A stretch of 64,000 bases of DNA, taken from positions 6,882,001-6,946,000 of the forward strand of contig NW_025963968.1 in assembly GCF_023055435.1 (NCBI RefSeq), written 5' to 3'. The stretch's first letter is position 1. Every line of letters begins with the position of its first letter. The position numbers and the translations under genes are program-made. The notes below the pieces were generated by a model. It was not told the DNA's origin and searched no databases. It was given only the letters and a program-made list of their open reading frames with translations. Below are positions 1 to 64,000 of this stretch, one piece after another. This DNA comes from Haliotis rufescens (lineage: Eukaryota).

Positions 1-59
1 CATTAGAGAAATACTTACTTCCTTACCAAGTATCATATCGACACAAATTCTGATCAACG

Positions 60-2130
60 TTTACCATAAACATTTCACCCTTTGCTGTAACGCCTCAAAC
101 CAATTGAAGACCCTGGTTTCCATATATGGAATCAGGCCATGGTCACGCGTTGCTCTCATCATACTCTCATTTGGTACCGTTTGGAGCATGCTATGGCAAT
201 CCGCTTCATAGCTATATTTTAGGCATGACCTGAATTCAGATTTAAAAGACTTTGTATTGTGAATATACTGCTGTTCCCAAATATACCCGAAACCAAAGCT
301 AAACAGGATATATTTACAATCTGAAACCAGTTGCTTTTGCCTTTATTAGATGCCTGTAACATCATATTGTAACACTTTTTGTGGATAACGGGTGTCAGGC
401 ATAGAAATAAGCGTCAGCCCGTAACTAATACATATTGTGTAAGCATAAATAGATACATGTAATGGATGTCGGCCGCACTCTTCACTAACGATGTGGTTAG
501 GGGTAGATATCTTGACATCAAGAAAGCGCTTACACGCCAACATATGTACAGTTTTCATTTCATCATTTTGATACAACACCTATACCTCTGATCCATAAAG
601 CAATATTGGGGTTATTTCAATGTTAAATATTCTCGACAACAGTTCATGGCCAAATTAATCTACTTTACATTATGACTTCAAATGTAAAATACAGCTTTTC
701 TTTTTTGCAAAGCTGCATTTTCGAAGCGTCTGGGCCACGGAAGAAATTTCTAGAAAACATAACGCCTAAAAATTTGTAAAAAGATACACACTTGAGTTTA
801 GTCCCTTTATAAAACCATTTCCTGACAAACGCCCCCACCCCTGCCTTCTTGAACACCAAGAACGTTGTATACAAATTAACATCTTATCTAAGATCAATGT
901 AATATTTCTCCAAAACATTCATTCGTTTCTGCAATCCCTCAATACTATCTGCTATAATGATAATATGATCTGCGAATAGCAAAATGAAACAAATGCGTCA
1001 AATCAGGGTACAACTGGATACCTTTCCTCAATTTCGAATAATAATTAATAAAAATGGAAAATAAAAAAGGACTTCAAACAAANNNNNNNNNNNNNNNNNN
1101 NNNNNNNNNNNNNNNNNNNNNNNNNNNNNNNNNNNNNNNNNNNNNNNNNNNNNNNNNNNNNNNNNNNNNNNNNNNNNNNNNNNNNNNNNNNNNNNNNNNN
1201 NNNNNNNNNNNNNNNNNNNNNNNNNNNNNNNNNNNNNNNNNNNNNNNNNNNNNNNNNNNNNNNNNNNNNNNNNNNNNNNNNNNNNNNNNTTTTGGTGTCG
1301 TATCCCATACAGGTAGACATTATCAGTCTTTGGATCTAGGCCACGGCCGTCGTCCTAGGCTATAACAGACAACCCCTGGGTACCCCCTCCGTCGCTCTCA
1401 CTGGGGCGAAGAGGCGTTCGTCCCTCGGCCCCATGGTATCGGCGTTTCGGTGATCCCCGGCGTGTAGTAGTGAATTCTGAATTCATCATTTTCAAGGACA
1501 TACACGTCGCCATTTATCATTAGTTTTTCATAGGAGAGATAAGCTGCCTTATCGCTTTTACATGCATCCACCACGTGAGGGATAAGCCCCGCCCTTATCT
1601 TTCTAACTCTCTCTTCTATGCCATTAACTATTCCTCTTCTTTATCAACAAGAGTTTCCAATTTGGATATTCTTTCTTCAAATTCAACGTTTTCTGACCTC
1701 AGCTTAAAAAAATAATGATTGTATCAAACTTTCTATTAAGTTTACCAATTCCCGATCTGATAAGTTTTATACGTGTTGTGGCATCTTCCTGGTAGTGGAT
1801 TAGAATCGCTGTTCCTCGAGTTAACATCGTGCTGAAGTAGACTATCTAGTTGCCTTACTCCATTCTCTCTTCTATGCCATAAAATTGTTCCTCTTCTTTA
1901 TCAGCAAGAGTTTTCAATTTGGATATTCTTTCTTCAAGATCAACGTGTTCCGACTTGAACTTAGAACTTAGAACTTGGTTAGAATCGCTGTTCCTCTTGT
2001 TAACGTCGTGCTGAAGTAGACTATGCAGTTGCTTTACTTCGGGCACCCCAACTGACACTTCCCCGACCCCGCGGGCCTTGGTTTAACTTCACCTCAGAAC
2101 ATATTTGTAGGAGCCATGGTATCACGAGCT
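60..2130 (-). mobile_element. Decayed non-LTR retrotransposon (ORF1-like and RT remnants, RTE-X-like), copy 1
   Basis: Minus-strand remnants read LFADHIII..GLQ, LVFKK..WFYKG..YKFLG and ECGRHPL, homologous to the better-preserved LINE at 51-53 kb. After the gap is a coiled-coil ORF1-like segment (DLEERISKL..., AYLSYEKLMINGDVY). Clade assignment is tentative. Confidence 0.7.
1083..1289. other. Assembly gap (N run)
   Basis: Run of N. Confidence 1.
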
Positions 2131-3036
2131 CAAATATTGTTTTCTTATTATTTGATAAACAAATGGATGTTTTGACAATTTATCTTATTAAATGAAATGG
2201 GTACAGCGTATTGCATTATGTTGGCACAGTACAAGAGTACATGTTCTCCATCTTATGTGTATACGTAAAATACGTGGCGTCCTATTCGTGCAAAAAATAC
2301 AAATGGATATTAGATGAAACTGTATACTTGGACAGTCATCGTTTTAAAAATGAAATGTTAATCTACAGTTAATAGCTCAACAGCATATATAATATAATGA
2401 TGATTATTTACGTGTCATATGAATAATGTTTATGTTATATCTTTCTCCTTACCAACGATCCCTTTTTAATCGATTAAGAATGTTTTCATAGTTTATGATT
2501 CATACTGCGCAATTAAATTGCAGAATAAAATAACCACGCATCAACCCTTACAAGTCAACTCTCGCGAATGTATTTTGAGCGATATATTATAGTTAAAAGA
2601 ATACAGGATATCTAATAAATATCTCCTAATATATGTTTTCATGTGTTTTTATCATACCACATGTAAGTTCAGGAATATGTTCATCCTTCCTTGCAGATTA
2701 TTCACAAAAGATGTTTTCCACATAACTCAAGTTATTAAGATATCCTTCCTTCAATCATTTCTGTGTTATAATGGCCCTATACCTCGATGTGAAGACATAC
2801 AGATGGACCATTGAAAAGCAATATTAATTCACCCAGTCCACTTGGAACTCATGAGTTCAACCAACGTTGATGTACACCATATTCATAATTTGTAGTTTAT
2901 GTTGTACATATATGAAGTAAACAAATGAGGAAAATAAGGAGCAATGTAACACATATTTTATTGAAGTACTCTTGGTTCTACATTAATGCATAGTGATAAA
3001 GCTAGAGTTGTATCTTCGGCTTGTGTAAGAAGACTC

Positions 3037-3532
3037 TCAGTAGTAACCGTACCCCATACCTGAAAGAGAACACATAATACACATGTCAGTGGGATTAAAT
3101 CAAGATGTGTTCCTTTCATTTAACGTGGGTTCAATTTGGTGTTAATCTATGTTGATGGATTGACGGCTTAACTTAAATGTAACGCCAAACATGATATTAA
3201 TCAGATAACCTACCAATTCCTTTGCCAAGTCCAATTCCTCCTCCAATTCCACCATACAGTCCTCCCATTCCACCGTACAGTCCTCCCATGCCTCCGTACA
3301 GACCTCCCATGCCTCCGTACAGACCTCCCATGCCTCCGTACAGACCTCCCATGCCTCCGTACAGACCTCCCATACCTCCGTACAGGCCTCCCATACCATA
3401 GCCGCCATAGCCAAGGCCACCAAGGCCACCAAGGCCACCAAGGCCTCCGTACATGTCCATTCCGTAGCCAATGGGTTTGGCGTAGGTAGCAACAGCCAGA
3501 CAGGCAACAAGGACGACGATAATCTTCATCAT
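3037..3532 (-). CDS. Secreted Gly/Met/Tyr-rich protein, pair 1 minus gene; spliced CDS 3532-3214 + 3059-3037, 113 aa ending GMGYGYY
   Basis: Signal peptide MMKIIVVLVACLAVATYA, (GGL)4, MGGLY(GGMGGLY)6. Phase-1 donor G|GTAGGT at 3213; acceptor TTTCAG|GTATGGGGTACGGTTACTACTGA; AATAAA at 2962-2957. Exon-2 acceptor at 3541; non-coding exon 1 about 4349-4304. Confidence 0.9.
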
Positions 3533-3690
3533 TTTAAATAGCTGTCATAAAGAAATATTTTGAATTAGCGATAATTTTAAACAACCAGGTTAATTTATTT
3601 GCAAAACGGTAATTCATCCATACAACCGATTACAAAGGTATTATCAATTCAAATTATTATATATGTATTTTGTTTCTACGTTATTATTTT

Positions 3691-3922
3691 GTGTTGTTGT
3701 TTAACGCCGCATTCAGCAATATTCCAGCTGTATGACGGCTGTCTGTAATAATGGAGTCTGGACCCGACAATCCAGTGATTGACATCATGAGCATCGATCC
3801 ACTCAATTGGGAAACGATGGCATGCATCAAACAAGTCATCAAGCCCGACCACCCGATCCTGTTAGTCGCCTCAAGCATACTCGCCTTTTACGGCAAGTGT
3901 ATTCTGCTCCGGATCGTCACGG
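3691..3922 (-). mobile_element. SINE-like element (non-tRNA head, GCTGGAATATTGCTGA-GCGGCGTTAAAC tail) in intron 1
   Basis: Same family at 10528-10760, 56661-56893 and 61375-61605. Absent from intron 1 of the pair 3 and pair 4 minus genes. Confidence 0.8.
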
Positions 3923-4348
3923 CGGATAATGCACATATACATTATTTGAATGACTGAGAGGGTAAACATTCACGTGATTCATATATTTATAATACATGTT
4001 CATTAATCAGTAATGATATATTGGAAGCTACGCTTGAATGTTTCTTCACCTTATCTCCGAATATGGAACATATGGCGAATATCGAAGCCAAATGTTGTAC
4101 GCGTGATGGTTCAGGATGTAATAACTTAAATCCATGTTTCAAAAATATTATGTGAACTTTGGCGAACTTTTTGTTGACGAAAAGAGAGTTGACCGTTGTA
4201 AAAAAGTTTAACGACCTTAACTTAAATCATGGTTGATGTCACCATATGGATAAGCAAGTGGTATTACTACAACATTTACACAGTGTCAAATACAGATACT
4301 CACATTGAGGTACACAGATCGACTATTTGCAAATGCAGGAAAGTTCAG

Positions 4349-4645
4349 TGATGTGGTCACTCACCACACTCACGTATATATACCTGGTGTATTATGTATT
4401 ACCTGTGATTGATTAGCCTGGGAATGGCTACTTCCGGGTGGGATCAATGACAAACGTCAATTAACTCTTCCGGAACAAGTAAAGGCGACATAAAATTACC
4501 AATAAGCATGTATTTTATCCTTGGGGCTTAAATGTGAGTAGAATTGGGTAACTGTACAAGGAAGAGTGGACATTGCGCCAGCGGGGTTAGACATTCCCGC
4601 AATCCCCGGCCTATATAAGAACACAGAAAAAGGCCGTAATCACCA
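4349..4645. promoter_or_regulatory. Bidirectional promoter of pair 1
   Basis: Minus TATATATA 4382-4375 with Inr TCACTG (A at 4349) and donor GTGAGT at 4303. Plus TATATAAG 4612-4619 with Inr CCAGTT (A at 4645) and donor GTTAGT at 4673. The intervening block is conserved in all four pairs. Confidence 0.8.
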
Positions 4646-4906
4646 GTTTCGCACAGCTCCATAGTGACAAAGGTTAGTTGACTTGAATTCACATGATTTG
4701 TTTAAATTAATGAAGTCGAATTTGTAAATGTATTAAAATGTCAATAAACGAAGGCAAATACTGTTAATTACATTTCTACCGCATGAAATTGAAATCTATT
4801 CAAAGATTATTTGTTTTACAATAATCGTATTTCAAATATAATCACTTGATGGTATTAATGTAACGAAATTAAGAAAGTATGTATTTTTTCATGGCAGCTA
4901 CTGAAA

Positions 4907-6529
4907 ATGATGAAGATTATCGTCGTCCTTGTTGCCTGTCTGGCTGTTGCTGCCTACGCAAAACCCACTGGCTACGGTATTGGCATGTACGGAGGCCTTG
5001 GTGGCCTTGGTGGCCTTGGCTATGGTGGCTATGGAATGGGAGGCTTGTACGGAGGCATGGGAGGTCTGTACGGAGGCATGGGAGGCTTTGGCTATGGTGG
5101 TCTGGGAGGTCTGTACGGAGGTATGGGTCTTAACGGAGGCTTGGGAGGCCTGTACGGAGGCTTGGGAGGACTGTACGGAGGAATGGGAGGACTGTACGGC
5201 GGCATGTACGGAGGAATTGGACTTGGCAAAGGAATTGGTACGTTTGCAATGTAATATAATTATGTTAACATGGCATTAGGAGACATGTATGGTTGCATGA
5301 ACATTTAATAGACTTGTGTCATTTTTGCATATTGATTTGCTAATTTCAGTAACATATAATCTGTCTGTAGGTTTGGAGATGGGAGGTGAGGTGTAAGGGA
5401 GTGGGGGTGGATGGTAGGGGGGTTGGGTGGGGGTGGCTTGAGTTTTGTTCGCAATCTTCTACTCTCAATACATACAATGATTACCGTTGTTGCCTGTCTG
5501 ACTGTTGCTACCTACGACAAACCCATTGGCTTCGGTTTGGACGTTCACGGAGGCCTTGATGGCCTTGGCTATGGAGGCTAAGGTAAGGGAGGCCTGTATG
5601 GAGGAATAGGCCTTTATCGAGGCGTGGGAGGCATGCATTGAGGCATGTGTGTGTGTTGATCTGATGATAGGTAAATTGCGAGGAATGATCCCACTGTATG
5701 GTGGAACGGGATATGTGAAGGTAAGGGTCTTTTCTGCATATTGATTTGCTAAATTTGAGTAACATATACAAAGGACATGTATGGCATGCTGGGGTAGTAC
5801 AGTAACCATGTCACTGACTCTGGCCAGATACAAGTAATATCTCACTCTTTCTAATTTCGCCACAGTTCTATTTAAATAGCGAAACGAAGCGATCATGATG
5901 TCAACCAAGCGAAACAAGTATCACAATAACATGCTTACATATGTTCCATTCACATGCCTTTCAGGACTGTTGTCAGATGATCATATTTGAAAATCACTTT
6001 TATGGTTTAAGTGTTTCTTTTATATATCATTCCTCCAACATCATATTGACATGAACATCACATTCGAACTCTGCTTCATTGCTGTTGTGGTTTTTGTGTC
6101 GTAGCAGTTATGAGCATGTTAGTGAACACTTCAGCCATATAGTGACAACCCAATCTTTCAAGGCACTGTTATGACACATTATTGATTAAATCACATCCAT
6201 CGATGTACGTCGGTCCTACGACAAGCACGAGGAACTTATAATTGGGAACTAATTTTGACCGGGAATCCCCATCGAATCGAAGGAAAAACAAGCAAGGACT
6301 ATGAGTTTTGTATTGTTCTTTTTAAACTTGATAAAATACTTCACATTACGGGAGCAATCTACAATACAGGGCTGAACCTTCCTTGCTATCAACGTAGTTA
6401 TTCCAAGGCGAGTACATGATTTGTTTTGATTAATAGTTGCAATTTACACTATTGTTGGTTAGACAATTGCATACGCATCCCTTTATTTATATAGAATGTA
6501 TTTTTACTTCAGGTATGGGATACTATTGA
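4907..6529 (+). CDS. Secreted Gly/Met/Tyr-rich protein, pair 1 plus gene; spliced CDS 4907-5237 + 6513-6529, 115 aa ending GMGYY
   Basis: Signal peptide and GGLY repeats. Acceptor GGCAG|CTAC at 4898; donor G|GTACGT at 5238; acceptor TTACTTCAG|GTATGGGATACTATTGA; AATAAA 6627-6632. Confidence 0.9.
5465..5720 (+). pseudogene. Decayed duplicate of exon 2 inside intron 2
   Basis: Degenerate signal-peptide and Gly-repeat sequence (gttgcctgtctgactgttgctacctacgacaaacccattggc) with frameshifts, ending at donor-like GTAAGG. The following intron segment (tgcatattgatttgctaa) is also duplicated. Confidence 0.8.
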
Positions 6530-6899
6530 GGTTGGTGAGACGGCGCCTCAGATCTGCAACAGTTTCAGCGCTGATCAAACAAACCTCTCAATGCTTCACG
6601 GAAGACAAATACTTTCTTCTCGGATCAATAAAGGACATTTCTACAATACTTAATATTTTGTTGTTAGTTTCCAGTGATCCAATCATATAATTGTGACCCT
6701 TATTTTGCCTTTTACGCCTAATATAATGTGTTTCAGTAGATAATCGAGAATAATTATCATCTGGCGTTGACGTATTATATGTCATTCAAATCACTCACTG
6801 TAAGTTGGAGGCCAAATTGCATATTGTTTGTCTTGATACTGTCCAGCATTAGAGAAATACTTACTTCCTTACCAAGTATCATATCGACACAAATTCTGA

Positions 6900-8970
6900 T
6901 CAACGTTTACCATAAACATTTCACCCTTTGCTGTAACTCCTCACGCCAACTGAAGACCCTGGTTTCCATATATGGAATCAGGCCATGGTCACGCGTTGCT
7001 CTCATCATACTCTCATTTGGTACCGTTTGGAGCATGCTATGGCAATCCGCTTCATAGCTATATTTTAGGCATGACCTGAATTCAGATTTAAAAGACTTTG
7101 TATTGTGAATATACTGCTGTTCCCAAATATACCCGAAACCAAAGCTAAACAGGATATATTTACAATTCGAAATCCAGTTGCTTTTGCCTTTATTAGATGC
7201 CTGTAACATCATATTGTCACACTTTTGTGGATAACGGGTGTCAGGCATAGAAATAAGCGTCAGCCCGTAACTAATACATATTGTGTAAGCATAAATAGAT
7301 ACATGTAATGGATGTCGGCCGCACTCTCCACTAACGATGTGGTTAGGGGTAGATATCTTGACATCAAGAAAGCGCTTACACGCCAACATATGTACAGTTT
7401 TCATTTCATCATTTTGATACAACACCTATACCTCTGATCCATAAAGCAATATTGGGGTTATTTCCATGTCAAATATTCTCGACAACAGTTCATGGCCAAA
7501 TTAATCAGCTTTACATTATGACTTCAAATGCAAAATACAGCTTTTCTCTTTTGCAAAGCTGCATTTTCGAAGCGTCTGGGCCACGGAAGAAATTTCTAGA
7601 AAACATAACGCCTAAGAATTTGTAAAAAGATACACACTTGAGTTTAGTCCCTTTGTAAAACCATTTCCTGACAAACGCCCCCACCCATGCCTTCTTGAAC
7701 ACCAAGAACGTTGTAACCAAATTAACATCTTATCAAAGATCAATGTAATATTTCTCCAAAACATTCTTTGGATTCTGCAATCCCTCAATACTATCTGCTA
7801 TTATGATAATATCATCTGCGAATAGCAAAATGAAACAAATGCGTCAAATCAGGGTACAACTGGATACCTTTCCTCAATTTCGAATAATAATTAATAAAAA
7901 TGGAAAATAAAAAAGGACTTCAAACGAAANNNNNNNNNNNNNNNNNNNNNNNNNNNNNNNNNNNNNNNNNNNNNNNNNNNNNNNNNNNNNNNNNNNNNNN
8001 NNNNNNNNNNNNNNNNNNNNNNNNNNNNNNNNNNNNNNNNNNNNNNNNNNNNNNNNNNNNNNNNNNNNNNNNNNNNNNNNNNNNNNNNNNNNNNNNNNNN
8101 NNNNNNNNNNNNNNNNNNNNNNNNNNNNNNNNNNNNNNNNNNNNNNNNNNNNNNNNNNNNNNNNNNNNNNNNNNNNNNNNNNNNNNNNNNNNNNNNNNNN
8201 NNNNNNNNNNNNNNNNNNNNNNNNNNNNNNNNNNNNNNNNNNNNNNNNNNNNNNNNNNNNNNNNNNNNNNNNNNNNNNNNNNNNNNNNNNNTTTTGGTGT
8301 CGTATCCCTTACAGGTAGACATTTATCAGTCTTTGGATCTAGGCCACGGCTGTCGTCCTAGGCTATAACAGACAACCCCTGGGTACCCCCTCCGTCGCTC
8401 TCACTGGGGCGAAGAGGCGTTTGTCCCTCGGCACCATGGTATCGGCGTTTCGGTGATCCCCGGCGTGTAGTAGTGAATTCTGAATTCATCATTTTCAAGG
8501 ACATACACGTCGCCATTTATCATTAGTTTTTCATAGGAGAGATAAGCTGCCTTATCGCTTTTACATGCATCCACCACGTGAGGGATAAGCCCCGCCCTTA
8601 TCTTTCTAACTCTCTCTTCTATGCCATTAACTATTCCTCTTCTTTATCAACAAGAGTTTCCAATTTGGATATTCTTTCTTCAAATTCAACGTTTTCCGAC
8701 CTCAGCTTAAAAAAATAATCATTGTATCAAACTTTCTTTTAAGTTTACCAATGTTTACCAATGTCAGATCTCAAGTTTTAAACGCTCAGAGTCATCTTCC
8801 TGGTTGCGGTTAGAATCGCTGTTCCTCTTGTTAACGTCGTGCTGAAGTAGACTATGCAGTTGCCTTACTTCGGGCACCCCAACTGACACTTCCCCGACCC
8901 CGCGGGCCTTGGTTTAACTTCACCTCAGAACATACTTGTAGGAGTCATGGTATCACGAGCTCAAATATTG
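6900..8970 (-). mobile_element. Decayed non-LTR retrotransposon, copy 2 (part of the approximately 6.85-kb tandem unit)
   Basis: Near-identical to 60-2130; position 1 aligns with 6847. Confidence 0.7.
7930..8291. other. Assembly gap (N run) at the position equivalent to the first gap
   Basis: Run of N with nearly the same flanks as 1083-1289. Confidence 1.
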
Positions 8971-9867
8971 TTTTCGTATTATTTGATAAACAAATGGATG
9001 TTGTGACAATTTATCTTATTAAAGGAAATGGGTACAGCGTATTGCATTATGTTGGGCACAGTACAACAGTACATGTTCTCCATTTTATGTGTATACGTAA
9101 AATACGTGGTGTCCTATTCGTGCAAAAAATCCAAATGGATATTAGATGAAACTGTATACTTGGACAGTCATCGTTTTAAAAATGAAATGTTAATCTACAG
9201 TTAATAACTCAACAGCATATATAATATCATAATGATTATTTACGTGTCATATGAATAATGTTTATGTTATATCTTTCTCCTTACCAACGATCCCTTTTTA
9301 ATCGATGAAAAAATTTGTCATAGTTTATGATTCATACAGCGCAATTAAATTGCAGAATAAAATAACCACGCATCAACCCTTACAAGTCAACTCTCGCGAA
9401 TGTATTTTGAGCGATATATTATAGTTAAAAGAATACAGGATATCTAATATATATCTCCTGAAATATGTTTTCATGTGTTTTTATCATACCACATGTAAGT
9501 TCAGGAATATGTTCATCCTTCCTGCAGATTATTCACAAAAGATGTTTTCCACACAACTCAAGTTATTAAGATATCCTGCCTTTAATAATTTCTGTGTTAT
9601 AATGGCCCCATACCTCGATGTGAAGACATACAGATGGACCATTGAAAAGCAATATTAATTCACCCAGTTCACTTGGAACTCATGAGTTTAACCAACGTTG
9701 ATGTACACCATATTCATCACTTGTAGTTTATGTTGTACATATATGAAGTAAACAGATGAGGAAAATAAGGAGCAATGTAAGATATATTTTATTGAACTAC
9801 TCTTGGTTCTACATTAATGCATAGTGATAAAGCTAGAGTTGTATCTTCGGCTTGTGTAAGAAGACTC

Positions 9868-10369
9868 TCAGTAGTAACCGTACCCCATACCTGAAAGAGA
9901 ACACATAATACACATGTCAGTGGGATTTAATCAAGATGTGTTCCTTTCATTTAACGTGGGTTCAATTAAGTGACACTGTTAATCTATGTTGATGGATTGA
10001 CGGCTTAACTTAAGTGTAACGCCAAACATGATATTGATAAGATAACCTACCAATTCCTTTGCCAAGTCCAATTCCTCCGCCAATTCCACCATACAGTCCT
10101 CCCATTCCACCGTACAGTCCTCCCATGCCTCCGTACAGACCTCCCATGCCTCCGTACAGACCTCCCATGCCTCCGTACAGACCTCCCATGCCTCCGTACA
10201 GACCTCCCATACCTCCGTACAGGCCTCCCATACCATAGCCGCCATAGCCAAGGCCACCAAGGCCACCAAGGCCACCAAGGCCTCCGTACATGCCCATTCT
10301 GTAGCCAATGGGTTTGGCGTAGGTAGCAACAGCCAGACAGGCAACAAGGACGACGATAATCTTCATCAT
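9868..10369 (-). CDS. Secreted Gly/Met/Tyr-rich protein, pair 2 minus gene; spliced CDS 10369-10051 + 9890-9868, 113 aa
   Basis: Near-identical to the pair 1 minus gene with the same splice signals; exon-1 donor GTGAGT at 11001. Confidence 0.9.
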
Positions 10370-10527
10370 TTTAAATAGCTGTCATAAAGAAATATTTTGA
10401 ATTAGCGATACATTTAAACAACCAGGTTAATGTATTTGCAAGACGGTAATTCATCCATACAACCGATTACAAAGGTATTATCAATTCAAATTATTATATA
10501 TGTATTTTGTTTCTACGTTATTATTTT

Positions 10528-10760
10528 GTTGTTGTTGTTTAACGCCGCATTCAGCAATATTCCAGCTGTATGACGGCTGTCTGTAATAATGGAGTCTGGA
10601 CCCGACAATCCAGTGATTGACATCATGAGCATCGGTCCACTCAATTGGGAAACGATGACATGCATCAAACAAGTCATCAAGCCCGACCACCCGATCACGT
10701 TAGTCGCCTCAAGCATACTCGCCTTTTACGGCAAGTGTATTCTGCTCCGGATCGTCACGG
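10528..10760 (-). mobile_element. SINE-like element in intron 1 (duplicated with the unit)
   Basis: Matches 3691-3922. Confidence 0.8.
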
Positions 10761-11046
10761 CGGATAATGCACATATACACTATTTGAATGACTGAGAGGG
10801 TAAACATTCACGTGATTCATATATTTATAATACATGTTCATTAATCAGTAATGATATATTGGAAGCTACGCTTGAATGTTTCTTCACCTTATCTCCGAAT
10901 ATGGAACATTTGGCGAATATCGAAGCCAAATGGTGTACGCGTGATGGATAAGCAAGTGGTATTACTACAACATTTACACAGTGTCAAATACAGATACTCA
11001 CATTGAGGTACACAGATCGACTATTTGCAAATGCAGGAAAGTTCAG

Positions 11047-11343
11047 TTATGTGGTCACTCACCACACTCACGTATATATACCTGGTGTATTATGTATTAC
11101 CTGTGATTGATTAGCCTGGGAATGGCTACTTCCAAGTGGGATCAATGACAAACGTCAATTAACTCTTCCTGAACAAGTAAAGGTGACATAAAATTACCAA
11201 TAAGCATGTATTTTATCCTTGGGGCTTAAATGTGAGTAGTATTGGGTAACTGTACAAGGAAGAGTGGACATTGCGCCAGCGGGGTTAGACATTCCCGCAA
11301 TCCCAGGCCTATATAAGAACACAGAAAAAGGCCGTAATCACCA
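11047..11343. promoter_or_regulatory. Bidirectional promoter of pair 2
   Basis: Minus TATATATA 11080-11073 and plus TATATAAG 11310-11317; same conserved core; exon-1 donors at 11001 (-) and 11371 (+). Confidence 0.8.
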
Positions 11344-11604
11344 GTTTCGCACAGCTCCATAGTGACAAAGGTTAGTTGACTTGAATTCACATGATTTGTT
11401 TAAATTAATGAAGTCGAATTTGTAAATGTATTAAAATGTCAATAAACGAAGGCAAATACTGTTAATTACATTTCTACCGCATGAAATTGAAATCTATTCA
11501 AAGATTATTTGTTTTATAATAATCGTATTTCAAATAGAATCACTTGATGGTATTTATGTAATGAAATTAAGAAAGTATGTATTCTTTCATGGCAGCTACT
11601 GAAA

Positions 11605-13293
11605 ATGATGAAGATTATCGTCGTCCTTGTTGCCTGTCTGGCTGTTGCTGCCTACGCAAAACCCACTGGCTACGGTATTGGCATGTACGGAGGCCTTGGT
11701 GGCATTGGTGGCCTTGGCTATGGTGGCTATGGAATGGGAGGCCTGTACGGAGGCATGGGAGGTCTGTACGGAGGCATGGGAGGCTTTGGCTATGGTGGCC
11801 TGGGAGGTCTGTACGGAGGTATGGGTCTTTACGGAGGCTTGGGAGGCCTGTATGGAGGAATGGAAGGACTGTACGGCGGCATGTACGGAGGAAAATACGG
11901 TGGCATGTACGGAGGAATTGGACTTGGCAACGGAATTGGTACGTTTTCACTTTAATATAATTATGTTAACATGGCATTGAGAAAGATGTATGGTTGCATG
12001 AACATTTAATACACTAGCGTCATTTTTGCATATTGATTTGCTAATTTCATTAACATGTAATCTTTCTGTAGGTTTCGGGGTTTGGAGCTGAGGGCTGAGG
12101 GTGGGGTGGGTTGGAGTTTTGTCAGCAATCTTCTCTTCTCAAAACATACAATGATTACCGTTGTTCTTGTTGCCTGTCTTATTTTTGCTACCTACAACAA
12201 ACCCATTGGCCACGGTATGGGCATGTACGGTAGCCATGGGGGCCTCGGTGGCCTTGAAAGCCTTGGCTTTGGAGGCGAAGGTAAGGGAGGCCTGTATGGA
12301 GGAATAGGCCCTTCTGAAGGCGTGGGAGGCATGTATTGAGGCATGTATTGAGGCATGTATTGAGGCATGTATTGAGGCATGTATTGAGGCATGTGTTGTG
12401 TGTGCTGATCTGATGGTAGGTAAATAGTGAGGAATGTGTGGTAGAACGGGATATGTGAAGGTAAGGGTCATTTCTGCATATTGATGTGCTAAATTTGAGA
12501 AACATGTACAAGGAACATGTATGGCATGCCGGGGTAGTACAGTAACGATGTCAATGGCTGGCCAGATACAATTAATATTTCTCTCCTTCTAATTTCGCCA
12601 CAGTTCTATTCAAATAGAGAAACGAAGCGATCGTGATGTCAACCAGGCGAAATTAGTATCACAATAACATGCTTACATGTGTTCCATTCAAAGGCCTTTC
12701 AGGAATGTTGTCAGACGAACATATTTGAAAATCACTTTTATGGTTTAAGTGTTTCTTTTATATATCATTCCTCTATCATGATATTGACATAAATATCACA
12801 TTCGAACTTTGCTTCATTGCTGTTGTGGCTTTCGGGTCGTAGCAGTTATGAGTCTGTTTTAGTGAACATTTCAGCAATATAGCGGCAATCCAATCTTTCA
12901 AGGCACTATTATCAGCAACAGCATTGATACACGAGGTTTGGCTGTTATCACTCATTATTGATTACATCACATCCATCGATGTACGTCGGTCCTAGGTACT
13001 TATAATTGGGAGCTATTTTTTCCCTGGAAACCCCGTCGAATAGAAAAAAAAATACAAAGACTATGAGTTTTGTATTGTTCTTTTTAAAACTTGATAAAAT
13101 ACGTTCCCATTATGGGATCAATCTTCAGTACAGGGCTGAACCTTCTTGATATCAACGTAGTTATTTCAAGGCGAGTACATGATTTGTTTTAATTAATAGT
13201 TGCAATTTTCAATATTGTTGGTTAGACAATTACATATGCATCCCTTTATTTATATTTAATGTACTTTTTACTTCAGGTATGGGATACTATTGA
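11605..13293 (+). CDS. Secreted Gly/Met/Tyr-rich protein, pair 2 plus gene; spliced CDS 11605-11938 + 13277-13293, 116 aa
   Basis: Signal peptide and GGLY repeats; donor at 11939; acceptor CTTCAG|GTATGGGATACTATTGA; AATAAA 13391-13396. Confidence 0.9.
12140..12460 (+). pseudogene. Decayed duplicate of exon 2 inside intron 2, with a 12-bp repeat expansion
   Basis: 12151-12339 reads MITVVLVACLIFATYNKPIGHGMGMYG...GGMY*. (GAGGCATGTATT)x5 plus one imperfect copy spans 12326-12397. Donor-like GTAAGG at 12461. Confidence 0.8.
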
Positions 13294-13639
13294 GGTTGGT
13301 GAGACGGCGCCTCAGATCTGCAACAGCTTCAGCGCTGATCAAACAAACGCCTCAATTCATCATGGAAGACAAATATTTTCTTCTCGGATAAATAAAGGAC
13401 ATTTCTACAATGCTTATTATATTGTTGTTAGTTTCGAGTGATCCATTCATATAATTGTGACCCTGATTTTGCCTTTTACACCCAATATAATGTGTTTCAG
13501 TAGATAATCGAGAATAATTATTATCTGGCGTTGTCGTTTTATATTTCACCCAAATCACTCACTGTATGTTGGAGGCCAAATTGCATATTGTTTGTCTTGA
13601 TCTTATCACGTTGAGGTTTACGTGAAAAATGTAAATATC

Positions 13640-14179
13640 GCAGCAGTCCATGGTCAGGCGTTGCTCTCATAATAGTCTCATTCGGTACCGTTTGGAGCAT
13701 GCTATGCCAACCCTGTTCATAGGTATATTTTAGGCGTGACATGAATTCAGATCAAAACGATTTTGGATGGATATTGCTGTTCCCAAATATACCCGAAACC
13801 AAAGCTAAACAGGATATATTTACAATTCGAAACCAGTTGCTTTTGCCTTCATAAAATGCCTGTTACATCATATTGTAACACTTTTGTGGATAACGGGAGT
13901 CAGGATTAGAAATAAGCGTCAGCTCGTAACTGATACATATTGTGTAAGCACAAATAGATACATGTAATGGATATCGGCCACACTCTCCACTAACGATGTG
14001 GTTAGGGGTAGATATCTTGACACCAAGAAAGCGCTTACACGTCAACATATGTACAGTTTCCATTTCATCATTTTGATACTACGCCTATACCTCTGATCCA
14101 TAAAGCAATATTGGGGTTATTTCCATGTCAAATATTCTCGACAACAGTTCATGACCAAGATCATCTACTTTACATTATG
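13640..14179 (-). mobile_element. Truncated third copy of the LINE remnant
   Basis: Aligns with about 135-674, then jumps to the equivalent of 2220. Confidence 0.7.
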
Positions 14180-14987
14180 TTGGGCACAGTACAACAGTAC
14201 ATGTTCTCCATCTTATGTGTATACGTAAAATACGTGGTGTCCTATTCGTGCAAAAAATCCAAATGGATATTAGATGAAACTGTATACTTGGACAGTCATC
14301 GTTTTAAAAATGAAATGTTAATCTACAGTTAATAGCTCAACAGCATATATAATATAATGATGATTGTTTACGTGTGATATGAATAATGTTTATGTTATGC
14401 CTTTCTCCTTACCACCAATCCCTTCTGAATCGATTAAGAATGTTTTTATAGTTTATGATTCATACTGTGCAATTAAATTACAGAGTAAAATAACCACGCA
14501 TCAACCCTTACAAGTCAACTCTCGCGAATGTATTTTGAGCGATATATTATAGTTAAAAGAATACAGGACATCTAATATATATCTCCTTAAATATGTTTTC
14601 GTGTGTTTTTATCATACCACATGTAAGTTCAGGAATATGTATATCCTTCCATGCAGATTATTAACAAAATATGTTTTCCACACAACTCAAGTTATTTACA
14701 TATCCTGCCTTCAATGATATTTGTGTTATAATGGCCCTATGTGAAGACATACCGATGGAGCTTTGAAAAGTAATATTAATTCACCCAGTCAACTTGGAAC
14801 TCATGAGTTCAACCAACGTTGATGTACGCCATATTCATCACTTGTAGTTTATGTTGTACATATATGAAGTAAACAGATGAGGGAAATAAGAGCAATGTAA
14901 CACATATTTTATTGAACTACTCTTGGTTCTTCATTAATGGATAGCGATAAAGCTAGAGTTGTATCTTCGGCTTGTGTAAGAAGACTC

Positions 14988-15459
14988 TCAGTAGTAACCG
15001 TACCCCATACCTGAAAGAGAACACATAATACACATGTCAGTAGGTTAAAATCAAGATGTGTACCTTTCATTTATCTTACGTTCAAGTAAGTTTTAATCTA
15101 GGTTAATGGTTGCTTAATTTATTGTTATGTCAAGCATGATATTACACAGATAACCTACCAATTCCTTTGCCAAGTCCAATTCCTCCGTACATGCCGCCGT
15201 ACAGTCCTCCCATTCCTCCGTACAGTCCTCCCATTCCTCCATACAGGCCTCCCAAGCCTCCGTAAAGACCCATACCTCCGTACAGACCTCCCAGTCCACC
15301 ATAGCCAAAGCCTCCCATGCCTCCGTACAGGCCTCCCATTCCATAGCCGCCATAGCCAAGGCCACCAAGGCCTCCGTACATGCCCATACCGTAGCCAGTG
15401 GGTTTAGCGTAGGCAGCAACAGCCAGACAGGCAACAAGGACGACGATAATCTTCATCAT
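14988..15459 (-). CDS. Secreted Gly/Met/Tyr-rich protein, pair 3 minus gene; spliced CDS 15459-15159 + 15010-14988, 107 aa
   Basis: Signal peptide and repeats; donor GTAGGT; GMGYGYY terminal exon; exon-1 donor GTGAGT at 15903. Confidence 0.9.
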
Positions 15460-15957
15460 TTTCAGTAGCTGCCATGAAGGAATAAACACGTTCATAATCG
15501 CAGTAGATTAATATGTAAAACAAATAATATACATACAATTCTATGATTCAACAATACACATGATTCAAAGATCTGTGTACATTAATAAAAAAATATTGCA
15601 ATTATGTATTCATTCGAAGTTACGCTTGAATGTTTCTTCACATCATAGCCGAATATGATACGAATATTGAAGCAAAGTTTTATACACTTGATCGAACAGG
15701 ATGGAATCACTTGATACCATGTTTCAAAAATTCCTGTGTGTACTTCGGAGCAATGAAAAAGTAAAGAATGGATTTCATAAATTGGTTGTCACGAGGATAA
15801 TCGACTTAAACTAACTTTAAACATTGTTAGCATTATCACATAGAGAATCAAATAGAATTACTACCACATGTACACTTATAGAATGCGATATGTATATACT
15901 CACATTTAGTTACACAGATCACACAGATCGACTATTTGCGAATGCAGTAAAGTTCAG

Positions 15958-16251
15958 TGAGGTGGTCACTCATAGTTCTCAGGTTTATATACTTGGTGTG
16001 TTTTGTGTTACCTGTGATTGATTTGCCTGGGAATGGCTACTTCCAGGTGGGTTGAATAAACATCAATCAACTCTTCCTGAACAAGTAAAGATGACATAAA
16101 ATTATCAATTAACATGTGTTTTATCCTAGGGGCTAACATGTCAGTAGTATTGGGTAAGTGTACAAGGAAGTGTGGACATTGCTCCAGTGGGGTTAGACAT
16201 TCCCACAATCCCCGGCCTATAAAAGCAAACAGAAAAAGGCCTTTATCACAA
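15958..16251. promoter_or_regulatory. Bidirectional promoter of pair 3
   Basis: Minus TATATAAA 15991-15984 with Inr TCACTG; plus TATAAAAG 16218-16225; plus exon-1 donor GTAAGT at 16279. Confidence 0.85.
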
Positions 16252-16567
16252 GTTTCGCACAGCTCCATAGTGACAAAGGTAAGTTGGCTTGTATTTTCAT
16301 TATTTGTTAAAATTAATGAAGTCGTATTTGTAAATGTATTAAAATGTCAAGAAACAAAGGAACCGAAAGTGATTACGACTAATTTCTGCTGACAACCTCA
16401 CATTTTGTGATACATTGCAAATACTGTTTATTACATTTCCGTCTCATGAAATTGAAATCTATCTAAACATTACTTGTTTTACAATAATCTTATTTCAAAC
16501 CGATTCGCTGGAAGGTATTTATGTAATGGGATTAAGAAGTTAAGTATTCTTCTGGCAGCTACTGAAA

Positions 16568-17991
16568 ATGATGAGGATTATCGTCGTCCTTGTTGCCTGT
16601 CTGGCTGTTACCACCTACGCCAATCCCACTGGCTACGGTATTGGCATGTACGGAGGCCTTGGTGGCCTTGGCTATGGCGGCTATGGTATTGGAGGCCTGT
16701 ACGGAGGCATGGGAGGTCTGTACAGAGGTATGGGTCTTTACGGAGGCTTGGGAGGCCTGTACGGAGGAATGGGAGGCCTGTACGGCGGCATGTATGGAGG
16801 AAAATACGGCGGCATGTACGGGGGAATTGGATTTGGAAAAGGAATTGGTAAGTTTCGTGAGTACACTGTATGTTGTACACCAGAACCATTGGCTATGTCA
16901 TGGGCATTTACGTGTGCCTTGTTGACCTTGGCTATGGCAGCTATTGTATGGAATGTCTGTGTGTGGTCACTGGATGTATATACGGAGAAATGAGCCTTTA
17001 AAGATGATTGGTAGGCTTGTACGGAGGCATTGTACGACTATATGTTGGCATGTAAGGCATGGATGGACTGTCTGGTTAAATTGGATATAGGCACGGTAAG
17101 GTAATTGTGCATTTTAATTTGAGTAACATGAACATATTTATGGATATAGATCCAGATACCAGTGACACGCGAAAGTTATATTTAGTTAGTCACGACGAAA
17201 GGATCGTGTTGCAACCAGGTGAAACAAGTATCACAGTCACATGTTTACATTCACATCCAGTTCTGGAATGTAGTCATATCTTGGTGTATGTAATTCTTTA
17301 TATATCTTTCCCCCATCTTCATATTGTTATTGGGGCGGTCGGGTAGCCTAGTGGTTAAAGCATTCGCTCGTCACGCCGAAGACCCGGGTTCGATTCCCGA
17401 CATGGGTACAATGTGTAAAGCCCATTTTCTGGTGTCCCCCGCCGTGATATGGCTGGAATATTGCTAAAAGCGGCGTAAAACCATACTCACTCACTCACTC
17501 ATATTGTTATAGGAATCACATTCAGACTAGGCTCCATGTCTGCCGTTGCTGTCGTGGCAGTTATGAATGAGTTAGTGAATGTTAGTGAAAATTACAACCA
17601 TTTGACGACAATCCTGTAGTTCAAGGCATCAGCAGCATTATTAATGTAGGAAGTTCGGCTGTTATCAAACATTATTGGCTAGATCACAATAGCCCTTACG
17701 ACAAACCACGGGGTACTTGCAACTTGGAAATAGTTTTTCCTGGGATAATTCGGATCGAATCGAAAAGTACCGCGCCATTTGTATTGTTACTTTTAATCTT
17801 TGATAAAAACCGGGCACATTACGGGATTATTCTACTATATAGGTCTGAACCGTTCTTGATATCACCGTAATTATTCCAAGTCGAGTAAACAATTTCTCTT
17901 GAATAGTAGTTGCAATTTACGACATATTGAATAAACACTCTTTTATTTATATCAAATGTGTCTTTTTACTTCAGGCCTTGGATACTATTGA
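16568..17991 (+). CDS. Secreted Gly/Met/Tyr-rich protein, pair 3 plus gene; spliced CDS 16568-16847 + 17975-17991, 98 aa ending GLGYY
   Basis: Donor G|GTAAGT at 16848; acceptor TTACTTCAG|GCCTTGGATACTATTGA; AATAAA 18088-18093. Confidence 0.88.
16880..17095 (+). pseudogene. Heavily decayed duplicate of exon 2 in intron 2
   Basis: ccattggctatgtcatgggcatttac...ccttggctatggc...cttgtacggaggcat, ending at GTAAGG. Confidence 0.7.
17332..17500 (+). mobile_element. tRNA-derived SINE with (CACT)n tail
   Basis: A/B boxes (TAGCCTAGTGG, GGTTCGATTCCC); target-site duplication ATATTGTTAT. Confidence 0.9.
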
Positions 17992-18889
17992 GGTTAGTGA
18001 GATGGCGTCTCTCATCTGCAACAGTGTCAGCGCAGATCAAACAACACCTCCACGCATCATGGCCAACAAATACTCACCTCTTGGATAAATAAATCACACT
18101 TCTAACATGCTAATTATCTATTTTGTCATTAGTTTTCAGTTTTCCATTTATATAATTTACACCGCTCTTATGCCTTCTACCACCTAAAGAATCTGGTTTG
18201 GCAAATAATCGAGGCTGTTTATCCTCTGGCGTTGGCGTCGACCCCTATTACTACTCACTGTTAGTTGCAGTCTAAATTGCATGTTCTTATCAACGTGTAC
18301 CATAAACATTTTACCTTTGCAAGTAAACGTCGCACCGACTAAAGACATAGTTTTGAATAGACATGCATCAGTGAATCCAAATAAGGTCAAGGTCAAGGGT
18401 ACATGAAAAGTGTAAAGATCACAGCAGGGAAATGGGTAATAAAAATGTTTATTAGAAACGATTTCGAAACAGACGAAAACATTGACATAAGCGGAGTGTT
18501 GAGCTATGAGTCGTGTAGATAGCACATTTTAGTACATTTTCTTCAACAGGTTGGTAGAAATCACGGGTAAACACAAACACAATAAGGTCTTTGAGTAAAT
18601 AAAAGCGACAAAACCCTTTGCAAAAATATATAAATAAAAGACATATCGCCAAAAGCAGAGTCGATTGTACGATTCGGATTATATCATGATCATGTAATTT
18701 ATTATGAATCACTATCAAATAGTGATCATACCAGGTGTCACTATTTTAAGTTATGTTAATTTCCAATTTATGGCATGTATTCTGTGAAGTTTACAACTGC
18801 TTGACGGGGCACCCTAGTTACGATGAAAACCCAGTACGTTGTATATGCTGCCACAAACCCCTTTCCATAATATTGACTATATCATGAGC

Positions 18890-19900
18890 ATGTGTTTATG
18901 AATCACTATTACATTTGGATGATACCAGGTTTTCGCGAAAAGGTGAGCGTATCAGTGGCACCCGTCACAAACACATGAAAAGGCAAGTCAATTTTTCACC
19001 TCGAAACAACATAGGGACTTATGGTACACGTCAAAATAGGGAATCGGACATCATTTTGTCACCGATGCGTCGAAATCATCCCCACTATAAAACGTTTCGA
19101 AAGCTTTTCTGGGGTATTGAATGGTGTAACCTTGATCAAACAACTTCTGAGCATGAATTGTATGACATTCTCGATTGTACCTCAAAAGTTGTGAAATAAA
19201 GACACCAAGGGCTGGCGCTGTAGGAATATTGCTCGACATAAATGGAATGTTGACTATTGTAAAGTTGACGTCATTCCTCTCACAGGACTCCTTTATTTCT
19301 AGTTCATGTGGGTAAATCTGTGGAAGGGAATTAACTATTTTATTGTAATTGAACGATGTCAGATCATCGATAAAACGAAACTTCGAATTCAGTTAAACGT
19401 CATATGCATGAAGTTGAGCACACTTAGTGCCCATGGGGATGCCAACTTACCAATATTTTACATAGATGCTATCAATGAGGAAGTCCAACACTCCACATGT
19501 TGTTTTCTCAATAAAATTCAGATGGCATTTGTTTGCATTTATCACAGATTGCCCTGAAACTCTGAAGATAAATAACTGTAACTGTATCTTGAGTCACCAC
19601 GGTTTGTAACGGAATCCCCCATGGATCAAGGAATGAAGCTTCCCCTTAAATTTGTAATGTGGAATATTGGTGAAAAAAAAATTGAACAATCAAATGTTTT
19701 AACAGAATTCAAATTAAGTTCTTTTGGGAGATTGTTAAAATCAACCAAATCCTTCTGGTTTTTGAGAACCCACATGGTATTAATTCCACGTGTCACAAAT
19801 ACATGCTGTGAGTATAGAGAAACTTCTTCCTTGACCGTATTAAGGTATTGGTTACCCATTGAGACAGGGATTTAGTGGACCAGGTACATATATACGAGGG
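18890..19900 (-). mobile_element. Decayed Penelope-like retroelement (Naiad-like RT)
   Basis: Minus-strand motifs GINTMWVLKN..SVKTFD, GIPMGTKCA, FIDD and NFTIVNIPFMSSNIPTAPALGVFISQLLRY. Confidence 0.8.
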
Positions 19901-20562
19901 ATCTGTAGAAAGATATTACAATGACAATGGCAATCAGTTTTTGCTCTAAAGGCCCATAAAAAAACCATCTTTACCAATACAATATAATATAAATATGCCC
20001 TGGTCACTTATTGTTCCATTTTTCCATGTATCTTGAACATATTATACAATTATACAAATTTTGCAATCAAAAATACCGTTTTCTCATTATTTGATGAACA
20101 AATGGATCTTATTTCATGACAATTGATCATATCAGGGGTAAAGTATGTAGAACGTACATCATGTTGGGAACTAACTGTGCAAGAGTACATATTCTTCATA
20201 TAATATCCATGTGTAAAAAACATGGCTATGGATTTTTCAAACATATTTCATTGTCAAAAGACAAATGGATTGAACACAAGTTTACATGGAGGTCATATAT
20301 ATGTTTCACCGCATAGGTACAATGTGTTAGCTTGCGACGACATTCGTACAATGTTTGACCCTCTCTGTGTGAAGATTCATATTCCATTAAACCAACACGA
20401 AGTGATGAACAGTTCTTATACATTTTAGATCACTATTGTATTCCATGAACACCCTTCTTGTTTACACTGACAGTCATACAACGTCCGACTGGATGGCGAA
20501 ATAAAATAAGTGATATGAGGATACTTATGCTCAAATCCATCTTTTGCATTTAGGTTCCAATA

Positions 20563-20730
20563 GTGAGTGAGTGAGTGAGTATGGTTTTACGCCGCTTTTA
20601 GCAATATTCCAGCAATATCACGGCGGGGGACACCAGAAATGGGCTTCACACATTACTCATGTTGGGAATAGAACCCGGGTCTTCGGCGTGACGAGCGAAT
20701 GCTTTAACCACTAGGCTACCCGACCGCCCC
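20563..20730 (-). mobile_element. tRNA-derived SINE (same family as 17332)
   Basis: Reverse complement of the 17332 element; target-site duplication GGTTCCAATA. Confidence 0.9.
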
Positions 20731-23118
20731 TTTGGTTCCAATAAATAGATTCAAATACCATCACCATAAATGAGAAAGATTTGTTAAGAACTACCACAGT
20801 AAGTCAGTCACCGTGACATCGCGTTGTGATCCATTTACATCAAATACAGGACGTCACACTGGCCTACAAAAGAAACGCGAAAGGTATATTTTTTCATGAA
20901 CCTGGGGCGATTACAAGTATTAGTCATTACTGATCAATTGACCGATCATTAAAAGGTGATTAAGATTAGGGGGTCTTTATAATCAGAGACAACTCTTCTG
21001 TATGTGTTTGTGCTTCACAGGAATGCGCAAGTAAGCCGTTTTCTAATACGAAAGTCATAAATCGTGTCAATGAGACACTACATAAGTGTTATAGCAATTA
21101 ACACATATCTTTGAAAGAGATAGTTATTCATAATTACTCATATATTCTTTTGGAAAATAGAATGGAGGTTACATAATGCGATATGAATATGTAATTGTTT
21201 TGTGTTTGATTGTTGCATACACAATAATTCACCTAAGTTGGTGGTATACAAGGGAGCCGATAGAGGCTCATGTTCACTTCCAACTATAGACTGTATGATG
21301 AGGCGGGGACAGTTTTTAGAGGGCAGTCACATTGTAGTGTCTGAATCTTAGTTTTAACTTTCTGTTTCATTATCTGCTCTGTTATTGCGTGTTGACAACT
21401 GTGATAAGTGTAAGTGTACCTGTGCGATCTTTGAATCACTCAGAAGCTGACATTTAGCTCAGGTCAGTTAACAGGTGTACATCCTTTTGGTTTGTGTACA
21501 CGGTGTGTTGGTGTATGAAGAATTGAACCATTAGTGTCTGCGTGGGGGTAACGACAAGGACAATGTTAACGCAATAATGTAAAACTAGATCGAAAAGTAG
21601 AAGTATCATGGAAATGATTTCAAACATCAAAATACATCCTTTTGAGATTTACCATCCTCCATGGGAGCTGATTACAGGAATTCGTTCACTCATTACGACA
21701 ACAACTCCATTTCAGATAAAAAAGCGCATGGCCGTTAAAAGAGGGTGATTCCCAAGGACATGCAGGTTGTTGAGAGAAACTATATTGAAACTTATTAAGC
21801 TAATTCATGAAAGCAATTATAAGCAAAACTTATATAGCGAGGGTCTTCATGGAATCACATCAAGCAACACATGAAACAATGGTCAATACACCTTGAAACT
21901 ATTGAAATCAGTCAGTATCAGTCATACAGCCCCCTAAAACGAAATATTCTAATACAATAACAACATATTTGGAAAAGAAAGCAAAGGCGCGTATCCAAGA
22001 CTAACACATATATAGTCAGGATATCATCGATACGATTCTAAACTTTGCATCTAAAATGAAAGTTCAATCAGGGTATGCTTAAAAAATATGGTTGGAACTG
22101 AAGAATCCTATCACTAAGTCAACATACATTTCCAAATTATTGAGAAATTGCTTATGTTATACCACTGCATCTATTTGAAAAAGGGATCTATCCCATCTAG
22201 GAATCTATAGACTCATATGTTTGGTTTCACGTGTTGGGAAAATGAGAACATTATGGATTTCAGTTCGGATTCACAATAAAAGGGTCACAATAAAATTAAA
22301 CTGATACAACTGTACCAAATATCTCCAAATCAATCAACTGACAAACAAACCATTTGAAGTATTTTGTAGAATATCAAATGGATTTGACAGTCTTTGGCTA
22401 GTTGATCTCATTAATAAATAAGAATTCTATGCTTAACACGGTAAACTCGCTTATCACACTTCATTTGCTTATCACACTTCTGAAACCCCCTGTGACGTCA
22501 TCTATTGTTTTCGATGGTTGAGGTTTTCGGTCACAGAGTCATTACATATAGAAGCAAACGTTTTTGAAGTCATGCTTTCAAAATACCCGAAATTATAATG
22601 TGGAATATGTAATAAAATATTATTTTTTTTTGTTCTTGTCAATTTATTATAAGCTGTATGGCAAATTGTGTAACTCTGAAGGATGTCTGAACATATCGCT
22701 TTAATTCGTTTCAACAAAATCAGTAAATGAGAGTCACAGCTTCAAGATGTGATGGGATAAATGTCTGACATATATCACATAGCCGACATCCACATTTACT
22801 TTTGGTGATCTTTCCGTTCACATTTCACTAATAATTCTTGTCATGAAGTGCATTGTAAATCGACGGATTAAGAAAAACGTTCTGAAATTGTGTAAAGCAT
22901 TCCACTCATACACTCCACTGTCGGTGTCAAGATCAGACTAACATTAACCCACATCCTCTGGATCCTGTGTAACTTATATTAATATTATAAAAAATGTCGT
23001 ACATCTGTTTAAATTATATAATGAAATTAACAAGAATACGTTTAACAGGTATTTTATTACAATCGTAGATTATACATCAGTGTATAATACAGGGAGCTGT
23101 TCATTGAAGGCACGACTC

Positions 23119-23760
23119 TCAGTAGTAACCGTATCCCATACCTAAAAGAGACAACAAAATACGCAATTATAAGATAGCAACACACTTGAGTACACTAAAG
23201 TACTTCTGCCTAAGGAGTTTCTCCCAAAACACAAATTGTCTGATAAAAGTCTGACAGAAGCCGTTATTTAGAGATAAAAAGTGTTTGGTTTCGCTTTTCA
23301 AACAAGGACATTGCATGTATTGAGAGAAGAAAATATTCTGTCGCTAATCGTACCCCTCCCATCGCAACCCCTTCACAAATGTTACATGTTACTAGAATCA
23401 GCAAAATCAATATGCCACAATCATAATATACACAGACAACTTACCAATTCCTTTGCCGAGTCCAATTCCTCCGTACATGCCACCGTACAGTCCTCCCATT
23501 CCTCCGTACAGGCCTCCCAAGCCTCCGTAAAGACCCATACCTCCGTGCAGACCTCCCATGCCTCCGTACAGACCTCCCATGCCTCCGTACAGGCCTCCCA
23601 TGCCACCATACAGGCCTCCCATACCGAAGCCGCCATAGCCAAGGCCACCAAGGCCACCAAGGCCACCAAGGCCTCCGTACATGCCCATACCGTTGCCAAT
23701 GGGTTTGGCGTAGGCAGAAACAGCCAGACAGGCAACAAGGACGACGATAATCTTCATCAT
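23119..23760 (-). CDS. Secreted Gly/Met/Tyr-rich protein, pair 4 minus gene; spliced CDS 23760-23445 + 23141-23119, 112 aa
   Basis: Donor GTAAGT; acceptor CTTTTAG|GTATGGGATACGGTTACTACTGA; AATAAA 23058-23053; exon-1 donor GTGAGT at 24156. Confidence 0.9.
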
Positions 23761-24202
23761 TTTCAGTAGCTGTCAATAAAATACGAAATAGGTTTTGCGA
23801 TAGCAATAGACTTGCTGCATGTTGTTATTGAATTTGAAAAATAATGTTAAACGTGGATGTACACCTTAAACATATATGACCAAAGTGATGTTCCGTGTAG
23901 TTGATAATTTAGAATGTAAGAAATAAAACAAAAATGTTTTATCATTTACTGTGAACCCTTAGTTGGTGTAAAGATTAAGGTTAAACATAAAGAGTTATTC
24001 GATTAAACGATTTTAGAAATAGATATGGTGTATCGACGAATCAGTTATTGATTGGGTAAAACGGTTGGTCCTCACAGGTGAAATATTTACGAGGGATGCG
24101 GAGACCAAGTAGCCTATAATGGCAGACTAATAAGTGTTATTCACGTTGGTACTCACAGTTAGGTGTACGGAGCGACTAGGTTGTCAATGCAGAGACGTTC
24201 AG

Positions 24203-24475
24203 TGAAGTTTACGCTCTTAACATTCACGTTTATATACGCGGCGTGTTATGTGTAACCTGTGATTGATTTGCCTGGGAATGGCTACTTCCGGGTGAGATCA
24301 AGGGCACACACCAATTAACACACCCTGAACATGAACAGGTGACATAACATCACCGATGAGCATGTGTTTTATCCATATGCTTAGGGCTTAAATGTGAGAA
24401 GTATTGGATAACTGTACAAGGAAGTGTGGAAAGTGCACCAGTGAGGACGTCCCCACAACCCCGGCCATAATAAAC
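24203..24475. promoter_or_regulatory. Promoter of pair 4 (minus core intact, plus core disrupted)
   Basis: Minus TATATAAA 24236-24229 with Inr TCACTG and conserved core. The plus side reads ccggccATAATAAAC instead of ccggccTATA(T/A)AAG. Confidence 0.75.
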
Positions 24476-24859
24476 ACATTATATAAGTCTAACGACATAT
24501 TAATGATCAACCTGAAAGTCGCCAAGACGATGGGACTTGAATTTGTACCATTTTGTTAAAAGAAAACAAATGTAAACGTAGTTCTAACTGTAGCAGTACA
24601 CCATGGGCAGGTTCAGAGATGAATTACCACTTTTAACAATTTGTTCACATTTTGAAACTACCAACTACGCCTTTGAGCCAGATAATAGAAATACAAAACA
24701 TTAATAACACGGTCTATTTAAGGAGGAATCTTACCGACTTTAAAACCTGCATATTACCGTCAAATGAAAACAAAATTTATTTTGTTTGTTCATGAACGGC
24801 TCTACAAAATGATTACTAGATATTGGCAGTCTTTTGCTATCAAATATATAAAAAAATCG

Positions 24860-25070
24860 TTCCGGAGGAATGGGACTTATGTTCGGAGGCATGGGAGGTA
24901 TGTACGTCGGCATAGGAGGTCTATATAGAGGCATAGAATTATGTACATATGCATATGGGTATGTACAGATGCATGGGAAATATATACAAAACATGGGAGG
25001 TATGTGCATAGGGATGTGGGGACCATACACAGGCATGGGGGGTCCATATAGAAGCATGGGAGGCATGATC
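24860..25070 (+). pseudogene. Decayed plus-strand partner of pair 4
   Basis: Reads GGMGLMFGGMGGMYVGIGGLYRG...GMGGPYRSMGGM. No signal peptide or exon 1; the 3' side runs directly into a satellite. Confidence 0.75.
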
Positions 25071-26090
25071 AGAAACTGACCAGACCAAGTGTTACTCAAC
25101 CCTTCTCAGGCATAAGTGTTCTTTAGACTGTCATAGAAACTGACCAGGTCAAGTGTATCTCCACCCTGCTCACGTGTAAGTATTCTATAGAATGGCATAG
25201 AAACTGACCAGGTCAAGTGTTACACAACCCTTCTCAGACATAAGTGTTCTTTAGACTGTCATAGAAACTGACCAGGTCAAGTATATCTCAACCCTGCTCA
25301 CGTGTAAGTGTTCAATAGAATGGCATAGAAACTGACTCAGTCAAGTGTAACTTCACCCTGCTCACGTGTAAGTGTTCTATAGAATGGCATAGAAACTGAC
25401 TAAGTCAAGTGTGACTTCACCCTGCTCATGTGTAAGTCTTCTATAGAATGGCATAGAAACTGACAAAGACAAATGTAACTTCACCCTGCTCACGTGTAAG
25501 TGTTCTATAGAATAACATAGAAACTGACTAAGTCAAGCGTAATTTCACCCTTCTCAGGCATAAGTGTTCTTTAGACTGTCATAGAAACTGACCAGGTCAA
25601 GTATAACTCCAGCCTGCTCACGTGTAAGTGTTCTATAAAACGGCATAGAAACTGACTAAGTCAAGTGTAACTTCACCCTGCTCACGTGTAAGTGTTCTAT
25701 AGAATAACATAGAAACTGACCAGGTCAAGTGTAACTTCACCCTGCTCACGTGTAAGTGTTCTATAGAATACCATAGAAACTGACTAAATCAAGTTTAACT
25801 TCACCCTGCTCACGTGTAAGTGTTCTATAGAATAACATAGAAACTGACCAGGTCAAGTGTAACTTCACCCTGCTCACGTGTAAGTCTTCTTTCGACTGTC
25901 ATAGAAACTGACCAGGTCAAGTGTAACGTCACCCTGCTCATGTGTAAGTGTTCTATATGCTTACATAGAAAGTGACCAGGTCAAGTATAACTTCACCCTT
26001 CTCACGTGTAAGTGTTCTATAGACTGACATAGAAACTGACCAAGTCAAGTGTAACTCCACCCTTCTCAGGCGTAAGGGGTCTATAGAAAC
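25071..26090. repeat. 64-bp tandem satellite, 16 units
   Basis: AGAAACTGAC recurs at 25071, 25135, 25199 ... 26031 (exact period 64). Confidence 0.95.
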
Positions 26091-26989
26091 ACAGGAGTGC
26101 ACACACACCGAGCCGACATAAATTAATCTGCCTATTCGTACATCTACCATGTCACCTACAGACATTGCATGGTATCACAGAGCACACTGACTACCTATGT
26201 GGAGGTCAAATATATCAACATTTGCATTACAGAAACACATTACAGGAAATAATACCAAAGATCAACATGTAATACAACTACAAATACTGTAGTATACAAC
26301 TACTTTCTTCACCTGACAAACAACGTCACAACCTTTAGAATTAAAGATAAGTCAGTATCATACATATTTATTATGAGGTCTGTGCATTTAAGCTAAGAAG
26401 ACCTAACAGGAAGCTGACATTAATAGTGCTTTACTCTGATCCCGGACGAAACCGTTAGATTCTGTCTGATTCCTGATTACAATACATAATCTGCTCTCTC
26501 ACAGCATCGGCAGACGAAACTCGTCCACCAGGAGGACATTTTCGAATTGAACAGTTGGCCATTGGAATGGATACAAGTAATTCTACTTTGTGCTTATAAC
26601 TGTGGCATGTCAAAATCAAACTATACATTTTGGCGTTTTCCAATACCATGCACTGAAATGAAATATCATTTACAATTAGACCCTCAAGATCGTTAACGGT
26701 ACCGTACTAATGAGTTTATGGTGTCCTGTTTTAATTTAATTTTCCACTTTTTTAAATGTACGATAAACTCATTACTACGGTTCCAGTGACGATCTTTAGA
26801 ACTACAGAGATATAATCCAACCTAGTTTTATTTAGTGTAAGCCTAACTGATTGGTATGCATGGGGGTACAAAAAGTATCAAAGGATGAGGTTCTTGTCAT
26901 CAAGAATCTGGAGATAAATTCTGAATCTCAGAGTAAGAGCACTCTATGGAATCTGTTGTTTAATGTGCACCAGATCTTAGTTGTAACGG

Positions 26990-27347
26990 TGAAGGTGAGG
27001 TGAAATGGGGTTTAACGTCGCGTCCAAGATTATTGCACATATATAGCGACGTGCATGTACGTGTGTGTGTTTGTGTGGGTGCTTGTACAAGTCCGGACTG
27101 ATGCCGATTTTTAGTGCTAGCTCACTGAGAACCATGCCGCAGTTTAACATGAATACCCCACTCAGACACAGTATACTGACTCCGAGCCGACCAGTCCTTG
27201 TTTTAGCCCCTTAATGCCGAGCGCCAGACAGGGTAACAACAAGTACCATCTTTTTACGTCTTTTGGTATGACGCGGCCGGGGATCGAACCCCGGATTTTC
27301 CGCTCTCCGGGCGAACGCTCTATCACTAGACCATGGAGGCGGTCTAG
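26990..27347 (-). mobile_element. tRNA-derived SINE with Meta/RUDI-like central domain
   Basis: Minus strand: tRNA head (GGTCTAGTGA...GGTTCGATCCCC), GTCATACCAAAAGAC...GATGGTACTTG...GGCGCTCGGCATTAAGG, tail GACGTTAAACCCC. Family assigned from memory of the consensus. Confidence 0.75.
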
Positions 27348-28543
27348 TTGAAACGGCATGTGAGTGAAGTACAATGTAAATGTATCTTTTTCGAGCTAAA
27401 TGGTGGGTATGTATATGATTGTAAATAGAATAAAGAACCAAATAATCAGTGCTCTCTCTATATATTCATATATAGATGTCTGGCGATGGGAACCGTCAAA
27501 ATAATGTGAATGTTTTGTTTTACAGAAAGCGTTCAACATGCATTGAATAATAGTGTCAAAATCTCAAACAGGGCACTCGGTTATGTCAACGTAGGTCTCT
27601 TTTTATGCATGTTTTAGTTTATGACGGGGGTTATAATCACATTTAGATAATATGAAGTGCAACAAAATGGTCCTATGCATTCTATGCAAAGTGCTAAGAT
27701 TGTCGGATGTCGGATCTTGTGAGTTCTCTTCACCAATAAAATATTTCTTTCTGACCACTGATGCACCGTGCCTGGCTCTTACTGTACTGTACGCCGTGAT
27801 ATAACTGGAATACTGTTAAAAGCGGCGTTAAACCCAACTCACTCACTCACGCACTCACTACTGTACTGTAAATTCAGATGATTTATGCAGTACCTTGTAC
27901 CGTGACTGCAACTGATGTACACTCATTAAATGTTTAAAATACCTGAGATCAGATGTACAAAAACATCAACATCCATATGCAACACCAGCTACGTCACATT
28001 TCAATCATATATGTTATATCAGTTCGCGAAAAGGTAAGCGTATCCTGCCCCATCGGTGGCACCCGTAACAAACACAGGCAAAGGCAAGTCAATTGTTCAA
28101 CAGAAAAAAATATGGTCAAAATAGGGAATTGCATCGAACATTATTTTTGTAACTGATGCATCCAGTTCATCCTTTTTTCAGTGTCCAGCATTCATGTTTT
28201 GTTTTATTCACTGCTCAATTATTCGTGCAAGTTCCTGTAAAAAAACGTAAACACGACACCGCAATATAACATGTATGAGACAAGTCGTGTTATAACGGAT
28301 TTAAAAAGTGATTTGACGAGACGAGACAAGACGTTAAAATAGGTGGGAAATGAGCACATTCATCCGTCTTGTAATGCACATTATCACATACCCTGTTTTC
28401 ATCTGTAATACATAGGGACTAGACCTAGATTATCTGTGTACAATGTAATATAACGTAATGTAATTCATGATTTAGAAAGCTCGTTGCACAGACTTGATTA
28501 TCACATATCGTTTCATTGTTATAAACGACCCCCTAATTTAAAC

Positions 28544-28780
28544 GGGGGCACGGGTGGCACAGTCGTCTAAGGCGCCAGAATGCGCCGTGAGCTGATAGTG
28601 GTTCGAATCCTGGTTCGCCCTGATGATGTTTCTAGGTTTGTCAGCATCATAACCGAATTCGTTGGCTTCACCAAAGTGGTTTATTGTCAGATATCTGCAT
28701 CACTTCGGGTTTCCTCACACACTAAGCTGATAAAACTTGAATACTGTTCGAAGTGGTGTTAAACCCAATCCCCACTAAAT
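28544..28780 (+). mobile_element. tRNA-derived SINE (copies at about 32045-32280 and 36810-37045)
   Basis: GGTGGCACAGTCGTCTAAGGCG...GGTTCGAATCC head; GAATACTGTTCGAAGTGGTGTTAAACCC tail. Confidence 0.7.
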
Positions 28781-30339
28781 ATATAATGATGTCAACGCAT
28801 ATATCATAGAATAAGCGGTAATAGGAGGATAGATATGAACGAGTATTAACTCAGACCTACGTTTTCTGCCATATTGCTGTTTAAAGGGTTTGAGGTCAGC
28901 AGCAATCTAATCAGGAGGATATCACGTGTTGGCGAGCAAGTCCAAGGAGAAAGAAAATTGCTCCGAGACAAGTTGTTTGATAGGTATCAGCTTCCATCTT
29001 GCCGGGGAGGACGCGGAAGACTCAGCCAAGACGGATGCTGGCAGGTACTGGCTTGATCCACCAGTCTGTTGCGTGGACGAATGTTAACATGGTGAATCTA
29101 TAATAAACATCTGCCCAATGCAGAATCCGTTGTTCAAATTCCAAACACGTCATCAGAACGTGTTTATAAATCACTATCAAATATCTTGACATCAGATATT
29201 CGCGAAAAGGTGAGTTGGTTAGATCGCTGACTTTGTGTGCTGCCGTAAAGGTGCCTCACTCCGGCGGTGTGGGTTCGAATTCCGTACGGGACTCAACCAA
29301 AAAAAGTACGAGAATCTGTACTTTACTAAGAAAGTGTTATCCCAAATATACAAAAATGTATACAGCTCATCTGGGCATGTAACTTATGCAACTTATGTTT
29401 CGTATATATGCGTATACACACCGGCTACATTCACATGTCGGCACTACATGTATAGGTATAAAACTTATCCTCAAGCAAATTGTCGGATATACATGTACAT
29501 GCATACTGTTCTCACACAAAGCTCGGATATATATGTATATACATATCGTCCTCATACAAATGTCGGATATATATGTATATGCATGTTTTCTTCATGCTTG
29601 TCGGCTACTTACTCATATCGACAACATGTAAACTATACGGCTCTCAATACATTACACGTCAAACATCAAACAGCAACTTTTGTTAGAAATATAGGTTGCA
29701 TTATTTCGGAGATAAGAAATTACGGTCAGACGGTGTATAAAAATAGTAAATGACACGACACACCTTTTTCTGTATCGGAAAGGGATACAAGGCCAAATGG
29801 ACGTGTGTGTTGTTATATACATGTTGAACGTAATTTTGAAAGGATCACGTCGTAGATAAACAAATAAAATCTATTCTTGTGCTGATTTCTTAAAATTAAT
29901 TTATGTCATTCAAATATTAATTAAAGGTTGTATTTAATAATATGACTCTAAACGTTGACGTTAAGTGTAATATCGATCGATCAGTACACTGTTTCCGAAA
30001 TTACAAGAAACGATCCATAATGGTTCACATACGACAATCCGACATTCACCGAGTACAGCCATCCAAAGATCTAGGCAACGTTTGATATGCGGAGTTATTT
30101 AGATCTTAATAGGATATCAGGTTGGATGTCTATTACATGTACAAGCTAATGAAGAAGAATGGTTTGATGTGTGTGCGTAGGTAGCCTTGATTAAATCAGG
30201 GACGTGACACTACCTCCTAGACAATGTTACAATGATATCTTTGATAGCTCTAGACTAAAACATACACCAACAGACACAAGGCAAATGTATTTCAGTTCTA
30301 ATGAGAAGATACATTATTCTGCTACTTCTAGTGCAACAA

Positions 30340-30750
30340 AGACCTAGGTCACCACACACACATGACACAGTCTATGATAGTTCTAGTCTAAAAAACAGCG
30401 AGGTCACCACACACAAATATGATACATTCTCTGATAGTTCTAGTTTAGCAAACAGCGAGGTCACTCCGCACATGATACTATTTAATCTGATACTTCTAGT
30501 TTAACGAACTCCAAGATCCCCTACAAGCATATTTCACATCATCTGATTTTTTTCTTAAACAACAATCAAGACGAACCACACACATATGATACACTATCTG
30601 GTACTTTTTGTTTGACAAAAACAAATGTCAACCACACCACACATGATACCCTATTTGACCTGATACTTGTACTTTAACAAACGCCAAGGTCATGCTCCAC
30701 ACATGACACTATCTGATAGATGTAGACTAACATACAAATGGTCACACACA
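30340..30750. repeat. Degenerate approximately 50-bp minisatellite (also about 35105-35510 and 38685-39090)
   Basis: Recurrent AGGTCACCACACA...ATGA(C/T)AC...CTGATA..TTCTAGT.TAA.AAAC. Confidence 0.75.
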
Positions 30751-32790
30751 GACATAGGTTGCTTTGATTGAGATCACCTTCAACTTTTTTCGATAGGATT
30801 TGTCGCTTACAGTTGTGTTCAAACTGCTTCTTTTTTCGATATGAAAACATAATCGCAATGGAATGACAAATATCAGATATATTTTGTAGCGTTAAGATGA
30901 GAATACATGTAACAGCGCTGACACAGCATTGGAATCATCATGGCCACACATGGCTCAGACCCAGCGGCGCAGCGAGTATTCCGTGGACAATACAAAGAAG
31001 TTGTTATCCATAAAATTGTGTCTACCTTGTCATCCGTCAACTTCCAAGTAATGTCAGACAATTGACAATACGAGGGTTGATTTATAGGAAAAAGTGCTTA
31101 ATACCAAAAGCGTGGCTGCAACTGATGTACACTGTGTCATTGAATGTTTAAAATACCTGAGATCAGATGTAGAGAAACATCAACATCCATATCCAACACC
31201 AGCTACGTCACATTTCAATCATATATGTTATATCAGTTTGTAGGAGGCGGAGAATATTCGTGTTTAAATAAATTTCGGGGTTGAACTTAATCCCCTTGTG
31301 CAGCTTAATACTTGGCACTTGCGTGGTAAGTCATTGGTAATACGTGATCAGCTTTGCGAAAAGAGGCTTTTGTGAAAATGGTTGTTCAAAAATATTATTC
31401 AATAGATAAAGTGACAAAACCCTTTCCATATCTAATAGACATCTCTGCATGAGACTGTTGTACAATTCCGACTATATCATGAGCATGTGTTTATGAATCA
31501 CTATCAAATAGTAATGATACCAGGTGTTCGCGAAAAGGTAAGCATATCCTGTCCCACCGCTGGCACCCGTAACAAACACAGGCAAAGGCAAGTCACTTGT
31601 TCAACAGAAAAATATGGGAACATATTGTACAAGTCAAAATAGGGAATTGCATCGAACATTATTTTTGTCATTGTTGCATCCAGTTCATCCTTTTTTCAGT
31701 GTCCAGCATTCATGTTTTGTTTTATTCACTGCTCAATTATTCGTGCAAGTTCCTGTAAAAAACGTAAACACGACACCGCAATATAACATGTATGAGACAA
31801 GTCGTGTTATAACGGATTCAAAACGAGACAAGACGTTAAAATAGGTGGCAACTGAGCACATTCATCCGTCTTGTAATGCACATTATAACAGACCCTGCGT
31901 TCATCTGTAATACATAGGGACTAGACCTAGATTATCTGTGTACAATGTAATATAACGTAATGTAATTCATGATTTAGAAAACTCGTTGCACAGACTTGAT
32001 TATCACATATCGTTTCATTGTTATAAAAGACCCCGTAATAAAACGGGGGCACGGGTGACACAGTCGTCTAAGGCGCTAGAATGCGCCGTGAGCTTATAGT
32101 GGTTCGAATTCTGGTTCGCCCTGATTATGTTTCTAGGTTTGTCAGCATCATAACCGAATTCGTGGGCTTCACCAAAGTGGTTTATTGTCAGATATCTGCA
32201 TCACTTCGGGTTTCCTCACACACTAAGTTGATAAAACTTGAATTTTGTTCGAAGTGGTGTTAAACCTAATCCCAACTAAATATATAATGATGTCAACACA
32301 TATATCATAGAATGGCGGTAATAGGAGGATAGATATGAACGAGTATTAACTCAGACCTACGTTGTCTGCCATATTGAGGTTTAACGGGTTTGAGATCTCA
32401 TACTCAGGTCAGCAGCAATCTAATAAGGAGGATATCATGTGTAGGCGAGCAAGTCCAGGGAGAAAAAAATTGCTCCGAGACAACTTGTTTGATAAGTATC
32501 AGTATCAATCTTGCCGGGGAGGACGCGCAAGATCCAGCCAAGACGGATCCTGGCAGCTACTGGCTTGATCAACTAAATTGTTGCGTGGACGAATGTTAAT
32601 CTATAATAAACATCTGCCCAATGCAGAATCCATTGTACGATTCCAAACACATCATCAGACCGTGATTATAAATCACTATCAAATATCGTGACATCAGGTA
32701 TTCGCGAAAAGGTGACCGTATACTGCTCTGACAACACAAAGTACGTGCTCTAGACGACCAGTTGTCGGACTTTCATTTTGTGGAAGTCTC

Positions 32791-32930
32791 GGTGAGTGGG
32801 TTAGATCGCTGACTTTGTGTGCTGGCGATCAGGTGCCTCACTCCGACAGTGTGGGTTCGAATTCCGTACGGGATTCAACCAAAAAAAGTACGAGAATCTG
32901 TACTTTACTAAGAAAGTGTTATCCCAAATA
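32791..32930 (+). repeat. tRNA-like head with long variable arm (copies at about 29209 and 37567); pseudo-tRNA or SINE part
   Basis: GGTGAGTGGGTTAGATCGCTGAC...GTGGGTTCGAATTCC. No convincing acceptor stem. Confidence 0.55.
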
Positions 32931-33088
32931 TAACATCCCAAATATCCTAAATGTATACAGCTCATCTAGGCATGCTACTTATGTTTCGTATATATGCATA
33001 TACACACCGGCTACATTCACATGTCGGCACTACAAGTATAAGTATAAAAATTATCCTCAAGCAAATTGTTGGATATACATGTACATAC

Positions 33089-34351
33089 GGTAACCTCCCA
33101 AAACCCCTACATCCCATTTCCCCTACAGATTAAGACAACAAAGTTCACGGACCATGGCACTGCTAATCCCTAGTCTATTACCTATTTCATACAATGGAAC
33201 AACCCAAGAAACACGAATAGATTGAGATAAATATTAAATTACGATTACGATATTATTCAAATTTCATAATACATTATAAGAAAATGTTCATTTATCAAAA
33301 TTCATAATACATTATAATAAAATGTTCATTTTTCAAAATTCATAATACATTATAACAAAATGTTCATTTTTCAAAATTCATAATACATTATAATAAATTT
33401 CATCTCAAATGTTCAATTCACTCTTTATCCGAGCCTGAGGAAATGGCCAACCGTATAACTGCATTGGGGATTTCACCTCTCTATTCAACTCGTCTATTCA
33501 AGACGGTTCTCCACCTCTCTGTACACTCTCTTGCTGCTCCTAAGTCGAGCTGTAAAATCTTAGCTCGTTCTGCCTGTTCCACCTTCCTGACTACCTCCAC
33601 AAATCGGTAGATGTTGGGATGTCGGTGAGGGAGACCTCGGTTGAGTCGGTTATGAAAGCCTTCCAGGTTGTTGTTCGTCCTGCGACCTGTTGTACCGTGA
33701 TGGTTCCACAGTGGTAGGGGGAATCGTGCTCCGTGGTCGACCCAGGTAGTGACGATGTAGTCGTTGAAGGCGACAGCTCTCGGTACATCTGGTGTGGTGT
33801 CCGTTGCGTCAACCCACGTGTCCTCTGTAGCATTCCTTATCACGGTTCCTACTGTCGTGAGTCTTCCTCTACATGTGGACTTGACACACTACCAGTGTAC
33901 GCAAGTCAGTCTCTCGACGTTCTTAGTGTGAAGATAACCATCAAAAAGGACTTGGGGCTTTCCTCTCTGTGACATAACAAACTCAACATAGCGAAGCCCA
34001 GACATGTTGATGTCATGTTAGTCAGATTCAAGTATCTATATACTAAACCTAGCCATCTCAACTGTAAATCGTCCATCTCAGTGTAATAATTGTTATTTTT
34101 GTAATTTTTTAAAATTGTCTTCTCATTATATAGGCATCTTTCATTACACTTACATTATTTAAAAAAAAAATAATTCCCCTAGTCCCCTAAAGCTCTACCC
34201 CTTTCATTTCTACTACCTCTACTCCAGACCTTAATCTCTCCTTTAGGTGAGTTCATAATACCAGACAGGTAAATGCCGCGTGTTGTTTTAACTAATTGTA
34301 GGGGAACTGGGTTGTAGGGGAAATGGGATGTAGGGGTTTTGGGAGATAACC
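33089..34351 (-). mobile_element. Internally deleted Mutator-like element (MULE)
   Basis: TIR GGTAACCTCCCAAAACCCCTACATCCCATTTCCCCTACA with its inverse at the right end; TSD GTACATAC/GCACATAC. ORF 33481-33843 has the MULE transposase C-terminal motif WN..RTNNNLEGFHNRLN..HPNI. Present only in the middle tandem unit. Confidence 0.88.
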
Positions 34352-37300
34352 GCACATACATACTGTTCTCACACAAAGCTCAGATATACATGTAGATACA
34401 TATATATACATTACACGTCAAACATCAAACTGTAACTCTTATTAGACATATAGGTTCCATTATTTCGGAGATAAGAGATTACGGCCAGACGGTGTATAAA
34501 AATAGTAAAGGACACGACACACCTTTTTCTGTATCGGAAAGGGATACAAGGCCAAATGGACGTGTCTATTGTCATATACATGTTGAACGTAATTTTTAAA
34601 AGGATCACGTCGTAGATAAACCAATAAAATCTATTCTTGTGCTGGTTTCTTAAAATTAATTTATGTCATTCAAATATTAATTAAAGGTTGTATTAAATAA
34701 TATGACTCTATACGTTGAGGTTAAGTGTAATATCGATCGATCACTAAACTGTTTCCGAAATTACAAGAAAAAATCCATAATGGTTCATATACGACAATCC
34801 GACATTCACCGAGTACAGCCATTCAAAGATCCAGGCATCGTTTGATATGCGGAGTTATTTAGATCTTAATAGGATATCAGGTTGGATGTCTATTACATGT
34901 ACAAGCTAATGTAGGAGAATGGTTTGATGTTTGTGCGTAGGTATCCTTGATTAAATCAGGGACGTGACACTACCTCCTAGACAATGTTACAATCTTTGAT
35001 AGCTCTAGACTAAAACATACTACAATCACCAACAGACACATGGCAAATGTATTTCAGTTCTAATGAGATGATACATTATTCTGCTACTTCTAGTGCAACA
35101 AAATCCTAGGTCACCACACACACATGACACAGTCTATGATAGTTCTAGTCTAAAAACAGCGAGGTCACCACACACAAATATGATACATTCTCTGATAGTT
35201 CCAGTTTAGCAAACAGCGAGGTCATCCCCCACACATGATCTGATCGGATACTTCTAGTTTAACGAACTCCCAGATCCCCTACAAGCATATTTCACATCAT
35301 CTGATTATTTTCTTAAACAAAAACCAAGGTGAACCACACACATATGATACACTATCTGGTTCTTTGAGTTTGACAAAAACAAATGTCAACCACACCACAC
35401 ATGATACCCTATTTGACCTGATACTTGTACTTTAACAAACGCCAAGGTCATGCTCCACGCATGACACTATCTGATAGATATAGACTAACTTACAAATGGT
35501 CACACACAGACATAGGTTGCTTTGATTGAGATCACCTTCAACCTTTTTCGATAGGATTTGTCGCTTACAGTTGTGTTCAAACTGCTTCTTTTGTCGATAT
35601 GAAAACATAATCGCAATGGAATGACAAATATCAGATATATTTTGTAGCGTTAAGATGAGAATACATGTAACAGCGCTGACACAGCATTGGGATCATCATT
35701 GCAACACATGGCTCAGACCCAGCGGCGCAGCGAGTATTCCGTGGATAATACGAAGAAGTTGTTATCCATAAAAGTGTGTCTACCTTGTCATCCGTCAACT
35801 TCCAAGTAATGCCTATCTGACAATTGACAATACGAGGGTTGATTTATAGGAAAAAGGGATTAACACCAAAAGCGTGGCTGCAACTGATGTACACTGTGTC
35901 ATTGAATGTTCAAAATACCTGAGATCAGATGTAGAGAAACATCAACATCCATATGCAACACCAGCTACGTCACATTTCAATCATATATGTTATATCAGTT
36001 TGTAGGAGGCGGAGAATATTCGTGTTTAAATACATTTCGGGGTTGAACTTAATCCCCTTGTGCAGCTTAATACTTGGCACTTGCGTGGTAAGTCATTGGT
36101 AATACGTGATCAGCTTTGCGAAAAGAGGCTTTTGTGGAAAACGGTTGTTCAAAAATATTATTCAATATATAAAGTGACAAAACCCTTTCCATATCTAATA
36201 GACATCTCCGCATGAGGCTGTTGTAAAATTCCGACTATATCATGAGCATGTGTTTATGAATCACTATCAAATAGTAATGATACCAGGTGTTCGCAAAAAG
36301 GTGAGCGTATCCTGCCCCATCGGTGGCACCCGTAACAAACACAGGCAAAGGCAAGTGAATTGTTCAACAGAAAAAAATATGGGAACATATGGTACAAGTC
36401 AAAATAGGGAATTGCATCGAACCTTATTTTTGTCATTGATGCATCCAGTTCATCCTTTTTTCAGTGTCCAGCATTCATGTTTTGTTTTATTCACTGCTCA
36501 ATTATTCGTGCAAGTTCCTGTAAAAAACGTAAACACGACACCGCAATATAACATGTATGAGACAAGTCGTGTTATAACGGATTCAAAACGAGACAAGACG
36601 TTAAAATAGGTGGCAACTGAGCACATTTATCCGTCTTGTAATGCACATTATCACAGACCCTGCGTTCATCTGTAATACATAGGGACTAGACCTAGATTAT
36701 CTGTGTACAATGTAATATAACGTAATGTAATTCATGATTTAGAAAACTCGTTGCACAGACTTGATTATCACATATCGTTTCATTGTTATAAAAGACCCCG
36801 TAATAAAACGGGGGCACGGGTGGCACAGTCGTCTAAGGCGCTAGAATGCGCCGTGAGCTGATAGTGGTTCGAATCCTTGTTCGCCCTGATTATGTTTCTA
36901 GGTTTGTCAGCATCATAACCGAATTCGTGGGCTTCAACAAAGTGGTTTATTGTCAGATATCTGCATCACTTCGGGTTTCCTCACACACTAAGTTGATAAA
37001 ACTTGAATACTGTTCGAAGTGGTGTTAAACCCAATCCCCACTAAATATATAATGATGTCAACACATATATCATAGAATAGGCGGTAATAGGAGGATAGAT
37101 ATGAACGAGTATTAACTCAGACCTACGTTTTCTGCCATATTGCTGTTTAAAGGGTTTGAGATATCATACTCAGGTCAGCAGCAATCTAATCAGGAGGATA
37201 TCATGTGTAGGCGAGCAAGTCCAGGGAGAAAGAAAATTGCTCCGAGACAAGTTGTTTGATAAGTATCAGCATCCATCTTGCCGGGGAGGACGCGCAAGAC

Positions 37301-39328
37301 CCAGCCAAGACGGATCCTGGCAGCTACTGGCTTGATCCATCAGTTTGTTGCGTGGACGAATGTTAACATGGTGAATCTATAATAAACATCTGCCCAATGC
37401 AGAATCCATTGTACGATTCCAAACACATCATCAGACCGTGATTATAAATCACTATCAAATATCGTGACATCAGGTATTCGCGAAAAGGTGACCGTATACT
37501 GGTCTGAACACACAAAGTACGTGCTCTAGACGACCAGTTGTCGGACTTTCATTTTGTGGAAGTCTCGGTGAGTGGGTTAGATCGCTGACTTTGTGTGCTG
37601 GCGATAAGGTGCCTCACTCCGACAGTGTGGGTTCGAATTCCGTACGGGACTCAACCAAAAAAAGTACGAGAATCTGTACTTTACTAAGAAAGTGTTATCC
37701 CAAATATAACATCTCAAATATCCTAAATGTATACAGCTCATCTGGGCATGCTACTTATGTTTCGTATAGGTATAAAAATTATCCTCAAGCAAATTGTCGG
37801 AAATACATGTACATGCATACTGTTCTCACACAAAGCTCGGATATACATGTATATACATATCGTCCTCATACAAATGTCGGATATATATGCATATGCATGT
37901 TTTCTTCATGCAAATTTCAGATATATAGCCGTATATATGCTTGTCGGCCACTTACTCATATTGACAACATGTAAACTATACAGCTCTCAATACATTACAC
38001 GTCAAACATCAAACAGTAACTTTTATTAGAAATATAGGTTCCATTATTTTGGAGATAAGAAATTACGGTCAGACGGTGTATAAAAATAGTAAATGCCACG
38101 ACACACCTTTTTCTGTATCGGAAAGGGATACAAGGCCAAATGGACGTGTGTGTTGTTATATACATGTTGAACGTAATTTTGAAAGGATCACGTCGTAGAT
38201 AAACAAACAAAATCTTTTCTTGTGCTGATTTCTTAAAATTAATTTATGTCATTCAAATATTAATTAAAGGTTGTATTTAATAATATGACTCTAAACGTTG
38301 ACGTTAAGTGTAATATCGATCGATCACCACACTGTTTCCGAAATTACAAGAAAAGATCCATAATGGTTCACATACGACAATCCGACATTCACCGAGTACA
38401 GCCATCCAAAGATCTAGGCAACGTTTGATATGCGGAGTTATTTAGATCTTGATAGGATATCAGGTTGGATGTCTATTACATGTACAAGCTAATGTAGAAG
38501 AATGGTTTGATGTGTGTGCGTAGGTATCCTTGATTAAATCAGGGACGTGACACTACCTCCTAGACAATGTTACAATCTTTGATAGCTCTAGACTAAAACA
38601 TACTACAATCACCAACAGACACAAGGCAAATGTATTCCAGTTCTAATGAGATGATACATTATTCTGCTACTTCTAGTGCAACGAAGACCTAGGTCACCAC
38701 ACACACATGACACAGTCTATGATAGTTCTAGTTTAAAATCAGCGAGGTCACCACACACAAATATGATACATTCTCTTATAGTTCTAGTTTAGCAAACAGC
38801 GAGGTCACCCCAAACATGATACTATTTAATCTGACACTTCTAGTTTAACGAACTCCCAGATCCCCCACAAGCATATTTCACATCATCTGATTTTTTTCTT
38901 AAACAAAATCCAAGGTGAACCACACATGATACACTATCTGGTACTTTGAGTTTGACAAAAACAAATGTCAACCACACCACACATGATACCCTATTTGACC
39001 TGATACTTGTACTTTAACAAACGCCAAGGTCATGCTCCACGCATGACACTATCTGATAGATATAGACTAACATACAAATGGTCACACACAGACATGGGTT
39101 GCTATGATTGAGTTCACCTTCAACCTTTTTCGATAGGATTTGTCGCTTACAGTTGTGTTCCCAACTGCTTCTTTTGTCGATATGAAAACATATGGAATTT
39201 GGAATGACAAATATCAGAAATATTTTGTAGCGTTAAGATGAGAATACATGTAACAGCGCTGACACAGCTTTTGGATCACCAACACAGGGCTCAGACCCAG
39301 CGGCGCAGCGAGTAATACGTGGACAATT

Positions 39329-40308
39329 CGAAGAAGTTGTTATCCATAAAATTGTGTCTACCTTGTCATCCGTCAACTTCCAAGTAATGCCTATCAGACA
39401 ATTGACAATACGAGGTTTGATTTATAGGAAAAAGTGCTTAACACCAAAAGCCATCCATGAAGATAAAGACAATGCGCTAGAGAAGGGTGCCCCCGGTGGG
39501 CAACATAGCCTTGAAGACAACCCCAGCCTCGTAAGGTCTGTCACGTTACCAACATCGGAAATGATCCCGAGAATCCACGATATGGCGATGACCGACCGGC
39601 GAAAGACTGGGCGTCATATTGCTAGTTCAGTAGGTATTTCCTACGAAAGAGTACATTCAATTATAACGGACACATTGGCAACGAAGAAAATATTATCTCT
39701 TTGGCTTAAAAGACTTCTGACATCTGATGAAAAACGCACCAGGCACTTGGCTCGTGATTATCCAGCTGGTGGAAGCTGATGCCAAAAGGTTCTTGGAAAT
39801 ATGTGTGGCTATGGATGAGTTAACAATAATAAAAATAGTGGAATCATTTGACATCATCCCGAAAGAAGGCAAAGGCTGTCACATCATCTGGAAAGCATAT
39901 ATTCTCCGTATTATTGTGATCCACGGTGGGCTATCTTCCTAACAGTCAGATAATAAACAGAGCATATTATGCTGCACTTTTGTGGCAATTTTACGGGATG
40001 TAATTAAGGGTTCGTGACATTTGAAGCTGAAAAAAGTTGTGCTCTTCCAAAAGGATAATAAGCTAGTGCATAAGTCAATCAAGAGTGGCTTTGAATTCTT
40101 TTAAGCACCCTACTCCTCATTTGCCTCCGGCTGAAGTCCCACTGTTCCCAAACGTCAAGACTGATCTAGTCGGACTCGAACGATGACGTCATTGCAACCG
40201 TGGAGAACGTTCTTGATAGCTAAGAGAAACTCTTCCACGAAACTGGGATAAGCGATAGATAAGTGTTATAATAAAATAAACAAAGGTTCATGGATAACAA
40301 CTTCTTAA
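39329..40308 (+). mobile_element. Decayed mariner transposon
   Basis: TIR core AAGAAGTTGTTATCCAT (39331-39347) / ATGGATAACAACTTCTT (40290-40306). ORF LEDNPS..TDRRKTGRHIASSVGIS..WLKRLLT resembles the mariner HTH and WVPxxL linker. Confidence 0.88.
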
Positions 40309-40309
40309 T

Positions 40310-40890
40310 TACACTGTAATAGCGACGTTTCGGAGTGGATCCTTAGGCCGTTGTCAAAGAAGACTGAATAATGCACATGTACAGAAATATATATGTTTGG
40401 TGAAGTTTTAACAGTAACGACACATTTGATGCACGAGAGTGATTTACATGAGTACGTTGACAAATAACAAGAGACGGATAATATTGAAACAACATGACGG
40501 ACAGAGAACAACCGACGAGGAAGCCAATTTAACATGAACCCAGTTAAACCGGATTAAATTGCATTGGTGGTATGATTGGCAAAATACAACTATTGTTTGA
40601 TGAATTCATTGTAGGCGAATGGGATGCAGTATTCTTCATCTCTGTTGGTAGAATGCTTTCGGCGGCGAATCTGGACTGCTTCTTCTAGTTTTCTTTTTGA
40701 ACGCGTCTCATACAGAGACATCATTGAGATGTCAGGGACCTTTATCAGATCAAAGTCGTATTGATAATCATTTGATTGTTTGTCAGAAATGCGTCAAAAT
40801 ATTTTAAGAAAGTTCTAAGCAATGAGAGAAATGTTTTACAATGGGACGGTTTTCTCAGCTGAAAATACTTGACGTGTTCGTTGAGTGTGT
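40310..40890 (-). mobile_element. Penelope-like 3' fragment (GIY-YIG C-terminus and degenerate hammerhead)
   Basis: Minus strand reads KRKLEEAVQIRRRKHSTNRDEEY; downstream is TTGACAACGG...CCGAAACGTCG (about 40360-40324). Confidence 0.65.
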
Positions 40891-40899
40891 TTATTCAAG

Positions 40900-41990
40900 T
40901 CAAAAAGGCCACTGGCCCACAGGACATACATTGTCAATATTAAAACAAAATAGATAGTTACAATATACACGAGAGGATTAAAACAATATATATACATAAC
41001 AACAAGCAATTATTGATGAAGTGTAGGATACAGTTTAAAAGCGAAAAATATGTATTTACTTAAATTTAACAGTGTTTGAGGGCATTTGGAATTAATTAGC
41101 TTTACAAATGTTGTAACAGAAGGATGTTTATAATAAATAGGTTGAATATAAGATTCCCGGAGTTGAGAGAAGGCTTTGCAGATATGTAAAAAATGATATT
41201 CGTTTTCAATTACATCTATTCCATAACGGCTACAGTATGTACATAATCTGATTTCTTCATCCAATCCCATTCTTCGTCCAAGTTCAATCATTAAATTGTG
41301 GTATCCGCATCTAAATCTTGATAGTGCTTGTCTGTAATTCCGTAAATTGATATGTGTAAGATAAAGTTCGACATTTAAAACAGATTTATAAGTAGAGTAG
41401 GAAGATAGTTTAGAGTTGCCTGTAATGTCTGCTTGCCATTGTTGAATATCTACGTCGATGGTACGTTGTTTTATTTCTGATAAGAATACTGATTAAGTCC
41501 TGCATGATCCAAGTGTATCCAAATCCATATCTAAATAAAGTTTCTTCAACATATGACACCCACGATGTACGGTTTACACTGTCCAGTTCATGTAACATTA
41601 TGTACGTTTGTTTTAGAAGTCGATTGTTGTCCATTGAGATAAGTTTAGTCCAAAAAGATAACAATTTCATTACTTGCGTCACGAAGACAGTATTTCTTCC
41701 ACAGTCACCAAGAACAGCAGTATTGCATGCATTTTGAGGAACATAGATAATCTTCTTGAAATATTTTAGCTGAACTGTTTCGATACATTGAATCCGTTGA
41801 AACCCCCAAATTTCAGCGCCGTAGGTAAGGATTGGTAATATCATTCTGTCAAATTAGTTTGCAGCAAAATTTATTGGCAGTCCACCACACTTAAAATGGA
41901 GTTTATAGATAAGCTGGGATGCTTTTTCGGCTTGCTGTGCTAGTGTCGTTGTTGCTCGAGTCCATACTGCGTTAGGCGTGAAGACCGTGT
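40900..41990 (-). mobile_element. LINE 3' fragment (RTE-X-like)
   Basis: ILPILTYGAEIWG, VLGDCGR, and C-terminal RLCTYC..ENEYHFLHIC CCHC motif. Confidence 0.85.
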
Positions 41991-43004
41991 TCATTACACC
42001 GCTAAGCTCACTGCAGCGGATACTACTTTTCCTAGATGTTAGTACCAGTAGAAATCTTGCTACGGGGAAAACTTTCTATGCTAACCATCAACAACTGGCG
42101 AATCGCAAAGTTTGAACGTTCACTATTCGCGCGGCAGAGAACATATAATCTTGGAAAGGTGACTGGAAAAACAATGACATTAAAATTCAATGAGTAGTTC
42201 CATTGGAAAATATCACAAATACTTAACAAGTGAAAATATGTGCAATATCCCGCGAGACTTGATCACTGATTGACGAATCCCGTCGAAAATTTACCTGGAC
42301 TTCAGTTTTCAAATTTGTTTGTAAACACAGGAAATCTATGTCTGTATTCCACAGTTAAATTAATCATTCCTACTATTCTGACGCTTATTTAGGTGCTAAT
42401 TATAACATAAAAAGTGAATGTATTTTGAAAATACTATTCCTGAAATGTAAGTCCGCTATTAAGTTCGATCTGAACCGAATCAGAGGCCAAATGGCGGCCG
42501 GCATTATTTGCACCTACGAGTTCAGCCCGAAAATAAAACGATTTTATCGATGTCATAAGCCTCCACATGCTTCATCAAACAATCCTTTCTCTCCCAGTAA
42601 ATGTACATTAGAGGTCGCGCATTTACGGTGCATATTTCGTCAGATTTACACGTTCAAATTATTCAAGGATATGCCGAGAGAAGAAACAGAAGGCCGTTCA
42701 GAGGAAAATGATATACTACATGATGCTATAAGCTGATACCGCGATAAAATATTCTCCTTTGAACAGTTTGTGTTGTTAATGTATTGACAGTCATTGGATG
42801 TGCGATACATGGGAGGCCCAGATCTAATTTCTAGACATTGTTCCCAATGTTGCAAGTTGGTGCACTGGCGCGAGGTCCCTTTTGAGAATGTAGTAATGGA
42901 TCACATGTCGTTTAACATTTAATTTTGATTCCACGTCGGCCAACCAGGAAAAATAGGTTAATACACATAAGGAAGAGAATTTATGGATGTCAACTTCTTT
43001 ACCC

Positions 43005-43052
43005 GGTTCACCTGATGAAGGAGTATGCATATACTCCGAAACGTCGTGTTCC
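43005..43052 (+). ncRNA. Minimal type-I hammerhead ribozyme motif
   Basis: cac-CTGATGA-a-GGAGTAT gcat ATACTCC-GAAAC-GTC-gtg: both core boxes, 7-bp stem II and a GUC cleavage triplet. Confidence 0.75.
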
Positions 43053-44729
43053 TCATAATAAAGAAGTTAACATCCATAAATTATCTTCCTTATGTGTATC
43101 ACTTCTACATGCCTTTTTAAGACAGGATAATACACAAGCTTTGTATTTGTTTGTACATGTTTACACTTAGAAAACAGTATTTTAATTATTTTTTCTATTT
43201 CCTCAGGCACCGCAATACCAAAATCCTTTTGCGGACTTGTCAGGACTAAATCCCCAAGGGAGAATTGTTTTCATGAAAGCTTGACGGTATTAGGGTATAC
43301 TGATTCAGTACCTTAAAGAGATGAAATACGGGCCAATGCCTGGGTAAGATTCATGTGAGATATTTGAGATATTGGCCGAAATGAATCATTAAAAACAGCT
43401 GTACCAGTGATCTAGAATGTATTATTTAGGCATTGAAATGATCAACATTTAACTGATGCACAGTTGTCCGAGATCAGAAAATCCGTCACTTAGACAAGAT
43501 CGACATGTGATGCAGATGTCGGTCTCTCACCAAGATACCAGATCATTTGTCCTCATCCTCACTGCCTGGAGTCGTATACCCCCTCCCTCCGCAACGACTC
43601 TCCCCCGCCACAGCGTCTCTCCTACACCATCCATCCTACACAGAACTCACAGCCCAACAACCTTTATGTCAAGGAAGACGCTACAGTTGTCTCTAGGGTT
43701 CCCAACTAGTAATGTTTTCAAGCCGACATTTGTCGGCTAATTTCCGGATCGTGGTGTGATGTTTGTGAAAGAAGGTCAAACTTTGTAAGCCCAGAATGCA
43801 CATCGTTGCATGTAGCGTGCATACGTTTGTAGTATGTGCGGGGGATCGATAATCGTCAGTCATTGCCGGAGGATTAATCCTAAGATCCCCTACTCAAAAA
43901 GGTAATGATGTTTATCCGCACACGTAGGGAAGGACTCAGGGATAACACAGAAGCAGATTAACCCTACACCCACAGTACTCTGGAGTAAGAGATATGCACT
44001 GTCTTTTGTCAGAAGAATCATTACCGTATATACTAGATTGTATGATGTATTGTTTACTTGTATAATGTATTATCTATAAAATGTATAACTTTACATTTGT
44101 GGGAGCTTTATTTTTTAATCAGTGATGGGTGCTACCGGTAGGACAGGACCCTTTTACCCTTTTTCGCGAACACCTGGTGTCGTCACTGATTTTCAGTAAC
44201 CCATTCATGCAATTAACACCGCTATATTGCCTACTACGCCCAATGGGCAATCTATTTCGGTTGATAATCGAGACGGTTTATGCTCACTTTTACGTTTTTT
44301 ATTTATTAAATGACAAAGCTGTTGCTGGATAAAAAGAATAAAAAGAAGACTGAAAGTTATCTGGAATATTTTTTACATGAAACGGGGATCATAAACGCAG
44401 CTTACTGCAGTAAACCGTCCATTAAAGTATACATTACACACTCAGACGATCGTACAATACATCCACCGGACACGCTGTGTATACCCTTGACATTTGCACG
44501 TGATAAGTGCTTCGGGCTTTCAAAACTATGACACAGTAATACATATACGAACTGACCATCCTTGATAGAAGTCGTCTATCTCGTTCTAATCTCTTAGAAT
44601 TGTTGTTAATCACAATTTTCAGCTTGACCTTCGAAGGCAACAGCTGATGAGAGCATGGACACGGTCGCACATACTGTATGTATATTTGCATGCATTTCTG
44701 CGATCGTTTGTCGTTTAACGCCGCTCTCA

Positions 44730-46095
44730 CACACACAAACATAAATTTGATAATGTTTACTTTGTGATGTACAATAGTAGACAGAATTACTACTTAGAAT
44801 ATTTATTGGCATCTTCAAAATATCTATTGCGCTTCTTAAGTGCTAATAAATTATATTTATCAAGACTGTTAAGTAAAGTCGGATTTGAGCTGCAGAACAG
44901 CATTTTAAGTTTTTTGCTGGTTTGGATGGACATATTAATACTTTGGTCAAATGATTTCTTTTAAATCTTCATAGAATGGACATTGGAGGCAAATATGGTA
45001 ATCTGATTCTACTATTGATTCTTTGCAAATTGGACAAAATCTTCAGGAACACAAAACCTGTAATTCTATTTTAACATGTCTATAAAAATATAACTTTGGA
45101 GAAGCTGTCATATTATCGTTCCATATCTGAACAGTGTTTTACAAATTGGTTCATCAATAAATCAACATAGCCAGACGCTTGACGGAGCCAAACTTCTCCC
45201 AAACCATACTTATATAACAAGATTTTAACATCATAACTCCAGCATTTTCCCCCAATTCGGCTTTCCTAAACTCGAAGTGGTACGTACGCTTGAAAATAAT
45301 ATTTGAATTTTGGCTCAACAATCTCAACAAATAAGTAATTATTCCCTTCTATTGAAAAACCTTCATAGAAAATCTCCCAACCTCCCATATCGCAGCTTTA
45401 TTGGGGGTTTTGGCGTTTAAGACCCAATAATAATTTACAAAACATGTCATGAATTGTATCAACATCAGGGCTTGGGTTGAAACTCCATACCTCAGATCCA
45501 CATGATAAAATTGATGTGATTAACTGTATCATAAACAATATAAAGCTGAATACTTTGGGGAAGTTTTGGAACAGATTTTCATTGCAATATTAGGATAACT
45601 TTCCAAGCTTTTGCGACAATGATTTGAGGGTTAAGTACCTGAACCAGATGAGAAAAAATGAACACCAAGATATTTATAGCAAGATACTATTTCAAGATAA
45701 TTAGTGTTAAAGCATTTTTTTCAAAGTTTATACAAAAAACCATTTCTGTAGACAAAAACGAATACAGCCTTTAAATCTATAAATGCACAATAGAAGCGAC
45801 CACACTTCTGAGATAAGTACTTTTGGATAATAGTTTTCAGAATAAATATATTATCTGAGGTCTGATATCTTTTCCGAAAATCTGCCTGTGCCTTCAGTAT
45901 TTTATCCTCAATATCAGCCCATAATGTTTATCTAGAGCAGAAAAGATTCGCAAATATTTTCCCTGCAACTTCCAATAATGTGGTAGTAGGTCTATAGCTT
46001 CCTGGATTATTGGAGGGCCCTTTCTAAGATACAGGCAAGATGACACCATATGTCCACTGGTCGAGATAAATTCCAGTCCGTAGGACAGCATTAAA
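44730..46095 (-). mobile_element. Decayed LINE RT fragment
   Basis: QADFRKRYQTSDNIFILKTIIQKYL..FYCAFIDLKAVF; KGPSNNPGSYRP. Confidence 0.75.
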
Positions 46096-46119
46096 TGATC
46101 TTAGTAACACTTAACACAA

Positions 46120-46800
46120 AGCGGGGGTATACATGTCACATTAATATTGTGTATGACCACCCCCTGATACAAGACGCACAAAAACTCTCCGCGCACAGAA
46201 AAAGTCAGTCTTCTGATGACGTCACGTGGGATACGTCGCCATTCTTCTTGGAGGGCCTGGATCAGATGTTTTCGGTTGGTGTGAGGGTGTGGACTCTGTC
46301 GAACACGACGATCCGTGACATCGCAGAGGTGTTCTATGGGGGACATGTCTGGGGAGCGTGCTTGCCACGGCAACACGTGGACGTTGTTGTCTGCAAGGAA
46401 GTTCTGTACGATTCGGGCTGTATGGGGTCTGGCGTTGTCATGCTGGTAAAGGACACCACGTGGCAGCTGTTGTGAAAATGGTAGGACAATCGGACGACGA
46501 ATGTCATCCATGTCAGGCTGAGCTGTCAAATTTCCGTTGACGGTGACCAGTGGTGTTCTCTCGTGTCCATAAAACCCCCCTCACACGTAAACACCCCTTC
46601 CACCATACGGCACGACATCCCGAACATTCCTCCATCTCGCCGTTCGTTTCCAACCCAACACCCACACACCCATCCTTCGGCGGTAGTCTTCCATCAGCTC
46701 TGAACAGCTCTTTGCCGTTGATTCTGCAAATTAGGAAAGGTCCTTCATATCTTCACTATGAATCCCCTCTAAAACTCCACTGATGCCTCGAATGTTGTAT
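46120..46800 (-). mobile_element. Tc1 transposase fragment
   Basis: YQHDNARPHTAR..VLPWQARSPDMSPIEHL. Confidence 0.85.
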
Positions 46801-47262
46801 TGGCCATTGTAGGATTCCAATTATGAAAAAAAAACAAGCTTCAAATCCTTATAAATCTTGTTTCAACCAATTTCATTGCGGCGCAGCCAACACTCGTTAT
46901 TCACGTGACTTCATGAGATAACTCCATTAATTTGCGCGTGGGCGATTCTGGAATACGTACCTGAAAAGACCATATCGTTGTCCCACGGGGGATAATCTGG
47001 GCAATGCCTTTCTCTTGTCGGCTAATCATAATAGAAATGTGATTAACGTGGTGCACTAAACGAAAAGTAATAATAATGTAGCTATCCTCGATTGCTTTGC
47101 TTAATTGGCTGTAGGTGTAACGTTTCACTCAGGTAATAACAAAGTGTGTGTGTGGTTGAGTCTAGCTGCTGGGGGTGACCCAAAATGTCGAAGGAAGACG
47201 GAAGTAAATACAAGCGATAAAATATCTACTAAAAGCAGAGTACATCTTACGATTCCGACTAT

Positions 47263-47397
47263 CAGTGAGTAAGTTAGTGAGTGAGTGAGTGAGTGAATAT
47301 TTACGCCGCTTTTCGCAATATTCCAGCATTGGGCTCACAAATTCGAACCGGGGTCTTCGGCGTGACGAGCGAACGCTTTAAACACAAGGCTATCCCC
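47263..47397 (-). mobile_element. Internally deleted tRNA-SINE
   Basis: (GTGA)n tail, TTTACGCCGCTTTT and the tRNA head shared with the 17332 family. Confidence 0.75.
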
Positions 47398-48369
47398 GTT
47401 AATCGAAGTGTGAGAGATCTAAGATCTATATCACTTGGGGCATTATATTCACATTAAGCAGACATACGGAAATACTGTTCAAAACGTCGTCAAAACCAAT
47501 TCACTCACTCAATATGTATTTCGTCAAGATTAACAATAACAGAACTTTAAGCTCTGTGAACTCATGTTTCAGACACGTTCTCATCAAAATAAATATCAAA
47601 CTGTTGTGTTGAGTGAAGAAAGGTGTTGCCAGCAGTGAAGGATGATGTTAGCAGCTTGTGCACGTGATGGTCATAATCTGGTTCAGGGAGTGACAAGATA
47701 ATACACTTGTTACTTGTTGTGTTCCTGGCTCTGACCTTGCTCCATTAAGGTCTCCATGTATATTACTGATAATAACTTTCATGGACATGTTTTATGGAAG
47801 CATAAAGAAAGTACAATAGAGTTTTATCAGGATATTACAAATAGATTACTGGGTTAAAAGAAATGTTTTATATTTACTACTCGCTCTTCGTGGTTGACGT
47901 TACCTTTCACTGTAGACTAAAACTATACACAGTGTACCAATAACAGTATGGTCAGCTCATGGAATTGTATTCTTCTGCACGAAACGGGTGTATTTTTAAC
48001 AGTTAGCGTTGTAACGAATGTTTTAAATAACGTAGGTTACTTGGTATTTATTGTTTTCGTCAATACTAATATTTTACTACTTCCGCCGTTGGTGTTCGTG
48101 AAAACAACTATCAGTATGCAAAGATGCAGCATTAATGCTTCCATGACAGCGTTACGGAAATATATATTGCTAATGCAAGAGAATAACCAGCTTAGCTTTT
48201 CTATCGAAACCGATTCCATTTAGCGTAAAGGTCAAATAGCTGTGGGCATATGGGGATGGACCACTGAAAATCAATGATGGCACCAGAGGTTCGCGAAAAA
48301 GTTCAGCATGTCCTGCCCTACCGGTAAGACCCGCCTTTCATACTGTTTGCATAAAAACGTACAGTAAAC

Positions 48370-48535
48370 TACAGTAAACTACGGTTATAACGAACTCAAC
48401 GGGACTACTAATTTTAGTTCGTAATAACCGTAGTTCGTTATAAGCATATATACAGCATATATGCAATAGATGGACGGGACTAAAAAATCCGTCAGTTCGT
48501 TATATGCGTGTTCATTATAAACGTAGTTAACTGTA
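48370..48535. mobile_element. MITE (Tc1/pogo-type ends)
   Basis: TA-CAGTAAACTACGGTTATAACGAAC ... GTTCATTATAAACGTAGTTAACTG-TA inverted ends. Confidence 0.75.
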
Positions 48536-50899
48536 GTTTGATGGCATCATCGTTTGTTGCTTCAGATTATGACCTGTATCCTGCGAGCTATACCCGTTCT
48601 CATTATAATAGAGGCACGTGGTCATGGAACATAGGTGACACATCAGGGGGAATGTTGACGACGGAAAGAAGTGATGAGTGACCTCGCTCGGCAAACTTGA
48701 GTCCGGAGAGTGCCCTGCCCACACTGAATCACATGTTACAGTAAACGAGTGGGTGTCTCAGGAATGTGATATGATCTGTGTTCACCCACGAGCGAGTGGT
48801 TCCTGGTTGGTGTAGATATTATTACACATATAAAACCTTCAATAGTCCTCGCCACTTGGAAAAGAATCACGAAATATGGTGATTATTAATAAACGAAGAT
48901 AACCGCTTGTGTGCCATTCTTTATCAAGAGAAATGGTCATTTTTATCGCCAGCAAAATGGATATTTCTTGAAAAGCGCTCTTTGCAATTTTTGTTTTGTC
49001 ATCTCTGTAAGTAATAGTCCATATATGCGGAATGACTTGTTTTCACTTTATAAGTATTAACACACATGCAGCTATCCTCGTTAATTTAGTGTTATTTAGT
49101 GATTTAGTTGCAAGATTGCTGATGCGACGTTTTGCAATAATTACTGACTCACTCACTCAAGTGGGCCCATTTCTGGTGTCCCCCGCCGTGATATTGCTGG
49201 AATATTGCTAAAAGCGGCGTAAAATCATACTCACTCGCTCACTAAGTGGCAAGGACTATAGCGCATAACAGGCCGCGCCTGACCGTATTTTCTCCAGATA
49301 GCTGGGAAAGCAATTGGCATTCGCACTGTGATGGAGATGGCAGTTACGTCGCGCCAAGAGCACGCCTGCGGATGCAAAAGGATGCGGATACGGTGCAATA
49401 TGAATAAGAATGATTACTATTTTGCCATAATGGAAATACTTGTAATGTAAGGGCGTTAAAAAATCAGTCAAATCATAATAACATCACTTACAATCTGTAC
49501 TATGCGAGGACGCTCATGTAGCATAGAAAAATAAAACTCCATTTGGTGGATATGGAACATACTGGTTTGTGTTAACATGCTTCGGACATTGGGAAGCGAT
49601 AACAGCTTTTAATATGCATCGTGCAGGGTGACATGGTTCCGGTGGTCAATGGTCGTTATAATACGTGTTATAGTAACGCTGCGTCAGTTTTATTGACACC
49701 ATTAATCCACACGCGGTTGGAGAAGTTACTTCAGAAACAGGAATCACCCCGACATACTGACAAGATCCATGACCTTCAATGAAGCTCTCTAAAATAGTGG
49801 CACTGTTGCTGTGGACCTTTCTGATATCTGAAAGATATCATAAATCAATCTTGACAAAAAGACAAAAGAATTGTAATCGGGTCACCTGGCACAACCAATT
49901 AAACTATCCCTAAATTTCTCCCTTCTGGGATGTTATAATTTGGTTTCAAAGGAAATATTGCGCATTCTATTTCATAATGTTGAATTAAGAAACACAAAAT
50001 TGATTAATCTGGCATCCATTCTTCAACCATAAAGAAAGGCAAGACAAGCTGAGCCATACCACGTACACATGGTGCCGTTACTGACGTAGTGATCATTCAT
50101 CTGTTGTGTTCGCTGTCACCAGATCAGAAGACAAACAGAATAAAATAGAACGTTAAAATGGGAATTTGAGATATGATTAAGAACAAGGCAGACCAGTGGT
50201 TTATAGCAATTGTGACAATGTAACAGGTCGATGTTTTGAATGATTTACCTTCAGTATCCACACATGTAGAATTATCAGCACTGTTTCATTCATCAAATTT
50301 ATATTGAGCGTGACAGTAGGCCCGCGGTCTGTGGCGCCTTGTAATCTATACAATCTTCTCAACAATTATGTAACTGTAACAACGGAAAAAACTTTGCTTC
50401 ATATAAAGTTTAATATAAATACACTTATTCTGAAATTAAAAAATGCATCTTTCCCTACGAATTTCTGATGATATCTTCTCGACTTTAAAGTCGAGATTCA
50501 CAATTTGCACGTGTAAGTTTATGCACGGCGCACACTTTGTGTGTTTTTTGGGAGCATGACACGCAGACGCGTGTATTTTAAAAATGTGAACAGCCCACAA
50601 TAATTGTTTAGCTATCAGGTGCTGATATGAACACTTTTGATTAAGCGTAAATAACGCGTTCGTAATGCCACGGCTGGCTGAAACTCAACGTCTTCGCACC
50701 TTGGGTATGCTGAAAACAGGAATGGCGAAAAACGACGTTTCCAGACATTTTATTGTCCATCGAAACAAAAAAGTATCTCTTTGTTGACGTTATCTTCAGT
50801 AGGGGAACACTCATGACGTGCCATTGGCCAGTCAAAGTCAAAGATGTTTATTGTATCAAAGGCCATCGGCCCATATACAAGTTCAGATAAATACAGTGG

Positions 50900-53335
50900 G
50901 TGAGAATTTACAGATTGGGAGATACAACAAAAATTATATAAATATAACATTCATTTAACAATCGGTGATAATCATGAGGACTTTCTAGGGTGAGGTAATT
51001 AAAATTATGAATTTCCACTCAACATGTTATTTCGTAGTTCCATCCCATGTTTTTACAAATAAAGACAGTTTAAACATTACATCGGCATCATTCGATGACA
51101 AAATAGAAACAAAAGCTATTCTACTCGATTTAGATAAGAAACATTCTGGTATATATTTAGTACGTAATTCTGCATAATAAGGACATTCAAAGGTAAAATG
51201 TATTTTGTCTTCTATTGCAGAGTTACAGAATGGACAAATTCTTTGTATTCTTTCAAGTGATATATTCCGTCCATAGTTAATCATAAGTTCTGACAAGCCA
51301 CGTCTGTATTTAATATATCCATTTCTTAGGTGACTATTTGTTAAAACTGATAGATATTTTTCTGGCTCTAATAGAGTCTTAAATGTTCTGTACAAATCAT
51401 AACGTGAACTGTTTTCCAAGTTGCATTGCCACACTTGATAGAACATATTTATTGCTATTTTACGAAAATCATTTAGAAATAAATGTTGATCACCAACAGA
51501 TTGGTTAAGCCATATATACCCATATCCATGTGAGAGTAATAGTGTCCTAATATGCGATATCCATGTAACCTTACCGATACTATCTAAATGAAAGAGCATG
51601 TTATAAGCTTTTTTCGGAAGCCGATGTTCTGGCATACGGATGATATTAAACCAATATTTTAAACACTTTATTTGTGAATTAATGTAAAGTGGGTATCTTC
51701 CACATTCTCCATATATCATATTATTTGGTGTTGCTATTCCAACGCGAAGAAACTATTTACATGCCAGGTGAATTCTTTCTAAACATTCATATCTTCGGTA
51801 ACCCCACACTTTAGATCCATACAATAAAATTGGCTGTATTTGAGTATCAAGTAATTTGAAAAATACTTTTGGAGTAATAACTCCAAGTTTATGTGAAACA
51901 GACATTATATTAAGTAAAGCTCATTTCCCTCGCAGTGATAAGTCAGATACACATTTGTTCATATTTAGTGTTGAATTGAACATTATGCCGAGATACTTAT
52001 AACCATTAACTACATTAATTTGTTGTCCATTTAAGTACCATCTTTCCCTAAATTTTAAAGGACCCCCTTTTCTGAATACTCTAATTTCTGCCTTATCTAA
52101 ATTTACAGATAAATTCCATTCCTTAGTATATTTATCTAATACATTCAACTGATTCTGTAGACCAATAACAGTGTCAGATAGTAAAATAACATCATCAGCA
52201 AAAAGGAGCATAAGAAGTTCAAGGATGTCAGGTTACATCTGTATACCATGCTTGCCGTTACTTGAGATTTCATAATATAATTCGCTTATGAAAAACGAAA
52301 ATAACAGAGGACTCAGTATACATCCCTGACGTAAACCAGATGGGCAATCGATAAAATCAGTAACACCATAATCACTACGTACACATGACTTGATATTTGA
52401 ATACATTGATTGTAGTATATTAAACATCTTCCCTTGTAGTCCGGCTTTTCTTAAACAACACCATAATTTATAACGATCAACTGTATCAAATGCCTTTTTA
52501 AAATCAATAAAAGCAACGTAAACCTTGTGTTTACGACGTGTTAGACATTTTTGAATTGCAGCATATAATGTAAAAATATGATCTCTGGTTGAATAATTTT
52601 TTCTAAAACCAGCTTGAACTTCCGGTATCTTATCTCTCATATTCGCCCAGTTAGTAAGCCTGTTATTCAAAACAGAGGTAAAAATTTTCCCCAGAACACT
52701 CATTAATGAGATCCCCCTGTAGTTTTCAGGGTTTCTCGGATCGCCTTTTTTATGTAGAGGGACTATTTCTGAACAAGACCAACAGTTTGGAAATATTTGA
52801 TTATCAAAGAGTTTGTTGAAACATTTATGAAGAAATGGCATAATATCCAATTGGGAACATTTAAGCATTTCTATCAGCACTTAATCGGGCCCGGCGGATT
52901 GTCCTTTTTTTAACTTATTTATTGATGATGTAATTTCATGTTCAGTTATCGTAGAATTTAGTATGAATGCATCAATATCTGTAAACTGATTAGAACTGAG
53001 TTCATTTTCATCATCTAAGTGAGGAGAAAAAACATTGTCATTTGCAAAAAACTCTCTAAAATGGCACAGCCATTCTGCTTTCGTTATATGATTCTTCTGT
53101 CTGGGTTTGTTTTGTAATGATCTTATCTGTTTCCAAAAGCTAGATTGACTATTTATGCTTCTATGCAATCTTTCAACTGATTTCTTACGTGAAATGGATT
53201 TATATTTTCTGCAACAAAATTTATAATGATTTCTTTGTCTACAGTACACAATTCTGTTAGAGACTGTTCTTTGTGTTCTAAATCTAATCTGTGTTCTAAG
53301 TCGTCCACGTCTAGTCACATCAACTAGACAACCAT
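50900..53335 (-). mobile_element. 5'-truncated LINE with RT domain interrupted by stops (RTE-X-like)
   Basis: IVPLHKKGD..NYRGISL, QAGFRK, FIDFKKAFD, GLRQGCILSPLLF, LLFADD, YKYLG, GECGRYPL and C-terminal CCHC. Confidence 0.92.
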
Positions 53336-53339
53336 ATTC

Positions 53340-53950
53340 AGTTAGTGCATCTGCGGAATCGGTACCAAATGCCACATTAACAGCTCGGACAACTCCTGGG
53401 TTGAGACCAAGTAGTGGCAGAACCGTACGCAATCGGTTGAGGGAGCACAACATCCCGACGTCCATCGATATGCCCAATTTTGCGTCCACGTCACCGTAGG
53501 GCACGCCTTGTATAGTGAAGACATCATCAGGGTTGGAAGACCAGACTGGGGCAGTATACTGTTCAGACATGAGTCCCGGTTTCATCTGGACAGTCCTGGT
53601 CATGCAAAGGTCTTCAGGCGCCCGTTGTTTCAGCGACACTTGTGTTACTCAAGGGACATGAATAATGTTCCACGCTTTGTGCAAATGCAGTGACGTAATG
53701 TCACGTTGCAGCAGGATAATGCCCGTCCACACGTTGTAGTGTTGTAACAAATGTTTTTTAGGCAGCAAAACATTGCGGTACCGCCATGGCTTCCTCTCCT
53801 CCAAAGAACATGTCTGGGATGAGATGAAACGACGCCTACGACAGGAACAGAAACAGCCGGCAACGCTAACTCAGTTGGTCCAATATTTGGCTGTCACATG
53901 GACCAATGAATTTATGAAAAACATCGATCAGACGAATGACAAAACATCAT
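53340..53950 (+). mobile_element. Tc1 transposase fragment
   Basis: WGSILFRHESRF, LQQDNARPH and EHVWDEMKRRLR. Confidence 0.8.
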
Positions 53951-55899
53951 GTTGTTATTTTTAATAGCATAACATTTAGATGACTTCATATGAATCCGAC
54001 TTTATTTGTATATTATTATAGGACCTTAATTTCAAAAGCCCGAGCAGTAATCAACATTACGTACAATAGGAAGCAAGTTTGAAATGGTTTCAAACATAAG
54101 CCTATTGATTTCATCCCAGAAAATGTAATTACCATTTCCTGTAAGCAGATCATATTCAAATATAGAATCATCAAAGAATTACTTTTACATACTTTCAGCA
54201 AGCTTAAACTCACTCAAGCTTAGATCACTTTCATACATATTGGTTTTCTTGCCATTCACTGCAATTTGCTGTCTAGCTGGAGTGATCTATTTTTGTACCA
54301 GAACAATATACGAACATTATGTTTCACAATGTTTATTTGGAAAACGGACTGCGTGGCTATTGTATTACGTTTTGAATATCTCCGGCATTCTCGTTCAGAA
54401 AACACGGATATTCGTCGTATAAATGCCATTAGTTTGCCATGGTAATTTGATGTCGAGGAAACTCTTTCCGCATTTTGACTTGGACGTTAATTTCGGCCAG
54501 GGTAGACTAGGGTATCTATTTAATTGAAAACAAATGAAATATAAAACGTCAATGCCTGAAAATAATCAGTCTCGATTACCTGCCGAAACAGATTCGAGTC
54601 GGCGTGAAAGGTGAAATCAGTGATGTTCGCGAAAAGCCAACGGTTAAAGAAACCCAATTTAACATCATGGCGAGATCAGTAGTTTCTCGTTTCAGTATAT
54701 ATAGCTCTGGGATATTCCTTAACCAGTGTGGGCGCGCCACGATTCATACAATACCACATCCTGTTATTAATCACGATGTGAGTACAATGTGCGAAACTCA
54801 TTTCTGGTGTCCCCTTCCGTGATAATACTGGAATATTGCTAAAAGCGGCGTAAAATCATACTCACTCGCTCACTTAAGCGGCAAGGACTATAGCGCATAA
54901 CACGCCGCGCCTGACCGTATTGTCTCCAGATAGCTGGGAAAGCAATTGGCATTCGCGCTGTGATGGAGATGACAGCTACGTCGTGTAAACGTGTATTAAT
55001 CGCTAACGACCCAAGTAAGTGAATACATTCAATATAATACTTTCTAGTAACTCAACATTGCTATAACAATATGAAAATACTTTGAATGTGTATTTAAGCT
55101 GAACACTTTCATCTACAGGATATTAATTTGTCTATTCTAAAGCGATATATTAGAGTCTGAGATAAGATGTCCACCAGTCTGTAGAGATGACTGACATTTA
55201 AAGATATTGAAATGCTGATAAACTTTCCAATCACATTGGACAAAGGGTCAGTATTAAGTTCATGATTAACCCTTTATGCCCCGTATCGTGCACAGCTAGT
55301 GACTTATTATCCATACGACATTGATTTTATTTTGAAGGTAGTGCACAGACAGTAAAGTATTAACATGATATAATAATAAATGTCTATGTATATGGCGCCA
55401 CAGTCCACATCGATAATATGTTCACGGCGCATATAATGATAGTTATAAGACACATTAAAACAATAAATGTGTACTTTGAATGAGTTAGCACTGACCTAAA
55501 TTAGTCTGGAAGATTATTCTACTTCATGGCAGATAAAGCATCTCAAGTTTAAACTAAACTTGGATAAGTTCAACCTAGGACAGATCTCACAACCATGGAA
55601 TGCACAGAGTGAAAAGTGTTAAGCAATGTCTTTTGAAGTGAAATATTTTCCAATTTTGACTATAACATATAAATGTGTGTGCGAAAATGATGTCATTGTG
55701 GATAAATTACACACATTAAATTAATACATTAACATATGTTTGTGTCATTACAGCAACACCCATCTATAATCAGATGGCTCTTCTGGGTGGATTAATATCT
55801 TCCTGTTCAGAGTCCCGTTCCACAAAGCGATCTTAGCGATAAGAAAGCTTCAATGCTGACCAGTATTATGCATCATCCACACACACTTTTGTGCGTAGC

Positions 55900-56630
55900 A
55901 AAGACAATCAAATCCTAGATGTCAGCCAATATGCTGAAGCTCAACGATGACTAGACTGAGGCCATTGTGACTGAGACAAACCTTTCACAAACCAACTCTC
56001 AAAAATCAACAGATACAGATCGCGGGCCCTGGTCTAACAGAGCGATGGTTGCGCTAATGTAGGTGACTCCCACAGTAACATAGACTTAAGGCAGTAGTAC
56101 ATGTAGTGCTTCGATCGCCTTGAGGAACGGGCCCTTATAATCAGCATCTACATTTTTTCTCAATTATGCATGTTATTTCCATCTGCCAGCAACATGAAAC
56201 ATGAGACGTCTTATCACTGCCGGTGCTTCCCATGCACTTGTCCGTCCCGTTAGTTACTGCAACATCATCTTGTCAGGACTCAGAGGTTCATCGACAAGTT
56301 GCAGTAAAGCCACAATACTGCAGCTCTCATTGTCAGTCGACAAAACGTATGCACATTACAAAAACCTTCAGGTCCTCAAAGACATTCACTGGCTTTCAAT
56401 AAATCAAAGCCAGAATTGAGTTCAAGAAATTGAGCCTGACATACACGTGTCTTTGTGAATCAACACTAACAAACTTGTATGTCATATGTTAGGGGGCCTG
56501 GGCTGCCATCCCAGATCCTCGCAGTTACCCTGTACACTATCATACTCAAAACTTTCTGCTATAGACCATTTTCCCACAGTGCCCCAGTTCTATGGAACAC
56601 TCTGCCTGCAAACATCATACTAAAGGTTTG
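55900..56630 (+). mobile_element. L2/CR1-group LINE 3' fragment
   Basis: NMLKLND, YCNIILSGL, LKDIHWL and APVLWNTLP. Confidence 0.75.
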
Positions 56631-56660
56631 ATTGGCACTCTAGAAGTTGGTGAAATAAGA

Positions 56661-56893
56661 TTTGTTTGTTTGTTGTTTAACGCCGCACTCAGCAATATTC
56701 CAGCTATATGACGGAGGTCTGTAAATAATCAAGTCTGGACCAGATATTCCATTGATTGACATCATGAACATCAATCCGCGCAATTGGGATACGATGACAT
56801 GCATCAGCCAAGTCAGCGAGCCTGACCACCCGACCCTTTTAGTCGCCTCTTGCTGGGTTGCTGAAGACCTTTTCTACCCCGGATCTTCACACG
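56661..56893 (-). mobile_element. SINE-like element (3691 family)
   Basis: Sequence match; (AAAC)n tail. Confidence 0.8.
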
Positions 56894-56909
56894 TTATAAA
56901 TACGCATTA

Positions 56910-57952
56910 TTATTAATTATTATTGACATAATAAAAATGAATCAAAGAGGGTTTGGGTGATCTTGGCACAGTCAGGCTTGTTAGGCTCAGCTCAAGGCAA
57001 TTGCCCCCGGTACACGCAGCCCAGACAGCGAATGGGACTTCTCCCAGGAAGCGCTGCCTTATCAAACCTATCCAGAACGTTTCGGAGAATGTGAAGGCCT
57101 CCCCAAAACTGCAGTCTTCTGCATTACCCAGATTGTCAGAAGGGACAGCAAACCCGGAGGGTCGGACAACTTGGTACTTGGGATGCAAGCGTGACATTTC
57201 GAAAGCGAGGTCCGCATATTTGCCTTGTTTTTTCCCGAATCTTGTCAATCACATTAGGGCTCTGCAGGGTACATATAAGCGATAGAGAGGGGTGGGATCT
57301 ATTGTCTAACATGGTTCTTCGTATGAGGGTGTCAGTACACTGAATTTCTTGTTTCGACCAATCAACAATACTAAAAGGGTACAAAATAACAGGTACAGCA
57401 TAAATATTTGTTGTTTTAACTTTAGTGAGAGCGTTCAGCTCGGAACTACATTTGTGGACTGGTCGAAGTTGTCTCTTGATATGAGCATTCTGAAATTTGT
57501 ACCTAATTACCTGCATCCCTGAGTACGTATAGGCCTGACCTTCCACGAGATGGTCAATAACTCCTCCACCAAGGAAACTGACTGATGCTTCCTCTTCTAT
57601 CTTGCCTGATTTCAAATGAAGAATGTTTCATTTGTCGAGCCCAAAGGGCATGCCAATATCATTAGACAAGGACTCGACAATGAGAATCTATTTTTAGTAT
57701 AGATACTCCATTGGCAGTAAGTTCATTGTGATCCATGTAAAGGGGGTGAGCAAGGGGTGTTTCGGTTCTGTGCTGAGGAAGATAACCTTCCTCTTTGCTA
57801 AACAAAATCTTTAAAGGATCTTATGACATACAGAAAAGCAAAGTAAAAAAGGAATCGCGCTGAAATAGTCCTCTTCTAATAGAAATGGGTTCCGAAATCA
57901 CCACCTGCCCCTGCGACTTCATCTCAAGTTGAGATGACCAGCAATTCATTAA
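56910..57952 (-). mobile_element. R4/Dong-like LINE, 3' part
   Basis: ISIRRGLFQRDS..LLFC, ELNALTKVKTTNIYAVPVILYPFSIVDWSKQEI and KQGKYADLAFEM (restriction-like endonuclease region). Confidence 0.75.
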
Positions 57953-59760
57953 AGCCCTAAGATCCGATCAGCCTAATCGGGGCGCATGCGCAGTAAATAG
58001 TTTACGTATAAGGGAAAATGGGCGGAGATTTCTATTTATAGTAACCCACGTGTCTCAATCTAAAATAACAAATTAACGTTGTTAACCTTTTAAAATTATT
58101 ATAAAAAATGTACCTACGTTTACTCGAGGAAAATGGCGACATAGTCCTTCCAAATCTAATCCCACAGGTTGTCAGTTTTCCGTTTGAGAACTTTAGTCTC
58201 GGCCAGGTGTCTTGGGTTTCTTGCATCAATGACAAATCTTAATGATGTTTTTGGTCTATTTACATGTTCATTCCAGTCTAATACGGCTATATTCGTCCGA
58301 AAACGATAAACATAGTCAGAAAAGTTAATGCTTTTGTTATGATTTTGTAATAGTGAACTGTTGAGACTTTCAACGAAAAACATACAATAAACGTAGTCGC
58401 GGGTGTGTTTATACACAACAGTTCTTTTGAAAGCTTGACACAGAGGTTCAGCCTTTGGGTCACAAATCAGTGTTTTGGATGATTCATCATGCGCGTAGAG
58501 TCTACATCTCGACCTTTCTGAACAGTTAGTATGGATATGCTTGTAATGATTGACAACACTCATAATATTATCGCAGAGCTTGTTAGTATCTTAGTTCCTA
58601 ATGCACCAATAAAAATGAGCATTGATACTTCCTGCCTTGTCCGATAACTCGCGATGCCACGTCACACCCTCTTTGTATTTGGGACCCAAACGCACACATT
58701 TAACTTCCTTTGTAACATTTTTCGTAGCATGCCATGTGTCATTTGTTGACGTTGTAGCAGGGCGCTCGTCCCTGATAAATTTATTGATGACCGTATTCCT
58801 GTCACCATCAAGATATTCACAGACACGCTGAGTTCCAATAAGTTCGTGTTTTTGTGTGATGGCATTGTCTACTTTCGATACAGTTTCCGTCCTGATAACT
58901 TTGTGAGTGTTAGCTCCAAGGCAAACAACATCAGTAACACACGAGTTTTTCCGTGTGGCATGGCTTGCGCCAGTAAGAATGTTAATCCCATACTTATTCG
59001 GGTATGTCACAATGTCTTCTAAAAGTGCATCCTCGCTTGATTCACGACTTAAATCACAAACGACTTCTTTATAGTTTGTAAACATATCAGATATGTCAAA
59101 TCATTTTCATGTTCATTTTCTGGACAGGAAACGAGCATGACAAAATGTGCGAATAAAGTGGATCACAAAGCTTTTCAAGAGCATTGTCGGAGGCACAAAA
59201 CATCTTTTGATTGCATTCATCTGTATTTTCACAATTGAAGAATGAAGAATCACTAGCTAGTAAAAGACTCGTCAATTATATTCGCATCGTCATCTGTTAA
59301 AACATGTGCTGGATCGATATTTTTCTCAATAAAATATAAGAAAGTATCATCGAGAAGTTGATTTTTTATCACAAGATTAGGGTTCCCTTCTCGAAGTAAA
59401 GTTTTGATTTTCTTCGCTTGTTCATAAATGAAATCAATCTCGTCTCTGTTTTCAGCTGAAAAGATCATTTTTCTTTGTGGCGAAGTTCTTCTCTCCAAAT
59501 TTCTTCGTTTCACGGCTTCTGGATTGTCTTTCGAAAATTTTTCCGTTATATAAATCCCGTTAACATCGGTTAAAAAACATTCTAACAATACCTGCCATTT
59601 TTAACAATATTCGTCACTCAATAGATCGGGTGCATAAAATCAGCAGACAGCAAATAGAGAAAAGCGGGACGTGGCTCATGTAACCCACAGATGTGTGACA
59701 GCTAACTTTCAACTTTGATACTTGTTATCGTATACTCGTATCCCACAAGTTTTGTTAATA

Positions 59761-61287
59761 AACTGACGGCCAAAGGAAACGTTACCAACGATTTTTCTAG
59801 GATAAAATATGACCAACACAATTTGAAGCAGCAATAACAATTGTATTGTAGAAATTCATCATTCAGAATACTAGTAAAATGCGAATTTACTAATTCAACA
59901 ACAAAGTCCTTGACCTCCAACAGGGACATTTCTTGACAAGGGGTCATTCGTCCAGTATTCGATCAACAACATTGGTTACAACTTTAAGGTCACGACGGCC
60001 CCGACCGTTCAATACGGGATATGACCTCCATGAGCGGCAAAGCATCTTCGACTGCGGCGACAAGCGTAGACAAGAGTAGACAAGCGTCCTCACATCGACT
60101 GCAGGTATCCAATTCCATTTCTCACGGAGGGCAACGATCAACGCTTGTCTCGTGAAGGGAGGATGTTGACGTTTCCGAAGACGACGCCCCAGCTGGTCCC
60201 AGAGATGTTCTATGGGTGACAGATCTGGTGATCGAGCTGGCCACGGCAGGACAGTCACGTTGTTGGCGTTGAGGAAGTCTCAAGTATTACGGGCTTTATG
60301 GGGTGTGGCGTTATCTTGTTGGAACATCGTCCGTTGTTGACGCTGGATGAAAGGAAGATATTGTCAATGTAGCGTTGTGCCGTCAGATTGCCTCCGATGA
60401 TGATAAGTTCCGTCTTCCCGTCCCCGCAAATGCCGCCCCAGACAATCACACTTCCGCCCCCGTAAGGTTCCACCTCCTGGACAAAACAAGGAGTCGTACG
60501 TTCACCACGTCGTCGATAAACTCGCGTCCGCCGATCAGGTTTGAATAGTTGGAACCTGCTCTCGTCACTAAACAGCACTCGCCGCCATTCTCTTTGTTGC
60601 CATCGCTGAGTTTGCCTGCACCACGTCAATCTGGCACGTCGATGTTGACGGGTCAAGGTCATGCCCTTGAAAGGGCGATAAGCCCGGTGACCATAATGTT
60701 GTCGTTGTCGTCTAGATCTGGTCACTGTTTGTCTGCTGACCGGATGTCCTAAGCTGTTGGCAGCTGATGACGTCACAGTAAGAAATCTGTTCCTCAGATG
60801 AATTACCCGTAAATAGAGGTCATCCTGCGGGGTCGTGACCTTTGGTCTGCCACTCTGTGGTCTGTCTGCGGTTCTGCCAGTCTGTCGGAGACGTGCGACT
60901 ATTCTGGTAATGGTCATCTTGGAGCAGTTCATGTGGCAACCGCTCTCTGTGTCGCTCCCATCTGCAGCATACCTATGGCTCTCTCCCTCTGGACAGCGGT
61001 CAGTCTTGGCATGTTCGTTGGTGTTAATCATCGCAACCAATGATAGGGAACAGATCCGTGCGTAATTTATACACGGAAATTGCACGGTAATTTGGGAAAG
61101 AATGTTTTAAAAAATTGCTGAAAAACACCAATATCTCCAAAATCCGCAAAGCACGTGCAAAGAACGACAGGGAACATGAAGGCTGTATTCGTGAGATGTG
61201 TTCTTTACTGTTTTTGAACAGGTTGGCATCTTTGTTTCAAAGTGGCAAATCAGTTAATGTTGGTAACGTTTCTTTTGGCCGTCAGTT
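59761..61287 (-). mobile_element. Near-complete Tc1 element nested in the Kolobok
   Basis: TIRs AACTGACGGCCAAA(G/A)GAAACGTTACCAAC and TA TSDs; frameshifted transposase (SGRPKVTT, VLFSDESRF, WPARSPDLSPIEHLW). Confidence 0.93.
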
Positions 61288-61374
61288 TATAATACACCAT
61301 TTGTCGATTGGGATTGTTTGAATGTAATGAATGCCATTAACTATCCAGACCAACACAACCCATCCCACCCGACG

Positions 61375-61605
61375 GACCCGTGAAGATCCGGGGTAGAATA
61401 GTTCTCCAGCAACCCATGCTTGCCGTAAAAGGCGACTAACGGGATCGGGTGGTCATGCTCGCTGACTTGGTTGATGCATGTCATCGATCGATGCTCATGA
61501 TATCAATCACTGGATTGTCTGGTCCAGACTCGATTATTTACACACCGCCGTCATATAGCTGGAATATTGCTGAGTGCGGCGTTAAACAACGAACCAACCA
61601 ACCAA
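61375..61605 (+). mobile_element. Full-length SINE-like element with 15-bp TSD
   Basis: TSD CCATCCCACCCGACG at 61360-61374 and 61606-61620; (AACC)n tail. Confidence 0.88.
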
Positions 61606-63185
61606 CCATCCCACCCGACGAGTATGAGGCTACCAACCAACGTTGTGTCACGCGACATAAGAAACAGCTGATCAAATCGTGCTACCATTATTTTGAGGGT
61701 TGTAGAGGGTGCTTCCATAAGATGAAATTTTGATTTATGATGACCAGCCATGTCTAAATATGCTTATTTGTAATATGAAATGTTACAAATTCTCGGTAAG
61801 TAATGAAAAATTCCTTAAATCGCTACAAATCGTATATTCATCACACTTTTTCATGAGGTGTAATATATCTTTCACGTAATGAGTTCTTCCAAATTCTATC
61901 GGTTTTTTATGGGTATCACAACCAAGAAAATTTTGACAGGTAGCTTTCACGTTCGTTCACTGCTCATATATTTCATCACTTTCATGATGTCATCCAAGTT
62001 CACTATTACACTTAATGTTGATGAAATGCAACAAGAAGCCATTCTAAGTTTATTCAATTACTCGGAATGGGATTACGATGCTGCAGTGCAGGACGTTTTC
62101 AGACGCGGGAAAGTGATGCAACGATTGACGAAGCCATGATTAAAGATAAGTTGACTGATGCATGTGAAGATGTCACCCGTGAAGAATATTCGTCAGAGGA
62201 ACCCCCTAATTTTATTGATGCTGAGGATGGAGTTAACGTTTTAGATTGTGATTTGAATGTCAGTATCGACGATCGTTTCCAGGAAATTCAGTGATGTGCA
62301 TTTTGTTTTTGCCGCCCGTGTGTGACAACATTCCCTCAAAGATGGCTTGGCCTAGGCTCCGCCCCTCACGACAGAAATACTTGGGTTCGAAGGACTATTT
62401 ACAAGAACTATTGGATGTTGGACAGACGAAATGCAAGGAGGAAGTGAAATTATGCCCGATTGTGTTTTGAACCATGCATGGCTCGTGGATTCAAATACAT
62501 TGTATTCCGAATATGGATTATCACGTGGTGATAAATATGCTAAACAAGTTGAAATGTGAAAGAAATATCAGCAAATTGTTATGAGGCTTCAGTAGCTAGA
62601 TCTAGATATATTCTATTTGGAATTCCCTTGTCAAAACTTGTTGGGTCTGGCTCACAGATTGTTCCCTGCGGATATGACATTTCAATGTTATTCAAAATAG
62701 CTTACATTCTGACATTTGCAACGAAACATTCTTCACAACATACCTGCATAAAACAATCGTAAACTGTATATGGGTATGTGCTCATTGTGGTATTGAACTT
62801 AACGTCTTTGCAATACCATTTGTTATTTTTTTGGCAGTTTCGTTGCAAGTAAACAAACACTTCGGGAAGTTGTGCCATGTGCCAGTTCGCCACGTGGTTT
62901 ACTATAATTAGATACGCTCGCGCAGTGGACGTCAGCTGACCCCCACGTCTCTTGTGCAAAGATCTGAATATCAGATCGAATGTAATGATTTTTGATATCG
63001 TGTGACTTTTGTTACATTGACTGGTGTAGGGCTAATCTGTCTGCCAAGACTTGGATGTGCATGTTGTTCGTTCTTCAGTTATTCAAGATTTTCGGTCACC
63101 GATTACTCGCTGACCGTTCATCACAACGTCAGTCAAACAGTAAGATTTCGTAAGATGGAACCCTTTTTATAGTCCGGTTGGGACT

Positions 63186-63500
63186 TTAAAGACTTGTGTA
63201 AAACAAGTAGTCGCTCGGAGAGGTCAATACATTCCATGACTTCAAAATCCATTCTCGAGGTACAGAATCATAATTTTGTCTGTAGTCTATCTAACACATT
63301 CAGATGTTACGGTGGTACGTTTTAGCCTCTTCAAGGATCATTTTCTGAACTAGCAATTGATCCTTGCAACCCCAACACCCCATTCTGGCTCCTTTCTCAT
63401 TGGAAGCGCTGTATGATGATACAAGATCTGTAAGACATCCTGTAAATATTTCGTATTGTTATACAAATATACCTCTATTAGGAATCTTGCAATTCATTGG
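63186..63500 (-). mobile_element. R4/Dong-like LINE, upstream RT part
   Basis: GCKDQLLVQKMILEEAK..IDYRQNYDSVPREWILK; continues in frame into 57952 once the insert is removed. Confidence 0.78.
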
Positions 63501-64000
63501 TTAATCCGTACCACGTGACGAAACAATACATTTCAGTGTAGACCCCCAAATGTGACGGACACTGACCTCGAATATTGACTCGTCACATTATCATTATTGA
63601 CCTGTCACATGATGAATATTGACTCGTCTGCTAGAAAACAAGATGGCGTCGGGCATACTGACATTTTACGGTTCGCAGCTTAGTGTAATGAAACAGAGGT
63701 GGGTTAAAGGCTTCATAAACTCAAACGTGAATTTCGGTATAAGAAAACAATTAATTACTCTTGACCATCGGACACGACCTCTGCCGATGGTTCCTCGAGG
63801 CTGCAGTTGCCGGGTACCAGATCTGTTTAAAAAACCTTTCACTGGAATCCACGGTGGGTCTTTTTTCATCACTGCCACTGGTTGCATTTAATTCCCTATA
63901 CAATATTAGATTTGAACAGTTTATTTTGATTTATGAAAATTTCTTTCTCGTCCCACTTCCTTTTTCTTTCAAAAGTACCCAAAAAACCTTTGCCTTCAGA

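What the first reader, a model, noticed from the sequence alone, without database searches (positions are those of the whole stretch)
2957..25070. Chorion-locus-like array: four head-to-head pairs of secreted GGMGGLY-repeat proteins on shared ~295-bp bidirectional promoters
Seen: seven intact three-exon genes (non-coding exon 1, signal-plus-repeat exon 2, micro-exon 3) and one pseudogene, always arranged minus gene, promoter, plus gene. Predicted start sites are 293-296 bp apart in pairs 1-3. The pair, not the single gene, is the unit of duplication. Minus genes always end GMGYGYY and plus genes GMGYY or GLGYY. Established: silkmoth chorion genes also occur as divergent pairs on short bidirectional promoters and encode GYGGL-rich secreted proteins. 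GGY/GGLY repeats also occur in molluscan structural proteins such as shematrins and suckerins. Inference: a convergently evolved, dosage-amplified two-component locus for a molluscan extracellular material (periostracum, shell matrix, radula or egg coat), with the two subtypes co-expressed. I do not recognise a description of this architecture in molluscs but cannot search for one.
Basis: partly seen in the sequence, partly recalled or inferred. Interest (0 to 1): 0.9.

Follow-up and report, generated by a model that had tools for sequence, protein, structure and literature searches.

The report
Paired abalone glycine-tyrosine repeat protein genes
This abalone locus holds back-to-back pairs of small secreted glycine/tyrosine-repeat protein genes around a conserved ~300-bp control region; they belong to a family of about 125 genes that otherwise lies in head-to-tail arrays, and their function and expression remain untested.

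Summary
The sequence observation holds. The window has seven intact three-exon genes and one decayed copy, arranged as four minus/plus pairs. A fifth pair lies just upstream of the window. Predicted start sites are 293-296 bp apart, and the pair is the duplication unit.

The N gap at 7930-8291 is intergenic. It lies about 1.3 kb and 1.5 kb from the nearest polyA signals and touches no exon.

The genome is a Haliotis (abalone).
- **Family size.** The family has about 125 copies in this genome. About 115 of them lie in one-orientation head-to-tail arrays on three other contigs, so head-to-head pairing is a local peculiarity.
- **Promoter origin.** The minus half of the promoter is homologous to the promoter of the arrays on C24 and C79 (none was detected for the C1 array). 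The plus half exists only at this locus.
- **Constraint.** The stretch from minus exon 1 to just before the plus TATA stays 68-92% identical between the most diverged pairs, while introns are unalignable. This holds even where the plus gene is dead.
- **Partner proteins.** Partners are near-identical mosaic paralogues that exchange sequence. They are not two protein classes as in silkmoth chorion.

Homologues appear only in Haliotis RefSeq annotations, under automatic names. I found no paper describing the family.

Function is therefore inferred: probably a bulk structural matrix protein cross-linked through tyrosine.

Verdict: a real feature, a new variant of a known kind, of moderate interest.

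The parts
2940..3059 (-). Pair 1 minus gene, exon 3: micro-CDS 3037-3059 (G|GMGYGYY stop) plus 3' UTR; polyA signal (reverse complement) at 2957-2962. The 3' end is approximate.
3214..3541 (-). Pair 1 minus gene, exon 2: ATG at 3532, 18-20 aa signal peptide, (GGMGGLY)n repeats, phase-1 donor.
4304..4349 (-). Pair 1 minus gene, predicted non-coding exon 1. The GTGAGT donor begins at 4303 on the minus strand; the start site is predicted from TATA plus 33 nt.
   Evidence: partial homology to exon 1/promoter of the C24/C79 arrays
4350..4644 (.). Pair 1 inter-start-site region. Minus TATA (reverse complement) 4374-4383; invariant 34-bp block 4402-4435; locus-specific plus half 4440-4611; plus TATA 4612-4619.
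4645..4672 (+). Pair 1 plus gene, predicted non-coding exon 1 (donor AAAG|GTTAGT).
4898..5237 (+). Pair 1 plus gene, exon 2 (ATG 4907).
5487..5650 (+). Degenerate extra copy of exon 2 (with stops) inside intron 2 of the pair 1 plus gene.
6513..6655 (+). Pair 1 plus gene, exon 3: CDS 6513-6529 (GMGYY stop), AATAAA at 6627-6632. The 3' end is approximate.
7930..8291 (.). Assembly gap. It is intergenic, inside a decayed LINE remnant, and homologous in position to the gap at 1083-1289.
9771..9890 (-). Pair 2 minus gene, exon 3 (CDS 9868-9890; polyA signal reverse complement 9788-9793).
10051..10378 (-). Pair 2 minus gene, exon 2 (ATG 10369).
11002..11370 (.). Pair 2: minus exon 1 (11002-~11047), shared promoter (block 11100-11133; TATAs 11072-11081 and 11310-11317), plus exon 1 (~11343-11370).
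11596..11938 (+). Pair 2 plus gene, exon 2 (ATG 11605).
12153..12395 (+). Degenerate extra exon-2 copy in intron 2 of the pair 2 plus gene.
13277..13419 (+). Pair 2 plus gene, exon 3 (GMGYY stop; AATAAA 13391-13396).
14891..15010 (-). Pair 3 minus gene, exon 3 (CDS 14988-15010).
15159..15468 (-). Pair 3 minus gene, exon 2 (ATG 15459). The repeat body and about 45/20 bp of flanking intron are plus-type, which suggests a gene-conversion tract.
15904..16278 (.). Pair 3: minus exon 1 (15904-~15958), shared promoter (block 16011-16044; TATAs 15983-15992 and 16218-16225), plus exon 1 (~16251-16278).
16559..16847 (+). Pair 3 plus gene, exon 2 (ATG 16568, MMRII...).
17975..18116 (+). Pair 3 plus gene, exon 3 (GLGYY stop; AATAAA 18088-18093).
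23036..23141 (-). Pair 4 minus gene, exon 3 (CDS 23119-23141).
23445..23769 (-). Pair 4 minus gene, exon 2 (ATG 23760).
24157..24462 (.). Pair 4: minus exon 1 (24157-~24203), minus TATA 24228-24237, block 24256-24289, and the conserved upstream segment. Conservation stops at the mutated plus TATA (24463-24475).
24860..25070 (+). Pair 4 plus copy: decayed repeat remnant with no ATG/signal, no exon 1 donor and a mutated TATA. It is a pseudogene.

Best explanation
**What it is (shown from sequence).** The region is a sub-locus of a Haliotis-restricted multigene family. The family encodes small precursors of about 98-116 aa. Each has an 18-20 aa signal peptide and a mature chain of about 80-98 aa. 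The mature chain is about 53% Gly, 13-18% Tyr, 11-14% Leu and 8-11% Met, built from GGMGGLY-type heptads. It ends in Tyr-Tyr, encoded on its own micro-exon.

**Local arrangement (shown).** Here the genes sit as divergent pairs that were duplicated as units: five pairs on the contig, four in the window. Each pair has two TATA/initiator core promoters about 296 bp apart. The stretch from minus exon 1 to just before the plus TATA is held under constraint. Its minus half is the ancestral promoter of the family. Its plus half is found only at this locus.

**How it works (inferred).** The conserved segment serves both core promoters, so partners are co-expressed. Inverted partners exchange sequence by gene conversion. 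The products are bulk-secreted, intrinsically disordered matrix proteins of the shematrin / silk-like class. They are probably made by shell-forming mantle epithelium and insolubilised through their many tyrosines by tyrosinase or peroxidase cross-linking. Tandem amplification supplies dosage.
For: **Gene models.**
- Seven intact exon-2 ORFs, conserved phase-1 donors and micro-exons.
- The exon 2-3 junction is matched by the H. rubra RefSeq protein ending ...GLGKGIGMGYGYY.
- The same three-exon plan with a ...YY stop micro-exon occurs in all subfamilies on other contigs.

**Constraint on the promoter, pair 1 versus pair 4.**
- Exon 2 is 92% identical. Sub-windows from 4304 to 4611 are 68-92% identical with almost no gaps. 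Introns are 46-57%, that is, unalignable.
- Identity falls to about 44-50% exactly at the plus TATA, where the plus gene is dead.

**Origin of the two halves.**
- The minus half (TATA plus the GGAAGT...AATCAATCAC block) aligns with the promoter of the C24/C79 arrays at the same distance from exon 1.
- The whole element has only five copies genome-wide, all at this locus.

**Unit duplication.** Similarity is congruent in minus-only and plus-only segments.

**Gene conversion.** The pair-3 minus exon 2 and its short flanks are plus-type. The first ~42 nt of the signal-peptide coding sequence are nearly identical across the window's copies (one base differs, in the pair-3 plus gene), synonymous sites included.

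**Dosage.** The signal-peptide DNA pattern gives 123 exact hits against 0 in the control.

**Disorder.** AlphaFold2 gives pLDDT below 50 beyond the signal helix. There is no Pfam match.

**Analogy for function.** Has-tsfgr1 of H. asinina is a 114-aa secreted Gly/Leu/Tyr heptad-repeat protein ending in Tyr. It is expressed in the larval shell field and the juvenile outer mantle fold edge (PMC2034539). Insoluble Met-rich scaffold proteins are known in the Pinctada shell (PMC7591529).
Against: - No transcript evidence of any kind was obtained. Start sites, exon 1, co-expression and tissue are all unverified.
- The two promoter halves are not significantly similar to each other. The mirrored motifs are no more than suggestive. 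Conservation of the plus half in pair 4 shows constraint, not bidirectional use.
- The family has not been reported in abalone shell proteomes. However, the mature chains carry only one or two Lys/Arg, so trypsin-based surveys would largely miss them.
- RefSeq's automatic names point in several directions: shematrin-like, spidroin-like, ctenidin-like, neuropeptide-like 31.
- Homology to Has-tsfgr1 could not be tested, and a search for a GYKGY micro-exon found nothing above chance.
- Pairs 0-2 are 96-99% identical in most segments (the plus-gene 3' half of pair 2 is 89-94%), and the window's two 6.85-kb units carry gaps at homologous sites. Their exact copy number therefore rests on the assembly.
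Confidence: 0.55

Rival explanations
1. Two adjacent independent promoters. The pair is simply the footprint of an old inverted duplication of exon 2 that landed upstream of a family member. Each gene has its own unidirectional promoter. Nothing is shared, and partners need not be co-expressed.
For: - The halves have different origins: the minus half matches the array promoter, and the plus half is unique to the locus.
- The halves are not significantly alike.
- Another head-to-head pair of the family, on C57, lies 8.6 kb apart with inverted homology limited to exon 2 and downstream sequence, so inverted duplication does happen in this family without promoter sharing.
- Exon 1, introns and 3' UTRs of minus and plus genes are unrelated.
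Against: In pair 4 the plus gene is dead. Its TATA and exon 1 have decayed to about 45-50% identity. Yet the 170 bp of plus-half sequence up to that TATA remain 72-86% identical to pair 1. This implies that the minus gene uses that segment. With only about 229 bp between the TATA boxes, independence of regulatory input is physically unlikely.
Confidence: 0.25
2. Secreted glycine-rich defence or mucus peptides rather than a structural material. These would be analogues of spider ctenidins or acanthoscurrins, C. elegans NLP-29/31, or the Gly/Leu-rich peptides of snail mucus, amplified for epithelial immunity.
For: - RefSeq names family members 'ctenidin-1-like' and 'neuropeptide-like protein 31'.
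- The products are small and secreted, mildly cationic (1-2 Lys, few or no acidic residues), and their genes are tandemly clustered, as glycine-rich antimicrobial peptide genes are in nematodes (own knowledge).
- Gly-rich antibacterial peptides are reported from garden-snail mucus (PMC8945727, listed).
Against: - The names are automatic composition matches. The HMMER profile search finds only Haliotis proteins as true hits.
- There are no dibasic processing sites and no Arg-rich charge.
- More than 100 near-identical copies in 4-kb arrays, 13-18% Tyr and a conserved terminal Tyr-Tyr fit a bulk cross-linked material better.
- The closest experimentally studied abalone look-alike is expressed in shell-forming cells.
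Confidence: 0.15
3. Assembly inflation. Pairs 0-2, and perhaps parts of the giant arrays, are duplicated haplotypes or mis-scaffolded repeats. The true locus would have fewer pairs.
For: - Units 0, 1 and 2 are 96-99% identical over most of their length.
- The window's two units carry N gaps at homologous positions, showing that the assembler struggled here.
Against: - The three copies differ by specific indels: a 260-bp deletion in pair 0 and 140-216 bp gaps in intron 1.
- Divergence is segment-specific: the plus 3' half of pair 2 is only 87-93% identical to pair 1.
- Pairs 3 and 4 are far too diverged to be alleles, so at least three pairs are certain.
- RefSeq of H. asinina lists at least 13 consecutive family genes.
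Confidence: 0.1

Closest known systems
Silkmoth (Bombyx/Antheraea) chorion gene pairs
   Same: Both have divergently transcribed gene pairs around a short (about 300 bp) 5' flank, duplicate as pairs in a cluster, encode small secreted Gly/Tyr/Leu-rich structural-type proteins, and show signs of gene conversion between copies.
   Different: - Chorion partners belong to two distinct protein families (A and B). Here the partners are 83-90% identical paralogues with mosaic repeat bodies.
- No sequence homology was found: no Pfam chorion match at E <= 1.
- Chorion genes have two exons with the intron in the signal peptide. These have three exons, with a non-coding exon 1 and a terminal micro-exon.
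- Most of this family is head-to-tail.
- Co-expression is unproven here.
[quoted passage not shown]
   Same: Both are from abalone. Has-tsfgr1 has a 114-aa precursor, a 17-aa signal peptide, about 11 Gly/Leu/Tyr heptad repeats, over 52% Gly and a terminal Tyr. It is expressed in the shell field and the outer mantle fold edge. It is the best functional analogue with experimental data.
   Different: Its repeat is GGYGLGL and its C-terminus is GYKGY, not GGMGGLY and GYY. No Met-richness is described. A genome search for a GYKGY micro-exon gave only chance-level hits.
Shematrins / KRMPs of pearl oysters (Pinctada)
   Same: Both are signal peptide plus Gly-rich XGnX repeats with Tyr/Leu, end in Tyr, are lineage-restricted low-complexity families and are highly expressed shell framework proteins (PMC5400390). 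RefSeq names an H. cracherodii member 'shematrin-like protein 2'.
   Different: The basic C-terminal motif (RKKKY-type; own knowledge) is absent here. Shematrins are reported as restricted to pearl oysters. No homology beyond composition was found. These proteins are much shorter.
Suckerins (squid ring teeth proteins)
   Same: The GGLY/GGLYGG motif is shared. In the paper library the string GGLYGG turns up mainly in squid-ring-teeth and suckerin-inspired materials papers, plus a few unrelated ones.
   Different: Suckerins alternate Gly-rich modules with Ala/Thr/His-rich beta-sheet modules (own knowledge). Here Ala, Thr and His are about 0-1% of the mature chain. The taxon and gene structure also differ.
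Glycine-rich antimicrobial peptides (ctenidins, acanthoscurrins, C. elegans NLP-29/31)
   Same: Both are small secreted Gly/Tyr-rich products from clustered genes. RefSeq's automatic names point to them.
   Different: There are no dibasic processing sites, and charge is low (1-2 Lys). Copy number and array identity are far higher. No homology was detected.

Membership tests
Silkmoth chorion-type paired locus | Divergent gene pairs sharing a short (about 250-350 bp) 5' flanking region | tested here: met
   Predicted start sites are 293-296 bp apart and TATA boxes 226-229 bp apart in pairs 1-3. Start sites are predicted, not measured.
Silkmoth chorion-type paired locus | Partners belong to two different protein classes (A/B) | tested here: not met
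   Partners are 83-90% identical in exon 2. Repeat-body types are mosaic across orientation. The only fixed difference is GY in the micro-exon.
Silkmoth chorion-type paired locus | Sequence homology to chorion proteins | tested here: not met
   No Pfam family at E <= 1. HMMER profile hits are Haliotis only.
Silkmoth chorion-type paired locus | Coordinate expression of partners | not testable with these tools
Bidirectional promoter (generic) | Opposite-strand start sites less than 1 kb apart with a constrained intervening sequence | tested here: inconclusive
   Geometry and constraint are met. Actual initiation on both strands is not shown.
Shematrin | Signal peptide plus XGnX Gly-rich repeats ending in Tyr | tested here: met
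Shematrin | Basic C-terminal motif (RKKKY/RRKKY-type) and homology to Pinctada shematrins | tested here: not met
   C-termini are GMGYGYY, GMGYY or GLGYY without basic residues. No non-Haliotis true hit was found. The literature restricts shematrins to pearl oysters.
Suckerin | Alternation of Ala/Thr/His-rich modules with GGLY modules | tested here: not met
   Composition of the mature chains: Ala/Thr/His about 0-1%.
Glycine-rich AMP / NLP-29/31 type | Strongly cationic chain or dibasic sites releasing short YGGYG peptides | tested here: not met
   There are 1-2 Lys per mature chain, almost no Arg and no dibasic site.
Has-tsfgr1-like abalone shell-field proteins | Homology to Has-tsfgr1 (GGYGLGL repeats, GYKGY end) and mantle-edge expression | tested here: inconclusive
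   The size, signal, heptad and terminal-Tyr plan is shared. The repeat and C-terminus differ. A GYKGY micro-exon search gave chance-level hits.
Haliotis GGxGGLY small secreted protein family (RefSeq XP_046565582, XP_067657837-49, XP_071095146) | MMK(I/V)...CLAV signal, Gly/Tyr/Leu/Met heptads, GLGK(GI)G phase-1 junction, YY-stop micro-exon | tested here: met

The most novel reading that the evidence does not exclude
The ~296-bp element is a true bidirectional promoter co-driving two near-identical matrix-protein genes. That would be the first chorion-like divergent-pair system described in a mollusc. In this reading the whole family (~125 copies, ~0.5 Mb) encodes a major tyrosine-cross-linked component of abalone periostracum or shell framework. 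Standard proteomics has missed it because the mature chains are almost free of trypsin sites.
Probability: 0.25. Interest if true: 0.7.

Novelty: new variant of a known kind. Interest (0 to 1): 0.5.

Why it matters
**For abalone biology.** If expression confirms the models, abalone would have a very large, lineage-specific family of silk-like secreted proteins. No paper in the searched library describes it, and trypsin-based shell proteomics is poorly suited to detect it. That bears on the open question of what the insoluble framework and periostracum of gastropod shells are made of.

**For promoter evolution.** The locus offers a compact natural experiment. The same ancestral promoter module drives one-way head-to-tail arrays elsewhere. 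Here it sits back-to-back with a second, locus-specific core promoter. One pair has lost its plus gene and another has lost its minus exon 1.

**Limits.** The general phenomena are all well known: bidirectional promoters, tandemly amplified low-complexity matrix genes and gene conversion between copies. The interest is therefore moderate unless expression data reveal something unexpected.

Tried and rejected
- **Cross-species locus.** The look-up of encoding contigs for the H. rubra homologue was closed. Synteny across species was therefore not examined.
- **Word-based protein search.** It was swamped by low-complexity candidates and returned three Haliotis proteins. Restricting it to the signal peptide returned one.
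- **Pfam.** No match.
- **HMMER profile against 1.84 billion representatives.** Only Haliotis entries are true hits. The others are unrelated repeat proteins.
- **Literature.**
  - The motif strings GMGGLY, GLGKGI and YGGMGG have no relevant paper.
  - GGLYGG occurs mainly in squid ring teeth papers.
  - An earlier search was spoiled by the term 'VACLAV' matching a first name.
  - RefSeq product names combined with Haliotis gave no abalone expression study.
  - Abalone shell proteome papers do not report the family.
  - The 2026 H. iris genome paper does not mention it.
- **Promoter halves as inverted copies of each other.** Local alignment gave z = 0.9 (pair 1) and 2.8 (pair 3) against shuffles, which is not significant. 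Mirrored short motifs exist and are conserved between pairs 1 and 3, but are not compelling statistically.
- **H. rubra model as support for minus exon 1.** Its N-terminal extension instead matches a repeat at 28-38 kb of the window, not exon 1.
- **Has-tsfgr1 link via a GYKGY micro-exon.** Three hits against 10 in the control, with no Gly-rich ORF nearby.
- **Weak genome hits.** Those on C113, C168, C223, C390 and C556 are unrelated satellites or showed no Gly/Tyr-rich frame.
- **Spliced models.** Joined (spliced) protein models were not sent to any search or fold tool. Searches used exon 2 by reference. Exons were concatenated only inside a local script, to read C-termini and composition.

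Full report
**Observation.**
The region was read directly and scanned in six frames.

- Seven intact exon-2 ORFs encode MMKIIVVLVACLAV-type signal peptides followed by GGMGGLY-like heptads.
  - Four are on the minus strand: 3214-3541, 10051-10378, 15159-15468, 23445-23769.
  - Three are on the plus strand: 4898-5237, 11596-11938, 16559-16847.
- Each ends at a phase-1 donor (G|GTA) and is followed by a micro-exon with an AG acceptor.
  - Minus genes read G|GMGYGYY-stop.
  - Plus genes read GMGYY-stop or GLGYY-stop.
- The eighth copy (pair 4 plus, 24860-25070) is debris. Its TATA box and exon-1 donor are gone.
- On both sides of pairs 1-3, and on the minus side of pair 4, there is a TATA box, an initiator-like CA 33 nt downstream and a GT donor closing a 28-46 nt non-coding exon 1.
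- These starts are predictions from sequence. No RNA data could be obtained.

**The gap.**
- N 7930-8291 lies 1298 bp beyond the polyA signal of plus gene 1 and 1497 bp before that of minus gene 2. It sits in a decayed LINE remnant.
- It occupies the position homologous to the other gap (1083-1289) in the preceding 6.85-kb unit. Window 1-1082 matches 6847-7928, and 1290-1859 matches 8292-8869.
- No exon, frame or promoter depends on it. Continuity across it cannot be judged, and I did not read the homologous letters in other copies.

**Organism and relatives.**
- The closest database proteins are Haliotis RefSeq models.
  - H. rubra XP_046565582, 'ctenidin-1-like'. It ends ...GLGKGIGMGYGYY and so matches the predicted exon 2-3 junction of the minus type.
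  - H. asinina XP_067657837-49, 'glycine-rich protein-like' or 'neuropeptide-like protein 31'.
  - H. cracherodii XP_071095146, 'shematrin-like protein 2', which is a fusion of three tandem genes.
- These names are automatic.
- A HMMER profile of 13 family members against 1.84 billion representatives gave only Haliotis proteins as true hits.
- Pfam gave nothing.
- AlphaFold2 predicts only the signal helix, with pLDDT below 50 for the rest.

**The family in this genome.**
- Searching the window's own genome changed the picture.
- The window is C190:6882001-6946000 of a 1.33-Gb assembly.
- A 21-nt degenerate pattern for the signal peptide hits 123 places, against 0 in the control. Of these, 117 are on one strand.
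- They form head-to-tail arrays:
  - about 3.9-kb period on C1 (22 copies);
  - about 4.0 kb on C24 (about 50 copies in three blocks);
  - about 4.46 kb on C79 (about 45 copies).
- Array copies are often identical to one another.
- All subfamilies share the plan of non-coding exon 1, signal-plus-repeat exon 2 ending GLGK(GI)G in phase 1, and a micro-exon ending YY-stop.
- Only two places are head-to-head.
  - This locus, which has a fifth pair just upstream of the window at C190:6878655-6880364.
  - One pair on C57, 8.6 kb apart, with no shared promoter.
- 'Dosage-amplified' is therefore true of the family. The paired layout is a local variant.

**The promoter.**
Three results bear on it.

1. 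*Selective conservation.* Between the most diverged pairs (1 and 4):
   - exon 2 is 92% identical;
   - sub-windows from minus exon 1 to just before the plus TATA (4304-4611) are 68-92% identical, almost without gaps;
   - introns are 46-57%, that is, unalignable;
   - identity drops to about 44-50% exactly at the plus TATA of pair 4, whose plus gene is dead.

   A 34-bp block is nearly invariant in all pairs (one variable position): CCTGTGATTGATT.GCCTGGGAATGGCTACTTCC at 4402, 11100, 16011 and 24256.

2. *Origin.*
   - The minus half (4330-4439: start site, TATA and the GGAAGT...AATCAATCAC part of the block) aligns with the promoter of the C24/C79 arrays, in the same position relative to their TATA and exon 1. 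This is independent support for the 'hidden' minus exon 1.
   - The plus half (4440-4680) has no relative outside this locus. The whole element has just five copies genome-wide.

3. *Relation of the halves.* The halves are not significantly similar to each other. Several short motifs are mirrored and conserved between pairs 1 and 3:
   - GGGAATGGCTA / TAGACATTCCC;
   - ACTCTTCC / GGAAGAGT;
   - TGATTGAT / ATCAAT.

   They resemble TEAD-, ETS- and PBX-type sites. That resemblance is from my own knowledge and is an inference only.

Persistence of the plus half in pair 4, after loss of the plus gene, argues that the minus gene uses it. That is the best available indirect evidence for a shared regulatory segment.

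**Evolution of the pairs.**
- Minus-only segments (3' UTR, intron 2, intron 1) and plus-only segments (intron 1, intron 2, 3' UTR) give the same order of relatedness: ((0,1,2),3),4. The pair was therefore copied as a unit.
- Pairs 0-2 are a 6.85-kb tandem triplication, 96-99% identical. The exception is the plus 3' half of pair 2, at 89-94%.
- Minus and plus genes share only exon 2 with about 25-45 bp of flank, plus the tiny coding part of exon 3. Exon 1, the introns and the 3' UTRs are unrelated.
- Repeat bodies do not follow orientation.
  - The pair-3 minus gene has the plus-type body (AAYAKPTGYG..., GGFGYGGLGG...), with plus-type intron flanks.
  - The pair-4 minus gene is intermediate.
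- The first ~42 nt of the signal-peptide coding sequence are nearly identical across the window's copies (one base differs, in the pair-3 plus gene), synonymous sites included.
- This indicates gene conversion between inverted partners. It removes the 'two-component' reading: the only fixed protein difference is two residues, GY.

**Function.**
Nothing here measures it. The inference rests on four points.
- *Properties of the mature chains*: 80-98 aa; about 53% Gly, 13-18% Tyr, 11-14% Leu, 8-11% Met; one or two Lys; no Cys; predicted disordered; terminal Tyr-Tyr conserved family-wide on a dedicated exon.
- *Copy number*: more than 100 near-identical gene copies.
- *An abalone analogue with data*: Has-tsfgr1 is a 114-aa secreted Gly/Leu/Tyr heptad-repeat protein ending in Tyr. 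It is expressed in the trochophore shell field, the veliger mantle edge and the juvenile outer mantle fold (PMC2034539).
- *Known classes in pearl oysters*: Gly/Tyr-rich and Met-rich insoluble shell scaffold proteins (PMC5400390, PMC7591529).

I therefore favour a bulk-secreted structural matrix protein cross-linked through tyrosine, most likely from shell-forming mantle. The rival is a glycine-rich defence or mucus peptide. With so few Lys/Arg, tryptic shell proteomics would yield little beyond the C-terminal peptide. This may explain why the abalone shell proteomes I checked do not report the family.

**What could not be done.**
- Spliced protein models were not submitted to any search or fold tool. 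All searches used exon 2 by reference. Exons were joined only in a local script, to read C-termini and composition.

**Verdict.**

- The locus resembles the chorion locus in three respects: divergent pairs, a short constrained shared flank, and conversion between copies.
- It is not a member of that system, and it is not a two-class pairing.
- It is a local variant within a large, uncharacterised, Haliotis-restricted family of silk-like secreted proteins that is otherwise arrayed head-to-tail.
- I rate it a new variant of a known kind, of moderate interest.
- Interest would rise if expression data show true bidirectional co-expression and a role in a material.

Noticed in passing
just upstream of the window: C190:6878655-6880364 (window -3343 to -1590; locus L036 6658-6954 minus, 8068-8409 plus): A fifth head-to-head pair. 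Both exon-2 ORFs are intact, but a deletion of about 260 bp removes the predicted minus exon 1 and its start site while leaving the TATA box. The minus gene may therefore be crippled.
   Followed up: partly
G000 contigs C1 81.31-81.39 Mb, C24 0.57-0.61 / 0.84-0.94 / 1.04-1.10 Mb, C79 23.34-23.54 Mb (loci L031-L033, L039-L043): Giant one-orientation tandem arrays (periods about 3.9, 4.0 and 4.46 kb) of about 115 near-identical family genes. The C24/C79 units carry a promoter module homologous to the minus half of the window's promoter; none was detected in the C1 unit.
   Followed up: partly
window 5487-5650, 12153-12395, 16886-17057 (+): Degenerate extra copies of exon 2 (with stops and frameshifts) inside the long intron 2 of the plus genes. 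The plus intron 2 is about 1.1-1.3 kb, against about 150 bp in the minus genes. This suggests an old partial tandem duplication that predates the pair duplications.
   Followed up: partly
window 15136-15513 (-): Exon 2 of the pair-3 minus gene, with about 45 bp and 20 bp of flanking intron, is of the plus type (86.5% to the pair-1 plus gene). This is a likely gene-conversion tract between inverted partners.
   Followed up: partly
window 25071-26088: A 64-bp satellite of about 16 copies directly abuts the decayed plus copy of pair 4.
   Followed up: no
window 28022-29213, 31526-32715, 36289-37491 (pieces 28956-28997, 32423-32509, 37235-37276 on the minus strand): Three copies of a repeat. A short translated piece of it resembles the odd N-terminal extension (MDADKCQKACLGAI...) of H. 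rubra XP_046565582, so that RefSeq model probably begins in a repeat rather than in a true first exon.
   Followed up: partly
window 17332-17506 and 20558-20730 (inverted); 3688-3872 with copies at 56665-56849 and 61430-61590: tRNA-like SINE copies. One lies in intron 2 of the pair-3 plus gene and another in intron 1 of the pair-1 and pair-2 minus genes.
   Followed up: no
G000:C57:1971892-1972284 (-) and 1980835-1981234 (+) (loci L034, L035): A second head-to-head pair, from a diverged subfamily ending GYGYY. The genes are 8.6 kb apart with a 71-bp satellite between them. Inverted homology covers exon 2 and downstream sequence only, so no promoter is shared.
   Followed up: partly
window 6907-7425 (-), 41410-41844, 51027-53639, 46101-46529, 60255-61085: Decayed non-LTR reverse-transcriptase and Tc1/mariner-type transposase remnants. 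The first flanks the assembly gap in the intergenic part of the 6.85-kb unit.
   Followed up: no
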